Source of the DNA: Mobula hypostoma | Taxonomy: Eukaryota | Assembly: GCF_963921235.1 (NCBI RefSeq) | Contig: NC_086101.1 | Span: 15,996,001-16,060,000 of the forward strand | DNA length: 64,000 nt | Direction: 5' to 3' | Part shown: piece by piece, positions 1 through 64,000 of the stretch | Numbering within the stretch: the first letter of the stretch is position 1 | How the letters are laid out: each line of letters opens with the position of its first letter | Program-made: the position numbers and the translations under genes | Notes under the pieces: model-generated | Database searches by the model: none | Seen by the model: only the letters and a program-made list of their open reading frames with translations | What the model was told of the DNA's origin: nothing

Positions 1-398
1 ATCTACATCTTGTGAGGCTACTGTGGTTCTTTTTGGAACTTCTGGAAATAAATTTTTAAATTTCATTTGCTGCCACTGCTGTGGCTGTAGATGAGCCAAT
101 TCGTCATCAATATTTTGCAAAATTGTCGAATTTGTTAGTCTGGAAGAAATAATGTTCCGTTTAAAATAAGCCTCAGATGGATCAACTACCAAGTTCCCAG
201 GGAGGGCGGACTCATTGTTATTGACAACAACAGTCATAGCGGCGGACTGTTTTTCATAATATGGTTTTATCATGTTTACATGACAAAGCTGCGTTGACCT
301 TTGTCGATCTGGTGTTTTTACCACATCGTCCACATTATTAACTTTAGATATATATCTCCTAAGCACCATGAAATTTAGCTTGCAAAGGGTTCGTTTGC
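1..398 (-). mobile_element. Gypsy (Gmr1-like) integrase C-terminus and pre-RT linker; continues off the window
   Basis: The minus strand reads ...VVKTPDRQRSTQLCHVNMIKPYYE... and ...FKNLFPEVPKRTT..., and is contiguous with the sequence at 8498 once the L1 is removed. Confidence 0.8.
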
Positions 399-3065
399 TG
401 TTCCGGTGACGTCATAGTTCAGAATGGCACCTTAAATCAATATATCCTCCGGAAAAACCCATGTATTGCCCCGTTAATCCATCAAATTATAAGATCTTTC
501 GAAAATATCTGAATTGATAAGGGGGGCAAGAATAGGGAAAAAGAATGGAGATTTTAAAAAAAAGCATCACTGCGGGGCCTATGGACGAGAGAGTTGCAAC
601 ACGCTGCTCTCCTAACCGAACGCGTGCTAGCGAGGCTGACGATAGGCCTCATTCAGGCGAAGCGGCAAATATGATAAAAATTTTGGAAGAGATACGGGAA
701 TTCCAAAAAGATATAAAACAGCAACTCAATGATATCAAGTCAGAGCTCGCCAACGTCAATCAAAAAATAGCGGTGGCAGATACTCGAATTGAGAAGGTGG
801 AAGATCTCATGCAAAACGTAGAACCGGTACTCATAGACGATAAAAATATAAAATCAACAAGGAAGTAAACTGATTGACCAGGAGGGAAGACCACGACGGA
901 AAAATATCAGGATATACAATGTTCCTGAAGGAGCGGAGGGTTTGTCTATGATGGAGTTTGTAGGAAAGTTGCAGTGGGACGCGCTAGAGATTCCCTCCTC
1001 TATGGAGCTTGAAATTGCGAGGGCTCATCGTGTGCTGATCCCGAGGCCTACTGGAGACAGAGAAGATAAGCTTCGCTCAATAGTAATTAGATTCATTCGA
1101 CACTATACCAAGGCAGAGATTCTACGATTGGCCTGGTGTAAGAAGAGGGTGTTTTTGGACAGGAAATTAATATATTTCGATCAAGATTAACCCCCAGCGG
1201 TCTGCAGAAACGTAAAGAACGCTCTGCAGTAAGACGAATATTAAAGCAAGGAAAGATTAGATTCCAAAATCCGTACCCTGCTAAACTGCGGGTGTTTTAT
1301 GAAAATGATATGCAACTGTATCAGACAGTGGAAGAGGCGACGACAGACATGAGGAACAGAGGGCTGCCCATCAGCATGATCAAACCAAGGGAAAACCTGG
1401 CTGAGCAGTTATCCCGATCTGCTTGGGAAATAGTAAGAGAACCGAGAAAGCAGGGGACGGGAGCAGGGCGAGAGAATATCAGAAAGAGACTGAGTTTTCC
1501 GAAGACAGCCTTCACCCCCTCCAGAAGAGCCATAAGGTTTGGCTAACTTTAAAAGTGATGATGAGATAAACGGAAGCAAAAATAGACGGTGCTATACCTA
1601 TTTCAAGAAATACTTATTATAATGTGGATTTTATATTACTTAATTTTTTTTATTCATTCATTCACTCCTTTTTCCCCACCTAAATGAGAATATATCTATG
1701 TGGGAGGAATACACAGGGAGTCTTTTCTGTGTAATGGACATAGACTTGTTCACTTACTTTTATGAGTACTGTAATGGGGGCCCTCAACTCACAGGGAGGA
1801 AGGGCTATCCCCCACGGCTAGACATTTCCTTTAGCTCAATCCAGGGTCATCTACTGGAGACCTCAGCCTTAGAATCACACCTTCGTTGCCTTTTTTATTA
1901 TTCACATTTATTGGTTCTTATTTGTTGAGGGAGTAGATCGATTAAGTTTTATTCTCCTAATTTCAATGATATATTGACAGATAAATACACATGGCTAAGG
2001 ACAAAGTAAAAATCATTTCTTTTAGTGACAATGGGCTGTTGAATCCAATCAAACGCAGTAAATTCTATCCAAAATGAAAAAAGAACAAGCCCATGTAGTA
2101 TATTTACAGGAAACTCAGTAAAGTGATAATGAGCATGGAAAACTAAAGAGAATGGGCTTCACTAATTTGTTTTACTCCTCATATAAATCAGGACATAGGA
2201 GAGGAGATGCTATTCTTATCTCAAGCAAGTTAAATTTTGAAGAAGTATTTGACATGGGAGATAAGGAGGGCAGATATATTCTGGTAGGGGGGTAAATAGA
2301 TGGAAATTCAGTTACTCTATTGAATGTATACACACCCCAGGAAGTATATTAGTTTCTTTCAGAAAATTACTAATATTATGGTAATGGAAACAGAAGGTCA
2401 TATGTGGTGGAGACTTAAATTTACAACTACAACCAAAGTTAGACTCTTCCAATAGAAAGACCTATGAAACAAAATCCTTACATAAGAAAGTTAATACACT
2501 TTTTGAGGATGTTCATTTAATTGGTATATGGAGGTACCTTTTCCCCGACAGAAGGGATTACACTCATTATTCTGCCACCCATTCTGTATATACAAGAATA
2601 GACTATTTCATAACATTTTGAAAAGACAAAGACCTGTGGAATTGGGACAATAGATGAAAGTGACCATGCACCTATATATTTATCTGTTGATTTTGACCTA
2701 CAACCAAAGAATACTATTTGGAAACTAAATTCAAGTCTACTCAATGATCCCTACTTTAACGAACAAATTAAAAAAGAAATTGGTCTTTACTTAGAATTCA
2801 ATGATAATGGAGAGGTTTCATCTCCCATTCTGTGGGATATTCTGAAGGCTGTCTTAGGAGGAGAAATTATAGCGATATCTTCATATAAGAAAAAAATAAG
2901 GAATAAAACATCTGAGGAATTACAAAATAGGCTGAAGGAACTGGACAAAAAACACAAATTGAATTTGGCACAGAATACAATAGAGGAAATTAAAATGATT
3001 AGGAATGAAATTAATCGTTTGGCTACGCAAGAAATGAGGAAAAATTTAATGCTTCTGAAACAGAG

Positions 3066-4405
3066 TGTCATGGTCCGGTCCATGAAGTCCGCATTCCGGT
3101 TCACGGTCCGGCCTGTGGACTCAGGGCTCCGGGTCTTCCAGCTGTCCCTTGTTTGAGTTAATCATAGGTACCTGATTCCCATCTTTGGGCTTGCAATATA
3201 AGTAGCCTTGGGATTGAGTGTGGGCTGCTGGTTTGTTTTGTCAAGATCCCTTGGGAGCAACCTGCCGGTGGAAGTCTGGAGCGACCACTTGCCATCTTTA
3301 AGCCATGTTGGGGAATCATCCCCTCATGGAGCCCTTGCTGTCAGTAGTCAGAGCTGTCTTTGTGGTATGGATTCAGCTGTTTCCTGGGCCAGCTGAGTGG
3401 CCGTCAGCCACTCCGATCTAGGTAGGGATCCGGCTGTTTCCGTAGCCAGCTGAGATTGCTGTCCGAACTGAGACTCAGAGCTACCCTGAAGCAGAGATGG
3501 AACTGTCTGTCGTTCTTTGGTGTTTGTCTTTTCTTGTCCTCGCCTCCGTGGGGTAAGTCAGGCCGTTTTGCCATTGCCCTGTGAGGGGGACATGTCTTGT
3601 CTTGTCTTTGCCTCTGTTGGGTAAGTCTGGCTGTTCTGCCGTTACCCAACAGGTGGACCAGTCCCACCTTGGTATGGAGAGGTTGAGTCCTGGATTGTCT
3701 AAGTATAAGTCCCAGCTCTATGTCCATGTCCTGTCCTGTCTCATGTTGGTGTCGTGTTAACGATGAGTCCCGGCTTTTCGGAGGACAAGACCCGGCTCTA
3801 TGTTAATGTTCAGTTCTCAGTTGGTCTCTCAGCTCCAGCCTCCGAGTTATCAGCCTCCGCATTTCAAGACAAAGATCCCGCAGCCAAGCTCCAAGATCCA
3901 AGCCTCGAAGATCCCGCAGCCAAGCTCCAAGAAACCAAGCGTCGAAGATCCCGCAGCCAAGCTCCAAGAGCCCAAGCCTCGAAGATTCCGTATCCAAGCT
4001 CAAGACTCAAGAACCCAAGCCGAGGATCCCAAGCCAAACTCAAGACCCAAGACTGCAGCCTCAAGCCTCAAGAGCTAAGACCCCAGCCTGTCTCCAAGCT
4101 CTGGCCTCCAGACCCCAGCCACGTCCTGTCCTGAAGCCATGTCATGTCCTTGCCTGGTTCCGGGATACAAGCCCGAGGCAAGACCCAGGTTATGGGTCCT
4201 TGTCCAGTCTGGGGCTCGGAGTCCAAACCTTGTCTCCTAGTCCATGGTTCCTAGTCCTGGTCCCGCTTTCCCTAGCCCAAGTCTGCGTTCTTGTCACTGC
4301 TCCTTGCCTGAATCCTATCACGTCCCTACTCTAGTCAAGTTCTGTTCCTTGTACTTCAGTGTCTGTGTCTTGCATTTGGGTCTGTTCCCAGCACGTTATG
4401 TGACA
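3066..4405 (+). mobile_element. Solo LTR-like element (1340 bp) with internal VNTR, inserted in L1 ORF2
   Basis: TGTCA...TGACA termini and 5-bp TSD cagag (3061-65, 4406-10). Removing it restores L1 ...LKQRHYE.... Confidence 0.85.
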
Positions 4406-5263
4406 CAGAGACATTATGAGAGTGCATCTAAGTCTATGAAAATACTGGCGTGGAGACTGAAGAATAAGACAGCAAAAAAATACAATTCATAGAATTAGGG
4501 ATTCAAGAACAAAAATGATAAAAAATAAACTAAGTGAAATTCAAGAAGCTTTTGAAGTGTTTTACAAAACTCTATATTCCAAAGTTCCAGGGAGAAACAT
4601 AATCAAATTTGACACTTTCCTGAATTCTCTAGAGTTACCCACTTTAAGCGAAGAACAAAATAGAACGATGACTGCTGACATAACTGAAGTTGAAATAAAA
4701 GCCGCAATTAGTAGGCTTAAATTAAGCAAGTTACCAGATTCAGATGGGTCGGCAGAGTGGTACAAAGATATTAAAAATGTGTTAATTCCTGTCTTAGTCC
4801 CCACACTGAACTCGGCTCTAAAAACGCGCAAATGCCACCCAGCTGGAAGGAGGCGATAATCTCAGCTATACCGAAAGAAGGCAAGGATAAAATGGAATGT
4901 GGGCCATTTAGACCAATATCCGTTCTTAATGTAGATTACAGATTATTTCCCTCCATCATGGCCAAACAATTAGAAGGGTTTCTACTCATACTGATACATA
5001 AGGATCAGACAGGTTTTATACAACAACGCCAAACACAAGACAATAGATGAAGGACACTTCACATTATGAATCATATACAAAAAAAAAATAAAATCGAAGC
5101 AATAGTGATAGACGTGGACGCTGAGGAGGCATTTCATTCGGTTAATTGGAATTTTCTTTACAGAGTTTTACATAGATTTCATTTCCATGACACAGTTATT
5201 AAAACTATACAAGCACTATATGACACCCCACTGCTGGGATTAAAATCAATGGATATTTATCAA

Positions 5264-6392
5264 ACGCAGACATGAGGAAAACTACAGATACTGGAAATTC
5301 AAGCAACACATACAAAAAATGCTGGAACGCAGCAGGCCAGGCAGCATCTATAGGAAAAGGAACAGTCGACGTTGCGGACCAGGACCCTTCATCAGGACTA
5401 ACTGAAAGAAGAGATAGTAAGAGATTTGAAAGTGGGAGGGGGAGGAGAGATCGGAAATGATAGGAGAAGAGAGGGGGTGGTGGTGAATCTAAGAGCTGGA
5501 AAGTTGATTGGCAAAACGGATACCAGGCTGGAGAAGGGAGAAGATCATGGGATGGGATGCCTGGGGAGAAAGAGAAGTGGGGAGGGGAGCCCGGATGGTG
5601 GAGAGCAGGCAAGGAGTTATAGTAAGTGGGACAGAGGAAGAAAAAAGAGAGAGAGAGAAAAAAAGGGGGGGGGGGATTATATATATATATATAAAGAACT
5701 AATAAATAAACAAATAAGGGATGGGGTGTGAAGGGGAGGAAGAGCATTAACGGAAGTTAAGGAAGTCAATATTCATGCCATCAGGTTGGAGGCTACCCAG
5801 ACGGAATATAAGGTGTTGTTCCTCCAACCTGAGTGTGGCTTCATCTTGACAGTAGAGGAGACTGTCAAGATGAAGATACACTCAGGTTGGAGGAAGAACA
5901 CCTTATATTTCGTTTGGGTAGCCTCCAACCTGATGGCATAACTATTGACTTCTCTAACTTCCGTTAATGCTCCTTCCTTATTTGTTTATTTAATAATTTT
6001 TTTAACTCTTTTTTTATTCCCCCCCCCCTTTTCTCAGTCTCTCTCTTTTCTCCCTCTGTCCCTCTCACTATAACTCCTTGCCTGTTCTCCACCCACCGGG
6101 CTCCCCTCCCTCCTTCTCTTTCTCTCCAGGCTTCCCGTCCCATGATCCTCTCCCTTCTCCAGCCTGGTATCCCTTTTGCCAATCAACTGTCCAGCTCTTA
6201 GATCCACTCCTCCCCTGCTGTCTTCTCCTATCATTTCGGATCTCCCCCTCGCCCTTCTCAATTTCAACTCTCTTACTATGTCTTCTTTCAGTTAGTCCTG
6301 ACGAAGGGTCCCGGCCCGAAATTACGACTGTACCTCTTCCTATAGATGCTGCCTGGCCTGCTGCGTTCACCAGCATTTTGTGAGTGTTGCTG
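5264..6392. mobile_element. Inverted (fold-back) pair of Penelope-like element fragments inserted in L1 RT
   Basis: Arms are reverse complements around a 7-nt loop at 5854-5860. They encode a GIY-YIG tail of the type LEEQHLIFRLGSLQPDGMNIDF. A 13-bp duplication ggatatttatcaa lies at 5251-63 and 6393-6405. Confidence 0.8.
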
Positions 6393-9300
6393 GGATATTT
6401 ATCAAGTTGTTTTACCCTAGAAAGGGACACAAGAAACAGGGTTGTGCATGGTCACCGCTACTCTTCGCATTATATCTGGAACCATTAGTACAATACATCA
6501 GACAAAATGAAGATAACAGGGTAATTACTATTAAAGGGACAGAGCATAAATTGGCCTGTTACGCGAATGACATTTTGATTTACCTAGGGCAACCAACATA
6601 CTCTTTACCTAATTTGATGCAATCCTTTGAACAATATGGTCAATTATCAGGATACAAGATCAACATAGACAAAACACAATTACTTTTGTATAACTATAGC
6701 CCACCAAGAGTAATTGAAAGTAGATATCCCTGGGCATGGCAAACAGTCTTTCAAATATTTGGGCATCATTATGCCAAAAGATTTGTCAAAATTATCAGAA
6801 TGCTATTATCAGCCTATATATAAAAACAATTAAGGAAGATATAACAAAATGGAACCTATTTCCTTTTTTTAGTCTCAGTTCAAGGATTGAATCTATTAAA
6901 ATGAATATATTGCCCAGGCTACCATATGTCTTTCAGACCCTACCAAAAGAGATTAATCAGAATCAATTCAATGAATGGAACAAAATGTTATCAAGATATA
7001 TATGGCAAGGTAAATGGCCTGGAGTTCGTCTAAAAACTTTGCAATTAGACAAGGAAAAGGGGGGATGGGGCCTACCTTCTCTTTGAGATTATTATTTTGC
7101 AGCACAGTTGAGAGCTGTGATATGTTGGTGCAATCCATCATATGATGCTCAGTGGAAAAACATTGAGGTGGGGATACTTCCCATCCCCATACAAGCAATA
7201 TTGGCTGATAATAACCGACAAAGGAACATAAATACTATTGATAATCCATGGGTGAAATGGACTCTTAAAATATGGAAAACTATTGTAAAAGAATATAAAC
7301 TAGAGGGAGATATTGCAATTCTTAAATGGTGTGCATATGACTCGGATTTTACGCCTAATAAACTGGATACCAGATTGAAGGACTGGACAGCTAAAGGAAT
7401 AACAATTCTTTGCAATATAATGAAAGAAGGAACACTGTTCAGTTTTAAATTACTTAAAGAGAAACACTTATTAGAAAAACAAGACTTTTATCAGTATCTA
7501 CAGATGCGACATTATGTTAATAGGAGGGTTAAAAATGTAACCAATGTAAGTAAATATTTGATAGAGCTATTTAGAAAAGCATATAATTCAGATAACTGTA
7601 GTAGAATCATTTCAAGCATGTATAAGGGTTTTTCAAATCTTAAAACACGTTCGACTTCATACATTAAAACAAAATGGGAAAAGAAAGGAGGGATAATTAT
7701 ATCTGAGGAAGAATGGACAATAATATGGAGGTATCAATGGAAGTGTACCAGTTCACAGAAATGGAGGGAGTTTGGATAGAAAAAACTTGATAAGATATTT
7801 TATTACACCCTCTCAGAAATCCCATTATGATATTGTAGTAACCTCCCTATTTGCTGAAGAAATTCTAGAAATCAAAATGCAAACCATTATCATATTTTCT
7901 GGGATTGCCCCATTATAAAAGACTGATGGGGTCCAATATACAATGCCCTACAAAACATCTTTAAATGTGAAATACCCCTAGAAAGTAAGACCATATATCT
8001 TGGGTATGTACCTCAAGAATGGTTGAAAAGAGATAACTATTTAATGAATATACTGCTGGTGACTGGTAAAAAGACTCTTACCAGGAAATGGTTATCACAG
8101 GAAAGTCCAACGTTAAATGCATGGATGGAAATTACAATGGATATTTACAAAATGGAGAAGATAACAGAAACTGTTAATCATAAGTTGGAACAATTTGATT
8201 CATACTGGGAAAGATGGTTCAACTACATAACACCTCATAGGCCTGATTTTATTCTCACAAATCAATGAATATGTTGTAAAAAAAAGATCACTCCCTACTT
8301 GTACATAGTTTTCTCTTTTTGCTTGTTCCTTCTTTCCTCACTTTTCTATAGGTGTATACCTCAGATAAATATTATGTGCAGATTTATGGCAAATATGATT
8401 ATATGATATATATGTACAATACCTGAAATACGTCTTATGGAAATGTTTGTTTGATGATGAACTTCAATAAAAAATAAAATACAAAGGGTTCGTTTGCACA
8501 GGGAAAAGAACCAACACCTTATCTCCCGGCTTGAATGACATCATTCTAGCTTTTTTTGTCACACCAAGTTTTTATTCTTTCCTGAGCAGATTTTAAATTT
8601 TCCCTTGCTAAGCTGCAAACATTTGCAATCTCTCCTGAAAATTAAGACATAATACAGCAAATTAGTATGTAGTTCTTTGTTAACCCACTGTTCTTTTAAC
8701 AATGCCAAAGGTCCTTGGACTCGGTGCCCAAACACAAGTTCAATGGGACTAAAGCCTAGGGATTCGCGCACTGACTCCCTTACTGCAAACAAAAGCAAAT
8801 GAACTCCCTCATCCCAGTCCTTCTCTTTTTCAATACAAAATGTCCTAATCATGGCTTTTATGGTAGAATGGAACCTTTCTAAGGCCCCTTGTGATTCTGG
8901 ATGGTACGCAGATGACGCAATCTGTTTGGCTCCCTGTTTATAAACTACCTGCTGAAATAATGCCGACATAAAATTACTTTCCTGATCAGACTGGATTTCT
9001 TTAGGCAACCCAAATAAAGTAAAAAAAACTTTATGAGAGCCTTCGACACAGTTTTAGTTTTTATATTCCTGGGAGGTACTGCTTCTGGAAACCTAGATGC
9101 TGTACACATGATGGTCAGTAAATATTGACGGCCAGCTTTAGTTTTTGGCAATGGGCCAACACAATCCACAATAACTTTAGAAAACGGTTCACCAAATGCA
9201 GGGATAGGTTGCAATGGGACCACTAGGGTGACTTGATTAGGTTTACCCCCAACCTGACAAGTGTGACAAGCTCGACAAAATTTCGCCACATCTTTCCTCA

Positions 9301-9427
9301 ACCCAGGCCAGAAAAAGTGTTTGAAAACATTGTTCACAGTTTTATTCACACCAAGATAGCCACTCAGGGGCATACTATGAGCCAAAGTTAAAATCTCATT
9401 CCTCCTAGACTTCAGGAAATCCGCTAT

Positions 9428-10115
9428 CGGGAGAAGATGGCGGCGCGACGACAGCGTGCGCGGCCTCTCCGGTGATGAATAGCTGTTAGTGGCAAGTAGG
9501 GGACCGTGCACAATCCTGATTTGATGGAGATAGATGTGAGTGCATAGCGGAACATCTGGCAAACTTCTGAAATGTCTGCTTTGCTACCGCTGCTACTGTG
9601 TGGTACCGGAATCTCTGGAGCTGAAGGCCTCGAAATCCTCGGCTTTGCGTGTTTCAGCGGCCGGGGAGAGGTTGAAGGCGCTTGGCAGAGGATGGCGCTC
9701 GGAAGGCTGTATCGGAGAGGCTGCTCGGAAGCTCGGAGTTTTCGGACGGATGGACTCAGGGTCAGCGGTGGTCGGTTGCTTCCAAGGTATCGGCAAGTTG
9801 ACGGTGCCTGGAGGTTTATGGCAGGGAGTTTCTCCTTTTTGCCGCTGCTATCGGGGACTCGGGAGTCGATCGACTCGGGGACTTTGAGACCTTTTTTTAC
9901 TGTGCCTCTGGACTGTTCTTCATCAAATTATGGTATTGCTTTTCACTGCTGTAACTATATGGTATAATTATGTGGTTCTGTCAGTATTAGTCTTTGGTCT
10001 GTCTTGTTTTCTGTGATATCACGCAGGAGAAACATTGTATCATTTCTTAATGCATGTATGCGTTTCTAAACGGCAATAAAGGAGGACTGAGTGTTCTCAT
10101 AATCTAATCTAATCT
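9428..10115 (+). mobile_element. Non-autonomous retroposon inserted in the gypsy pol gene
   Basis: GC-rich 5' end gggagaagatggcggcg, then AATAAA and an (AATCT)3 tail; it interrupts the integrase N-terminal region. Confidence 0.6.
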
Positions 10116-12035
10116 ACTACCTGGTGAAGAACTGCCCAATTCTCACTTGCAGGAATCTCAGTTGGTCTCCACTTCCTCATTTACATCCTACCCTTGAAAT
10201 ACGACCCTACTGGCACCTTCTCAATCTCATTATCTGGGACAGCTTTTCCTCTTAAAGTGGCAATCTCAGGGTTTCTGCTCTGCTATAGTCTCCTTCCTAG
10301 ACAGAGACAAGTCTTTATGGTCAGACTTACTACAAGGATCTTGATCAAACAATGAAGGTATAAAAGTTACTGACAAATCATCAAAATCTGAATCCAGATT
10401 TGAACTGTCATGTGCAGCAGACACATGCTGCATAGAAATATCTGCCTTGGCAGACTTTTTGGCCATAGCTCGGGTTACTGCACAGGAGGGGTACATGTTA
10501 GAATCCATCTTTGGATCATCACTGATTGGCTTAGTTGTCAGCAGCACTGCAGGAACAACTTTTCCCCTTGCCATGTTATTCCCTAACAGTAAAGAAACAC
10601 CATCCACCGGTAAACTGGTACGTAGTCCTATTTTAACAGGTCCTGAAACTAACCCTGACTCTTTGAGCAGAGGTACAGGTGGTCCCCAATACCTCGTATA
10701 AGATTTACCTCACCAGTGGCAGTCTCATCACAAAACACTATCTAACATAAGTGATTGAGAAGCCCCAGTATCCCAAAGAATTTTTACGGGTACTTGGGTG
10801 GACCCTACTTTCACGGAAACAAATCCCTCTGACATAAAATGATCAAATTCCTTCCTAACTTGGTCAGACCTTGACAGAGCCTCCTTTGAATGTCCCGAAC
10901 CCTGCTGGTTTATGGGTGTTTCAAAGGGTTGCACACAGGCATCGGGAACTGCCTCCTTTTCCCTTTTCTTCAGTCGGAAACAGTTCGCCATAACATGAGC
11001 AGATTTCCTACAATAGTGACAAATAGGACAAAATGTTTTTTCTTCACTTGCTTCCCTTCATCCTTACCTTTATCACTAGCTTCCGATTTAATTTCTGGTT
11101 TACCCTGACTATCCATGCTGCTCTTTTGAAAAGTTTTACTCGGAGTAAACTTACCCTTGTGGGTTAAAGCAAACTCATCTGCCAATTTAGCAGACTCTTG
11201 CAACTTGGCAGAGTTCTTCTCATTCAGATATGCCTTTATGTCATTAGGGACGCACCTTTTAAATTCCCCAATGAAAACCAACTCTTTCAAGTTGTCATAA
11301 CCTCCATTCACATTTTTAGAGGTACACCAGCGCACAAAACACACAGATTTGTCATAAGCAAATTACACATTCACAGATGTCTTCAGACCCCTAAATCTTT
11401 GTCTATAAGCTTCCAGAAGCAATTCATAAGCTTTAAGTATAACCTGCTTCACAGTATCGTAATCAGCAGCCTGTTCGCTGGTTAAGGCTGTATAAACCTG
11501 TTGTGCTTTACCTTTAATTACACTTTGCAAAAGGGCAAGCCAGCCATCTTTCGGCCACTGTGAACTCCAAGCAACTTTTTCAAAATGCTGGAAGTATTTA
11601 TCAACTTCTGCCTTATTAACTAGAGGAACCAATTTAACTTCCTGACTGGCAACAAACGGTACAACCGGTTTCCTCGAACCAGCTTGCTTCTCGAGCCTCA
11701 ACTTCTCTATCGCTAGCTCAAATTACCTTTGTTTTTCTGCAGCTTCTCTCTCTTTATCTCTTTCCCTTTCCACCATCTCTACTTTAAATACCTCGAACTT
11801 CATTTTTCCCAGTTGTGGCTGCATCTCAAGTTTACTTACAGGAAACTTCCCTAACACCTCTTCATCAAACACTTTCGTGGCTATATACTGCTCAGCTATT
11901 TTCCTCTGAACCACTGGCTTTGCCGTAGCCGTCGTTATCCCTGTAAGCTTCAGTTCTTTAGCAATCTCCAGCACCTCACCCTTTTTCGCTTTCTCTAATG
12001 CCGCAGGGGTTGGTGATTCCAGAAAGTCCCCAACA

Positions 12036-13512
12036 CTTCTTTTTTCGGCAGTTTGAACGGGGAACGACAGCGCAAGCGCGTGAATGTCGGCCTGTGAGAA
12101 TAGCGGGAGAGTTTAAAAAGCGAGCAGATAAACGGAGCAGGCGACGGAATAGTGGGAGACAAATTAGGAAGGCAACACTCACGAAAAATGCTGGAGAACG
12201 CAGCAGGCCAGGCAGCATCTATTAGAAGAGGTACACTCGACGCTTTGGGCCAAGACGTCGATTGCGCCTCTTCCTATAGATGCTGCCTGGCCTGCTGCGT
12301 TCACCAACATTTTTTGTGTGTGTTGCTTGAAATTCCAGCATTTGCAAATTTCCTCATGGACGACCTACCAGAGACAAGTTGTAGTGGTCACGTGTCTGGC
12401 ACCATGACTGGACCCTCAACTCAGAAGGGAAGTGAGGAAAAGAGGAGAGCAGTAGTGATAGGGGATTCGATAGTTAGGGGGACAGATAAGAGGTTCTGTG
12501 GGAGAGATCGAGAATCCCGGATGGTCTGTTGCCTCCCTGGTGCCAAGGTCCACAATATCTCGGATCGAGTTCTCAGTATTCTCAAGGGGGGGGGGCGGGG
12601 GTGAGCATCCAGATGTCGTGGTCCATGTAGGGACCTATGACGTGGATCGAAAGAAGGAGTAGGTCCTGCAAAGAGGGTTTAGGGAGTTAGGTGCAAAGTT
12701 GAAGAACAGGACTTCCAGGGTTGCAATCTCAGGATTGCTACCCGTGCCACGTGCGAGGGAGTCTAGAAACAGGAAGATAATTCAGCTAAATACGTGACTA
12801 AGGAATTGGTGCAGGAGGGAGGGCTTCATGTTTCTCGACAATTGGGTCTTGTTCCCGGGAAGGTGGGACCTGTTCCGACGGGATGGGTTGCACCTGAACT
12901 GGAGAGAGACTAACATCCTTGTGGGAAGGTTTGCTAGTGCTGCTCCAGGGGGTTTAAACTAGATGTGCAGGGGGAGGGGTACCAAAGTGTTAGAGCAAAT
13001 AGTGAGGCGGAGGAGGATAAACGTCACACGAGAACTGCAAGTATAGACAGAAAGCAACGGTTTGTATGAGATAGAAATGTTCTCAGGTGCATCTATTTCA
13101 ATGCAAGGAGTATTGTCGGTAATGCAGATGAGCGCAGAGCGTGAATACAAAATAATCTGCAGATGCTGGGGTCAAAGAAACACTCACAACATGCTGGAGG
13201 AACTCAGCAGGTCGGGCAGCATCCGTGGAAAAGATCGGTCGACGTTTCGGGCCGGAACCCTTCGTCAGGACGTGGATTAGCACGTGGGATTAGAGTGTGG
13301 TGGGAGTGTGGAACGAGCTGCCATCTGACGTGGTAAATGCGGGATCACTCTTAATTTTAAGAACAAATTGGATAGATACATGGATGACAAAGGTATGGAG
13401 GGTTATGGACTGGGTGCGGGTCAATGGGAAGAGCGGAATAAAGTTTGGCACAGACTAGAAGGGCTGAATGGCCTGTTGTCTGTGCTGTAGTGTTCTATGA
13501 TTCTATGGTTCT
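12036..13512 (+). mobile_element. Internally deleted CR1 LINE containing two Penelope-derived inserts; splits the gag start
   Basis: CR1 ORF1 esterase-like text (AVVIGDSIVRGTD...) and a (TTCTATG)n tail. The flanks rejoin to ATG GAT GTT GGG GAC TTT CTG GAA. Confidence 0.75.
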
Positions 13513-13651
13513 AACATCCATTGCTGCTGATCGCCACACACAAACCAATCAAAGAAAAGGAATTGGGTATTTCCCTTTCCCCAAACAAATCAATAATTAA
13601 ACAGTAAATAAGCTCTAAATTTGTTCACATCTGGATGAGACCCAATTTTTA

Positions 13652-14390
13652 TGTTACGTACCAGCAGCAATAGATATGAAATTAAGTCGGGATTTTAGAG
13701 ATAAACAACGAAATTTATTAACCTCTGCTCAAAGACATAGAAAAGTAAACAAACAACTCACTTAAACGGAAGTTAACAGTGTTATGCGTCTATAGGTATC
13801 AAACAGTCGAACTTAGAGACAATTCTTAACAGATCTTACTCAAGTGCAGTCTTAAAGTGGTAGTCTAAGGGTCCAAGCGATTCATGAAATAAGTGAGAGG
13901 AGAGACTTCACGAAGCAGCAATGAGTCGATTCTCGTAGAAACAAAGAAAACGTTGAAACCGATCCCAGCTGAGAAGTACAGTCTACGAAGAGTAAGTTTT
14001 CTCAAAATAACTGACCATTCGCCAAAGTGGTCACCACACAACACCAAAACCATGTAAGGGTTAACAAAAGGCCGTGCCACGTATGGATTATACCCAGTGT
14101 CAGTCACACCCGAAATGCACCAAATGCCGCCTGATTAACCCCAATCTTTTGGGTTCGTTCGTCGCCTGCAATCTTCACTCTCTCTCTCCTTCTACAATTT
14201 CGTAACCACCGACTGCGACTCCCAACAATCAGCGGTCCCCCTTTTCAGACCGTTGGGATATGCCATCATGTGACGCTCACAAGTAACAAAGTCATGGGAT
14301 GCCCACGAGAATCACGACAGACTCACGGGAATCGATACTCATGGGAATCACGAGAACACTCACAGGAATCGATACTGTGGATAGGTAACA
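13652..14390 (-). repeat. 5' LTR of the gypsy element, followed by a degenerate tRNA-Pro-type PBS (~13631-13645)
   Basis: TGTTAC...GTAACA termini; an alternative end is possible at 14288. The adjacent minus-strand ttgggtctcatccag resembles TGGGGGCTCGTCCGG. Confidence 0.6.
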
Positions 14391-15050
14391 TCTGTGATTA
14401 AGGGAGGTACAGTTCCCATACCAGGCAGTGAAGCAGCCAGTCAGGATGCTCTCATTTGTGCCCCTGTAGAAAGCTCTTAGGATTTGGAAGCCCATACCAA
14501 ACTTCTTCAACCATTTGAGGTGATAGAGGGGCTGTTGTGCCTTTTTCACCACATAGCCAGTATGTACAGACCATGTGAGATCCTTGGTGATGTTTATGCC
14601 GAGGAATTTAAAGCTGTTCACCCTCTCAACCCCAGATCCATTGATGTCAATAGGGCTTAGCCTGTCTCCATTCCTCCTGTAGTCCACAACCAGCTCCTTT
14701 GTTTTGCGACATTGAGAGAGAGGTTGTTTTCTTTACATCACTGTGTCAGCGCGATGACTTCTTGTCTGTAGATTGCTTAGTTATTATGTGAGATAAGGCC
14801 AATTAATATAGTATCTTCTGCAAACTTAATTGGCAGGTTGGAGCTGTGGGTAGTGACACAGTCATGAGCATTCAGAGAATAAGGAGGTGGCTTAGTACAC
14901 TGGTGTGAATGGCACCTGTTTTGAGGGTCAAAAGGGCAGAGGTGAGGGATCCAGCTACACAAGGAAGCATGAAGTCTGAGGTCTCGGAGTTCCTTGTCAA
15001 GCCTGGAGAAATTATGGTGTTGGATGCTAAATTGTAGTCCAAGAACAGTA
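14391..15050 (-). mobile_element. Rex1/Babar-like LINE RT fragment
   Basis: ORF 14292..14687 reads VERVNSFKFLG...KKAQQ; homologous to 44400-44900. Confidence 0.75.
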
Positions 15051-15264
15051 TTTTGTTTAGGCTACAGTAACTTATTTACTTATATTTTCATGTATTACAT
15101 TGAACTACTACTGTTAAGATATCAAATTTCATGACACATGCCAGTGATAATAAACCTGATTCTTATTCAAACACATAGCTCCCAAAAGGAATTTACAGGC
15201 TGCCGATTTCAGTGATTGTTGTCCAAAAATGTATATTTAATAGATTAGTTTTGTTTACAAGCAA

Positions 15265-15900
15265 AAATCTGCAGATGATGGAAATCCAAAGCAAAGCACA
15301 AAAAAGCTACAGGAACTCAGCAAGTGAGGCAGTATCTATGGAAATTAGTAAACTGTTGACGTTTCGGGCTGAACCCCTTCTTCAGGAGCGGGATAGAAGG
15401 GGGAAGACACCGGAATAAAAAGGTGGGGGTAAGGGAAGGAAGCTAGCTAGCTCAAAGGTGATAGGTGAAGGCAGGTGAGCTGGACAGATAAAGGGCTGGA
15501 GGAGAAGGAATCTGATAATGAGAGGAGGGTGGACCATAGGCGAAAAGGAAGAAGGGGGAGAAATAGGTACTCATGCCATTTGGCATGGAGGCTACCCAAA
15601 CAGAATATAAGGTTTTTCCACTCCACCCAGAGGGTGGCGTCATCTAGGCACAAGAGTCCATGGACCAACATGTAGGAACAGGACTGGGTGTGGAATTAAA
15701 ATATTTGGGCACCGGGAAGTTCCGCTTTTGGTGGATGGAGTGGAGGTGCTCAAAGAACTGGCACCTCCTCCCCCAATTTATGACGGGTCTCACTATTGTA
15801 GAGAAGGCCACAGCAGAAGAAGTGGACACAATAGACAAACCCAACAGATTTGCAGGTGAAGCCTTCCTCACTTGGAAAAATAGTGTAGGGAGATGAAGGA
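15265..15900 (+). mobile_element. Penelope-like fragment
   Basis: Same head (gcagatgctggaaatc...ggaactcagcag) and GIY-YIG tail complement as the 5264-5860 arm. Confidence 0.7.
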
Positions 15901-16014
15901 AGAGGCGAATAGGCAGGTGTAGCACTTTAGGTGCTAACAAGGATAAGTGCCGGGAAGGAGATTAGTGGTGAGGGGTGAATGAACAAGGGAATTGCAGATG
16001 GAGTGATCCCTGTA

Positions 16015-16160
16015 AAGATATGTTCAGTGATAGGATTCTGAAGATGGCTGATCTGCTTAGAGGTAGGGTCCCGTTGGAGATGGCGGATATGTTCAGTGCT
16101 GGGATCTCATTGAAGATGGTGGATATGTATAGTGGTAGGATTCTGATGAAGTTGGTGGAA
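16015..16160. repeat. Degenerate 36-bp tandem repeat, about 4 units
   Basis: gatgg(c/t)(g/t)gat recurs with a 36-bp period. Confidence 0.55.
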
Positions 16161-16244
16161 GTTAGTTTTGTTCGCTGCTCAAAAAATGTCGCCTTGTCTC
16201 AACAGTAACATCTTGGAACCTGGGTCGGCCAGACAGGCAGAGTA

Positions 16245-17506
16245 GGAAATAGAAAAGTGGCTTTATTAAAGAAAACACTGCAGGCGCTCATCCGATTAGC
16301 ACAACATGGTGATTTAGATTCAATGAGTCATAGAGGACCACAGGTTCTAGTAGGTTCTAGGATCCAGATGGAAAGAATCGACTATTAATGTTTCTGGTCA
16401 AGACTATTCACAAGAACTGAAAGGTAGAAGGGAGCGAGGACGTGGTTACTATATCCCTCCTATCTTTCAGTCTCTGACAACATTCCCACTCTCTGCCCCA
16501 CTCCCCGTTTTTGGGGAATAGTTAACCTGTCAGTCGAAAACCGCTTCCATCGTGCTGGTCATCGAATGGCCCGTTTGAGGTATGAAGCAGCTGTTTTCCA
16601 TTGGTTGTCTTGTGTTCCATGGCACCGGTGTCCCGTGTCAGTCACCCGTATAAGAATAGATCATGTGGGAGGCTTGGTAGCTTTGCCTTTGTCTCCAGGG
16701 ACTCTTCACATTGACGTTGCAACCTGTGCTAAAGAACCATTGGGAAAGTTTGCTCCAGATTTAAAAGGCCCCTGTGCACAAGGTTTGTGTTTGTTGAATA
16801 TTTAGTTTTGTCGTTTGTATAACTTGGGGACTTAGATGTTTGGTCGAATCTTTTACTGTTGGTAAATAAATCATTAATATGCTTATTTGTAGTCAGTGTC
16901 TTCTGCCTGACTCACCAAACCCATGAACCCGCTTCCACTTTAGACCCCCATCTGCCGATCACCCCCCTCACCTGCCAGCACATGCTCCATCTTTATACAT
17001 TTGGCTATCTCCCCTCTAGTTTCCAATGCAGAGGAAGGGTCTAAACCAGAGACTTTGACTCTCCATTTCCCTCCACAGATATTTCCCGACACACTGAGTT
17101 CCTCCAGCATTGTGTGTACTGCTCCGGATTCCAGCATCGGCCCGAGTATGTGTCTCTGGGATGGCTATAGAGAGTATGATTCCTCTATAGGTTTATTATG
17201 CCAGCAATCCCACACTTGACTAGAGAGCTTGGTTAATCTGATGCTCTGTTAATTCGGAGAGAGTAACTGAGGTGGAAGCTGATGTAAGCACAGAGACAGA
17301 AACTCGAGCCATTAACAGATTTCTTTCCTCGAAGACGGGGAGCAGTTGTGAACAATCTGATGCCATCCGGGGTTCAAGGTTCAATCAAAGGAACGGAAAC
17401 TGGAATCTTTATCATATTCATGACCGAACTGCTGAGAGCACGGTTGAGGACCTGCTTCTCTCCCAATCTTCCTCATGACCTGTTGGTTCATGGACCCATC
17501 TTCCTA
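16245..17506 (-). other. Putative non-coding terminal (3' UTR) exon of the receptor gene
   Basis: Acceptor ctctgtgttttcAG at 17507-17509 and AATAAA on the minus strand at 17192-17197 and 16262-16267. The 3' end is a guess. Confidence 0.45.
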
Positions 17507-18397
17507 CTGAAAACACAGAGGAGCCAATTTAATTCTGTTAAGTTGAGTGGCCCGACCGTTGGGAGGATAAAAACAACTCCTCTGTAGTGGCAAGCTACAG
17601 GAGGAGGATATTCGGCCTATCTAGGCTGTACTGGCTCTTACTAAAGCAATCCAGCTTATTCCATTGCTCCACTCTCAGCCCATCGACCTTCAGACACTCT
17701 TCCAGCTCCCTTCTGCTCACTGTGGTGGAATCTAACCCCAGGTTCCAATAATTCACTGAGTGAAAAAAGTCCCTCTTGTCTCATGAGGTCAGAGAAAAAG
17801 TTCTGTGGCCCATCGTGTCCGTGCCAATGATCAATCTGATCCTACTCTCACACATTTTACCCTCTTTGCATGCCTGTCAGCTCCTCCCCCACCCGACTCA
17901 GCCACTCATCTACACAATTGGATAACTTACAATGGCCGATTATCCTACTGACACAGCCCGCACATGCTGGGGTCTGGGAGGCACAGATCATTGTCCTTAT
18001 CAATAAGGTGAGCAGTTTCTGAATCACTTGTGTCAAGTGGCCTCTGATGTACACTCTCCCAGTCGAGAGCAGTTTTAGTTCCCACAGATGTGTGAACACT
18101 GATGGTCTGGGATTTCTAGTTAATCTAGACTCAAGGGAATACACCGTCATCTACTCAGTCTCCCCTCTCAGATCTCCAGTTCAGGGACTTATTGGAAATA
18201 ATCCAGCCACATGGACAGGAAATGAAAAATGTTCTGACGGATTTTAACCCAATCACCACTTCATTTCATTTCTGAAGCTAAGGGCTAAACACAGCTCAAT
18301 TTAACATTTCTCGGCTACATTTTCGAATCTCTCCGGGATCTCCCCACTTGCCCTGACCTCAGCAAATGCTTGGTTTCTTACCTGGTTTGTGTTCTCT

Positions 18398-18411
18398 TCA
18401 GCTACGTTTTG
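18398..18411 (-). CDS. Exon 15, coding part (A)KRS-stop; the exon itself spans 18382-18411
   Basis: Acceptor ttctttctctacttcacAG, TGA at 18400-18398, donor CAG|GTAAGA at 18382/18381. Confidence 0.7.
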
Positions 18412-21400
18412 CTGTGAAGTAGAGAAAGAAGCAAATGAGGCATCTAAAGCATCAGTAAACTTTACTGACAGATGTCAGATTAGGACACCTGCTCGATCAT
18501 TTAAGATAATTGATGATGATCTGCTAACTTGGTGCCATTTTCTGGAACCAGCACTATATCCTTTGATGTTTTACCCCCGCTGCTCATTTATTCCAGTCAC
18601 CTTTTACCCTATTCATGTTTTAAACCTCAGTCCCCATTTTACCCCATTGTTTTAATCCCCAGTCCCCAATTAACCCCATCCTGTTTAATCTTCAATCCCC
18701 ATTAAGCTCCATTCCTGTTCAATCATCAGACCCCACTTTATCCCATTGTTTTAATCCCCAGTCCCCATTTAAGCCTATCTTGTTTAATCCTCAGTCACCA
18801 TTTCGCCCCATTCCTGTTTAATCCTCAATCCCTATTTAGCCCCATTTCTGTTTAACCCCCTCAGTCTCCATTTTGCCCCATTCCTGCTTAACCCCCTCAG
18901 TCCCCATTTAGCACCATTCCAATTTAACCTCAAGTCTCCATTTAGCCCCATATCTGTTTAATCTCCTCAGTTCCCATTTATCCCCATTCTTGTTCAATCC
19001 CCTCAATCCCTACTTAGCCTGCTTCCTGTCACCATTTTAACATCTCTGCCTATTTTACCCAGATCCCATAGAACCCGTATTCTCATTTTACACCTCAATC
19101 TCCACTCTAATGACTGTATCCATTTTAACCACTCCATCCTCATTTTAACCCCACTGATATAGTTACCCCATCCCCATGTTATTTCAGTCCCCATTTTAAA
19201 GTTGCCATTTTAACCCCACTGACTAGTTTACCCCGTTCCTATTTAACCCCACGATTTTACCCCAGTCCCTATTTAAACCCCATTGATTATTTTACCCCAT
19301 TCCCCATTTATCCCCAGTATTTTACCCCAGTCCCCATTTTAATCCCACTATTTACCCCAGTTCCCCTGAACCCCATTCACATTTTACCTCTGAGTCTCCA
19401 TTTTAATGACTGTATCCATTTTAACCCCTCAGTCTCCACTTTAACCCCACTGACTATTTAACCTAGTCCCCATTTTAACATCAATATTTTACCCCAGTCC
19501 CTATTTTAACCCCACTATTTTACCGCAGTTCCCATGCAGCCCCAGAATCCTCTTTGCCCCAGTCTCTCCACCATGCTTTGCTACCCTTGATACTCACCTA
19601 TCACGTTCAGCTCGTCGTAGCCGTCGTCCTGCCTGCCAAAGGAAGTAGGGGAGGATGGGGTTAATGAGACCCAGACTCTGTGCTGGTGGCACTTTACGTT
19701 TCTGTGGTGATAGTGTCAAATTTTTATTTTACGAAATTCAGCATTTACCTCTTGTAGTGTGTGCATTGGGGCAGCCCCACAGTATCTCCCTACTCCCACC
19801 ATTACATTCTGCACCCGGTGCACAGTGACACTGGTTGCACTGGGGCCAGACCTTTGGTGCATTTTGTAACAGGCATCCATGCAGTGCCCTCTCCCCCAGT
19901 ACTGTGTTTCTGACCCAATGTTCTGCAGGAAAAGAAGCAAAACTACTCAACTCATTCAAGAGGCGAGTAAAGTCATGAAAAAAAAATGTGTATGCGTTGC
20001 TTGAGAATAATGTCAGTACGATAAACACAGGAGATTCTGCAGATGCTATAAATCCAACGCAACACAGACAAATACCACTCAGCTTCCCTCTCACCTGGTC
20101 TCACCTATCACCTGCCAGCTTGTATTCCTTACCCCCACCATCATTCCCTTCTCATTCCTGCTTCTCTCCTTCTCCCCCCACCACCCCCACTTCCTTTTCA
20201 GTCACGATGAAAGGTCTCAACCAGAAACAGAGTGTTTGTTCCTCTCCATAGATGCTGCCTGACCTGCTGAGTTCCTCCAGCATTTTGTGTGTAACTCTGT
20301 TTACGTGATGCTATGCGATGCTGCTGCAATTAGGTGTTTCATTGCATCCATGCATATGACAATAAGCTCCAGTGTGACTTTTACTCACAGAATTCAACCA
20401 TGTCTAATATGACCATTTGGTGTTCTTTTTGGTTATATATTAATGCATTTTATCATTATTTTAATAGTTTGATTATTTCATTAATATTGAAATTGAATAA
20501 TTATAATAAACATTGAATATTAGAGAAAATGTAGCCGGCTGGTGGCGTAGTGGCATCAGCGCTGGACTTCGGAGCGAAGGTTCCCGAGTTCGAACCCAGT
20601 CGGCTCCTCAGGCAGCTTTCCACCCGTGCTGGGTTGAGCGTCGAGCTAGCAACTCGACCTTGTAAAAAGGAAATTGCCTGCTACAGAAACGTCAACAGCA
20701 AAAAAGTTTGATGTCCTATGTTCTCTTGTGAGTTTAAAGGCAATTTCTTCCTCTTTCTAGAGGAAATGCATTTAAGGTCAGAGGGAGAAATTTCAGAGGA
20801 GATTGTGGAGTAAGTGCTTTTTTAAAAAACACACAGAGTGGTAGCTGCCTGGAATGGTGCAAATTGATATAGAAGTACATTTGAGAGGCTGTTAGATCAC
20901 ACAGGCAGACAGACAGAAAGATACACTCACAGAGTTACTCATACAGGACACACACACACACATCACACAGTTTAAGGTGCTGAAGATTTCTGTGTCTCCT
21001 GCCCTTTCACAAAGGAGTTCTGGACTCCCGCTCCACTCTTGTGAAAATGTTGTTCCCAATCTTCTCTCCAATCCTTCCACCTCTGATTTGGTGCCAGAGT
21101 TAAAGGTGATCTTTACCTGACACGTGCATATCGAACCCTGTACAGTGAAATGAGTAGTTTGCGTCCTCGAACAACATAGTCCGAGGATTATGCTGTGCTG
21201 AAGGGCCTGTTTCTGTGCTGTGATTCTGCACGCTCAGTCACTCTATGTATCCAGCCACTCATAAGTAACCCACTTCAAATCGTGTATCCAGCCACTCATA
21301 AGTAACTCACTCCAAATCGCCATCTTCCACCGATGTCTTGGCAGGAGTTCGGTTTTTGGAGTAACTTGGATATATCACTGCATACTGGATGTTCTCTACA

Positions 21401-24400
21401 GTGGGTACCTTGTGGAGAAAAGGATTAGATTAGAATGATCTTATTACAATCGGCATGGAAATCTAAGCTTTTCACTGTAGGCACGGCAATACAGTGAAGG
21501 ATTAGATTAGACCAGGTCCATGTCTGCCCTGATGCTCTCCGAAGAGCCAGATCCAGAGCCAAGAGATATGACAACCAATCATATCCCACATGATTGTAGC
21601 CGAAACATCTCGTAAAATCTTGCCAGGCTGGCCGATCAACCAAACTTCCAAATATCCCATCCTTCCCAGAGCTGTCTGCCATCCACCCTTGCCTCTAAAT
21701 TCCACCCTCTCTGTCATCTGCAGAACCTGTTATCCAGCAGCCCCTACCAGTTACCACCGTCACACGCTCATCTCTTTGTACAGGCCATCTCCACTTCCAA
21801 GCCCTGGTGCAGGGTTCAGGGTTTTGAATGGAAATGTCCCACACCACCACTCCCCGCCACAGAGGCTGCTCAACCCGATGACTCCTCCAGCAGATTTTTT
21901 GACACTCCAGATTCTAGCATTTGCCTTCTCTTGCGTCTCCAGCTAGTTATTTACAGATGGTTCACTGCAACGAAATCTTAAGGATTATTCATTACGGACT
22001 GTACCTTTAAAAAGAGAGTGAGTGTGCCGCTGGTTCAGAGAGAGAGGCACCGAGCATCTCGTGAGTCGCCATTGTGATAGAAGGGCGGAGCTATATTCTG
22101 GACAGCTGGTGTTCAGCATGTTTGGATATATATACAAGGTCAGCTGGCTTTCTGGTAGACACACAGAAGAAACTGACACCAGATGAGCTTTGAGTGCCCC
22201 AAAACGGGTGGGTTTTGTGGATCGATCAGGAGAATCGACTAGTGGCTCTCGCAGTGCGGGAAAAGGGGTGACCGGTGGAAAGCTATCAGTGTGTTTAACC
22301 CTTGCCTGGGTTTATAGTTTTACCACGTGAAGACGGTACCTTTAGTGTGGTTACATTCGGTGACCTTAAAGGATTCGGAGGGCTACGGAACGATCGACGG
22401 CATCGACTTACTTGGATAACAAATCAGCTCTTTCTCTCCTCAATTCTACTCAGCTGAATATCACGAACTGAACTGACTTCGTTTACATACCATCGTAAAA
22501 CTGTATCAGTTACCACTTAATTTTGAAGAAGTTTGGGTTTTGTATTTACACACCTATATATGCAAAAACTGCTAACCTGTTTGATTTATCTGGTTTCATG
22601 TTACTTTATTACGTAGTTACTAATAAAATAGTGCTAGTTAACAGCAAAACCAGACTCCAGGTGTGTTCCATTACTGCTGTTTCTTTTAACCCGTTCCGGG
22701 TAATGTAATATCACCCACATCGCGTCACAGAATGAAACTCAGCCCACCAGATCAATACCAGCCTGCAATATTCTCTCTCCAACATTCCTAGACCCAGATT
22801 CCACTGCCCACCTTTGCAACTTACAGCGGACTATCAAGTTATCAAGCTGCTCAATTTCGGAATGTGGGAGGAAAAGTACAGCACATGAGGCTGATTAACA
22901 AGATAAGACCCCATGGTATAACAGGAGAGATACTAACATGGTAGAAGATTGGCTGATTGGCAAGTGGGTTGGAAGGTTTGAATAAAGGGGGCCAATTCTA
23001 CTTGACCATTCAAACTGCCTCGTCCCATTGACCATTATCCAGACCAAAGCCATCCATGCCAGATGCCACTGCTATCCAAGTACCTATCCAAACTTCTCTT
23101 AAGCACTGAAATTGAACTCCCATGCATCACTTGCACTGGCCCCTCGTTCCGCATTCACATGACCCGCTGAGATAAGAAGTCATATTGAAATTTGGTCTCT
23201 GGAACTTTTTTGGCAACGGCTCTCAGTTCCAGCCACAAACTTTCCAGAACATTCTCCCAATCCACAATAAATTACATCAACTTCTACTCTTGGTACAGGG
23301 TGTTGGGTCTCACACACAAAACGCTGGAGGAACTCAGCAGGCCAGGCAGCATCTGGGAAAAGAGTACAGTCGACATTTTGAGTCGAGACCCTTCAGCATA
23401 ACTGGAGAAAAAAAGCTGAGGAGTAGATTTAAAAGGTGGGGGAGTGGAGAGAGAAACGCCAGGTGATGGGTGAAACCTGAACAGGGAGGGATGAAGTAAA
23501 GAGCTGGGAAGTAACTTGGTGAAAGAGACAGAAGGTCATGGAAGGAAGAAAAGGGGGAGGATCACCAGAGGGAGGCAATGGGCAGGCAAAGAGATAAGGT
23601 GAGAAAGGGAAATGGGAATGGGGAATGGTGAGGGAGAGTGGGGGGTGGGGGGGGGCATTACCAGAAGTTCAAGAAATTGATGTTGATGCCATCAGGTTGG
23701 GGGCTACCCAATCAGAATTTAAAGTGCTGTTCCTCCAACCTTTTGGATGTGTTGCTCGGATTTCCAGCATCTGCAGATTTTCTCTTGTCTGAGGGTGTTG
23801 GGTCTGGTCATTTAGAATCGAGGTTCTTTGAAAGGCAAGAATGAGACATAAAAGTAGGTAGCTACAATCGTTTTGTTAAGATGTACAAGAAAAATGAACT
23901 CACAAGGAAAAGACAAAGAAAAAGAAATCGTGATTGCCTCAGATTCAGACTAGAGATAACAACATCCCAGCGACAGCAATGAACCTATAAAATAGACAGG
24001 CTCATGTAGCATGATACCTGCTGCAAAGAAACTTAGAAGCTTTTAGAAAAATACAGAATCAGCTGTACTCAAATTACTAGAAAACTTACTGAACAATTTT
24101 CCCATATAGGTGATTACATAAAAATGTAAGCAAGCATAGGAAAGTAAACCTACAAGGAAAGCACTAGGCGAATATCCAACAAGGAGCAGCCCAGTGGGAA
24201 TGTGGGCAGAACAGGTTGCAGGGGTTCAAGTGGAAGAATTAGGGCGGACAGACATGAACAGGCTGAATGGTCATCAATTTGTCAAGGATATGAGCTACTA
24301 TATATGTACTTACCTCTCCATCGGAGACCAGCGAGTTGTCTGGTCTACTCTGGGTGTTCACATCTGTGAGAGAGAATACGAGAATGTCAGTGAACTTCTA

Positions 24401-27400
24401 CCGCAGATGAAAACAACTGGCAAGAACATGGAGAGTGCGGGCGAGGAGGAGTGAATAGTGTCACAGGACACAATTCTTGTTCCTAATTCCTTTTGCTGTC
24501 TCCTTGTGGGTTACTCCTGTGCAGGGATTGGTTTCTGCATTGGGAATAAATGGTGGATTTCACTGGCTGAAAGTGCCCTCTCGTCTGAAGACAATTCTAA
24601 ACCCTGGTCTGCTTACATTGGTGAGTTGTTCATTATTGCACTGAAGTACAGTCATCATACAAACCATACCATTACGTCAGTGCATCGAGATAGTACAAGG
24701 GAAAAGCAGTAACATAATGCTGAATGTAGTGTTATATTTACAGAGAAAGTGTGGTGCAAGGACATGAGGAGGTGGATTGTGAGGTCAAGACTCCATCTGA
24801 TCGTACAAGCGAACGATTCAATACTCTGATAACAGTGGGGTAGAAGCTGTCCTGAATCCTGGTGGTACGTGCTTTCAGACTTTTGTATCTACTGCCTAAT
24901 GGGATGGGGAATGAGCGACAATGACCAGGGTGGATAGGATCTTTGATTATGCTGGCTGCTTTGCCAAGTCAGCGAGAAATACAGAGTGCATGGAGGTGAG
25001 GCCAGTTTCCATGATGTGCCGAGCTGTGCAATTCGATGTGGTCATGGGCACAGCAGTTGCCCTACCAAGCCGTGATACTGCCTTAGGAAGTAGAGGTGTT
25101 GGTGAACTTTCCTGGCTGTAGCATCAATGTGGACGAACCAGGACAGGCTGTTGGTAATGCTGACAACTAGGACCCATGGGACAGATGGCCTGCTGAGGTG
25201 AGGAGTGACTGGGGTGTCAGGGAGTTCGGAGGATGCACCCTTTTTTGCATCAGCCACACTCAAGGGGATTTACTTACCCATGCCATTGTCCGTTGAGATT
25301 TTGAATGTCTTCAGTCTGTGAGGAGAAAGAGGGGGAAGGAGGTCACTCATTGATAAAGTGAAAAGGGGGGTGGTTGGGGGAATTGTCCTGCTCATGTATT
25401 GCTTCATAAACCTGTGTCGCTGTGGCCAGTACTGGGGCAGGAGGTGCCCCAGACAGGAGTAGCCAAATTACCAAAAGACAATGGGATAATGCATCAGGGC
25501 GAAGAGAGGGACCTGGAGTCAGATATGTACGCAGGCCCAGTGTAATCTTTGTGCAGCAGCCTTGGGTCAGGTGTCTGACAGCCTGACTAACCAAGAAACT
25601 ATCAACCCCTGCTTTAAATATACCCAATGAATTGGCCTCTGCAGCCGTCCATAGCAATGAATTCCATAGACTCATCACCCTCTGGCTGAAGAAATTTCTA
25701 CTCATCTCTGTTCTAAATATACATCCCTCTATTCTGAGGCTGTGCTCTTTGGTCCTAGATTCCACCACTATAGGAGCAATCCTCTCTGCCTAGGCCTTTC
25801 AATATTCATAGAGCTATAAAGAAGTACAGCACAGAAAATAACCCTTCGGCCATGTAGTCCATGCCCAAAACCATTTAAACTGCCTAATCTCATCAACCTG
25901 CACCAGGTCTACAGCCCTCCAGATTCCTACTATTCATGTCCAAACTTCTCTTAAACTTTGAAGTCGATCTCGTGTGGAGCACTTGCATGGGCAGCTCATC
26001 CCACACTCTCATGACCCTCTGAGTGAAGAAGTTTCACCCCCATGTTCCCCTTAAACTTCTCATCTTTCACCCTTAAGCCATGACAAATGGTTACAATCCC
26101 ACCCAACCTCAATGGAAGAAAGCCTGCTTGCTATCATCCTATCAATATCCCTCATAATTCTATAGGTTTCAATGAGATTCCCCTTCTTTGTTCTAAGCTC
26201 CAGGGAGTACAGGTCCAGAGCCATCAAATGTTCCACATACCGTAAGCTTTTCATTCTGGATCATTCTCTTGAAACTCCTCTGGACTCTATCCAGTGCTAA
26301 AGCATCTTTTCTTAGATATGGGGCCCAATACTCCAAGTGCAGTCTGACCAATGCCTTATAAAGCCTTAGCATCACAACCTTGCTTTTATATTCTAATCCT
26401 CTTGAAATGAATGCTAACATTACATTTGCCTTCCTTACCACTGACTCAATCTGATAATCCACCTTTGGGAATCCTGCACAAGTTGCACCTCCAAATTTTG
26501 AATTTTATCTCCATTTAGAAAATAGTCTATGCCTTTATTCCTTCTAGCAAAGTTCATGATCACACACTTCTTTACACTATATTCCACCTGCCACTTTACC
26601 CATTCTGTCAGAGCCCCTGCTTCCTCAACACTACTTCTCTCTCCATCTATCATTGTATCATCTGCAAACTTGGCCACAACCCTATAAATTCTGCTGTTCA
26701 AATTGTTGACATAAAATGTGAAACGAAGCGGTCCTAATACTGACCCCTGAGGAACAGGACTAGACATCAGCAGTCAAATAGGATTGGTCCCCTTTATTCT
26801 AACCTTCCAACACTCCTGGCAATTTTCTATCCATGCTAGTATCTTTCCTGTAATTACGTGGTGTCTTATCTTGTTAATCACCTCCATGTGCGGCACCTTG
26901 TCAAAGGCCTTCTGAAAATCGAAGTAAGCAACATCTACCGACTCTCCTTTATTATTTCCTTAAAGAATTCCAACAAATTTCTCAGGCAATATTTCTCCTT
27001 AAGGAATCAATTCTGAATTTAGCCTACTTTATCATGTACTCTGAAACCTATTATTAATAATGTACTCTAACATCTTCGCAACACTGAAGTCAGGCTAACT
27101 AGCCTATAATTTCCGCCTTCTGCCTCCCTCCTTTCCAGAAGAAATGAACTAGCTTACCTTCATATTTCATCTTTTCTCTCCTTATGGATTTTTAGTTGCC
27201 TTCTGTTGGTTTTTAAAAGCTTCCCAATCCCCTAATATCTCACTGTTTTGCTATATTATATGCCCTCTCTTTTGCCTTTATGCTTTCCTTGACTTTCTTT
27301 GTCAGCCCCGGTTGATTCGCCTTCCCTTTAGAATACTTCTTCATCTTTGGGATGTATCTATCTTGTTCTTCCCACATTGCCCCTAGAAGCTCCAGTCATT

Positions 27401-30400
27401 GCTGCTCTGCTATAATCGCTGATAGTGACCCCTTGCAATCAGCTTTGGCCAGCTGTACACTCATGCCTCCGTAACTCCCTTTAATCCACTGTAATATTTT
27501 TTCTCCCTCTCAAAATGCAGGGTGAATTTTATCATATTAAAGTCACCGCCTTCCAAAGTGTCTTTGCTGTAAGGTCCGTTATCAAATTTGGTTCATTACA
27601 CAACACCCAATCCAGAATCGCCTGTCCCCCACTGGGTTCAACCATAAGCTGATCTAAAATGTCATCTCGCAGGAATTCTAGGAATTCCCTCTCGGGATCC
27701 AGCACCAATCTGATTTTCCCAATCTACCTGCACATGGAATTCTACCACGACTATCATAACATTCCCCTTGTTAAATGTCTTTTCTTGTTCCTGCTGAAAT
27801 CTGTATCTCACATGCTAGCTTCGGTTCAGAGCCTGTATATAACTTGCATCAGGGTCTTTTCAGCCTTGCAGTTTCTTAACTCTACCAATAGGAATTCTAC
27901 ACCTTCCAATCCTATGCCTCTGATTTCTAAGGATTTCATCTCATTTTTTACCAGCAGAGTCACACCGCCCCCACCTGCCTGCCCTATTGGTACAAGGTGT
28001 ATCCTTAAGCTCCCAATTATGATTTTTCAGCAACATGATGCCCACAATATCACATCTGCCAATCTCTAATTGTGCCAAAGATAATCTAATTTATTCTGTA
28101 TAACGTGCAATAAATGGCGACTCCTTTGCTTGCATCCTCGGAAACAGCTCTATTTCTATCTTTTTCCCTTTAAAGGTTCTTCTGAAGACCCTGACCTGGA
28201 GTTACATACTGACTTTGGTTCTTTGTGGGGATGGGACCCGCTCTCAGGGCCTCACGACCGGCTGCTTTTTGATATCCCTGGATGCGGCCTGGAAGACTAG
28301 CGCGCCTTCAGGCTGCTAGATTTTCGTGGCTCTGGAGATGGGTTGATTCAAGGTCAGTGTCCGACTGAGGCGTCGCAGAAAAACATGGAGCATCGGGAGC
28401 AGTGGGCTAGCTGCCGGCTGTGTGCCCAGAGGCGTACGTTCTTTGGGCAGAGAGCTTGGTTAAAAAATGACCCAGAAGACTTTTAAAACCCTATTATCAG
28501 TGAGTTGTTTGTTATGTCTCCTCTGTCATTGTGAAACAGGGACATGTTTTTTCCCTTATTAGGGCAAGAGAGAGCCTGTTGCATGCGAATTACCGGGTAA
28601 ATGAGTAGTCTTTGGAGTACTGCAAGTCTGTGTCTTTATTGATATTTTGCTGTACGTTTGACTGCTTGGTGGAGTGCGCCGATGCTTTTCACTGGTGGGG
28701 AAGGGGGGACTCGCTGCCCTGCTGCTGCTTGTGCGTGGGAGGGGGAGCTGGTAGGGGGTCTTTGGGGTTCAAACGTTTAACTGTCAATCATTCTTTGGGG
28801 CACTGCTCCGTTTTCCTGAATGTTTGCGAGAAAAAGAAGTTCAGGATGTATATCGTGTACATTTCTCTGACATTAAATGTACCCATTGAACCTATTGAAA
28901 TAGTCCTGTATTCATCACCCTTTTTGACTTTGACCCCATGTTACACTTCAGCCCATCCCACTGACTACAATTTTGCTCCATCATCTACCTAACCTCACTA
29001 TACAATGCATCAACTTGAATACCAACTACTCCTACCATGCTGTCAGGGCACCAGGCTTCACCGCTTCATCCTGCTGGTCCAGTCTGCTCACTGGATGGAC
29101 AACAAACTGCACCATTACCTGATAATGAACTCTCCTCAGCAGAGGGTCATTTTGGGATGGTGATACATCTCACTGCTTCCCTGCTGAATAGAGCACGCAG
29201 ACAGCAGTGTAACACTGGACACTGGGTAACGCTCCATTTGTAGCAGGCCAACTAATCTAGCGGTGGCTGAATCCATACTCACCCTTTCATTGGTGTGTAG
29301 ATCAATTGGTCTTGTCGCTGGAAAGAATGAAAATTAAGGCATGTCACAGATCATAAGACCATAAGAGAAAGGAGTATAAGACCATAGACATAGAAACGGA
29401 ATTGGGCTATTCAGCCCATCAATTCTGCTCTGCCATTCCAACCTGGCTGATCCCAGATCCCACTCAACCCCACACACTGTCTTCTCGCCATATCCTTTGA
29501 TGCCCTGACCAATCAGGAAATGATCAACTTCTGCCTTACATATACCCATGGACTTGGCCTCTACTGCAGTCTGTGGCAGAGAATTCCACAGATTCACTAC
29601 TCTCTGCCTAAAAAAATTCATTACACTGTTCTAAAGGGTCACCCCTCAATACTGAGGCTGTGCTCTCTAGTTCTGGATACACCCACCCAAGGAAACATGC
29701 TCTCTACTTAAACCCTATCTGATCTTTCCAACATTTGGTAGGTTTCAATGAGATTCTCCCATATCCGCGTGCTGCTAAATTCCAGTGAGTACAGGCCCAA
29801 AGCTGCCAAACGCTCCTCAAGTGTTAACTCTTTCATTCCTGTAATCATCCTTGTGAACCTCCTCTGGAATCTCTCCAACGACAACAAATCCTTTCTGAGG
29901 TATGGAGCTCAAAACTGTTGACAATTGTTGACAATACTGCAAGTGCGGCCTGACTAGTGTCTTATAAAGGCTCAGAATAATCTCCTTGTTTTTATATTCG
30001 ATTCTCCTTGAAATGAATGCCACATTGCATTTGCCTTCTTTACCACAGACTTAACCTGTAATTTAAACTTCTGGAGTCTTGCACGAGGATCCCTAGCTCC
30101 CTCTGCACCTCTGATGCTTGAATTTTCTCTCCATTTAAATAATAGTCTGCACGATTGTTCCTTTTACCAAAATGCATTATCATTCATTTCCCAGCACTGT
30201 ACCCCATCTGCCACATTTTTGCCCATTCTTCCAATTTGTCAGAGCCTTGCAGAAATCGCAATGCTTCCTCAGCACTACCTACCCCTTCACCTACTTTTCC
30301 ACAAAACCATCAATTCAACTATCCAAATCATTGACAAACAATGTGCAAAGCATCACTCCCAATACTGACCCCTGAGGAACACAAGTAGTCATTGGCAGCC

Positions 30401-33400
30401 AACTGGAAAAGACCCCCTTCATTCGCACTCACTGTCTCCTGCCTGTCAGCTATTCTTCTATCCATCCATATCTCTTTCCTTTAATGTCACTGGATTTTAT
30501 CTTGTTAAGCAGCCTCTTGTGTGGCACCTTATCAATCGCCTTCTGAAAATCCAAGTAAATAACATCCACTGCCTCTCCTTTGTCCACCCTGCTTGTAACT
30601 TCCTTGAAGAACTCCAAAAGATTTCTCAGGCAAGATTTCCCTTCACAGAAACCATGCTGACTTTGACTTATGGATTCCAACAGTTTCTCAACCACTGGGG
30701 TTAGGTTAACTGGCCTACAATTTCCATTCTTTTGCCTTCCTGTCTTCTTAAAGAGTGGAGTGACATTTGCAATCTGTGACCATACCAGAATCAAGTGATT
30801 CTTGAAAGATCACGCCCAGTGCATGTTTGATTCTATGACATCAAGAGATTTTAAAAATTCCAAGGTCAAGTTTATTGTTCGATGCACAAGTACAGTATGT
30901 GCATGTACAGGTGCAATGAAAAGCTTACTTGCAGCAACATCACAGGCATCAGCATCAGGTACACAACATTCACAGAAAAATATGTATTAAACATGAAGCC
31001 TACACAACATGCAAAGATGAGAAAGTCTGCAGATGATGGAAATCCAAAGTGACACACACAAAGTGCTGGAGGAACTCAGCAGGTCAGGCAGCATCTATGG
31101 AAAAGAATAAACTGTCGACGATTCAGACCGAGGCCCTTCTTCAGGACTCAGAAGGAAGGGGTAAGATACCAGAATTAAAAGGTGAGGTGTGGGGAGAAAA
31201 AGAGTCTAGTTGGCAGGTGTTATGTGAAGCCAGGTGGATTTGAAAGGTCAAGGACTAGACAAGAAAGAACCAGATAGAAAAGAAGAGTGTACCATAGGAA
31301 GAAAGGAACCCAGAGGGAAGGAATAGGCAGATGAGAAGAAGTGAAAGGTCAGAATGGGGAATAGAGGTAGTTTGTGGGGGGAGGGGGAATTGCTTCCCAG
31401 AAGGAGTAATCAATATTCATGCCATCAGATTCGAGGGTACCAAGACGGAGTATAAGTTGTTACTCCTCCACCCTGAGGTTGGCCTCACCTTGGCAGAAGA
31501 GGAGGCCATAGATCGACACGTCAGAATAGGAATGGGATTTTGGAATTAACCTGTTTGACCACCAGGGGAGTCCTGCTTCTTGCGGATGGTGAGGAGGTGT
31601 TCGATGAAGCAGTTCCCCAATTTACAACGTGTCTCACCAATGCAGAGGAGGTCATATCAGGAGCACCAGACACAACAGACATAATCGCACATGAAGTGTT
31701 GCATCACCTGGAAGGACTGTTTGTAGCCCTGAATGGAGGTGAGGGAGGAGGTGTAAGGACAGGTGTTGGGTTGGCATGGACTAGATTAGTCAAAGAATAG
31801 AATGGAATTGAACTTTATTGTCATTGTTCAAGACAAGGAGATTGTGGTGTTACTCCAGTCTGTGCAAAACATATTTACAGTGCATGTAGTACAGCTTAAT
31901 TTAAAAAAAACGATATTTACATGCAACAAGTGACCTTGCGAGTCCATAACACTCAAAGGCCATTGTCGTTATTAGAAGAACCTGCTTTTGTGTTGCAGAT
32001 CTCGATGGCTCCAATTACTTAAGAGAAAACCCAATTAGAACAAATACAAAGTCTATTGTAGTGTAATGTTGCTCTATTGAGGTAGTGATTAGGGTTGTGC
32101 AGAATATCCATGGATTTTATTAGGAAAGGAGTCTGGGATCTTGTGTGGAGTTAATAGGACCTCCCTGGGTCAACAGAGGAGGCAGAGGTCACTTTAGGTC
32201 AATAACGGTGATTAGGAGCTCTCCTGGGTCAATAACATAGTCATATGTATGCACAAGTGCAATGAAAAACTGACTTGCAGAAGCATCATAGGCATACAGC
32301 ATCAGTTACATAACATTCACAAGAAAAACATCAATGAAGCATCAATTACACACAATTTTTGCAATAGAGAACACACTTAGACCAAAAAGAGTTCATCTAT
32401 AGTTGCAAAATGTTGTCATACTGGGGCAGTGAATAGGGTTGGGCAGATTGGATCAAGAACTGGCATTGAACCGAGAAGTAGAGAACATCAAACTGGTGAC
32501 ATTTTGTTACAAATCAGTTTTCTTCTTATGAACAATCCGAGTGAAAAGGACACCATCTTACCGGGCATGCAGGGGCATTCCCATCTTGAGCCTGTTGTGA
32601 AATAAGATATTACAATGAGCATTTCTATTGGTCTACAGGAGCTCGAGAGCCTGGGTGTCCAGACTCAACATTTAGACTGAGACAGGGCAAGATTAAAGGA
32701 GGTGGGCAGAGTAAGTTTTTCTTTCCACACCGAGTGATGATGCTGGGAATGTGCTGCCAGGGGTAGTGGTGGAGAAGGCAGATACAATGGAGATGTTTAA
32801 GAGGATCGTAGATACCCACATGACATTGGACTGAATGGAGGGAAGTGAACCATGTACAAATGGAAGAGATGCACATAATTAGAAACCCTTTAATTAGTCC
32901 AGCATTAATTGTGGGCTGAAATCCTATTCCTGTGCTCTACTGCTTGACATTCTATGTCCTATGCCCTTTGTTCCCAGAACAGCTTCTTCCCCATTGCTGT
33001 CAGAGTTTTGAATGACACCCCTCTTTCACGTCCCTGTCGCGGTGGTGCTGCCACTTCCCGAACCTTTAATTCTATCTTATCACTTCAGAGGTCAAATACA
33101 TTTATTATTGAAGAACATATACTGTATCTCCCCTTGAGAAAAAATTTCTTGCAAGGATTTACAGTAAAGTAAAGAAATACAATAGAATTTATGACAAACT
33201 ATGTTGAACAAAGCTGACAAACAACCAGAGTGCAAAAGAAGACTTACAATAAACAAAAATAAATAAATAATATTGAATTTGAAAGTTCTTGAAAGCGAGT
33301 CTATTGGTTGTGGAGTCAGTTTAGCGCTGAGGTGAGTGAGATTATTCACACTGGTTCAGGAGCCTGATGGTTATAGGGCAGGGTTTGAAACCTGGGATCC

Positions 33401-36400
33401 ACGGACCCCTTGCCTAATGGTATTGGTCAATGGCATAAAAAAAGACTGGGAACCCATGTTGTGAGGTAATAACTGTTCCTGAACTGGCAGCATGGGACCT
33501 AAGGCTCCGGTACTTCATGCTTTATGTTAGTAGTGAGAAGACAGCATGGCTTGGATGGTGGGATCCTTAATAATGGATGCTCCTTTCTTGTGGCAGTGCT
33601 CCTTGTAAATAAGGTGAAGCAGAGACTTTCGCAAAAGAGAGAAAACACAGAGATGAGCACTTGAACCTTTTCTGTGCAAAATGAACTAGTTATCCACGTC
33701 CTCCCTCATCGCGTGCAATCCCCACTTATAACATCCAGTCTCTCCTGCTCTCCACGCTTTTATTCTCTCCACCCATCCCTTCCTCTAAACTATATTTTCA
33801 ATTTTGCCCAGTTCTGTTGAAAACCCACTATTCCAGTACTTTAACTCTGCTTGATTCTCTGCAGATGCTGTTTAACCTGCTGAATATCCCAGCATTCTCT
33901 GATTTTATTTCAGATTTCCAGCATCTGCGGGCTTTTATTTTGCTTTACGACTTACCGTCCCAGGTCCATCATCCAATTGGCGTGCAGTTAAATCATCTGT
34001 AAAATTAATTATGTGCATATTAATACAAACACTGGCAGGTCTACAATTGTTCTCTGCTTCCTACAGGCACCCACACTCACTGTGTAAAGAACTTACCTCT
34101 GATATTCCCCCTATACTTTCCTCCGAACACAATAAAATTATGGCCCCTCATACAGTATTAGCGAGTTCAGCCTTGGGAAAGAATCCAATTGATCTATGCC
34201 TCTTATCATTTTGTACTCCTCTATCAATTCACCTCTATCCTTCACTCTAAAGAGGAAAGCCCTGCCACACTCAGCCTATCCTCTCCAATCCAGGCAGCAT
34301 TGTGGTAAATAATGATGTGATGAGATCTCAGTGGAAACATAGAAAACCTACAGCATAGTACAGGCCCTTCAACCCACAATGCTGTGCCGAACATGTACTT
34401 ATTTTAGAAATCACCCAGAGTTACCCATATCCATCCATATCTCAGCTCCGTGTACCTATCCAGGAGTCTCTAATAAGACCTTATCGTATCCGCCTCCACC
34501 ATCGTTGCCGGCAGCCCATTCCACACACTCACCACTCTCTGAATAAAAAACTTATCCCTAACATCTCCGCTCAACTCAACACAATACACAAAGGGTTTTA
34601 CAGAGCTGCAACATTACTTCACAGTTCTTGAACTCAATCACGCAATTAATGAAGACCAACACACCGTACGCCTTTTTCACAGCTCAATCAACCTGCACGG
34701 CAACGTTGAGGGATCTGTGGACATGGACTCCAAGATCCCTCTATTTCTCCATATTGCTAGGAGATCTGCCATTCACCCTGTATTCTGCCTTCAAATTAAG
34801 CTTCATAAGTGAATCAATTCCCACTTTTCAGGATAGAATTCCACATGCCATTCTCAACCCAGCTCTGCATCCTATCAATGTCTTGTTGTATTCCTTGCCA
34901 CCATTTCACACTATCCACAAATCCACATCCTTCATGTTATCTACAAGCTTACTAACACACCCTCCCACTTCTTCATCTGAATCATTTATAAAAATCACAA
35001 AGAGCAATGGTCCCAGAACAGAGAGAGTATGCATTATGATCAGAGATTAAGGGAACTAGGGCTCTACTCTTTGGAGAGAAGGAGGATGAAAGGAGACATG
35101 ATAGAGGTGTACAAGATATTAAGAGGAATAGATAGAGTGGACAGCCAGCGCCTCTTCCCTAGGGCACCACTGCTCAATACAAGAGGACATAGCCTTAAGG
35201 TAAGGGGTGGGAAGTTCAAGGGGGATATTAGAAGAAGGTTTTTTACTCAGAGAGTGGTTGGTGCGTGGAATGCACTGCCTGAGTCAGTGGTGGAGGCAGA
35301 TACACTACTGAAATTTAAGAGACTACTAGACAGGTAAATGGAGGAATTTAAGGTGGGGGGTTTTATGGGAGGCAGGGTTTAAGGTCGGCACAACATTGTG
35401 GGCTGAAGGGCCTGTACTGTGCTGCACTGTTCTATGTTCTATAACTTCAGAGCACCACAGTTTCCCATCCTCCAGGCAGAATAGGCTCCATCTCCAACTA
35501 CCCTCTGCCTTCTTCATGGAAGAAAATTCTGAATCCCCTCTGTGGGTAAGGCAATTCTGAATCGACATTTGAATTGTCAAGGACACGAGGCTAAGTGGTG
35601 GAAGGCGGGGTTAATTCTGATGGGTACCCACAGGTCAGCTTGGAGAAGAAGGACCGAATGGAAGGTTCTATACTGTATGACACTCTAACTAACATCACAG
35701 ACAAGTCAGCATAATACACTCACGCGGATTGGCTCTGGGAGCTTTTACTTACCCGCTGTGGTGCTGTCATTCAGAGTAGATAGCTGCTGTCTGAAGAGAA
35801 AAATTGGAAAATGTTTACTCCCTGTGTGTCGCTTTACATTGTAATGGCACACATTCTGTAAAACAAAAGTGTGTATCAAGCACTCACCTTTGAAACAGGA
35901 CAGAATCTGTGAAGGGAAGGAGAGAAGAAAGATGCCGATTAATCAATAAACACAAGTGATTCTGCAGATGCTGGAAGTCCAGCGAACCACACACAAAATG
36001 CTGGATGAACTCAGCAGGTCAGGCAGCATTTATGGAAAGCAATAAACGGTCGATGCTTCTGATCAAGAGCCTCCAACAGGACTGGAAAGGAAGGGGGTAG
36101 AAGCCAGAACAAGAAGATAATGTGAGGGGAAGGGAGTGGAGTACAAACTGCCAAGTGTTAGGTGAGACCAGGTGAGGGGGAAGGTGGGCAGGTGATGGAA
36201 GGCGCATGAAATAAGAAGCTGGGGGGAGGGTGATAAGTAGAACAGGTGAAGGGCTGAAGATGAAGGAATCTGACAGGAGAGGACAGAGGACAATTGAAGG
36301 GAAGGACAAGGGGCATCTGATGAAGGTGATGAATGGGTAAGGAGAAGGAAAGGGGCTGAGAGGGTAACCAGAATGAGGAATGGAAAAAGAGAGAAGGAGA

Positions 36401-39400
36401 GAAGAGGAGAGAAATCAATGTTTGTGCCACCAGGTTGGAGGCTACCTACATGGAATATGAGGTGTTGCTCCTCCATCGTAAGTTTGGCCTCATTGTGGTG
36501 GTAGAGGAAGCCATGGACAGTCATGTCAGAATGGGAATAGGAAGTCAAATTGAAATGAGTGCGCTTGTTCGCAGTTCCACCCAGGAGGGAAAGGTGGCTT
36601 CAGAATGCACTGGTTTCCCACTTAGCACTCATAACCGAGTCAGTTGTATGGACAAATCATATGGATACTTGCTTCCATTGGGCAACGCAGGGAGTATAAA
36701 AGATTATGATACGGCTTTATAAGGTATTGGTCAGGTCACAGCTGGAGGTCTGTACACAATTCAGGTACCACGCTGAAGGAAGGATGTAATTGCGCTGGAG
36801 AAGGTGTAAAGACGATTTACGAGGATGTGACCCACTGCCACTCATTTAGAAATAAATTGTTCTTGGTCTCTTCATTCTTGTTTATGTTATTTTTATTTAG
36901 GGACACAGGGCAGTAACAGACCCTTCCAGCCCAACGAGACTGCTCTGTGCAGTTACACCCATGTCACCAATTAACCTGACAACTTGTATGTCTTTAGGAT
37001 GTGGAGGGAACTGCTGCACCCAATGGAAACCTACGCATTCACGGGGAGAACACACAAATTCCTTAGAGTCAGTGGAAGGAATTGTGCCACCCCTTCGCTG
37101 GCACTGTAACAGTGTTACAGGAACCACAATGTCACCGCGCCACCCCACTATTCTACCTTCACTGTCCCTGATGAGCATTTCTTTTTGCACTACGATGCAT
37201 TGCACTGCTCTCCTTGCACCAGGCTGTTGTCTTGTCCTCATGGCTGTATTTGTTGTTGTATTTAATGTTACCACGTACACCAGTGAGCTTCAAACAGGGA
37301 AGGGATTTCATCGCATCTTGGAGCGGTTGACAATAAATTTATCCAGCCTAGTCATCAGAGAGAGCTGCAGAATTGGGCACAATTACAATTAGATGCTGAC
37401 TGACAGGGTCTTGTGCCTATTGATCGCACTGATGTTCAATACTGGGACCCACCAACTCGAGACAGTCCGGAATTCATGGGTGTCCTTCGTGTAGATTTCC
37501 ACCCACATTACTAACCTTTGTGCACAGAGCAGAGGCCTAAACTCTGAATGTACTTCATCGCCATGACAGTATCGCTGGATTTTAAGTGCGGAGCAGAGTC
37601 CTGTACTCGCAGTGCTGCTTGTCAACCGTCCACATCACTGGGAGCAGAGTGGAGTGCTGACCTCTACCTCCTTCATGTCCCTGTCCATACACCAAAACCT
37701 GACCCCTAACTCCACTCTCTGTCCTGAAAACCATCCCTACAAACTTAAAAGTACAACTAAGTCTGGGCCATGATCTCAAGAGAGACCACAGCTCACACCA
37801 TCATGACCAAAGATTTATGGGCCAAACACTGGTTAATGGGACCAGACATCTCAGTCAGCAGAGATGAGTTGGGCTGAAGGGCCTGTGTCTGTGCTGATGA
37901 CTCACAGATCTACTACCTCAATTGCCCTGCTTATCTGCACATGCTGATGAACCCCTTGGGCTTTCCAAATGTTCCTCACCTTTAAGGATATAAAGCATTA
38001 GTCAAAGAACATTGGCAGTGTTGTGTGCAGTTTTGGGCTCCATATCTAAGAAACAATATGCTGGCATTGGGGAGGATCCAGAGGAGAATGACAAAACTGA
38101 TTTGGGAATGAAAGAGTTAATGTATGAGGATTGCTAGCTCTGGGCCGTACTCGCTGGAGTTTAGAGGGATGGTGGGGAGGGATCTTACTGACATCTATCA
38201 AATACTGAAATGTCTAAACAGAGTGTATGTGGAGAAGATATTTCCAATATTGAGAGAGTCTTGGACCTGAGGGCAGCGCTCAGAATAGGATATAAGGAGG
38301 AGTTTCATTACCCAGAAGATTCATTGCCACAGATGAATGTGGAGGCCAAATGATTGGGTAAATTTAAAGCACAAGTTGATAGGTTGAGTATTGGTTTCTA
38401 AGGTTATGGAGGAATGCAGGAGAATGGTGTTGAGAGGGAAAAAATTCCCTCAATATGGAATAGTGGAGTAAACTTGCTGGGCCGAATGGCCAAATCCTGC
38501 TATGTCTGATGATCCTATACTGGCCATAGAGGTAAATGATTCAGTCTCCTTACTTTCTTTGCTGCATACTTTTCTCCGAAACAGGATGCTGACGAGCAGG
38601 ATGCTCCCTGATATTCCAAAGACCGTTAACAGGATCACCAGGAGAAGCGTGACAAATCTCATTTTGCCTGTGGGGGGAAAAACATCTCAGAACACACGAG
38701 CACAAATGGGCCATTTGGCCCTTCGAGACTGATGAAGCACGCAATGATATGGCAGCTAACCTGAAAGTGTTTAACCCCACTGGCGAAATCATTCCTGTTC
38801 CTGCCACAGCCCCTCCTGCCAATTCCAGGGCAGGAAGCGCAGGGAAGTTGCTCTTCCAATAATTGTATATTATGACCAAAAGGTGATAAAGTTACATCGA
38901 ATGTTGATCTTTGTCTAACATTTATACGTCCTACACTAATCCCATTTATTTTCCTATTAATTTTACTGATAACCGATCCTCCCCACCTTCTCTTCAAATC
39001 CTTCCAACTTCTACCACTTCACAACAAACAGGGGGCAATTTACAGCAACCAACTAAACCAGTGACCCACACATCCTTGGCGTGTGGGAGAAAACCAGAGC
39101 AAACGGAGGTGGGGGTTGGCCACACCATCACAGGAAGAATCCATTGAGAAAAGGATAGGACAGTGTGTGACCCATTGCCTCACCTAGCGCCAGAGAGGGA
39201 AGAGGGTAGTGTGTGACTGACTGCTTCACCTCGACCCAGATGGGGAGAGACCTTGTAACTCACTGCCCCACCCAGTCACAGAGGGAAGAGGACAGTGTGT
39301 GACCCACTGCCGTACTGGGTACCAGTGTGAGGGAGGATCGTGTGTGACCCATTGCCACTGTTCTATAATCTGCACACTGAGCCAATCATTGTTGATGGGT

Positions 39401-42400
39401 TGATAAGTGTGTGATCTCCAGCCAGTCACCCCAATGTAATTCTTGTTATCTGTAGTCTCCCATCTACATTCAGCGATGGTCAGCCGGTCCCGTTGGTGAT
39501 GACACTGGAAGTGAAGGCAGGAAATCGGACAGGGCTCCACGAGTAGAAAGTTGATGGGGGAGGGTGGGTATTAGTGGTTGGTAATAAGCTCAGTATTGTC
39601 TCGGGCTGGGAAACCACTCACGTGTGTGACTCACTGTCAGCCATACTCCTTCTCCGATTTCCTCACCAATCCCGTCTATCCGTACTTTGCAGTAGTACAT
39701 TCCGGAATCGCTCTCTCTCACATCCACCAGCTTTATGGAAGCTTTGAAGGAATCCTCCTGGTCAGGCCCAAGGACGCGCCCTGCATACTCTGCCGTCCTG
39801 TTGGAGACTTCGGATGTGTTCCGGTACCAGCTGTAGAACACAATGTCTCCGGAGTGATTGGCATTATGGCTACAGACCATGAGGACCGTTTCACCCACAC
39901 CTACAAATATACTGGACTGGCCTTGTGTAACCGTGAAGCTCTTGCTTTTTCCTGCAATGGGAAAAGAGAAAGTCAATGCTTCCCATTTAGAAATTGGCCA
40001 TTGGGGTGAGAATTAAGGCCCAGTGTTAAAGACTGGACACATTCAACATTTGAGATTGTTTGTTGTCAATCGTCAGTACAACAGCTTGAAGGAGGATGAA
40101 ATCAGAGTTTCTTCAGTTCTGATGCAGCATTAAAATGAGACAATAAGCATAAAAACAAAAGACGTTTATAAATACACACCCATTCTATAAAACACAATGT
40201 ACAAGTAACTGTAAAGTGACAGTGCATGGGAAGGGTGCTGAGGGCTGTGGAGAGGAGTGGCTGATGTGGATGTAGTGGTGGTGGGGTGGGTTAATGATGG
40301 AGGTGTTGGTCAACCTGATACAATTGGATGAAGTGTCTGTTTTTGAGTCTGGTCCATGATGGTGGATATGCCGATACCGAGGTTGTGTTCTGCATTTTGA
40401 AGGGCTCATATGACAAGCTCTTCATTGGCTTGTCATATGAAGATTATTTGATGGCTCTGGGTCTGTATTCGCTGGAATTCAGAACAAGGGGTGACCTCAT
40501 TGAAACCTATCGAATAGTGAAAGGCCTTGATAGAGTGGATGTGGGGAGGATGTTCCTATGGAGGACGAGTCTAAGACCAGAGGACACAGACTCAGAACAG
40601 AGGGGCGTCCTTTTTTGAATGGAGCTGAGGAGAAGTTTCTTCAGCCATTGAGTGGTTAATCTCTGGGATTTGTTGTCACAGACAGCTGTGGAGGCCAAGT
40701 GTTTATGTCAATGATTTCCGTTTGGAAGTTGGCTATTGGGGTGAGAATTAAGGCCCAGTGTTAAAGATCGGATGCATTCAACATTCAAAATTGTTTGTTG
40801 TCAATCGTCAGTACAAGAGTTTAAAGAAGGATGAAATCATTGTTCATTTTTTTTTAAATAATTATTTCTGTTTTTGCACAATTTTTAAATTTAACTATTT
40901 AATATACATATAAATAAATAAACACACACACACACACACACACACACACCACACCACACACATACACGCACACTCAGACTTATACTGTAATTGACCTATT
41001 TATTTATTATTTTTTTCTATATTATCATGTACTTATTGCATTGTATTGCTGCTTAAGTGAACAAATTTCACGATATATGCCGGTGGTTTTAAACCTGTTT
41101 CTGGTCCTGATCCTGTCATCAGTAGGAGTTGGAATTGGGGATAGAATCTTAGAAAGATTGAGGTGGTAAAACGTGAGCAGAAATATTTTAACGAAGAGTG
41201 TGATTGGTCTATGGACAGGACAGTTGGGCAGTTACTATTTTAAATATGTTATACAGTACTGTACAGGAACTGGCCCTTCGGTAAACAATGTTGTGCCAAA
41301 CTAGTTGGTGACCAGATGTACAATTAAACTCACCCTTCCCAACATAATGTCCGTATCCCTCATTTCCTGCACATCCATGTGCCTGTTTAAGAGCCTGTTG
41401 AATGCCTGATTGCATCTGTCTGTGAAAAACACTTGCCCGCACTTCTCCTTTGAACATACCCCCTCTTACTTTAAATTCATGCCCTCTGGAATTGGACATT
41501 TTTCCCCTGTGACAATGATATCAATTGTCTTCTCTGTCTGTGTCTCTAATAAACTATAAACCTCTATCAACTCAGAGGCTTCAGCGGCAGCGGAAGACAG
41601 GCGGAGCACCACCAAACGTGATGAGTTCCTTCTCCTTGTGTGGGGAATTTTTCTTAATTTTTAAACCATAAAAGAGAGATCGGGTCCAGAGGAGTGGTCA
41701 TCATCAGAGTGGGACGAGAAGAGGCTGAGGCCAAAGAAACAGGGAGGAAGGGTAGGTTTTTCCCTTTCGTTATTGCGAATTTGGTCTTGGCGGCCCATAG
41801 TACATTGCAGGCAGGATGGCAGATATGGTTGTGGAATGCTGCTCCTGTAAGATGGGGATTCATGGAACCTGATGGTCTCACTGATGACTACACCTGTGAG
41901 AAGTGCAGCCAACTCCAGCTCCTGAAAGACCACATTAAAGAGCAGGAGCTGGAGTTGGATAAACTAAGGATCATCTGGGAGGGAGGTAAGCTGATAGATA
42001 AGAGTTTTGAGCAGATCTTTACATCCAGAGTGCATAATTCAGGGAGTAGATGGGTGAACACTGAAAAGATAAAGGGAGAAAGATGTCATTGCAGCGCCCC
42101 CCTGTGGCCATTCCCCTCAGCAACAGGTATACCCCTTTCGATACTGCTGAGGGGGCTGACCTCCCTGGGTAAGGCAGCAGCAGACAGACCAAAAGCACTG
42201 TAATCGGCTCTGAGCCTCAGAAGAGTAGGGTGAAGTCAGGCGAAGCAATAATCATAGGGGACTTGATAGTTAGGGGGCAAATAGGAGACTCGGTGGCAGC
42301 AAAAGAGACGCCAGGACAGTGTGTTGTCTTCCAGGTGCTAGAGTGCAGGATGGCTCTGAGCGGTTGCAGAATATTCTTGAAGCGGTTGGTGAGCAGCTGG

Positions 42401-45400
42401 AGGTCATGGTACATGTTGGATCAATGACATAGGCAGGAGAGTGGTAGCGGTCATGTGCAGTAAGATTAAGAAGTTAGGAAGAAGGCTGAAGAGCAGGACT
42501 TCCAACGTCCTCTGGATTACTCCCTGTGCCACGAGCTGGGGAGGGACAGGAGGACAGTGCAGAAGAATGAATGGCTGAGGAGATGGTACAGGGAGTAGAG
42601 TTTCCAGTTCTTAGATCATTGGAATCTTTCTGGGGAAGGGGTGACCTGTACAAGTAGGACGGATTGCACCTGAACTGCAAGGCAACTAATATTCTGGGAG
42701 AAGGTTTGCAAGTGCTGTTGGTGAGGGTTTAAACGAGACTTGAAGGGGGTGGAACTGAAGTGAAAAGGCAGGGGATGGGGTGGTTGGTGCACAAGTCGAG
42801 ACAGCTTGCAGGGAGTTTGTGAGGAAGGACAGGCAGATGATAGAGCAAAGATGCACTCAGTCAGATGTTTTGAAATGCAAAGAATATCATAAATAAGGCG
42901 GATAAACTTGGGGAGTGGATCAATAATGGAACTATAACGTTGTGTACATTACAAAGGGATTTGGCTGTCTCAAGGGCAGGAATGACTACTGAGCGTGTCG
43001 GGCTTTAGATGATTCAAAACGAATGGAGAGGTGTCGGTGTGGCATTGCTAATTAGGGATATTGTCACGGCTGCAGAAATGGATGAAGTAGTAGAGGTATT
43101 CTCTCCTGAGTCAGTGTGGTGCAAGTCAGAAACGGAAAGTGGGCAATAGCTCTGCTGGGTGTTTTTATAGATCCCCAGTAGTAACAGAGACATGGAGGAG
43201 CAGATAGGGAGGCAGATTGTGGAATGGAATAATGATAATAGGGTTGTTGTGATGGGTGATTTTAACATCCTAACATTGACTGGCATCTCCTTAGAGCAAG
43301 GGGTTTGGATGCGGTAGTTTGTTAGGTATGTTCAGGAAGGTTTCCTGATGCAATATGTAGAAACATCAACCAGAGGAGAGGCTGTACTTGATCTGGTATT
43401 GGCAAACGAACCTGGTCAGGTGACAGAACTCTCGGAGGGAGAACACTTCGGAGGTAGTAATCGCAACTCTATCTCCTGTCCCATAACACTGCTGAGGGGA
43501 ATACCATCAGTGGCAAGGGCTGCATACCATCGCAGTCTTCAAAGCCAAACTTTGTGGTACCGCCAACATCGCGGACTCTCTCCCAGAAGAGCTCAATCGC
43601 CTTTATGCTCGGTTCGATGTCACTAACTCTGAGTTCCGAGGAAAGCCACCGCTACAACCTGTAACCTGGTCATCTCTGAGGCTGAGGTACACAGACGTTT
43701 CCAACCAGTTGACAGTCGCAAGGCTGCGGGACTGGAAGGCAACCCAGGGCGAGTACTTAGTATGTGCACTGCACAACTGGCAGGTGTGTTTACTGATACT
43801 TTTAATCTCTCCCTCTCCCAGTGTAGAGTGCCCTCCTGCTTCAAATTACCTACCATTCTCCCTGTACCAAAAAAGACCAAGGTAACATACCTGAATGACT
43901 AGCGTCCTGTCACACTCACCTCAATAGTAAGCAAATGCTTTGAGAGGCTGGTCAAGGATTACATCTGCAGCATGCTACCACCCACACTGGACTGCCTATG
44001 ATTCACTTACTGACACAACCAATCGACAGATGACGCAATAGCCACAGCTCTACATGCCGTCCTTATACATCCGAAGAAGATGGATTCTTAAGTGTGAATG
44101 CTGTTCTTGGACTACAGCTCAGCATTCAACACCATAGTTCCATCCAGGCTCGACAAGAAGCTCAGAGACCTCGGCCTTGACCCTGCCTTGTGTAGCTGGA
44201 TCCTGGACTTCCTGTCAGATCGCCAGCAGGTTGTAATAGTGGGCTCCTTCACCTCCAACCCTCGACTCTCAATATAGGTGCCCCTCTGGGCTGTGTCCTT
44301 AGCCACCTCCTTTACTCCCTGTATACCCGTGTCTGTATCGCCACGCATAGCTCCAATCTGCTAATTAATTTTGCTGACGACATTACACTGATTGGCCTTA
44401 TCTCAAACCATAATGAGGTGGCCTACAGGGAAGAAGCCATCTCTCTGACACAGTGGTGTCAAGAAAACAACCCTCTCCCTCAATGTCGCATAAACAAAGG
44501 AGCTGGTTGTCGATTGCAGGAGGAATGGAGAGGGGCTAACCCCTATTGACATCAATGGATCTGGGGTTGAGAGGGTAAACAACTTCAAGTTCCTCGGCAT
44601 CCACATCACCGAGGACCTCACGTAGTCTGTACATACCAGCAGTGTGGTGAAAAAGGCACAACAGCGCCTCTTTCACCTCAGACGGTTGAGGAAGTTTGGT
44701 ACGGACCCCCAAACCCTTAAAACTTTCTACAGGAGCACAACTGAGAGCATCCTGACTGGCTGCATCACTGCCTGGTATGGGAGCTGTACCTCCCTTAATT
44801 GCAGGACTCTGTAGAGAGTGTTGAGGACAGCCCAGTGCATCAGTAGTTGTGAACTTCCCATGATTCAGGACATTTACAAGGTCAGGTATGTATAAAAGGG
44901 CCCATAGGATCATTGGGGACCCATGTCATCCCAACCACCATCTATTCCAGCTGCTACCATCCGGGAAGCGGGACTGCAGCATAAAAGTCAGGACCAAAAG
45001 ACTCCGGAACAGCTTCTTCCATGAGGCCATCAGACCGATGAACTCACACTGATTTGAGTGTACTCTATATTACACTGACTGTTCTACTTATTATAAATTA
45101 TTATAAATTACAATGATTGCACATTTTATGGAGACGTAATGTAAAGATTGTTACTCCTCATGTATCTGAAGGATGTAAGAAATAAAGTCAATTCAATTCA
45201 CTGGAGAGGGATGGATAAGAGCAGACAATTTGTAAAAGCATTTAATTGGGGTAAGGGGAAATATGAGGCTATTATGCAGAAACTTGGGAACATAAATTGG
45301 GAGCAGAAATGTGGCAAATGTTCAGGGAAATTTTGCATGGCATTCCGCATAGGTATGTTCCATTGAGGTAGGGAAAGGATAGTGGGGTTAAAAAATCATG

Positions 45401-48400
45401 TTGTACAAAGGATGTAGAAAGTCAAGATAAGAATAAAAAAAGAGCTTACAAAAGGTTCAAGAAACTAGGTACTGCTAGAACTCTGGAAAATAACAAGGTT
45501 GCCAGAAAGGAGCTGAAGAATGAAATTATGAGAGTGAGAAGGGGCAATGAAAAGGACTTGGCGAGTAGCGTTAAGGAAAACCCCAAGGCATTCTACAAGT
45601 GTGTGAAGGGCAAGAGGATGAACTGTCTGAGAATAGGACCAATCAAGTGCGATAGTGGAAACGTGTGCATGGATTCGAAGGAGGAAATGGTGGTACTTAA
45701 TGAATACTTCTCTTCAGTATTCACCAGTGAAATGAACCTTGGCAATTATGGGGATGACTTCCAGCTGACAGAAATGTTTGAGCATATAGACATAAAGAAA
45801 GAGGATGTGCTGGAGCTTTTGATAAGTATTAATTTATTTAAGTTGCCACGACCAGACGAAATATACCCCAGGCAACTGTGGAAAGTAAGGGAGGAGATTT
45901 CTGAGTCTCATCATCAAAAAGAATGGGAAAAGTACTAAAAGATTAGACGGTCGCAAATGTTGTTCCCCTTTTCAAGAAAGGGAGTAGAGTTGACCCAGGA
46001 AAATATAGACCAGTGAGTCTTGGTGGGAAAGTTGTTGGAGAAGATCCTGAGAGGCAAGATCTATGAGCATTTGGAGAGACATAATCTGATTAGGGATAGT
46101 CAGCATGGCTTTGTCAAGGGCAGGTCATGTTTGACAAGCCTGATTGAATTCTTTGAGGATGTAACAAAACACGTTGATGAAGATAGAGCAGTGAGTGTAG
46201 TGTATATAGATTTCAGCAAGGCATTTGATAAGGTTCCACATGCAAGGCTTCTTCAGAAAGTAAGGAGGCATGGGATCCAAGGAGACCTTGCTTTGTGAAT
46301 CTAGAATTGGTTTGCCCAGAGAAGGTCAAAGGTGGTTGTAGATGGTTCGTATTCTACATGGAGGTCGGTGCCAGTGGTGTTCCGCAGGGATCTGTTATGG
46401 GACCCCTCATCTTTATGATTTTAATAAACGACCTGGATGAGGAAGTGGAAATGTGGGTAGGTAAGTTTGCTGATGACACAAAAGCTTGGGGTGTTGTGGA
46501 TAGTCTGGAGGTTTGTCAGAGGTTACAGCGGGACATCGATAGGATGCAGAAATGGTTGAGAAATGGCAGCTGGAGTTGAACCCAGGTAAGTGTGAAGTAG
46601 TTCATTTTAGTAGATCAAAACTGAAGACAGAATAAAATATTAATGGGAAGACTCTTGGCAGTGTGGAGGATCTGAGAGATATTGGGGTCCGTGTCCATAG
46701 GGCACTCAAAGCCGCTGTGCAGGTTGACGATGTTGTTAAGAAGGCATATGGTGTGTTGGCCTTCATTGACCACGGAATTAAGTTCAAGAGCTGTGAGGTA
46801 ATGTTACAGGTATATAAAACATTGGTTAGACTCCACTTGGAATACTGTGTTCAGATACTGTTGAGAGAGTGCAGAGGAGAATTACAAAGATGTTGCCTGG
46901 ATTGGAGAGCGTACCTTATGAGAATAGGTTGAGTGAACTTAGCCTTTTCTCCTTGGAGCAATGGAGGATGAGAGGTGACCTGATAGAGGTATATAAGATG
47001 ATGAAGGGCATTTATCATGTGGATAGCCAGAGGCTTTATCCCAGGGTTGAAATGGCTAACACAAGGGGGCATAGTTTTAAGGTGCTTTGAAGTAGGTATG
47101 CGGGGATGTCAGATGTAAGTTTTCCACACAGAGAGTGGTGGGTGTGTGGAATGCTCTTGAGCGACTGTGCTAGAGGAGGATACAACAGGATCTTTTAAGA
47201 GACTTTTAGATAGGTAGATGGAGCTCAGAAAAATAGAGGGCTATGTGGTAGGGCAAATCTAGGCAGTTTCTAGAGTAGAGTACATGGTCGGCACAACATT
47301 GTGGGTCGAAGGGCCTGTAACAAGCTGTTGGTTTCTATGCTCTATGTCTCTTTTCAGTTTCTCCTTCTCCAGTGAAAACAACCCATGTTCGTCCACCCTT
47401 TCCTAATAACACCTGCCCTCTAACCCCGTCAGAATCCTGGCAGATATCTTCTGCACCTTCTCCACAACCTCATCATCTTTTCTAAATTGGGATGACCAGA
47501 ACCACATGCAAACTACATAATTATATAAAGCTGCAATGCAGCTTCCCAACGCTTGATCTCATTTCTTTGAATAATGAAGACAAATGTGCCATGTGCCTTC
47601 TTTCCACCTTATCAACATACGTGGCCACTTTCAGAGTGCTTTGAACCTGGACCCCAAGATCCTTCTGCTTATTGATTCTGTTCAGGATCTTGCCAGTAAC
47701 GGCTCACTGTGTGTATACATTTGAATAATGTTAGTGTTCAAGAGGGAACTGGGCAGCATCGGACTCGGAAGGGTTTGCGAAGCTCTGGAGAAAAGCTGGA
47801 GAATAGAATTGCTGCTGCATGGACAGAATGGACTGAATGGCCCCTTTTGAAAGGACAGCTGCTCATCTCCCTGCCCAGATGCTGCCTAACCTGCCATGTT
47901 CCTCCAGCATTCTGCTTCCTTTGCTCCAGGTTCCAGCATCTGCAGCCTCTTTGGAATTGGTTTCAGTTTATTATTGTCCCATATAATGACGTTCAGTGAA
48001 AAACTTGTCTTGCATACTGCTCATTCAGATCAACTCACTACTCAGCACAATGAGGTAGTACTAGGTGAAACAATAGCAGAATGAAGTGCACCAGTGACAG
48101 AGAAGAACAATGTAGGTAGACGGGTGTCATAACGAGGTAAGTTGTGAGGTCAGGAGCCCATCTGATCATAGCAGGGAACCAGTTAATAGTCTTATCACAG
48201 TGGAATAGAAGCTGTCCTTGCGCCTGGCGGTTCGTGCTTTCAGGCTTTTGTATCTTCTTGTCATAATGTGGGCGTTAATGGCGGACTCAACTGCAAGACA
48301 CGGACACTGAAGTACTGGGAACTGGACTGGACTACAGTTAGGGACGTGACTGGACACAGATTAGGAGCTGGGATAGGAACACAGACATCGGCTAGGACTT

Positions 48401-51400
48401 TGGCTGGGAAAGCGGGACCAGGACAAGGAACTGGGAACTAGGAGCTTGGGTTTGGACTCCGAGCCAGAGACAGGACAAGGACCCCGAACCTGGGTCTTGA
48501 CTCGGGCTCGGACCCCCGGAACTAGGCAAGGACATGACGTGGCTATAGACCTGGACATGGCTTGGGTCCTTCGAGGCTTCACTACAGGACTAGAGAGCTT
48601 CTTGTTCCTCGAGTCTTGGCTACAGGACTAGACGAGGCTTGGGTTCTTCGAAGCTTGGCTACAGGACTAGACGAGGCTTTGGTTCTTCCAGGCTTGGCTA
48701 CAGGACTAGACGAGGCTTGGGTTCTTCGAGGCTTGGGTATGGTCTCCGAGCCAGAGACTAGGCAAGGACTCAGAACCTGGGTCTTGACTCGGGCTCGGAC
48801 TCCGGAAGTAGGCAAAGACATGACGTAGCTACAGGACTGGACAAGGCTTGGATTGAGGAGCTCCCGGGCAGGACGAGGAGCTCCTGGGCAGGACGAGGAG
48901 CTCCTTCTTGTAACGCAGGGCTGGGCCCCTTCCTTGGACGCCGATCCGGGATGCTTACTAGGATGCGGGACTGGGATGACTGCCGAGGTAAACCACCGAG
49001 GAAACAATCAGGGATTCAGATGGAGAGGGGAAGGGAACAAACCAGCCTCAGGGTAACGGCAAAGACGACCTGACTTACCCAAACGGAGGCGAGGACAGGA
49101 AGGGACAGATCCAACCGCAGGGTAAAGGCAAGGACAGCCTGACTTACCCCACGGAGGGAAGGACAGAAAGGGAGCTCATTCTGGGGTGGCTCTGAGTCTC
49201 GGAGCGGCCAGCAACCTTGGCTGGCTACGGAAACAGCCGAATCTATATCCAGTTTGGAGCGGCAGACGGCCGCTCAGCTGGCCCCGGAAACGGCCGAATC
49301 CATACCACGGTGACTGCTCCGACTAGAGACAACAAGGCTCCATGAAGCGGTGGTCTTCCAACCAGCCCTGGAGATCAGGAATGACTGCTCTAGCTGTCCT
49401 CTGGCGGGTTGCTCCAAGGGGATACTGACGAGATGAACCAGTCCCCACACTCGATGCCAGGGCCACTTACAGTCCCAGCTGCAAGACGAGCATCAGGTGC
49501 CTATGATTAAGCCCAACTGAAACAAGGGACAGCAGAAAGACCAGGAGTCGGGAGTCCACGGGCCGGACCGCTAACCCGAATGGGGACTTCATGGACTGGA
49601 CCATGACACTTCTGTCCATTAGGAGAAGGAAGAAGAGAGAATGTCTCAGGTGGGTGGGGTCTTCGATTATACTGGCTGTTTTACTGAGGCCTGAAAAAGT
49701 CAGTAGACAGAGTCCATGGAAGGAAGGTTTGATTTGGGAACACACCCTCCCCTTTTTCTGTGCTGAATCTCTTTTGTTATTCTCCTGTTGGTGAAATACT
49801 AACAATAAAAATTAAAAGCCTGCAGATGCTGAAATCTGCGGTAAAAACTGGGAATGCTGGAAATATTCAGCAGGTCAGGCAGCATCTGCAGGATGAGAAG
49901 CAGAATGAATGTTTGAAGTGAAAGATCATTCCTCAGAACTGGGTAAAAAAAAAAGGTTGTTTACAAGATTCTTCTTTTTTTTCGCTTCCCTGCTCTGAGG
50001 ATGGGTCGCTGACTTAAACATTTAACTGCTTCTCTCTCCGCAGTGGCTGACTGACCTGCTGAGTGTTTCCATCATTTTCCTGCCTTGGCCAAATTCTGTT
50101 TGGGTGGTGGGTCTGATTCGCACGGACAAGGAGATACTTGATGGTTGACTTACCTCTCACTGTGAGATACGTCCCCGCCCCATACATTTCCAATTCCATT
50201 GTCTTCAACTTGCAGAAGTACATCCCAGAATCACTCGGCCGCCCGTACTTCAGTCGCAGAGAAACGTCTATGCTGTTAGTGGAGGGTTCACCCCCTTCAA
50301 ATCTGAGGAACCGGCCTCTGTACTCTGCTGTTTCATTGGTCACTTCTGTTCCATTTCGGGCTCCCTTGAACCAGTGGTATGACCATATCTTACTCGTGGA
50401 ATTGTGTCTGCATGGAATAACCACCGTCTCCCCTTCTGTGGCAACAATGCTGGACTTGTCCTGAATCACCACAAACTTCTCAGCACCAATGCCTGAAAGC
50501 AGGGAGCAAACTTTAAAATGGGTAAATTGGTTTATTATGGTCACATGTACTGAGGTACAGTGAAAAACTACGTTTTGTCTGCCATCCATACAGATCATTT
50601 CATCACATCGATTCGTGAGTTAGTGCAAAGAAGGAACAATAGCAGAATGCGGAATAAAGTGTTACAGTTACAGAGAAAGTGCGGCTCGGAGCCTGGAAAG
50701 AGAGAACAAAGGAGAATCAGAGCATAGTTCATTGAAAGCGGCAGACAGGTAGTGAAGAAGATGTTTAGTACGCTGATCGCTCAGTCAGAGCTTTCCGGAT
50801 CGGAGTCTAGAAGTTATGTTTCTGTTGTACAAGTCGTTGGTGCCGTTGCATGTGGAATATTTTGTAGAGAATTGGCCATCCTATTATAGATGTTACTAAT
50901 TAGAAAGCATGCAGGAAAAAAAATCACCTGGATATCGTCTGAATCTGGGGGTCTGAGTTACAAGGAGAGGTTACATAGACCAGGACCTTATTCTCTGGAA
51001 TGTAGGAGATTGAGGGGTGACCTGATGCAACACAATAAGGGACATAGATAGTCGGAAAGCACCATTTTTCCACCCGGGGGGGTGGGGGGTGGCGGGGTTG
51101 CTCAAAACAAGAGGACATAGGAGAGTTTTAACATCGATGTTAGGACAATTTCTTCACGCAAATTGTGTTACGTGTTTGAAATGAGCTGAGAGAAATGGCG
51201 TTTGCGGTGAATAAATTACCAATATTTTAAAGCCTTCCAGATAAGTACATGAATAGGGGAGGTGTAGGGGGCAGTGGGCCAAACGCGGGCAGATGGGACT
51301 ACTTCGCTGGGCAACACGGTCGGCATGGAGGGGAATAAACAGATGACGTTTCGGGCTGAGACCCTTCATCAGGATTGGAAAGGAAAGAGGGAGAAGCGAG

Positions 51401-51826
51401 AAGTCGGCGTGCTCAGTGTTCGACCTGGAATTCAGGGTCCCCCTTTCCCCCGTGTGCTAGTTCGGGGGTCGATGTTTGACGCCTGGAGGCTAGAAGCCGG
51501 GGCGTCGTTCTTGGAATTGGAGGGCAGTCTGTGTGTGCGCGTGGGAGCGAAGGAAAGGGGCTTGTTTTTTTGCGTTTTGTTGTGCTCTGTGTTGTCCTGC
51601 CGACATTGTGGACATTAATGTTGGCGCCGGAATGTGTGGCGACCCTCGCGGGCTGCCCACAGTGCCTCCGTAGGTGTGTTGGTTGTTAACGCAAATGAAG
51701 CAGACGAACCTTCCCGCTTTTCCCGCGCTGCCCATTGCCTTCTCCCCCAAGCTGTAGCTGTAAAGGAACAGAAAGCTACTTACCGGAGGAGACGGTCAGC
51801 AGCCACAGAATGGCGCCCACCTTCAT
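18398..51826 (-). CDS. Whole gene span: two-V-domain NKp30/NCR3-family (VJ-type IgSF) receptor with a multi-tyrosine ITIM/YxxM tail; 15 coding exons, 414 aa predicted
   Basis: Exon lengths 43+339+330+114+19+38+41+30+35+38+50+98+21+35+14 = 1245 nt (415 codons including TGA). Every junction is GT-AG and phase-compatible, and the domain order is signal-V-V-TM-tail. Confidence 0.85.
18615..19545. repeat. Degenerate C-rich minisatellite (aa(t/c)ccc(c/t)cagtccccattt) in intron 14
   Basis: Dozens of ccccatt/ttaaccc units. Confidence 0.85.
19598..19632 (-). CDS. Exon 14, 35 nt, QDDGYDELNVI (YxxL)
   Basis: Acceptor cccctacttcctttggcAG, donor TAG|GTGAGT, phase 2-1. Confidence 0.82.
20527..20700 (+). 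mobile_element. tRNA-derived SINE
   Basis: A box tggcgtagtgg and B box gttcgaaccc, followed by a non-tRNA tail. Confidence 0.75.
21117..21137 (-). CDS. Exon 13, 21 nt, VRYARV(R) (ITIM)
   Basis: Acceptor atttcactgtacAG, donor CAG|GTAAAG, phase 2-2. Confidence 0.8.
21311..21408 (-). CDS. Exon 12, 98 nt, VPTVENIQYAVIYPSYSKNRTPAKTSVEDGDL(E) (ITIM IQYAVI)
   Basis: Acceptor ccttttctccacaAG, donor GGA|GTGAGT, phase 0-2, open throughout. Confidence 0.85.
21966..22710 (+). mobile_element. Solo LTR (gypsy-type)
   Basis: Decayed TG(C)AAC...GTAA(T)A termini, 4-bp TSD tcac (21962-65, 22711-14), AATAAA near 22622. Confidence 0.65.
23320..23790 (+). mobile_element. Penelope-like fragment with a short inverted tail
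   Basis: Shared family motifs (gctggaggaactcagcag; ccatcaggttgg...ctaccc). Confidence 0.7.
24314..24363 (-). CDS. Exon 11, 50 nt, (D)VNTQSRPDNSLVSDGE
   Basis: Acceptor ttctctctcacAG, donor GAG|GTAAGT. Its only open frame is phase 1-0. Confidence 0.82.
25278..25315 (-). CDS. Exon 10, 38 nt, LKTFKISTDNGM
   Basis: Acceptor ccctctttctcctcacAG, donor TGG|GTAAGT, phase 2-1; bridges exons 9 and 11. Confidence 0.75.
25545..28080 (-). mobile_element. Stacked CR1 LINE fragments
   Basis: ORFs 26193..26462 and 26435..26767 give CR1 RT/C-terminal text (VPQGSVLGP, VAKFADDT, KANVMLAFISRGLEYK). Confidence 0.75.
28095..28900 (+). mobile_element. Non-autonomous retroposon
   Basis: 5' aaatggcgactcc..., 3' attaaatgtacc(attgaacct)n-like tail. 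Confidence 0.5.
29283..29317 (-). CDS. Exon 9, 35 nt, RQDQLIYTPMK(G) (YxxM motif)
   Basis: Acceptor ttttcattctttccAG, donor AGG|GTGAGT, phase 0-2. Confidence 0.78.
29360..30800 (-). mobile_element. CR1 LINE 3' portion
   Basis: ORFs 29817..30023 and 30450..30794 (DFQKAIDKVPH) and a (tctatgg)n tail. Confidence 0.75.
31015..31790 (+). mobile_element. Penelope-like fragment
   Basis: Family head plus GIY-YIG complement. Confidence 0.7.
32562..32591 (-). CDS. Exon 8, 30 nt, AQDGNAPACP
   Basis: Acceptor cttatttcacaacAG, donor CCG|GTAAGA, phase 0-0. Being symmetric, the frame alone does not require it. Confidence 0.65.
33956..33996 (-). CDS. Exon 7, 41 nt, (D)DLTARQLDDGPGT
   Basis: Acceptor aattttacAG, donor ACG|GTAAGT. 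Its only open frame is phase 1-0, which is the phase exon 6 requires. Confidence 0.8.
34330..35450. mobile_element. CR1 3' fragments in opposite orientations
   Basis: Minus fragment at ~34330-35020; plus fragment given by ORF 35029..35337 (RLRELGLYSLERRR). Confidence 0.7.
35753..35790 (-). CDS. Exon 6, 38 nt, QQLSTLNDSTTA
   Basis: Acceptor tttttctcttcAG, donor CGG|GTAAGT, phase 2-1; 97-nt intron separates it from exon 5. Confidence 0.8.
35888..35906 (-). CDS. Exon 5, 19-nt cytoplasmic micro-exon (N)SVLFQ(R)
   Basis: Long pyrimidine tract ending cttcacAG, donor AAG|GTGAGT, phase 1-2. Confidence 0.8.
35950..36590 (+). mobile_element. Penelope-like fragment
   Basis: Minus-strand ORF 36063..36548 contains EEQHLIFHVGSLQPGGTNIDFS. 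Confidence 0.75.
38554..38667 (-). CDS. Exon 4, transmembrane helix (KMRFVTLLLVILLTVFGISGSILLVSILFRRKVCSKE)
   Basis: Acceptor tttttccccccacAG, donor AAA|GTAAGG, phase 1-1. A 26-residue uncharged stretch is followed by an RRK stop-transfer motif. Confidence 0.92.
39622..39951 (-). CDS. Exon 3, Ig V domain 2 (NKp30-like; YCKVRIDGIGEEIGEGVWLTV)
   Basis: Within ORF 39590..39976. Acceptor ttgcAG, phase-1 donor CAC|GTGAGT. EVSNRTAEYAGRV resembles EVRNGTPEFRGRL of NKp30 (recalled from memory). Confidence 0.95.
41570..47350 (+). mobile_element. Near full-length degenerate CR1 LINE in the V1-V2 intron (antisense to the gene)
   Basis: ORF1 zinc-finger/esterase fragments (41694-42680), endonuclease (EHFGGS), RT ORFs 45528-47090 and a ttctatg tail. 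Confidence 0.85.
43476..45200 (+). mobile_element. Rex1/Babar-like LINE nested in the CR1
   Basis: RT text (DYSSAFNTI, FADD, VERVNNFKFLG), ending aataaagtcaattcaattca; CR1 sequence resumes at about 45201. Confidence 0.8.
48259..49608 (-). mobile_element. Second solo LTR-like element of the same family as 3066-4405 (1350 bp)
   Basis: TGTCA...TGACA termini, 5-bp TSD cttct (48254-58, 49609-13), homologous ends, and a different internal ~36-39-bp repeat. Confidence 0.85.
50154..50492 (-). CDS. Exon 2, Ig V domain 1 (NKp30-like, joined J motif YGAGTYLTV)
   Basis: Within ORF 50014..50598. Canonical C...W...DSGMYFC residues, acceptor ctttcAG, donor GAG|GTAAGT, phase 1-1, sequons NST, NGT and NET. 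Confidence 0.95.
51784..51826 (-). CDS. Exon 1, signal peptide MKVGAILWLLTVSS(G)
   Basis: ATG in context aacgATGa, hydrophobic core, donor CCG|GTAAGT in phase 1. Joins V1 to give ...VSSGIGA-EKFVVIQ. Confidence 0.9.
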
Positions 51827-53463
51827 CGTTACTCCACTAAAACAGAGGAGATATTTAGTGTTCGCTACTTCTCCCTTCTTACAGCCGCGCCTCCCTCCTC
51901 GTGCAACCTGTTGGAAAATTGGGAGGGTTTAAGTACTGTCCACTGGATTTTTCCAATTGATTTCCAAATCACTGGAACGAGATAGATAAACCACCGGGAG
52001 GGTTACAAAGAGATTAGGAACTGGGGGAACCGTGACAGTAAGCGCTTCATTGAGGCTAGGGTCGTTCGGCGATGAGCCACGGCCACTTCGTGGTGAGGTC
52101 GCCCGCCTGGCCTGGCGGATTCTAGTCTCGGAGTTGCACGTTCAATTCCCTTACCGCGCGGCGGAGATACGAGCCATTAACTTCTTGCTGATCACCTACA
52201 CCTTCTGTGCTTACTGGGCTACACATTCTCTCTATCTTCCCTTCCACTCCTCCCTTAATTCGCACGCACACTTGAGACAATTCCCAGATCCAATCCACAA
52301 GTCGCAGGGACGCGGGATGAAAGCGGAGCACCCGGCGGTGTGGAGAGGAACCCACACAGCTGCTGCACCCGCAGGGAAACAGGCGGAATATGCACATTCC
52401 ACTTACAAACTGCACCAAAGGTCGGGGTCGAATCCGTGGTCGCAGGAGCTGCGAGAAAGCAGCGCTAACAGTTGCGGCAATCGTTCTACGTATCAAACCG
52501 AAATGTTTAATGTTAGTTTTTGAAACTGTCGTTATCTGTTAATGTAAATTATTTCATATTTGACTCCAATCCCCACAACAACGTGTCACTTTAACGGAAG
52601 AGGTTAAATAATTGGTAACAAACCAATTGGTAATAATTGGTGAACCGGCTGCCCGAGGAGGGGTAGCACCTCTGCTGGAGGGGTTTGTGTCCATTCTGGG
52701 ACAGCTCACTTATCTTTGGGTTCTACCGGATGCTCAGCTCTCAATCGTGGCTCCAAGCACCTGTTTGCATGCGACAGCGGGCACTCCCCGGTACTCCGCT
52801 ACGACAGGCGGGCTAAACCAGGTGAAGGAAGCCGGCCGACCTCACACCCGGGTGAGATACGCACGTGCCAGTCCTAGTATGCGAAGGAAACTAATGGAAA
52901 TCTATGGAATGAGAAACCGGGTTAATGTCCATCTCATCAGCCGGACTGAACAGATGTGATCAACAGTGAGATTCAACGCCAGGAAGGCGGTTCTGCAACA
53001 CTCCGTGGACAGCGCACGGCATGACAAGGCACGGAAGATGTCATGGTCACCCACTACAACCAAGGAAGACCGTAGTTTGTGTCGACTACTCGTACCACTG
53101 CACCCGGACATCCGAGGGCGAGAGTGTGGAACTGTCCCAGTGCAATGGCTTTTCCACTTTAAAAACTTTCCCGCACGGGTCTCCTGTGATTGTTGGTACA
53201 CCGGACAACCACCAACAAACCACGAACCTCTTGACCGAATAGATAAAACAATTAAGATAGTATATTGTAGATTTTGGAAATTGGATATAAAAACAGAAAG
53301 TGCTTAAAAAACCCAGCAGGTCAAGCACTATCTGCGGAGAGAGAAATAATATATATTTCTATCCTGATTCAGAGCGAGATGTTAACGTTTCGGTTTCTCC
53401 TGAAGGATCTCAGAGCTGTAAACACTGTAAACTCAGAACTGTCAGCACAGCAAGGATTTAGTA

Positions 53464-53598
53464 NNNNNNNNNNNNNNNNNNNNNNNNNNNNNNNNNNNNN
53501 NNNNNNNNNNNNNNNNNNNNNNNNNNNNNNNNNNNNNNNNNNNNNNNNNNNNNNNNNNNNNNNNNNNNNNNNNNNNNNNNNNNNNNNNNNNNNNNNNN
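53464..53598. other. Assembly gap (135 N)
   Basis: Run of n. Confidence 1.
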
Positions 53599-54334
53599 CC
53601 TGATTTTGCCTGGAATAAAAGGTTTTAATTCTGCCCCCTTCCCCATTATGGGATTATAGGAAGGATGAGGAGAGGGTGCAAAATAGGTTTACCCGGATTC
53701 TGGCTGGAGTAGAGGGCTTCATATGGTTTATGTTACATTATGAGGACTAGACCAGTCGAGGGTGTACGATAGGAAATGCACTAAATTATCAAAGGTATTG
53801 ATAGAATAGATATTAATAAACTTCACAATGGCAGAGGTGTCTTATGGGTTTAAGGAGAGGAGTAAGAAACGATATGAGTGAGAATTTGTTTGCCTCAGAG
53901 GATGCTTGTAATCTGGGACACAGTGCCTGTGGGGGTGGTGGAGAAAGAAACTCTCGCTGCATTGAAGAAGCATTCGGATGAGCGTGCACGTTAACGGGGG
54001 AGAAGGCTGCAGACCACGTGCTGGTAAATGGGCTGAGCACAGAATGCTACTTGATGGCTAGTATAGATTTGATGGGACAAAGGAGCTCTGTGCTGTGTGA
54101 TTCTGTGGGTCACAATTATGCACACAGTCATACACACAAACACACATAGACACAAACATAAACACTCATATACAAACACAAAGATACACACTCATACTCA
54201 AACATACAGACATACTAACAAACACACACTCATACAAAAACACACATAAATACACATAAACATACATACACATATAAACATACATGCACACAGTCATTCA
54301 CAACAGAAGCATACTCAATTTCCAATAATATACG

Positions 54335-54372
<38 letters not shown>

Positions 54373-56699
54373 GATTTTGCTGTTGGAATGCTGTTGGAAG
54401 GAATTCGCATGGAATCCGGTGTTTACCGACAGAACAAATTTATTTTACTTTAACCAGACGTCGATCGGAGAGTCAGTCCTCCTGGGATGAATGCTCCCCG
54501 ATCTAAAGTTTCTATCGTTCCCATGCTCTGTCTGATCAACACATCCCCAACACTCTGCACCCCACATACGCTGTTTATACTTAGAGTGAGGTAAAACTTT
54601 GTGCATTGAGGAACTTCGGAGCCTGCATGCTGCCGCGTGAGGTGCGAGCAGTTCCGTCTTGAACTTAAATATACAATGGAAAGGCCCTGCCCTGGAGTTT
54701 ATGGGATAGTTGCAAAACCAGTAAGCACGAGTTTATTATAAGAGGTATAGGAACACTTAAATCGCATTTAGGTGGATAAATACCGTGTTCCTGATCAAAT
54801 GCATTCTTGGGATCTCATGTGAAGCCAGAGACGAAATTGCAGAGGCACTTGCAAAGATTCTTGGATTCTCTTTACCTATAGGAGAAGTTCCAGAGGACTG
54901 GAGGATGGCTAATGTTCATTTATAGTGGCAGCAAAGTCAAAAGATTAAAGATTAGTTTTACCTATCACATGTACATCGAAACATAGGGTGAAATGCGTCG
55001 AGCTGGATAAACCACCAGGAGAGTTACAAAGTGATTAGAAGCGGGGGAAGGGTGACAGTAAACGCTTCATTGACGTTAGGGACGTTCAGCGATGAGCCAC
55101 GGCCAATTCTTGGTAAGCTGGTCTTTTGGACTGACAGATTCCAAACACAGTTTCACGTTCAAATCCCTCATCGCGCAGCGTGCGAAAAAGGCAATTCAGC
55201 CCACGCCGATCGCCTACACTACTCCAGTGCTGACTGGGCTACACATTCTCCCCAGCACACTTGAGACAATTCCCAGATCCAATCCACAATTCGTCTGGAC
55301 AAGGATTGAATCCGTAGCACCCGGCGGAGTGGGGGGAGCCCACACGGCTGGTGCACCCGCAGGGAATCAGGCGGAATATGCAAACTCCACCCATACAAAA
55401 TGCACCAAAGATCGAGGTCGAACCCGTGGTCGCAGGAGCTGCGAGAAAACAGCGCTAACATTTGCGGCAATGGTTCAATGTAGAAAACCGAAATGGTCAA
55501 CGTAAGCTTACAAAACTGTCATATCTCAGTTCATATAAATTATTTCGCATTTGACTTCAATCCCCACAACAACGTGTCACTTTACGGAAGAGGTTAAATA
55601 ATTGGTAACATATCAATTGGTAGTAGTTGGTGAAACGGGCTGTCCAGGGAGGGGTAGCACCTCTGCTGAAGCGGCTTCACCTCTCCATTCTGGGACAACT
55701 CACTTACCTTTGGGTTCCACCAGACGCTCAGCTCCAGTACCTGTCTGCATGCGAAAGCGGCCACACTCGGGTAGACCGCTTCGACAGACGGGCTAAACCA
55801 GGTGAAGACAGCCGGTGGACCTCATACTCGAATGAGATAGGGGAATCCCTGTCCTATCATACGAAGGAAACTAATGGAAATCTATGGAATGGGAAACAGA
55901 ATTAATGTTGAACTCATCCGGCGGACTGGACAGATGTGATCAACAGTGAGATCCAACAGCCAGATCCAACAGGCGGGAAGGCCGTTCTGCAACACTCCGT
56001 GGACAGCGCACGGCATGACAAGGCACGGAAGATGTCATGGTCACCCACTACAACCAAGGAAGACACCAGTTTGTGTCGACTACTCGTACCACTGCACCCA
56101 GACCTCCGAGGGTAAGAGTGTGGAACTGTCCCAGTTAACTCTCCCACGTTAGAAACCCCGCTCAGGTCTCCTGTGTTTGTTGGTACGCCGGGCAACCGCC
56201 AACAAACGAATCGCGTCGTTCACACCTCTTGACCGAATAGATAAAATAGTTAAGATAGTTGATAGATTTTGGAAATCTGAAATAAAAACAGAAAGTGCTT
56301 AAAAAAACTGTGCAAGTTAGGCACCATCTGCGGAGAGAGAAACAATTAATATTTCTATCCTGAGTCAGAACCAGACGTTAACGTTTCGGTTTCTCCTGAA
56401 GGATCTCAGAACTGTAAACATTAACTCTGTTTCCCATTCCATGGACTCCCATTATTTCCTGTTTTATTGGGAATTAGGGAAGGTTCCACAATTCGATGCA
56501 GTTCACAATCCGTAAGGGAATGGAAATTACAGAAGTTTTATATCGTCGAAGACAGATTCTCCACGGATCCCTCCCGGAAGAGCTAATAATTAATAAAGGT
56601 GTAATTCTAATTCTACCTTTGTTCTTTATCAGGTAAATTATCCGAAAGTCCACATGCATCCGAGATGACAACTCCCTGCCGATAAATCCGGCTTGCTTT

Positions 56700-56960
56700 C
56701 AAATGTCAACTAACTTTGCACTAGATCTTTACCCCGCTCCCACCCTTGCCTCTCTCACAGCGTCCGGTTTCCGGCCGCGTGGAAAACTTGTCGCTCAGCG
56801 TTCGGCAGCTGCGGTAGCGGTGTGAAGAGCTGATGCAGGCAAACCGCCCGCTCCATGTTCAGCCCAGCGAGAAGCCGTGAGAAGCCGTGAGCAGTCGTCG
56901 ACTCACCGCCCCACCGAGCTCAGAGATCAGCAAGTGAACTGGTTGTTTTTATTACCGCAG
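56700..56960. promoter_or_regulatory. CpG-rich non-repeat segment; candidate promoter or first exon
   Basis: Dense CpG, an ETS-like ttccgg, a minus-strand donor GCG|GTGAGT at 56907/56906; present only in duplication copy 2. Confidence 0.35.
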
Positions 56961-58619
56961 AGGATGATGAGGCAGTTTGCAGTTCGAAATTACAGTGTGG
57001 ATGGTGGTCAGCACAGGAAGGATTTAGTAAAATATCTGTATATACACACACACACTCACAAAATGTGCTGTGGAGATCGCCTGATTTTGCCTGCAATAGA
57101 AGGTTTTAATTCTGCCCCCTTCCCCCACCTCATTATAGGATTATAGGAAGGATGAGGAGAGGGTGCAAAATAGGTTTACCGGGATTCTGGCTGGTTTAGA
57201 GGGCTTCATATGGTTTGTGTTATATTATGAGGACAGACTAGATAATTCGAGGGTGTACGATAGAAAATGCACTAAATTGCCAAAGGTATTGATAGAGTAG
57301 ATATTAATAAACTTCACAATGGTAGAGGTGTCTTATGGGTTTAAGGAGAGGAGTAAGAAAGGATATGAGTGAGAATTTTTTTGCATCAGAGGATGCTTGT
57401 AATCTGGGACACAGTGCCTGTGGGGGTGGTGGAGAAAGAAGCTCTCGCTGCATTGAAGAAACATTCGGATGAGCGTGAACGATAAAGGGAGAGAAGGTTA
57501 CAGACCACGTGCTGGTAAATAGGCCCAGTACAGAAAGCTACTTGATGGCTAGTATAGATATGATGGGACAAAGGAGCTCTGTGCTGTGTGATTCTGTGGG
57601 TCACAATCATGTACACAGTCATACACACAAACACACATACACACAAACATGCACACTCATGCATCAAACACAGACACACAGACACAGAAGCGTACACACT
57701 CATACTCAAACATACATACACATAAACATGCACACTCACACGTGTAAACATACATGCAGACACCCATTCACAACAGAAGCACACTCAATATACAAACATA
57801 CGTTCTTACACAGACACACTGATTTTGCCGTTGGAAATAATTATTCATATGGAGTCCAGAACAAATTTATTTTAGTTTAACCAGACGTCAATGGAGAGTC
57901 AGTCCTCCCGGGACGAATGCTCCCCGATCCAAAGCTTCCATCGTTCCCATGCTCTGACTGATCTACATGAGCCCACTCTCTCCACCCCGCATGCGCTGTG
58001 TATAGAGTGAGGTAAAGCTTTGTGCATTGAGGAGCTTCGGTGCCTGTGTACCGCTGTGTGCGCTGCGAGCAGCTCCGTCGTTAACTTAAATATACAACGG
58101 TAAAGGTCCTGCCCCGGAGTTTATGGGATAGTTGCAAAAACAGTAACCAGCGTTTATATAGGAGGTATCGGCACCCTGAAAGCACATTAAGGTGGATAAA
58201 TACTCTGTTCCTGATAAAATTCATTCTTGGGATCTCATGTGAAGCTAGGGACGAAATTGCAGAGGCACTTGCAAAGATTCCTGGAACCTCTTTACCTACA
58301 GGAGAGGTTCCAGAGGACTGGAGGATGGCTAATGTTCGTTCATGAGGGCAGCAAAGACAAAAGATTAAAGATTAGTTTTACCTATCACATGGACATCGAA
58401 ACGTACAGCGAAATGCGTCGCTTGCGTCAATTCATATCAGCGAGGATTGTCGCCACGTTTCCGGGGCTAGTTTAGCATGCCAATAACTCAGTAAGCCGAG
58501 CAATAACTGCACGCCTTTGGAATGCCGGAGGAAATCGGCGTGCCCGTAGGAAACCCGCATGGTTTCCTTACTGACAGCGGTTTGAATCGAACTCCGATCT
58601 AACAGCCAATCATTACGTT

Positions 58620-60560
58620 ATTCTGCAAGGTGAGCCTGACATCAGTGGTGATAAAATACTGGAATTAAATCTGAGGGACGGGATCTACCAGCATTTAGAT
58701 AGACAGGACTGATTAGCTTTGTGTGTGGGAAATGACATCTCACAACTCTATTCGAAATTTTAGAAGAGGTAAACACGACGACTGATGAGGGCAAAGTGGT
58801 GAATGTGGTCTATATGAACTTTAGCAAGACATTTGACGAGGTCCCCTGGGGAAGGCTTGGGATCCGGGGTGAGAGAGCTAAGTGGATTCATCATTGATAG
58901 GAAGCAGAAGCTAATGGTGGAAGGTTGCTTTCCGGACTGGAGGTATGTGACTAGTGATGTCCCGCAGGGACTGGTGCGCCCATTGTTGTTCATCATTTAT
59001 ATCAACAATCCGGTTGAGAATGGTTAGCTTGCAGTTGACACCAAAATAGCTGATACCGTAGGCAGTGTAGAAGGTTATGAACAACTACAGGGGTTCTTGG
59101 TCGGCTGACTAAGTAGGAAAATTATATTGGCGAATAGCGTTGAATTCATTTTTGTGTGCTGTTTTGCATTTTAACCAAGGTCGAACTTTCACAGTTAGTG
59201 GCTGATCACAGGGGAGTGCTGTAGAACAGAGAGACGGAGATATAAATACACAATTCCCTGAAAGTAACGTCACCGGCAGACAAGGAGGTGAAGAAGGTAT
59301 TTGGCACAGAGAATCAGAGTTGGAATGTCATCTTGCAGCTGTACAAGACATTGATAAGGCCGCTCCTCTTTTGGTCACCCTGCTGTCGGATAAGCTATCA
59401 GGTGGCGGGAAGGACGTACATCTGCCAGTCGCCCTGGACAAGGTGTAGCAACCCCCCCCCCCACCCCCAATTCCCACCGTCCCCTGAATCAGGGTCCAGT
59501 GAAGCCATGGGAGCAGGTGGTGAATGGTCATATGGGCAGCTGGTACATATCACAAGTCCTGGCAATGCGCCCACTGACGCCAGACAAACCATCTCTGAAG
59601 AGACTGGAGTCACCCATTTTATGCTGATGGAATAGATGGCTTTGTTGCCAAGGTTATAGATGATACGAAGATTGGTGGAGGGGCTAGTAGTGTTGAGGAA
59701 ACAGGTAGGCTTCAGAAGGATTTAGACAGATTATGAGAATGGGCAAAAAAGTGGCAAATGAAATACACTGTTGGAAAATGCATGGTCATGCATCTGTAGT
59801 AGAAACAAATGTGCAGAGTATTTTCTAAATGGGGAGAAAATCCAAGGCACAAAAGGACGTGGGAGTCCTTGTGCAGAACACCCTAAAGGGTAACTTGCAG
59901 GTTGAATCGGTGGTGAGGAAAGCAAATGCAATGTTAGCATTCATTTCAGGAGGTCTAGAATACAAGAGCAAGGATGTGATGCTGAGGCTTTATAAGGCAC
60001 TGGTGAGGTTTCACCTCGCGTATTGTGAACGGTTTGGGTCTCCTCATGTAAGAAAATATGCGTGGGCTTTGCAGAGGGTCCAGAGGATGTTCAGAAGGAT
60101 GATTTCGGGAATGAAAGGGTTACCGTACGGGGAACATTTGATGGCTCTGGGTTTGTACTCGCTAGGATTTAGAAGGATGAGAATCTCATTGAAACCTTTC
60201 GAATGTTGAAAGATCCAGGCAGACGAGATGTTAAAAGGGTGTTTCCCATGGTGGGGGCGGCTAGGACAAGAGGACACAGCCTCAGGATAAAGGGTCGTCC
60301 ATTTAAAAAGGAGATTTCTGTTCGAAATCTCTTTAGTCAGCGGGTGGGGAATTTGTGGAATTTGTTTCCACAGGCAGTTGTCGAGGCCAGGTTTTTGGAT
60401 ATGTTTAAAGCAGAGCCTAATGGGTTCTTGATTGGACATGGAATCAAAGGTTACTGGGAGAAAGCCGGGGAGTGGGGTTGGGGAAGGGAACAAAGGATCA
60501 GCCATTATTAATGGCGGAGCAGACTCGATGGGCCAGCTGGCCTAATTATGCTCCTCTGTC
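58620..60560 (+). mobile_element. CR1 LINE fragments
   Basis: ORFs 58833..59027, 59829..60209 and 60203..60511, and a tcatggtcttatgg tail. Confidence 0.75.
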
Positions 60561-62047
60561 TCATGGTCTTATGGTTTTATATAGACTCGGCATCAAAGAA
60601 GTCAATGGCAAACCACTTCTGTAGAAATATTTACCAAGAACAATCATGGTCATGGAAAGACTACGACCGCCCACGTTATACAAAACGGCGCATAATGATG
60701 ATTATTCCCCAGGAAAGACGTCTTTAAGCAGAAAAAGAAATGAAAAGAATATTTGCCAGAACTACAGAGGCTGTTATATAGGGAGAGGTTGGACAGGTTA
60801 GAATTTTATTCCTTGGAATTTAGGAGATTGAAGGGTGATGTTAAAGAGATGTATAGAATCACGACTGCATAGATAGGGTGAACGCCAACAATCTTTTGTC
60901 CCATGGAAAGGGAACCAAAATCTAGAGACCAGAGGTTTAAAGTGAGAGAGCAATAGGAAGAATATGGAATGAGACACGTACAAACGCAAATTTTAAAAGA
61001 GCCTTGGTAGGAAAGGGTGAGAGGCAGATGGCCCAAACATGGGCAAACATGATTAGTTTAGATGAACATTTTCGTCGGTATGGACCAGGTGGGCTGAAGG
61101 GCCTGATTATTTGTTGTATGACTCGGTAACACTGTAGTTCACTACGGCCTGCAGCTTGTAGTCCGGGTAGCCTGAAACGGATCCCAGTAGCCCTGGATGG
61201 TACCTAACCTGAGACTTCCAGGCGACAGAAGTTCAGAGAGGAGCAAACGAAAGTGCCTCGCTAATTTTCCACCCCTTCAGAGCAATCCCGGTGTCCCCTG
61301 CTGAACAGATCCACAGAGAGTGTCCTTCCTGGACCTGGTAACATTCTCTCCCTCATATATACACAAGCATATCTCTCTGCTACAGGTACACACATACATA
61401 CAGATTATCCACAGAACCATCTCCTCCTTAACGATTCTCTCTCTCTCTCTCTCTCTCTTACACACATTCATAAACATAACTCGCATTCATACACACACTC
61501 ACATGCACACACATTCACTCTTGACTCTCCCTGATTACGATCTCAATCTGTCTCCGTCTTTCACAAACTATCTCTCTCCCCTCTCTCTCTCCTCTGTCTC
61601 CTCTCCTCTCTCTCTCCCCCGCTCCCACTCTCCCTCCCTCACTCTCTCCCTCACTCCGAGGATAATTTGCTTCAACTTTAGGTTTTCCGTTTCTGTGGTG
61701 GAGAATGAGCCCAAACTGTGAACCGCTCACTCTTTCATGGATGGTACAGCATGTGCCTGATATGAGTAAGTTGGTGCGTGTTTGTGAACAGGGATACATA
61801 GGTACTGACAAATAGACACATGGTCCCCCCTTTCCCCTCCCCCAAGATAATTGCATAAATATTGTAGTATGTTCACACAGACAGGCATCGCACGTGTAAT
61901 ACGTGGTGCTATTAATATAGATGTATTCACGCTACCAAAAATACCTGCCGCTTTGTTAAAATGTCTGCTGAGCCACTCGTATGTAAAAGAGCCTCGCAGG
62001 TGGAACCACACAGAACCGAGTCACAGAGATAGTCACCGACGCGCGTG

Positions 62048-62079
<32 letters not shown>

Positions 62080-62189
62080 AATAGACATGTGCACAGACAC
62101 ATAATATAATGCAGTATCCTATCGCATTATAATATTAATGAATATAAGAATAATATGTATATATAATAATATCATATATATTATTTGCA

Positions 62190-62740
62190 CCGTTGCTCCC
62201 TACTGACAGGAAAAGGATAAAGGCGGGTTATTGGCACCTTAAAACCTGTTGCTTCGGGCGGATGGAGCTCGCCAGCCATGGTTCGCAGCTCATCCAGGAA
62301 AAAGTAAAACTCTGATCTGAAACCTCCGCTGCCTTGCAGCTCTACCCGCTCATGGGGAAGGCTTCGGGCGTAAACCCAGGGGAAAAATCCTGAGTTGGAT
62401 TCCCTAAGGCAGTCCTCCATCGAGCTGACAGATTTCTGGTGCCAAACTGAGTTCAATGCTGACTGGTAGATCTGGCGACACTTCTGGTATCGGTCTCTAC
62501 CGTTCCTTTGGGTTCAACAGATGCATGGAGAGGGGGGGGGAACTTGCTCTCCACATCATACTGCCCTGGCTTGCTGATCTAGATGCAATATCCATGACAA
62601 ATTTTGTCCGGCGGAGGCCTCAACACAACTCAAAGTCCATCCCAAAGGGGGATGCAGAGGGGCAGATTTCCTCTCATGCAGATGGACATTTGGGCACTTC
62701 AGACCCGAGGAAGGGTCTCCATCTGTGACGCTGACTGCCC
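62190..62740. mobile_element. RTE-like LINE fragments
   Basis: Motifs recalled from RTE-clade ends (gcagctcatc...ggaaaa...aaactctga, ggggaaggcttcggg); a related fragment at 60580-60700 has gtcaatggcaaaccact. Confidence 0.45.
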
Positions 62741-64000
62741 ATTTCCCTCCACAGGTTCAACCTGACCCAGTGAGGGGTCCTTCAGCACCTTTGTGTGGTG
62801 TTGGGTTTTCCCGAGCATAGCGCAACACTGACCCCTGCTGGCCGGCACCCTTTCACTGCAACTCTGTCCTCTACTGACGGACCAGAGGGAAGAAAAGCAC
62901 ATCTCACTTTGTCTCTTTTCAAGGTTTAACAGTCCAAAGTACATTATTATTATCACAGTATATATACCATATGCAACCCTGAGATGGAGATTGTTGCAGA
63001 TAGCCGCAAAATAAGAAAAGCACAGTAGAATACACGATTTTAAAAAGAACCCACACAACCAAGACATTCAAATATCCAATGTGCGAAAAAAGAACAAATT
63101 GTGCAAACAATTAAAAGTAAACAAGTAACAGATAGAACATGAACCGCAGGGTCCCCGAAAGTGAGTACGCAGCCACAGAGCCAGTTGTGTGCTGAGAACC
63201 TCACGGAGTAGTGAGCTGAACACTGGTTTGTTCTTTACCCTCGGCCTTGACACCTTAAACCTGTTGCAATGCAACATGGCGAATGAGGCGAACCCAAGTG
63301 CAGGACACAAGCACGGAGATTGAGGATGCTTACACTGGCATAAACGCTGAACAGCGAACAGGAGGGATCTTGACACGAAGCCCTGATATGGAGCCTTGAC
63401 ACGGGGTCTTGATACGGAGCCTTGATTCAGAGACTTGACATGGAGTCTCATAGGTAAACCTTGAAACTGGAGATAAACTTAGAACAAACAGTTCTAAGCG
63501 GATGGGAAACATTAGTTATCACACAGAAAAAAGGCCAACGATCTGGAAACTAGGGTTTGTAACGCCGAGGTTCTTATACTGTAGGTCTTGATGGAGACTA
63601 AGTGTGCCGTCATCAAAGAAAATTAGAAGCCATTGGGAAATTAATGGTCGGAACTGTGGCACAATCGAAGGAAATTACAGGAAACTAGGGAACAAATGAT
63701 CAGGACCGTGACATAATCTTTTTAATCAGGTTCGGCGCTTAAATCGGCTAAATAATGTTTTTTTTTCGCTCTTGGGCCTGAAGTCTGCTCCAGCCATGGC
63801 TGCTGCAATCGTACCTGCATTCCTGAGAGTCCATTCTGCTGAATCCTTCAGGATACCGCAGAAATGCTACAGATGGTACAGTGCACAGGAGATAGATACA
63901 GCAGCTAGTTGCGTAGTGTCATACCAACAACCTGGCACTCAAACTTCAGTAAGACAGAAGGGCTGATTGTGGACTTCAGGAAGGGTAAAGTGAGGGATCA

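Follow-up and report, generated by a model that had tools for sequence, protein, structure and literature searches.

The minus strand of the window, the whole 64,000-nucleotide stretch of Mobula hypostoma DNA that was analysed, very probably carries an intact 15-exon gene for a type I receptor of a shark and ray family, with a modular cytoplasmic tail built from at least ten micro-exons (19-98 nt) and the window's tail exons forming its 3′ half. AG/GT borders flank each of the 15 exons, the phases agree throughout, and the joined frame is open over 414 aa. In order, the gene comprises a leader exon, two V-set exons, a transmembrane (TM) exon, and 11 proposed tail exons (C1–C11). The chain of tail exons is open and joins the TM exon (38667-38554) in phase; it spans 17.5 kb and encodes a cytoplasmic tail of ~140 residues. 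The exons of the model are:

Leader exon, 51784..51826, minus strand: ATG, MKVGAILWLLTVSS; donor gtaagt, phase 1; 93% identity to P0002, P0152, and P0151 by tblastn.
V1 exon, 50154..50492, minus strand: V-set Ig domain with a J-like YGAGTxLTV end, phase 1-1; Pfam V-set, E 6e-11.
V2 exon, 39622..39951, minus strand: V-set Ig domain with IGEGVWLTV, phase 1-1; Pfam V-set, E 1e-12.
TM exon, 38554..38667, minus strand: hydrophobic span followed by RRKVCSKE; donor gtaagg, phase 1.
C1, 35906-35888, minus strand: 19 nt (N-SVLFQ); at 20 bits, the top splice score of the region.
C2, 35790-35753, minus strand: 38 nt (RQQLSTLNDSTTA); matched by tblastn with P0002 and P0151 and by tail alignment.
C3, 33996-33956, minus strand: 41 nt (DDLTARQLDDGPGT); 77% identity to P0152 by tblastn; weak acceptor, good donor.
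C4, 32591-32562, minus strand: 30 nt, phase 0-0 (AQDGNAPACP); 90% identity to P0152 by tblastn; skippable in frame.
C5, 29317-29283, minus strand: 35 nt, YxxM exon (RQDQLIYTPMK); motif kept in rays and sharks (IYTPM, IYAPM, IYIPM).
C6, 25315-25278, minus strand: 38 nt (GLKTFKISTDNGM); 75% identity to P0002 by tblastn; splice score 16.4 bits.
C7, 24363-24314, minus strand: 50 nt (DVNTQSRPDNSLVSDGE); 80% identity to P0002 by tblastn.
C8, 21408-21311, minus strand: 98 nt, ITIM exon (IQYAVI); 97% identity to P0002, E 2e-15.
C9, candidate, 21137-21117, minus strand: 21 nt, phase 2-2 (VRYARV); AG/GT borders; acceptor 5.3 bits, donor 3.8 bits.
C10, 19632-19598, minus strand: 35 nt (QDDGYDELNVI); 80-85% identity by tblastn.
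C11, 18411-18382, minus strand: 30 nt, encoding AKRS up to a TGA whose last base is nt 14; a gtaaga donor is retained.

The order leader, V, V, TM, long tail is that of the family, and V1 and V2 are matched in sequence order by P0002, P0152, and P0151 at 82-89% identity (tblastn). Identity of the V1 exon to P0002 and P0152 is 82-85%, and that of the V2 exon to its relatives 84-89%. Related models were retrieved by protein database searches from Mobula hypostoma, Hypanus sabinus, Scyliorhinus canicula, Heterodontus francisci, and Chiloscyllium punctatum. Members of the family include LOC134346462 and LOC134346461 (M. hypostoma), LOC132393824 (H. sabinus), LOC119975535 (S. canicula), and, in H. 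francisci, “turtle-like” isoforms X1-X3 and “uncharacterized” isoforms X5/X6, with the number of V domains varying across the family. Source records label these relatives turtle, SIRP-beta, pIgR-like, or NCR3-like, labels that were assigned automatically and do not agree with one another.

Among solved chains, those nearest to V2 are pIgR and NKp30 (E about 1e-6), whose likeness to the ray V domains goes no further than the general V-set fold. In NKp30, a single V domain is combined with a charged TM segment and a short tail that lacks an ITIM. NKp30 (NCR3) was therefore rejected as the identity of the ray gene, which has two V domains, an uncharged TM segment, and a 140-residue ITIM tail, the similarity being at V-set level only, with E about 3e-6. 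The pIgR of mammals differs in having five V domains. PECAM-1, FCRL, and CD22 (the last suggested by YNPM-like and YENV-like motifs) were likewise ruled out by domain architecture, the ray gene having two V-set domains only, and PECAM-1 is not among the best 60 solved-structure matches.

The original prediction of a tail spread over 11 short exons was partly borne out. The 11 exon sizes were rebuilt identically with AG/GT borders, and YTPM, IQYAVI, VRYARV, and YDEL were all found on the minus strand where they had been placed. The proposal that each motif occupies an exon of its own holds for YTPM (C5), IQYAVI (C8), and YDEL (C10), while VRYARV lies on a candidate exon. That the pattern exceeds chance is evident from a count of short open AG..GT segments on both strands of the region, made with a crude splice-site matrix. 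At a combined score of >=10 bits, 15 segments occur on the gene strand and none on the opposite strand; seven of the 15 are exons of the model, and most of the others share a splice site with one.

Conservation of the tail was examined at the level of protein models. In RefSeq models of two devil-ray paralogues, one stingray, and three sharks, 10 of the 11 exons are matched in order, the relatives' tails being colinear with C1-C8, C10, and C11. Conservation of each micro-exon in rays and sharks, originally named as a check, is seen in these models for all except C9. Overall, the tail shares 77% identity with P0002 and 69% with P0152, and the YxxM, ITIM, and DYxY(D/E)EL motifs align between the window's tail and family members. 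For instance, the ITIM of C8 appears in relatives as IHYAVI, VQYATI, IQYTEI, or IHYATL, and the DYxY[DE]EL motif of C10 is kept in both sharks and rays. C1 is below the detection length of tblastn and was matched in tail alignments only, where it aligns with NSLLFQ and NSVLVQ of relatives. A protein search with the tail region matched only P0152 and P0002; one with the cut-out tail gave no match, and hence no fragments derived from transcripts, whether containing C9 or lacking it, and Pfam assigned no family to the tail.

Gaps between family members all fall exactly at the window's exon borders. C4 is missing in P0151, P0004, and P0024. Two relatives lack C6-C8, a block of three exons and 186 nt to which the ITIM exon belongs, and the 57-nt (19-aa) unit of C1 plus C2 is triplicated in one horn-shark relative. 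These observations support a tail modularity that is seen between genes, with family members differing by whole exons. Just two of the 11 tail exons leave the frame intact when skipped one at a time. The layout of one motif per exon means that exons or in-frame blocks (C4, 30 nt; C1+C2, 57 nt; C6-C8, 186 nt) can be removed, duplicated, or skipped with the frame kept.

Whether such differences reflect splicing is a separate matter. They could equally represent genomic loss and duplication of exons, or errors in the prediction of micro-exons, a somewhat improbable but serious alternative to regulated splicing. Most of the differences lie between distinct genes, and the relatives' models are themselves automatic RefSeq predictions. 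Automatic pipelines predict short tail exons poorly (PMC6557307), and such errors are suggested here by P0004, which is without a TM segment, and by P0153, which ends right after it. Against this reading, one gene of the horn shark has two RefSeq isoforms, X5 and X6, whose sole difference is the equivalent of C4, and for a second gene of this species three isoforms (X1-X3) with differing tail ends are annotated. The equivalent of C4 is thus an annotated cassette in a horn-shark relative. Of the two in-frame cassettes originally proposed, C4 and C9, it is C4 that has a counterpart; C9, on which the suggested tuning of inhibitory output hinges, is present in no relative.

The tail exons of the window are not in every respect those of its relatives. 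C5 is 15 nt shorter because its acceptor lies at an internal CAG, the relatives having five extra residues at the start of this exon. C11 measures 30 nt, 8 nt less than the 38 nt deduced for the relatives from protein alignments, and this shortening causes a frameshift and an early stop. In the +1 frame, C11 gives AEENTNQ, the counterpart of PEEATNQ in P0002, and the relatives have a longer C11 and end. The 14 coding nucleotides originally assigned to C11 reflect, judging from the protein alignments, a copy-specific shortening and not an ancestral stop. The stop cuts off about nine residues without any motif. It lies 16 nt upstream of the last junction, which is too near for nonsense-mediated decay given the 50-55 nt rule. 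A search with the end peptides of relatives found no terminal 3′ exon beyond C11.

No protein of the window's own occurs among the database search matches. This copy of the gene appears to be unannotated by automatic annotation, and, given that lack of a match, it may be either unannotated or handled as a pseudogene. It is conceivable, albeit distinctly unlikely, that the copy is a paralogue in decay or fallen silent, with exons that are real by descent but no receptor expression and hence no tuning of a receptor through splicing. Such decay would agree with the missing protein match, the frameshifted C11, and the shifted acceptor of C5. However, every one of the 15 exons is open and every splice site intact, the 15-nt change of C5 is in frame, and the stop in C11 costs motif-free residues only and would escape nonsense-mediated decay.

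Sequencing reads bear on the same question. The alignment covered 6000 letters, with runs X1-X3 (whose RNA nature is a guess) and run X8 of a related organism. Two stretches of transposon repeats (20.0-20.8 and 22.8-24.0 kb) dominate its tables, and depth over exons was derived by bin arithmetic. Among these repeat-dominated tables, no exon junction is listed. Depth in runs X1-X3 is zero over single-copy introns and low where it fits exons, which it does only for C7, C10, and the beginning of C8. At C7 it fits cover of about 50 exon bases only; a contig of X2 covers the 5′ part of C8, and an X2 contig piece spans about the 35 exon bases of C10 (the C7 and C10 figures coming from bin arithmetic). 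Pieces from X1 and X2 stop at the acceptor border of C10 (19632). The X1 and X2 contigs mismatch the window at 19617, a point in favour of a silent copy, and they may derive from the paralogue LOC134346462.

An intact gene with this tail would probably signal in a manner analogous to known ITIM receptors. Upon ligand binding, Src-family kinases would phosphorylate the tail tyrosines, and the ITIM would then recruit SHP-1 or SHP-2. The consensus (S/I/V/L)xYxx(I/V/L) is satisfied by IQYAVI of C8, and VRYARV of candidate C9 also fits. Downstream of the ITIM, the tyrosine of a YxxL motif follows that of the ITIM at a distance of 29 residues, which, by the same analogy, would be typical of tandem-SH2 docking, and the YxxM of C5 could dock the p85 subunit of PI3K. 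We infer SHP and PI3K binding from these parallels. The TM exon translation, FVTLLLVILLTVFGISGSILLVSILF, contains no K, R, D, or E, and a TM segment without a charged residue implies no pairing with an ITAM adaptor.

The candidate exon C9 deserves separate treatment. As a tentative and rather doubtful suggestion, it would be a young 21-nt ITIM micro-exon that is specific to a lineage or to this copy and is included in some transcripts. Equally doubtful is the stronger form of the idea, that C9 is a real, alternatively included cassette through which splicing switches the tail between one and two ITIMs. Several features are consistent with a cassette: AG/GT borders, phase 2-2 symmetry, a position in the correct intron and phase, and splice scores higher than those of C3, C4, and C8, all of which have tblastn support. 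At the thresholds of C9, no other symmetric ITIM-coding AG..GT segment occurs across 128 kb, both strands counted. From the ITIM consensus frequency of 0.0021 per position, the chance expectation for C9 is about 0.01, although the thresholds of this test were chosen post hoc, from the scores of C9 itself. The window holds no other copy of the C9 sequence, so an origin from a repeat is not evident; a 27-nt repeat core ~60 nt upstream of C9 does have other copies in the window. Finally, with C9 included, the two ITIM tyrosines would be 27 residues apart, a spacing compatible with known tandem ITIMs.

The comparative evidence points the other way. None of the eight related protein models (six species) contains the C9 segment; the DLE|xDY junction is conserved in these models, and no relative has a similar motif. 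A pattern search of the other retrieved proteins yielded only one unrelated match, within an Ig domain of P0021. The repeat-dominated alignments of 6000 letters hold no reads in support of the exon. A further 21-nt candidate, without a motif, is located at 31728-31708. If C9 is included, a one-ITIM tail becomes a two-ITIM tail, and a YxxV is placed nine residues ahead of the conserved YDEL tyrosine. If true, splicing of one seven-codon exon would alter which SH2 proteins the receptor recruits.

The principle of a tail divided into micro-exons is already known from PECAM-1 and FcR-like genes. PECAM-1 (CD31) resembles the ray receptor in that its Ig-superfamily tail is encoded by many short exons, with tyrosine motifs on separate ones. 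Its ectodomain consists of six C2-type domains, compared to two V-set domains in the ray gene; the ectodomains are unrelated, and no sequence similarity was found between the tails. The ray tail is also divided more finely: its ~140 residues are spread over 10-11 exons, the smallest of them 19 nt. In PECAM-1, exons 9-16 encode the tail, which is alternatively spliced; the tyrosines that dock SHP-2 (the ITIM tyrosines) lie in two of these, exons 13 and 14, and alternative splicing of single tail exons alters function (PMC2132561). For the ray gene, alternative splicing of the tail is a proposal.

In FCRL and Xenopus XFL, the inhibitory forms possess an uncharged TM segment, and their tails, with between one and three YxxL/I/V motifs, come from several exons distinct from that of the TM segment (PMC2413239). 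The ray gene shares the uncharged TM segment and a multi-exon tail separate from the TM exon. XFL tails, however, comprise one to five exons as opposed to ten, and the FCRL/XFL ectodomains are built of C2-like domains (D1-D6) rather than V-set domains, with no homology shown.

The work yields a checked model, with 15 exons, of a receptor gene seemingly missed by automatic annotation and places this gene in a family of sharks and rays. As such, it should be useful for annotating the immune receptors of cartilaginous fish, where micro-exons are easily missed. The family illustrates how the tail of an immune receptor can evolve by whole exons, as phase-compatible motif units are lost, duplicated, or skipped from one paralogue or isoform to another, and it is relevant to the origin of paired inhibitory and activating receptors.

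The cytoplasmic tail is real and divided among unusually many exons, ten of them supported and an eleventh (C9) standing as a candidate. The original prediction of 11 short exons (C1-C11) spread over 17.5 kb gave the correct span, and its four signalling motifs are found on the minus strand at 29288-29299 (YTPM), 21373-21390 (IQYAVI), 21119-21136 (VRYARV) and 19608-19619 (YDEL). With the predicted exon sizes and required phases, one chain is prominent by its splice signals: each exon is preceded by AG and followed by GT, and the chain reads as one open frame. A crude splice matrix applied to 18.2-36.2 kb yields 15 short open AG..GT segments of at least 10 bits on the gene strand and none on the opposite strand. 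Model exons make up seven of these 15; of the remainder, most use the acceptor or the donor of a model exon.

Exons of the gene and reverse-transcriptase fragments in its introns
51826-51784, minus strand, leader exon
50492-50154, minus strand, V-set exon V1 (Pfam V-set, E 6e-11; phase 1-1)
39951-39622, minus strand, V-set exon V2 (Pfam V-set, E 1e-12; phase 1-1)
38667-38554, minus strand, transmembrane (TM) exon; donor leaves phase 1, as C1 requires
35906-35888, minus strand, C1, 19 nt
35790-35753, minus strand, C2, 38 nt
33996-33956, minus strand, C3, 41 nt
32591-32562, minus strand, C4, 30 nt, phase 0-0
29317-29283, minus strand, C5, 35 nt, YTPM
25315-25278, minus strand, C6, 38 nt
24363-24314, minus strand, C7, 50 nt
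21408-21311, minus strand, C8, 98 nt, IQYAVI
21137-21117, minus strand, C9, 21 nt, phase 2-2, VRYARV; candidate exon
19632-19598, minus strand, C10, 35 nt, YDEL
18411-18382, minus strand, C11, 30 nt; TGA ends at nt 14
30453-30809, minus strand, reverse-transcriptase fragment
26438-26773, minus strand, reverse-transcriptase fragment
46017-46295, plus strand, reverse-transcriptase fragment (all three Pfam RVT_1, E 1e-6 to 4e-11)

The product of the 15-exon gene has 414 residues with C9 and 407 without it. Each V domain closes with a J-like motif (YGAGTYLTV and IGEGVWLTV), and their closest solved chains are those of pIgR and NKp30, at an E of only about 1e-6, which is V-set-level similarity. In-frame translation directly upstream of the ATG (51830-51910, minus strand) reads KKGEVANTKYLLCFSGVT, a peptide that also lies within the predicted N-termini of two related models, P0001 and P0153. 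These models may begin too far upstream, or a 5′ leader may be conserved among paralogues. Masked N bases occupy 53464-53598.

A full-library protein search with V2 returned 388 proteins, the closest being the Mobula hypostoma RefSeq models LOC134346462 (P0002), LOC134346461 (P0151) and a “pIgR-like” protein (P0001). Other ray members occur in Hypanus sabinus (P0152) and Hemitrygon akajei (P0153), and shark members in Scyliorhinus canicula (P0004), the horn shark Heterodontus francisci (P0003, P0155, P0156, P0024 and P0157) and Chiloscyllium punctatum (P0161). Their source names are automatic and inconsistent (turtle-like, SIRP-beta-like, pIgR-like, NCR3-like, uncharacterized), and the literature searched yielded no account of this family from sharks and rays. 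V-domain identity of the window copy to relatives is 82-89%, the M. hypostoma paralogues being close and non-identical, and none of the related proteins is marked as window-encoded. The gene therefore seems to be an unannotated paralogue in an unnamed elasmobranch receptor family. Automatic prediction is known to handle short TM and tail exons poorly (PMC6557307).

Searches with relatives' proteins (tblastn) gave ordered matches on the leader, V1, V2, TM, C2-C8 and C10. C1 and C11 are below tblastn-match length, and both align in tail alignments. Conservation of the micro-exons in rays and sharks, proposed as a check, was found for ten exons at the level of protein models, C9 being the exception. 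Over the tail, the window copy is 77% identical to P0002 and 69% to P0152, and its C8 is 97% identical to P0002. Gaps in family members all begin and finish at window exon borders: C4 is missing from P0151, P0004 and P0024, and C6-C8 (38+50+98 = 186 nt, in frame) from P0151 and P0155. Together, the ordered matches and the placement of the gaps provide strong independent support for the ten exon borders and for whole-exon evolution. The C1+C2 unit (57 nt, 19 residues) occurs as three tandem copies after the TM in the tails of horn-shark gene b (P0157, P0024), which looks like an in-frame exon-pair duplication.

Two exons differ from those of relatives. Five extra residues (EIQPE or EFQPE) precede the YxxM segment of C5 in relatives; the homologous window bases make up the pyrimidine tract, with the CAG that codes for Q in relatives serving as acceptor. 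Since there is no AG upstream of this CAG, C5 is 15 nt shorter, still in frame. For C11, relatives read AKRSLQPEEATNQ, whereas the window reads AKRS-stop, with AEENTNQ in the +1 frame. Judged from the proteins, C11 has probably lost 8 nt (38 to 30 nt), which would have moved the frame onto the TGA; the early stop is thus read as a copy-specific frameshift. It costs about nine or more residues, with no tyrosine motif among them. The C11 donor is retained and relatives' tails continue into more exons; a search of the window with relatives' end peptides found no exon after C11. The C10-C11 intron is mostly a minisatellite of about 1 kb (18594-19535; 10-12 copies of about 31-34 nt, 69-75% alike).

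None of the eight aligned relatives has the VRYARV segment of C9, the junction DLE|xDY is conserved in them, and a pattern search found no similar motif in relatives. On the other side, C9 scores higher at its splice sites (5.3 and 3.8 bits, crude matrix) than the confirmed C3, C4 and C8, and at its own thresholds no other AG..GT segment on the two strands of the 64-kb window is at once symmetric, stop-free and ITIM-coding. In six-frame translation the ITIM consensus has a frequency of 0.0021 per position; given about three positions and roughly two symmetric candidates in the tail introns, about 0.01 such segments would be expected by chance, a figure that is only rough because the thresholds were chosen after the fact. 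C9 is regarded as a rather doubtful candidate cassette exon.

Between C4 and C5 there is another 21-nt AG..GT segment (31728-31708, minus strand), with fair splice scores (9.0 and 3.4 bits). It sits at a phase-0 position with all frames open and reads GYKQSFQ, with no motif; no relative has an insertion there. A 37-nt tandem duplication (21246-21319; two copies, 94% alike) covers the last 9 nt of C8 and its donor, creating a second donor-like site (AA|gtgggt) 37 nt downstream. Read-through of the first donor leads immediately to DLE-stop.

No run recorded as RNA contains the stretch. Read cover of 18370-24369 was taken from three runs of the same species label guessed to be RNA (X1-X3) and from a related organism's DNA run (X8), which contained 26% of sampled words. 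The cover is dominated by transposon repeats, and no exon junction was listed; by depth, repeats are very abundant around 20.0-20.8 kb and 22.8-24.0 kb. X1-X3 show essentially zero depth in single-copy intron bins (18370-19969). By bin arithmetic, cover by an X2 contig (depth 3.1) fits about 35 bases of C10, ending at the acceptor border 19632, and at the same depth the first ~36 nt of C8 (21370-21408) and 50 nt of C7; X1 is similar (depth 4.3). This pattern, from bin arithmetic rather than a listed junction, fits spliced RNA. At 19617 the contigs carry A instead of the window's G, a synonymous change, so they may derive from the paralogue LOC134346462. X8 also differs synonymously at 19617 in C10, and at 21377 and 21379 in C8 it shows one synonymous change and one that converts IQYAVI to IQYAEI; its contig reaches a depth of 114, which suggests that paralogues are collapsed in it.

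The TM segment contains no charged residue, which with the conserved ITIM would place the receptor among the self-signalling inhibitory type, on established knowledge of these motifs. Without C9, the conserved YDEL tyrosine lies 29 residues after the ITIM tyrosine, a distance usual for sites that engage both SH2 domains of SHP-1 or SHP-2, and the two form a putative docking pair for these domains. Inclusion of C9 would place the two ITIM tyrosines at a distance of 27 residues. YTPM matches the YxxM consensus and is a putative p85 (PI3K) docking site. C10 (QDDGYDELNVIAKR; QDDGYDEL) resembles the CLEC-2 hemITAM in its acidic stretch, G and YxxL (PMC3576117). Relatives, which read KDYGYDEL or QDFEYEEL, do not conserve the acidic stretch; the core DYxY(D/E)EL persists across rays and sharks.

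The tail had been read as a modular cassette in which splicing could tune signalling. C4 and C9 are indeed symmetric and the sole tail exons that are singly skippable in frame, although C9 is in no relative; C1+C2, C5-C7 and C6-C8 are skippable in frame as blocks. Alternative tail-exon use is annotated in the family's RefSeq models: isoforms X5 (334 aa) and X6 (320 aa) of horn-shark gene b differ solely by 14 residues equivalent to C4, and the tails of gene a isoforms X1, X2 and X3 finish after different exons. Loss of C6-C8, and the ITIM with it, is seen between genes only. The modular reading is therefore right for family evolution and annotated as splicing for one shark exon; for the window gene it is a hypothesis.

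In PECAM-1, the SHP-2 docking site comprises tyrosines in exons 13 and 14, and exon 14 (19 residues) alters function (PMC2132561). By its sequence, the ray gene would work like such multi-exon-tail receptors (PECAM-1, FcR-like). Membership of either family is ruled out by a different ectodomain and by no tail homology among Pfam and solved-structure matches. Multi-exon receptor tails were known already; the addition here is a seemingly unannotated paralogue from an elasmobranch family that has no name.

Follow-up and report, generated by a model that had tools for sequence, protein, structure and literature searches.

Two immunoglobulin V exons and a transmembrane (TM) exon, found on the minus strand of a 64-kb stretch of DNA from the devil ray Mobula hypostoma (hereafter, the window), raise the question of whether they belong to one intact receptor gene, from which lineage it descends, and how its product would signal. 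To our knowledge, no natural-killer receptor other than NKp30 can be followed from sharks to humans, and NKp30 has a central place in arguments for an origin of antigen receptors in a proto-MHC. As judged from sequence comparison, the locus is probably an intact immune-receptor gene that adds one more copy to a known NKp30-related family of sharks and rays.

Exon chain and predicted product

The exon chain of the preliminary description was reproduced exactly on rebuilding: 15 minus-strand exons run from 51826 to 18398, all introns have GT-AG borders and matching phases, and splicing yields a CDS of 1245 nt that encodes 414 aa in the order signal, V, V, uncharged TM and long tail (Table 1). 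As had also been described, long entries in the list of open reading frames are confined to three exons, those of V1, V2 and the TM. Support for the gene model was drawn from tblastn searches and from alignment to the homologues P0002, P0156, P0004, P0163 and P0025. RefSeq proteins of ray and shark paralogues and orthologues match 14 of the 15 exons with their order kept, and the M. hypostoma paralogue XP_062903900.1 (P0002), when used as a tblastn query, recovered 12 exons in order. The 19-nt exon 5, which was chosen among the frame-compatible candidates listed for the interval that separates the TM exon from exon 6, matches residues of XP_062903900.1 once spliced, and so does the 14-nt last exon. 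These matches put the 14-exon chain far outside what chance would give. All of its 14 exons are open, and GT-AG borders are kept at each of the 13 introns. The fifteenth exon (VRYARV), and with it the length of 414 aa, are probably spurious. Because this exon is absent from the homologues aligned and is no better than chance candidates, the predicted product is likely a 407-aa protein encoded by 14 coding exons. No other gene was found within the 64-kb window. The introns are filled with LINE debris.

Table 1 Predicted exons and associated features of the receptor gene, in window positions
Feature	Position	Strand	Evidence or remark
Exon 1: start codon and signal peptide (MKVGAILWLLTVSS)	51784..51826	-	Donor GTAAGT, leaves phase 1; 14/15 identical to XP_062903900.1
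Exon 2: membrane-distal VJ-type V (V1), J-like motif YGAGTYLTV	50154..50492	-	Pfam V-set 5.5e-11
Exon 3: membrane-proximal VJ-type V (V2), J-like motif IGEGVWLTV	39622..39951	-	Pfam V-set 7.3e-13
Exon 4: 26-residue uncharged TM, then RRK stop-transfer	38554..38667	-	tblastn match to XP_062903900.1 residues 237-273
Exon 5: 19-nt mini-exon (NSVLFQ)	35888..35906	-	Matches ANSLLFQR of XP_062903900.1
Exon 6 (QQLSTLNDSTTA)	35753..35790	-	tblastn with XP_062903900.1
Exon 7 (DDLTARQLDDGPGT)	33956..33996	-	tblastn with XP_062903900.1
Exon 8 (AQDGNAPACP)	32562..32591	-	tblastn with XP_062903900.1
Exon 9: YxxM (LIYTPM)	29283..29317	-	tblastn with XP_062903900.1
Exon 10 (LKTFKISTDNGM)	25278..25315	-	tblastn with XP_062903900.1
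Exon 11 (DVNTQSRPDNSLVSDGE)	24314..24363	-	tblastn with XP_062903900.1
Exon 12: ITIM (NIQYAVI)	21311..21408	-	33/33 residues identical to XP_062903900.1
Exon 13 of the 15-exon chain (VRYARV, 21 nt)	21117..21137	-	Frame-preserving, good splice sites; probably spurious
Exon 13 of the 407-aa model: acidic YxxL (QDDGYDELNVI), hemITAM-like	19598..19632	-	13/13 identical to XP_062903900.1
Last coding exon: AKRS, TGA at 18400-18398	18382..18411	-	Exon continues to GTAAG donor after 18382
Downstream exon, homologous to Hypanus P0156 C-terminus (EDGSMNQ vs EDGTVNQ)	17380..17506	-	CAGTAG double acceptor; 3' limit approximate

Tail motifs and the direction of the signal

In agreement with the preliminary description, the 26-residue TM contains no D, E, K or R. 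In the 407-aa model it is followed by a tail of ~140 aa that is spread over ten mini-exons. No Pfam family was found for this tail, its matches in the ESM Atlas were at chance level only, and word-indexed searches, which have limited sensitivity, returned no tail relatives outside cartilaginous fish. From rays to sharks, three tyrosine motifs of the tail are conserved: a YxxM with the pattern [SL]-I-Y-x-P-M, an ITIM with the pattern [IV]-[QH]-Y-[AT]-x-[ILV], and an acidic YxxL with the pattern D-[DYF]-[GE]-Y-[DE]-E-L-N, which reads D-D-G-Y-D-E-L-N in the window and is hemITAM-like. The first two had been noted before and are both present and conserved in homologues, the YxxM in 9 of the 13 checked.

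The gene is proposed to be a further paralogue in a cluster of devil-ray NKp30 (NCR3)-like genes, and its product would be a 407-aa type I membrane protein with a signal peptide, a diversified distal V, a conserved proximal V, an uncharged TM and the ~140-aa tail. Such a receptor would not be expected to pair with CD3zeta or FcRgamma. Ligand binding by V1 would be relayed through the phosphotyrosines of the receptor itself: the ITIM would recruit SHP-type phosphatases, and the YxxM, a motif that leads to PI3K (PMC11599192), would recruit PI3K p85. The acidic YxxL may act as a Syk-binding hemITAM or, because it lies 29 residues beyond the ITIM tyrosine, may offer a tandem-SH2 phosphatase its second docking site. 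Read from the motifs, the overall output would most likely, though tentatively, be inhibition or modulation. The earlier wording of a probably inhibitory receptor goes further than the tail allows, which also carries the conserved hemITAM-type acidic YxxL and the PI3K-type YxxM.

The same gene model could also give the opposite output, in which Syk recruitment by the acidic YxxL as a hemITAM, combined with the YxxM, would render the receptor activating or co-stimulatory and leave the ITIM only to tune the response. This is the less probable direction. In its favour, the acidic YxxL is the most conserved element of the tail from rays to sharks, and it is present in Heterodontus P0151, where the YxxM and the conserved tail ITIM are missing. 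Against it, the spacing from the ITIM fits that of the ITIM/ITSM pair of inhibitory receptors. The hemITAM of CLEC-2 and Dectin-1 combines a tri-acidic sequence with a YxxL (PMC3576117, PMC11624271), and the window sequence closely resembles this DEDG-YxxL in having an acidic run followed by G-Y-x-x-L. However, CLEC-2 and Dectin-1 are type II C-type lectins with an N-terminal motif, the only setting in which hemITAMs are known (PMC11624271), whereas the motif here lies near the C-terminus of a predicted type I protein of the immunoglobulin superfamily (IgSF); the resemblance is one of motif, and the proteins are not homologous.

Integrity and lineage of the gene

At the last coding exon, the ancestral reading AEENTNQ sits in another frame, which implies, from protein comparison, an 8-nt deletion relative to the paralogues that ends the protein early at AKRS. 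AKRS and the stop follow from splicing at the CAG acceptor; splicing at an AG located 10 nt further downstream would recover the AEENTNQ frame. The downstream exon is probably 3' UTR in this copy. No protein of the window copy was found in database protein searches that were expected to reveal one, and the copy may therefore be unannotated or called a pseudogene. Together with the frameshifting deletion and the LINE debris throughout the introns, this would suit a recent pseudogene or silent duplicate, with the paralogues doing the work and the locus yielding no protein. Such a state is unlikely. Every coding exon is open and every intron retains its GT-AG borders, the frameshift costs only residues beyond the last conserved tail motif, and the motif exons are 100% identical to those of the annotated paralogue. 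In addition, 16 nt separate the stop codon from the exon junction downstream of it, and nonsense-mediated decay would therefore not be expected.

The V domains of what appears to be an intact gene are NKp30-like, a description supported by profile, fold and tree position and consistent with the NKp30-like gene of a cartilaginous fish previously described. Both V exons match the Pfam V-set family. V1 is the more variable of the two among paralogues (81% identity to XP_062903900.1 and 85% to Hypanus P0156) and V2 is highly conserved (91% to XP_062903900.1); exons 12-14 are 100% identical in protein to XP_062903900.1, against the 81% of V1. When a profile of the family V domains was compared with the PDB, NKp30 was the best single-domain match (8e-19, 70.7 bits), with SIRP-alpha at ~47 bits and Ig V at ~50 bits. 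The AF2 model of V1 (pLDDT 88, from a 59-row alignment; a 15-row attempt with pLDDT 57.7 was unused) placed NCR3 at ranks 1, 2, 4, 5 and 6 among Swiss-Prot folds (TM 0.80-0.82, rmsd 2.4-3.4 Å), and NKp30 gave the lowest rmsd in the PDB (2.6-2.9 Å). The predicted fold of V1 is thus closest to NKp30, with the SIRP-alpha V in a near tie. CD28-family membership, raised by the YxxM, was rejected, as the 30 Swiss-Prot fold matches listed include no member of that family.

In the V-domain tree, which has no named outgroup such as SIRP, TCR, NITR or XMIV, both window V domains fall inside a 28-row clade of ray and shark sequences (98/93). Two curated NCR3 sequences of the nurse shark, QTT61898 and QTT61904, are placed in neighbouring clades, and these clades and that of the window share a 43-row group (84/90), with a lungfish NCR3-like row outside. 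Orthology of V2 between rays and sharks is not rejected by the AU test (p = 0.36), yet it is absent from the tree; a 3-residue gap before the 'ASI' strand, common to the membrane-proximal V of rays and sharks, supports it. Homologues of the gene cluster with NCR3-type genes: in C. punctatum, GCC38504, GCC38507 and GCC38509 share one scaffold or sit on scaffolds of near-identical size, and in S. canicula LOC119975535 and LOC119975537 have neighbouring numbers.

RefSeq names in this family include 'SIRP beta-like' and 'tyrosine-protein phosphatase non-receptor type substrate 1-like'. Several such names point to descent from the SIRP and not the NKp30 lineage, which we consider quite unlikely. 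Taken as a single sequence, V1 does find the SIRP-alpha V as its best non-antibody chain (3e-9 vs 1e-5 for NKp30), SIRP-alpha comes first by Foldseek E-value against the PDB, and its VJ-type V is nearly as similar in structure, with an uncharged TM and an ITIM tail in both receptors. The family profile, however, favours NKp30 by ~23 bits, and NKp30 also has the smaller rmsd and the leading ranks in Swiss-Prot. In contrast to the V-C1-C1 ectodomain and four ITIM-type tyrosines of SIRP-alpha, the gene here encodes V-V with another motif set; the window has two V-set matches only, and no C1-set domain was found in it or in XP_062903900.1. The automatic names are themselves uninformative, because isoforms of one Heterodontus gene carry both.

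Within the NKp30-related gene, it is very unlikely that the 414-aa isoform is real and that VRYARV adds a YxxV-x5-YxxL ITAM-like pair that makes the receptor activating: its acceptor is reasonable, its donor reads CAG|GTAAAG and the frame is preserved, but the exon occurs in none of the eight aligned homologues (two Mobula paralogues and Hypanus included), its 5-residue spacing is shorter than that of a canonical ITAM, and 32 kb of introns contain nine frame-preserving, stop-free cassettes of equal splice quality, VRYARV among them, with ~0.45 expected by chance in its own intron. The exon is thus likely a chance cassette. A blastn search of its surroundings against the window gave no repeat family to explain it.

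Place among known receptors

The preliminary description called the gene hidden and its architecture possibly uncharacterised. The former term holds for the window copy alone; V-V-TM-tail proteins are already modelled by RefSeq for the Mobula paralogue, Hypanus and Carcharodon, the architecture is present, unnamed, in at least five species, and an uncharged-TM NCR3 is among published nurse-shark sequences. The locus is apparently an unmodelled copy in a putative ray gene cluster, and it leaves the family picture unchanged, since public databases already include uncharged-TM NCR3 forms and multi-V models. What the copy adds is a view of the tail. The three-motif tail is subfamily-wide, kept across sharks and rays, and open to SH2-binding and chimeric-receptor assays. 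A varying distal V beside a proximal V and motif exons that are near-fixed is the pattern expected if ligand recognition diversifies over one signalling module. More speculatively, and with considerable doubt, a shark and ray subfamily of the NKp30 lineage may be self-signalling, with a single tail whose YxxM, ITIM and hemITAM-like motif have been kept since the shark-ray split, beneath one to five V domains. If true, this would be the first case of a hemITAM-type motif within a type I receptor of the IgSF. If the tail is ancestral, NKp30 would have begun as a self-signalling inhibitory or co-stimulatory receptor in the style of CD28 and PD-1, with later loss of the tail and gain of the TM arginine.

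Among the closest known proteins are the RefSeq models XP_062903900.1 (Mobula hypostoma), XP_059825197.1 (Hypanus sabinus) and XP_041068140.1 (Carcharodon carcharias), which have two V domains, a TM and the same three motifs in order. XP_038671255.1 (Scyliorhinus canicula) shares the two V domains and the motif order without a TM stretch, and a Heterodontus RefSeq model has three V domains. The four two-V models differ from the window gene in representing other loci or species, and they are annotated 'uncharacterized protein'; relative to the Mobula paralogue, V identity is 81-91% and the window copy ends earlier, at AKRS. The shark NCR3 family, with nurse-shark QTT61898 and QTT61904, was reportedly described by Kinlein et al. 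2021 (Immunogenetics 73:333). In the nurse-shark NCR3 set, P0090 is tailless and has a TM Lys, and P0100 has an uncharged TM and a tyrosine-bearing tail. The window V domains appear to belong to the same chondrichthyan radiation, and in the bamboo shark and catshark the homologues of the window gene have NCR3-type genes as neighbours. In contrast, the window gene falls in a separate well-supported subclade whose members combine the three-motif tail with between one and five V domains.

Mammalian NKp30 (NCR3) has one V domain, a TM Arg and a short tail free of signalling motifs, and relies on CD3zeta or FcRgamma; linkage to the MHC and binding of B7H6 further characterise it. It shares with the window gene a VJ-type V-set encoded in one exon and a G-x-G J-like motif, and it is the best single-domain match of the family profile, with the lowest fold rmsd to V1. 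In place of its single V, charged TM and short tail, the devil-ray gene, like its paralogues and orthologues, has two V exons in one frame, and it combines these with a TM that lacks the Arg and a ~140-aa tail with tyrosine motifs of its own.

Exon chain and homologue support

Three minus-strand ORFs listed for the 18-52.5 kb region are relevant here: two show immunoglobulin V features and the third is hydrophobic. Pfam assigns V-set to both V ORFs (5.5e-11 and 7.3e-13). Upstream of the V exons lies a 43-nt signal exon that is opened by ATG and ends at G/GTAAGT; it joins with both V exons and the transmembrane (TM) exon in phase 1. The remaining exons were placed via homologues and the whole chain was then rebuilt. 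The result reproduces the preliminary description exactly: 15 exons, every intron GT-AG, compatible phases, and 1245 nt (414 aa) closed by TGA. The observed chain is therefore a real gene.

A HMMER search with V2 against 1.84 billion representative proteins retrieved two Mobula hypostoma proteins, one from Heterodontus and one from Scyliorhinus as top matches. The M. hypostoma paralogue P0002 (XP_062903900.1, "uncharacterized protein LOC134346462", 419 aa) shares the architecture of the window gene. In a tblastn comparison with the window, its signal, V1, V2, TM and eight tail exons were found in order on the minus strand. Exon 5 (19 nt) is the frame-compatible candidate between the TM exon and exon 6 that matches ANSLLFQR of P0002, and the last coding piece (14 nt) encodes AKRS, as it does in P0002. 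Thus, 14 predicted exons are supported by an independent gene model. The full-length relatives also include Hypanus sabinus XP_059825197.1, Mobula LOC134346461, Scyliorhinus XP_038671255.1, Carcharodon XP_041068140.1 and Heterodontus XP_067865770-775, together with single-V forms from Heterodontus, Stegostoma, Rhincodon and Chiloscyllium.

The one part of the proposed anatomy that did not hold is the 21-nt VRYARV exon, which lacks a counterpart in all eight aligned homologues. At its own splice quality (at least 9 of 13 pyrimidines, YAG, at least 7 of 9 donor matches), 32 kb of introns yield nine frame-preserving, stop-free cassette candidates (0.27 per kb), and ~0.45 would be expected in the 1.68-kb intron that contains it. 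The VRYARV exon thus does not rise above chance level, and there is most likely no "YARV-x5-YDEL" tyrosine pair. The gene probably encodes a 407-aa protein in 14 coding exons.

Features of the receptor gene and its surroundings (window positions)
Feature	Position	Strand
Signal exon, ATG	51826	-
V1 exon	50154-50492	-
VRYARV candidate exon	21137-21117	-
Last three coding exons	18398-21408	-
TGA stop	18400-18398	-
AEENTNQ, one base out of frame	18402-18382	-
CAGTAG double acceptor	17501-17506	-
Next-exon homologue (EDGSMNQ)	17503	-
LINE/LTR fragment	26193-26767	-
LINE/LTR fragment	29817-30794	-
LINE/LTR fragment	45528-47090	+
LINE/LTR fragment	6380-6823	+
LINE/LTR fragment	8559-9562	-
Tandem duplication	52018-58420	
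135-N run	53464-53598	

Family assignment of the V domains

Single-sequence searches of solved structures are ambiguous: the best non-antibody match of V1 is the SIRP-alpha V domain (3e-9), with NKp30 at 1e-5, and V2 matches NKp30 at 2e-6. At the sequence level, this ambiguity is resolved by A1, a profile built from 15 V domains of the subfamily, whose best single-domain match is NKp30 (8e-19, 70.7 bits across the whole domain), compared with ~47 bits for SIRP and ~50 bits for antibody or TCR V domains; pIgR exceeds NKp30 only through the summing of five domains. An AF2 model of V1 (alignment of 59 related V domains, pLDDT 88) finds NCR3 at ranks 1, 2, 4, 5 and 6 among Swiss-Prot folds (TM-score 0.80-0.82, rmsd 2.4-3.4 Å) and SIRP-alpha at rank 3 (rmsd 4.0 Å). 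Against the PDB, SIRP-alpha is first by E-value, but TM-score and rmsd are both best for NKp30. In a maximum-likelihood tree of 63 V domains with no named outgroups, V1 and V2 fall inside a 28-row clade (98/93) made only of tail-sharing ray and shark genes, and the adjoining clades contain curated nurse-shark NCR3 (QTT61898 and QTT61904). RefSeq automatic names ("SIRP beta-like", "pIgR-like", "turtle-like", "NCR3-like") carry no weight, because they differ even among isoforms of one gene.

The profile, the V1 fold and this tree without named outgroups support the NKp30-like classification of the V domains, and of the gene, that was originally put forward. With that limit on the tree, we conclude that the gene is probably part of the chondrichthyan NCR3 radiation. 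Within a known NKp30-like family that is already diverse, it is a new member, apparently one that has not been modelled. The architecture, which the original account suggested might be uncharacterised, is present in public gene models; as far as the accessible literature goes, it has not been discussed.

Genomic setting and C-terminus

No protein of the window copy turned up in database searches that, by length range and shared words, ought to have caught it, and this copy therefore seems not to have been modelled; of the three consecutive M. hypostoma accessions XP_062903898-900, none is identical to its product. In Chiloscyllium punctatum, judged from locus-tag order and scaffolds of 541,863 and 541,878 bp, subfamily member GCC38507 lies between NCR3-type GCC38504 and GCC38509, and in catshark the LOC numbers of the subfamily member and an NCR3-type gene are adjacent. 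Kinlein is said to have linked shark NCR3 to the MHC in 2021. Broken LINE reverse-transcriptase ORFs (Pfam RVT_1) are present in introns 2, 8 and 9 and downstream of the gene, accompanied by an LTR-retrotransposon integrase fragment (Integrase_H2C2). A tandem duplication (~3.0-3.5 kb, copies 82-95% identical) begins ~190 bp upstream of exon 1 and includes a CA-rich microsatellite-like tract; no second signal-exon copy was found, and the N run in its first copy is an assembly gap or masked.

Among ray paralogues, V1 varies most near the C''-D region and the FG loop, and V2 is almost fixed. Relative to P0002, protein identity is 100% in the ITIM and acidic YxxL exons and throughout the last three coding exons, 50-70% in some linker exons and 81% in V1, versus 85-86% between V1 and its Hypanus orthologue; exons 12-13 are only 76-81% identical to Hypanus. 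Within the cluster, this mosaic points to gene conversion or to motif exons that are under very strong constraint.

After AKRS, the paralogues and Hypanus run on with LQPEEATNQ or LQAEGDTNQ and then a further exon. The out-of-frame AEENTNQ and the downstream exon homologue, behind its double acceptor, suggest that an 8-nt deletion relative to these proteins ends the window protein at AKRS. All three conserved tail motifs lie upstream of this end. Nonsense-mediated decay would not be expected, because the stop is 16 nt ahead of the next exon junction. The first AG of the double acceptor would place a TAG stop straight after ...TNQ, matching the P0002 C-terminus, and the second yields EDG..NQ, matching Hypanus and Mobula LOC134346461; alternative use of these NAGNAG acceptors may be why homologues show two C-terminal forms.

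Tail motifs and signalling

The tail matches no Pfam family. It carries three motifs, [SL]-I-Y-x-P-M, [IV]-[QH]-Y-[AT]-x-[ILV] and D-[DYF]-[GE]-Y-[DE]-E-L-N, common to Mobula, Hypanus, Scyliorhinus, Carcharodon, Heterodontus and Stegostoma, so that the ITIM and YxxM of the original account are both present and conserved in six ray and shark genera. YxxM is the PI3K p85 motif (PMC11599192). Some paralogues, Mobula LOC134346461 and Heterodontus X2 among them, have lost individual tail tyrosines (ELICPPM and DDNEMN in Mobula LOC134346461, P0157; SIDTPM in Heterodontus, P0003/P0151), and such members may be signalling-dead or decoy variants.

The rebuilt chain likewise bears out an uncharged TM, with zero charged residues. 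In the published nurse-shark NCR3 set, one form bears a TM Lys and lacks a tail, and another, like the window gene, combines an uncharged TM with a tyrosine tail. From the conserved motifs, the uncharged TM and this nurse-shark form, we infer on good grounds that the receptor would signal through its own tail tyrosines. The adaptor independence envisaged earlier would hold in this sense; its probably inhibitory sign, as opposed to an activating one, is not well founded, as the acidic G-Y-x-x-L of the tail is similar to the tri-acidic hemITAM found in CLEC-2 and Dectin-1 (PMC3576117, PMC11624271).
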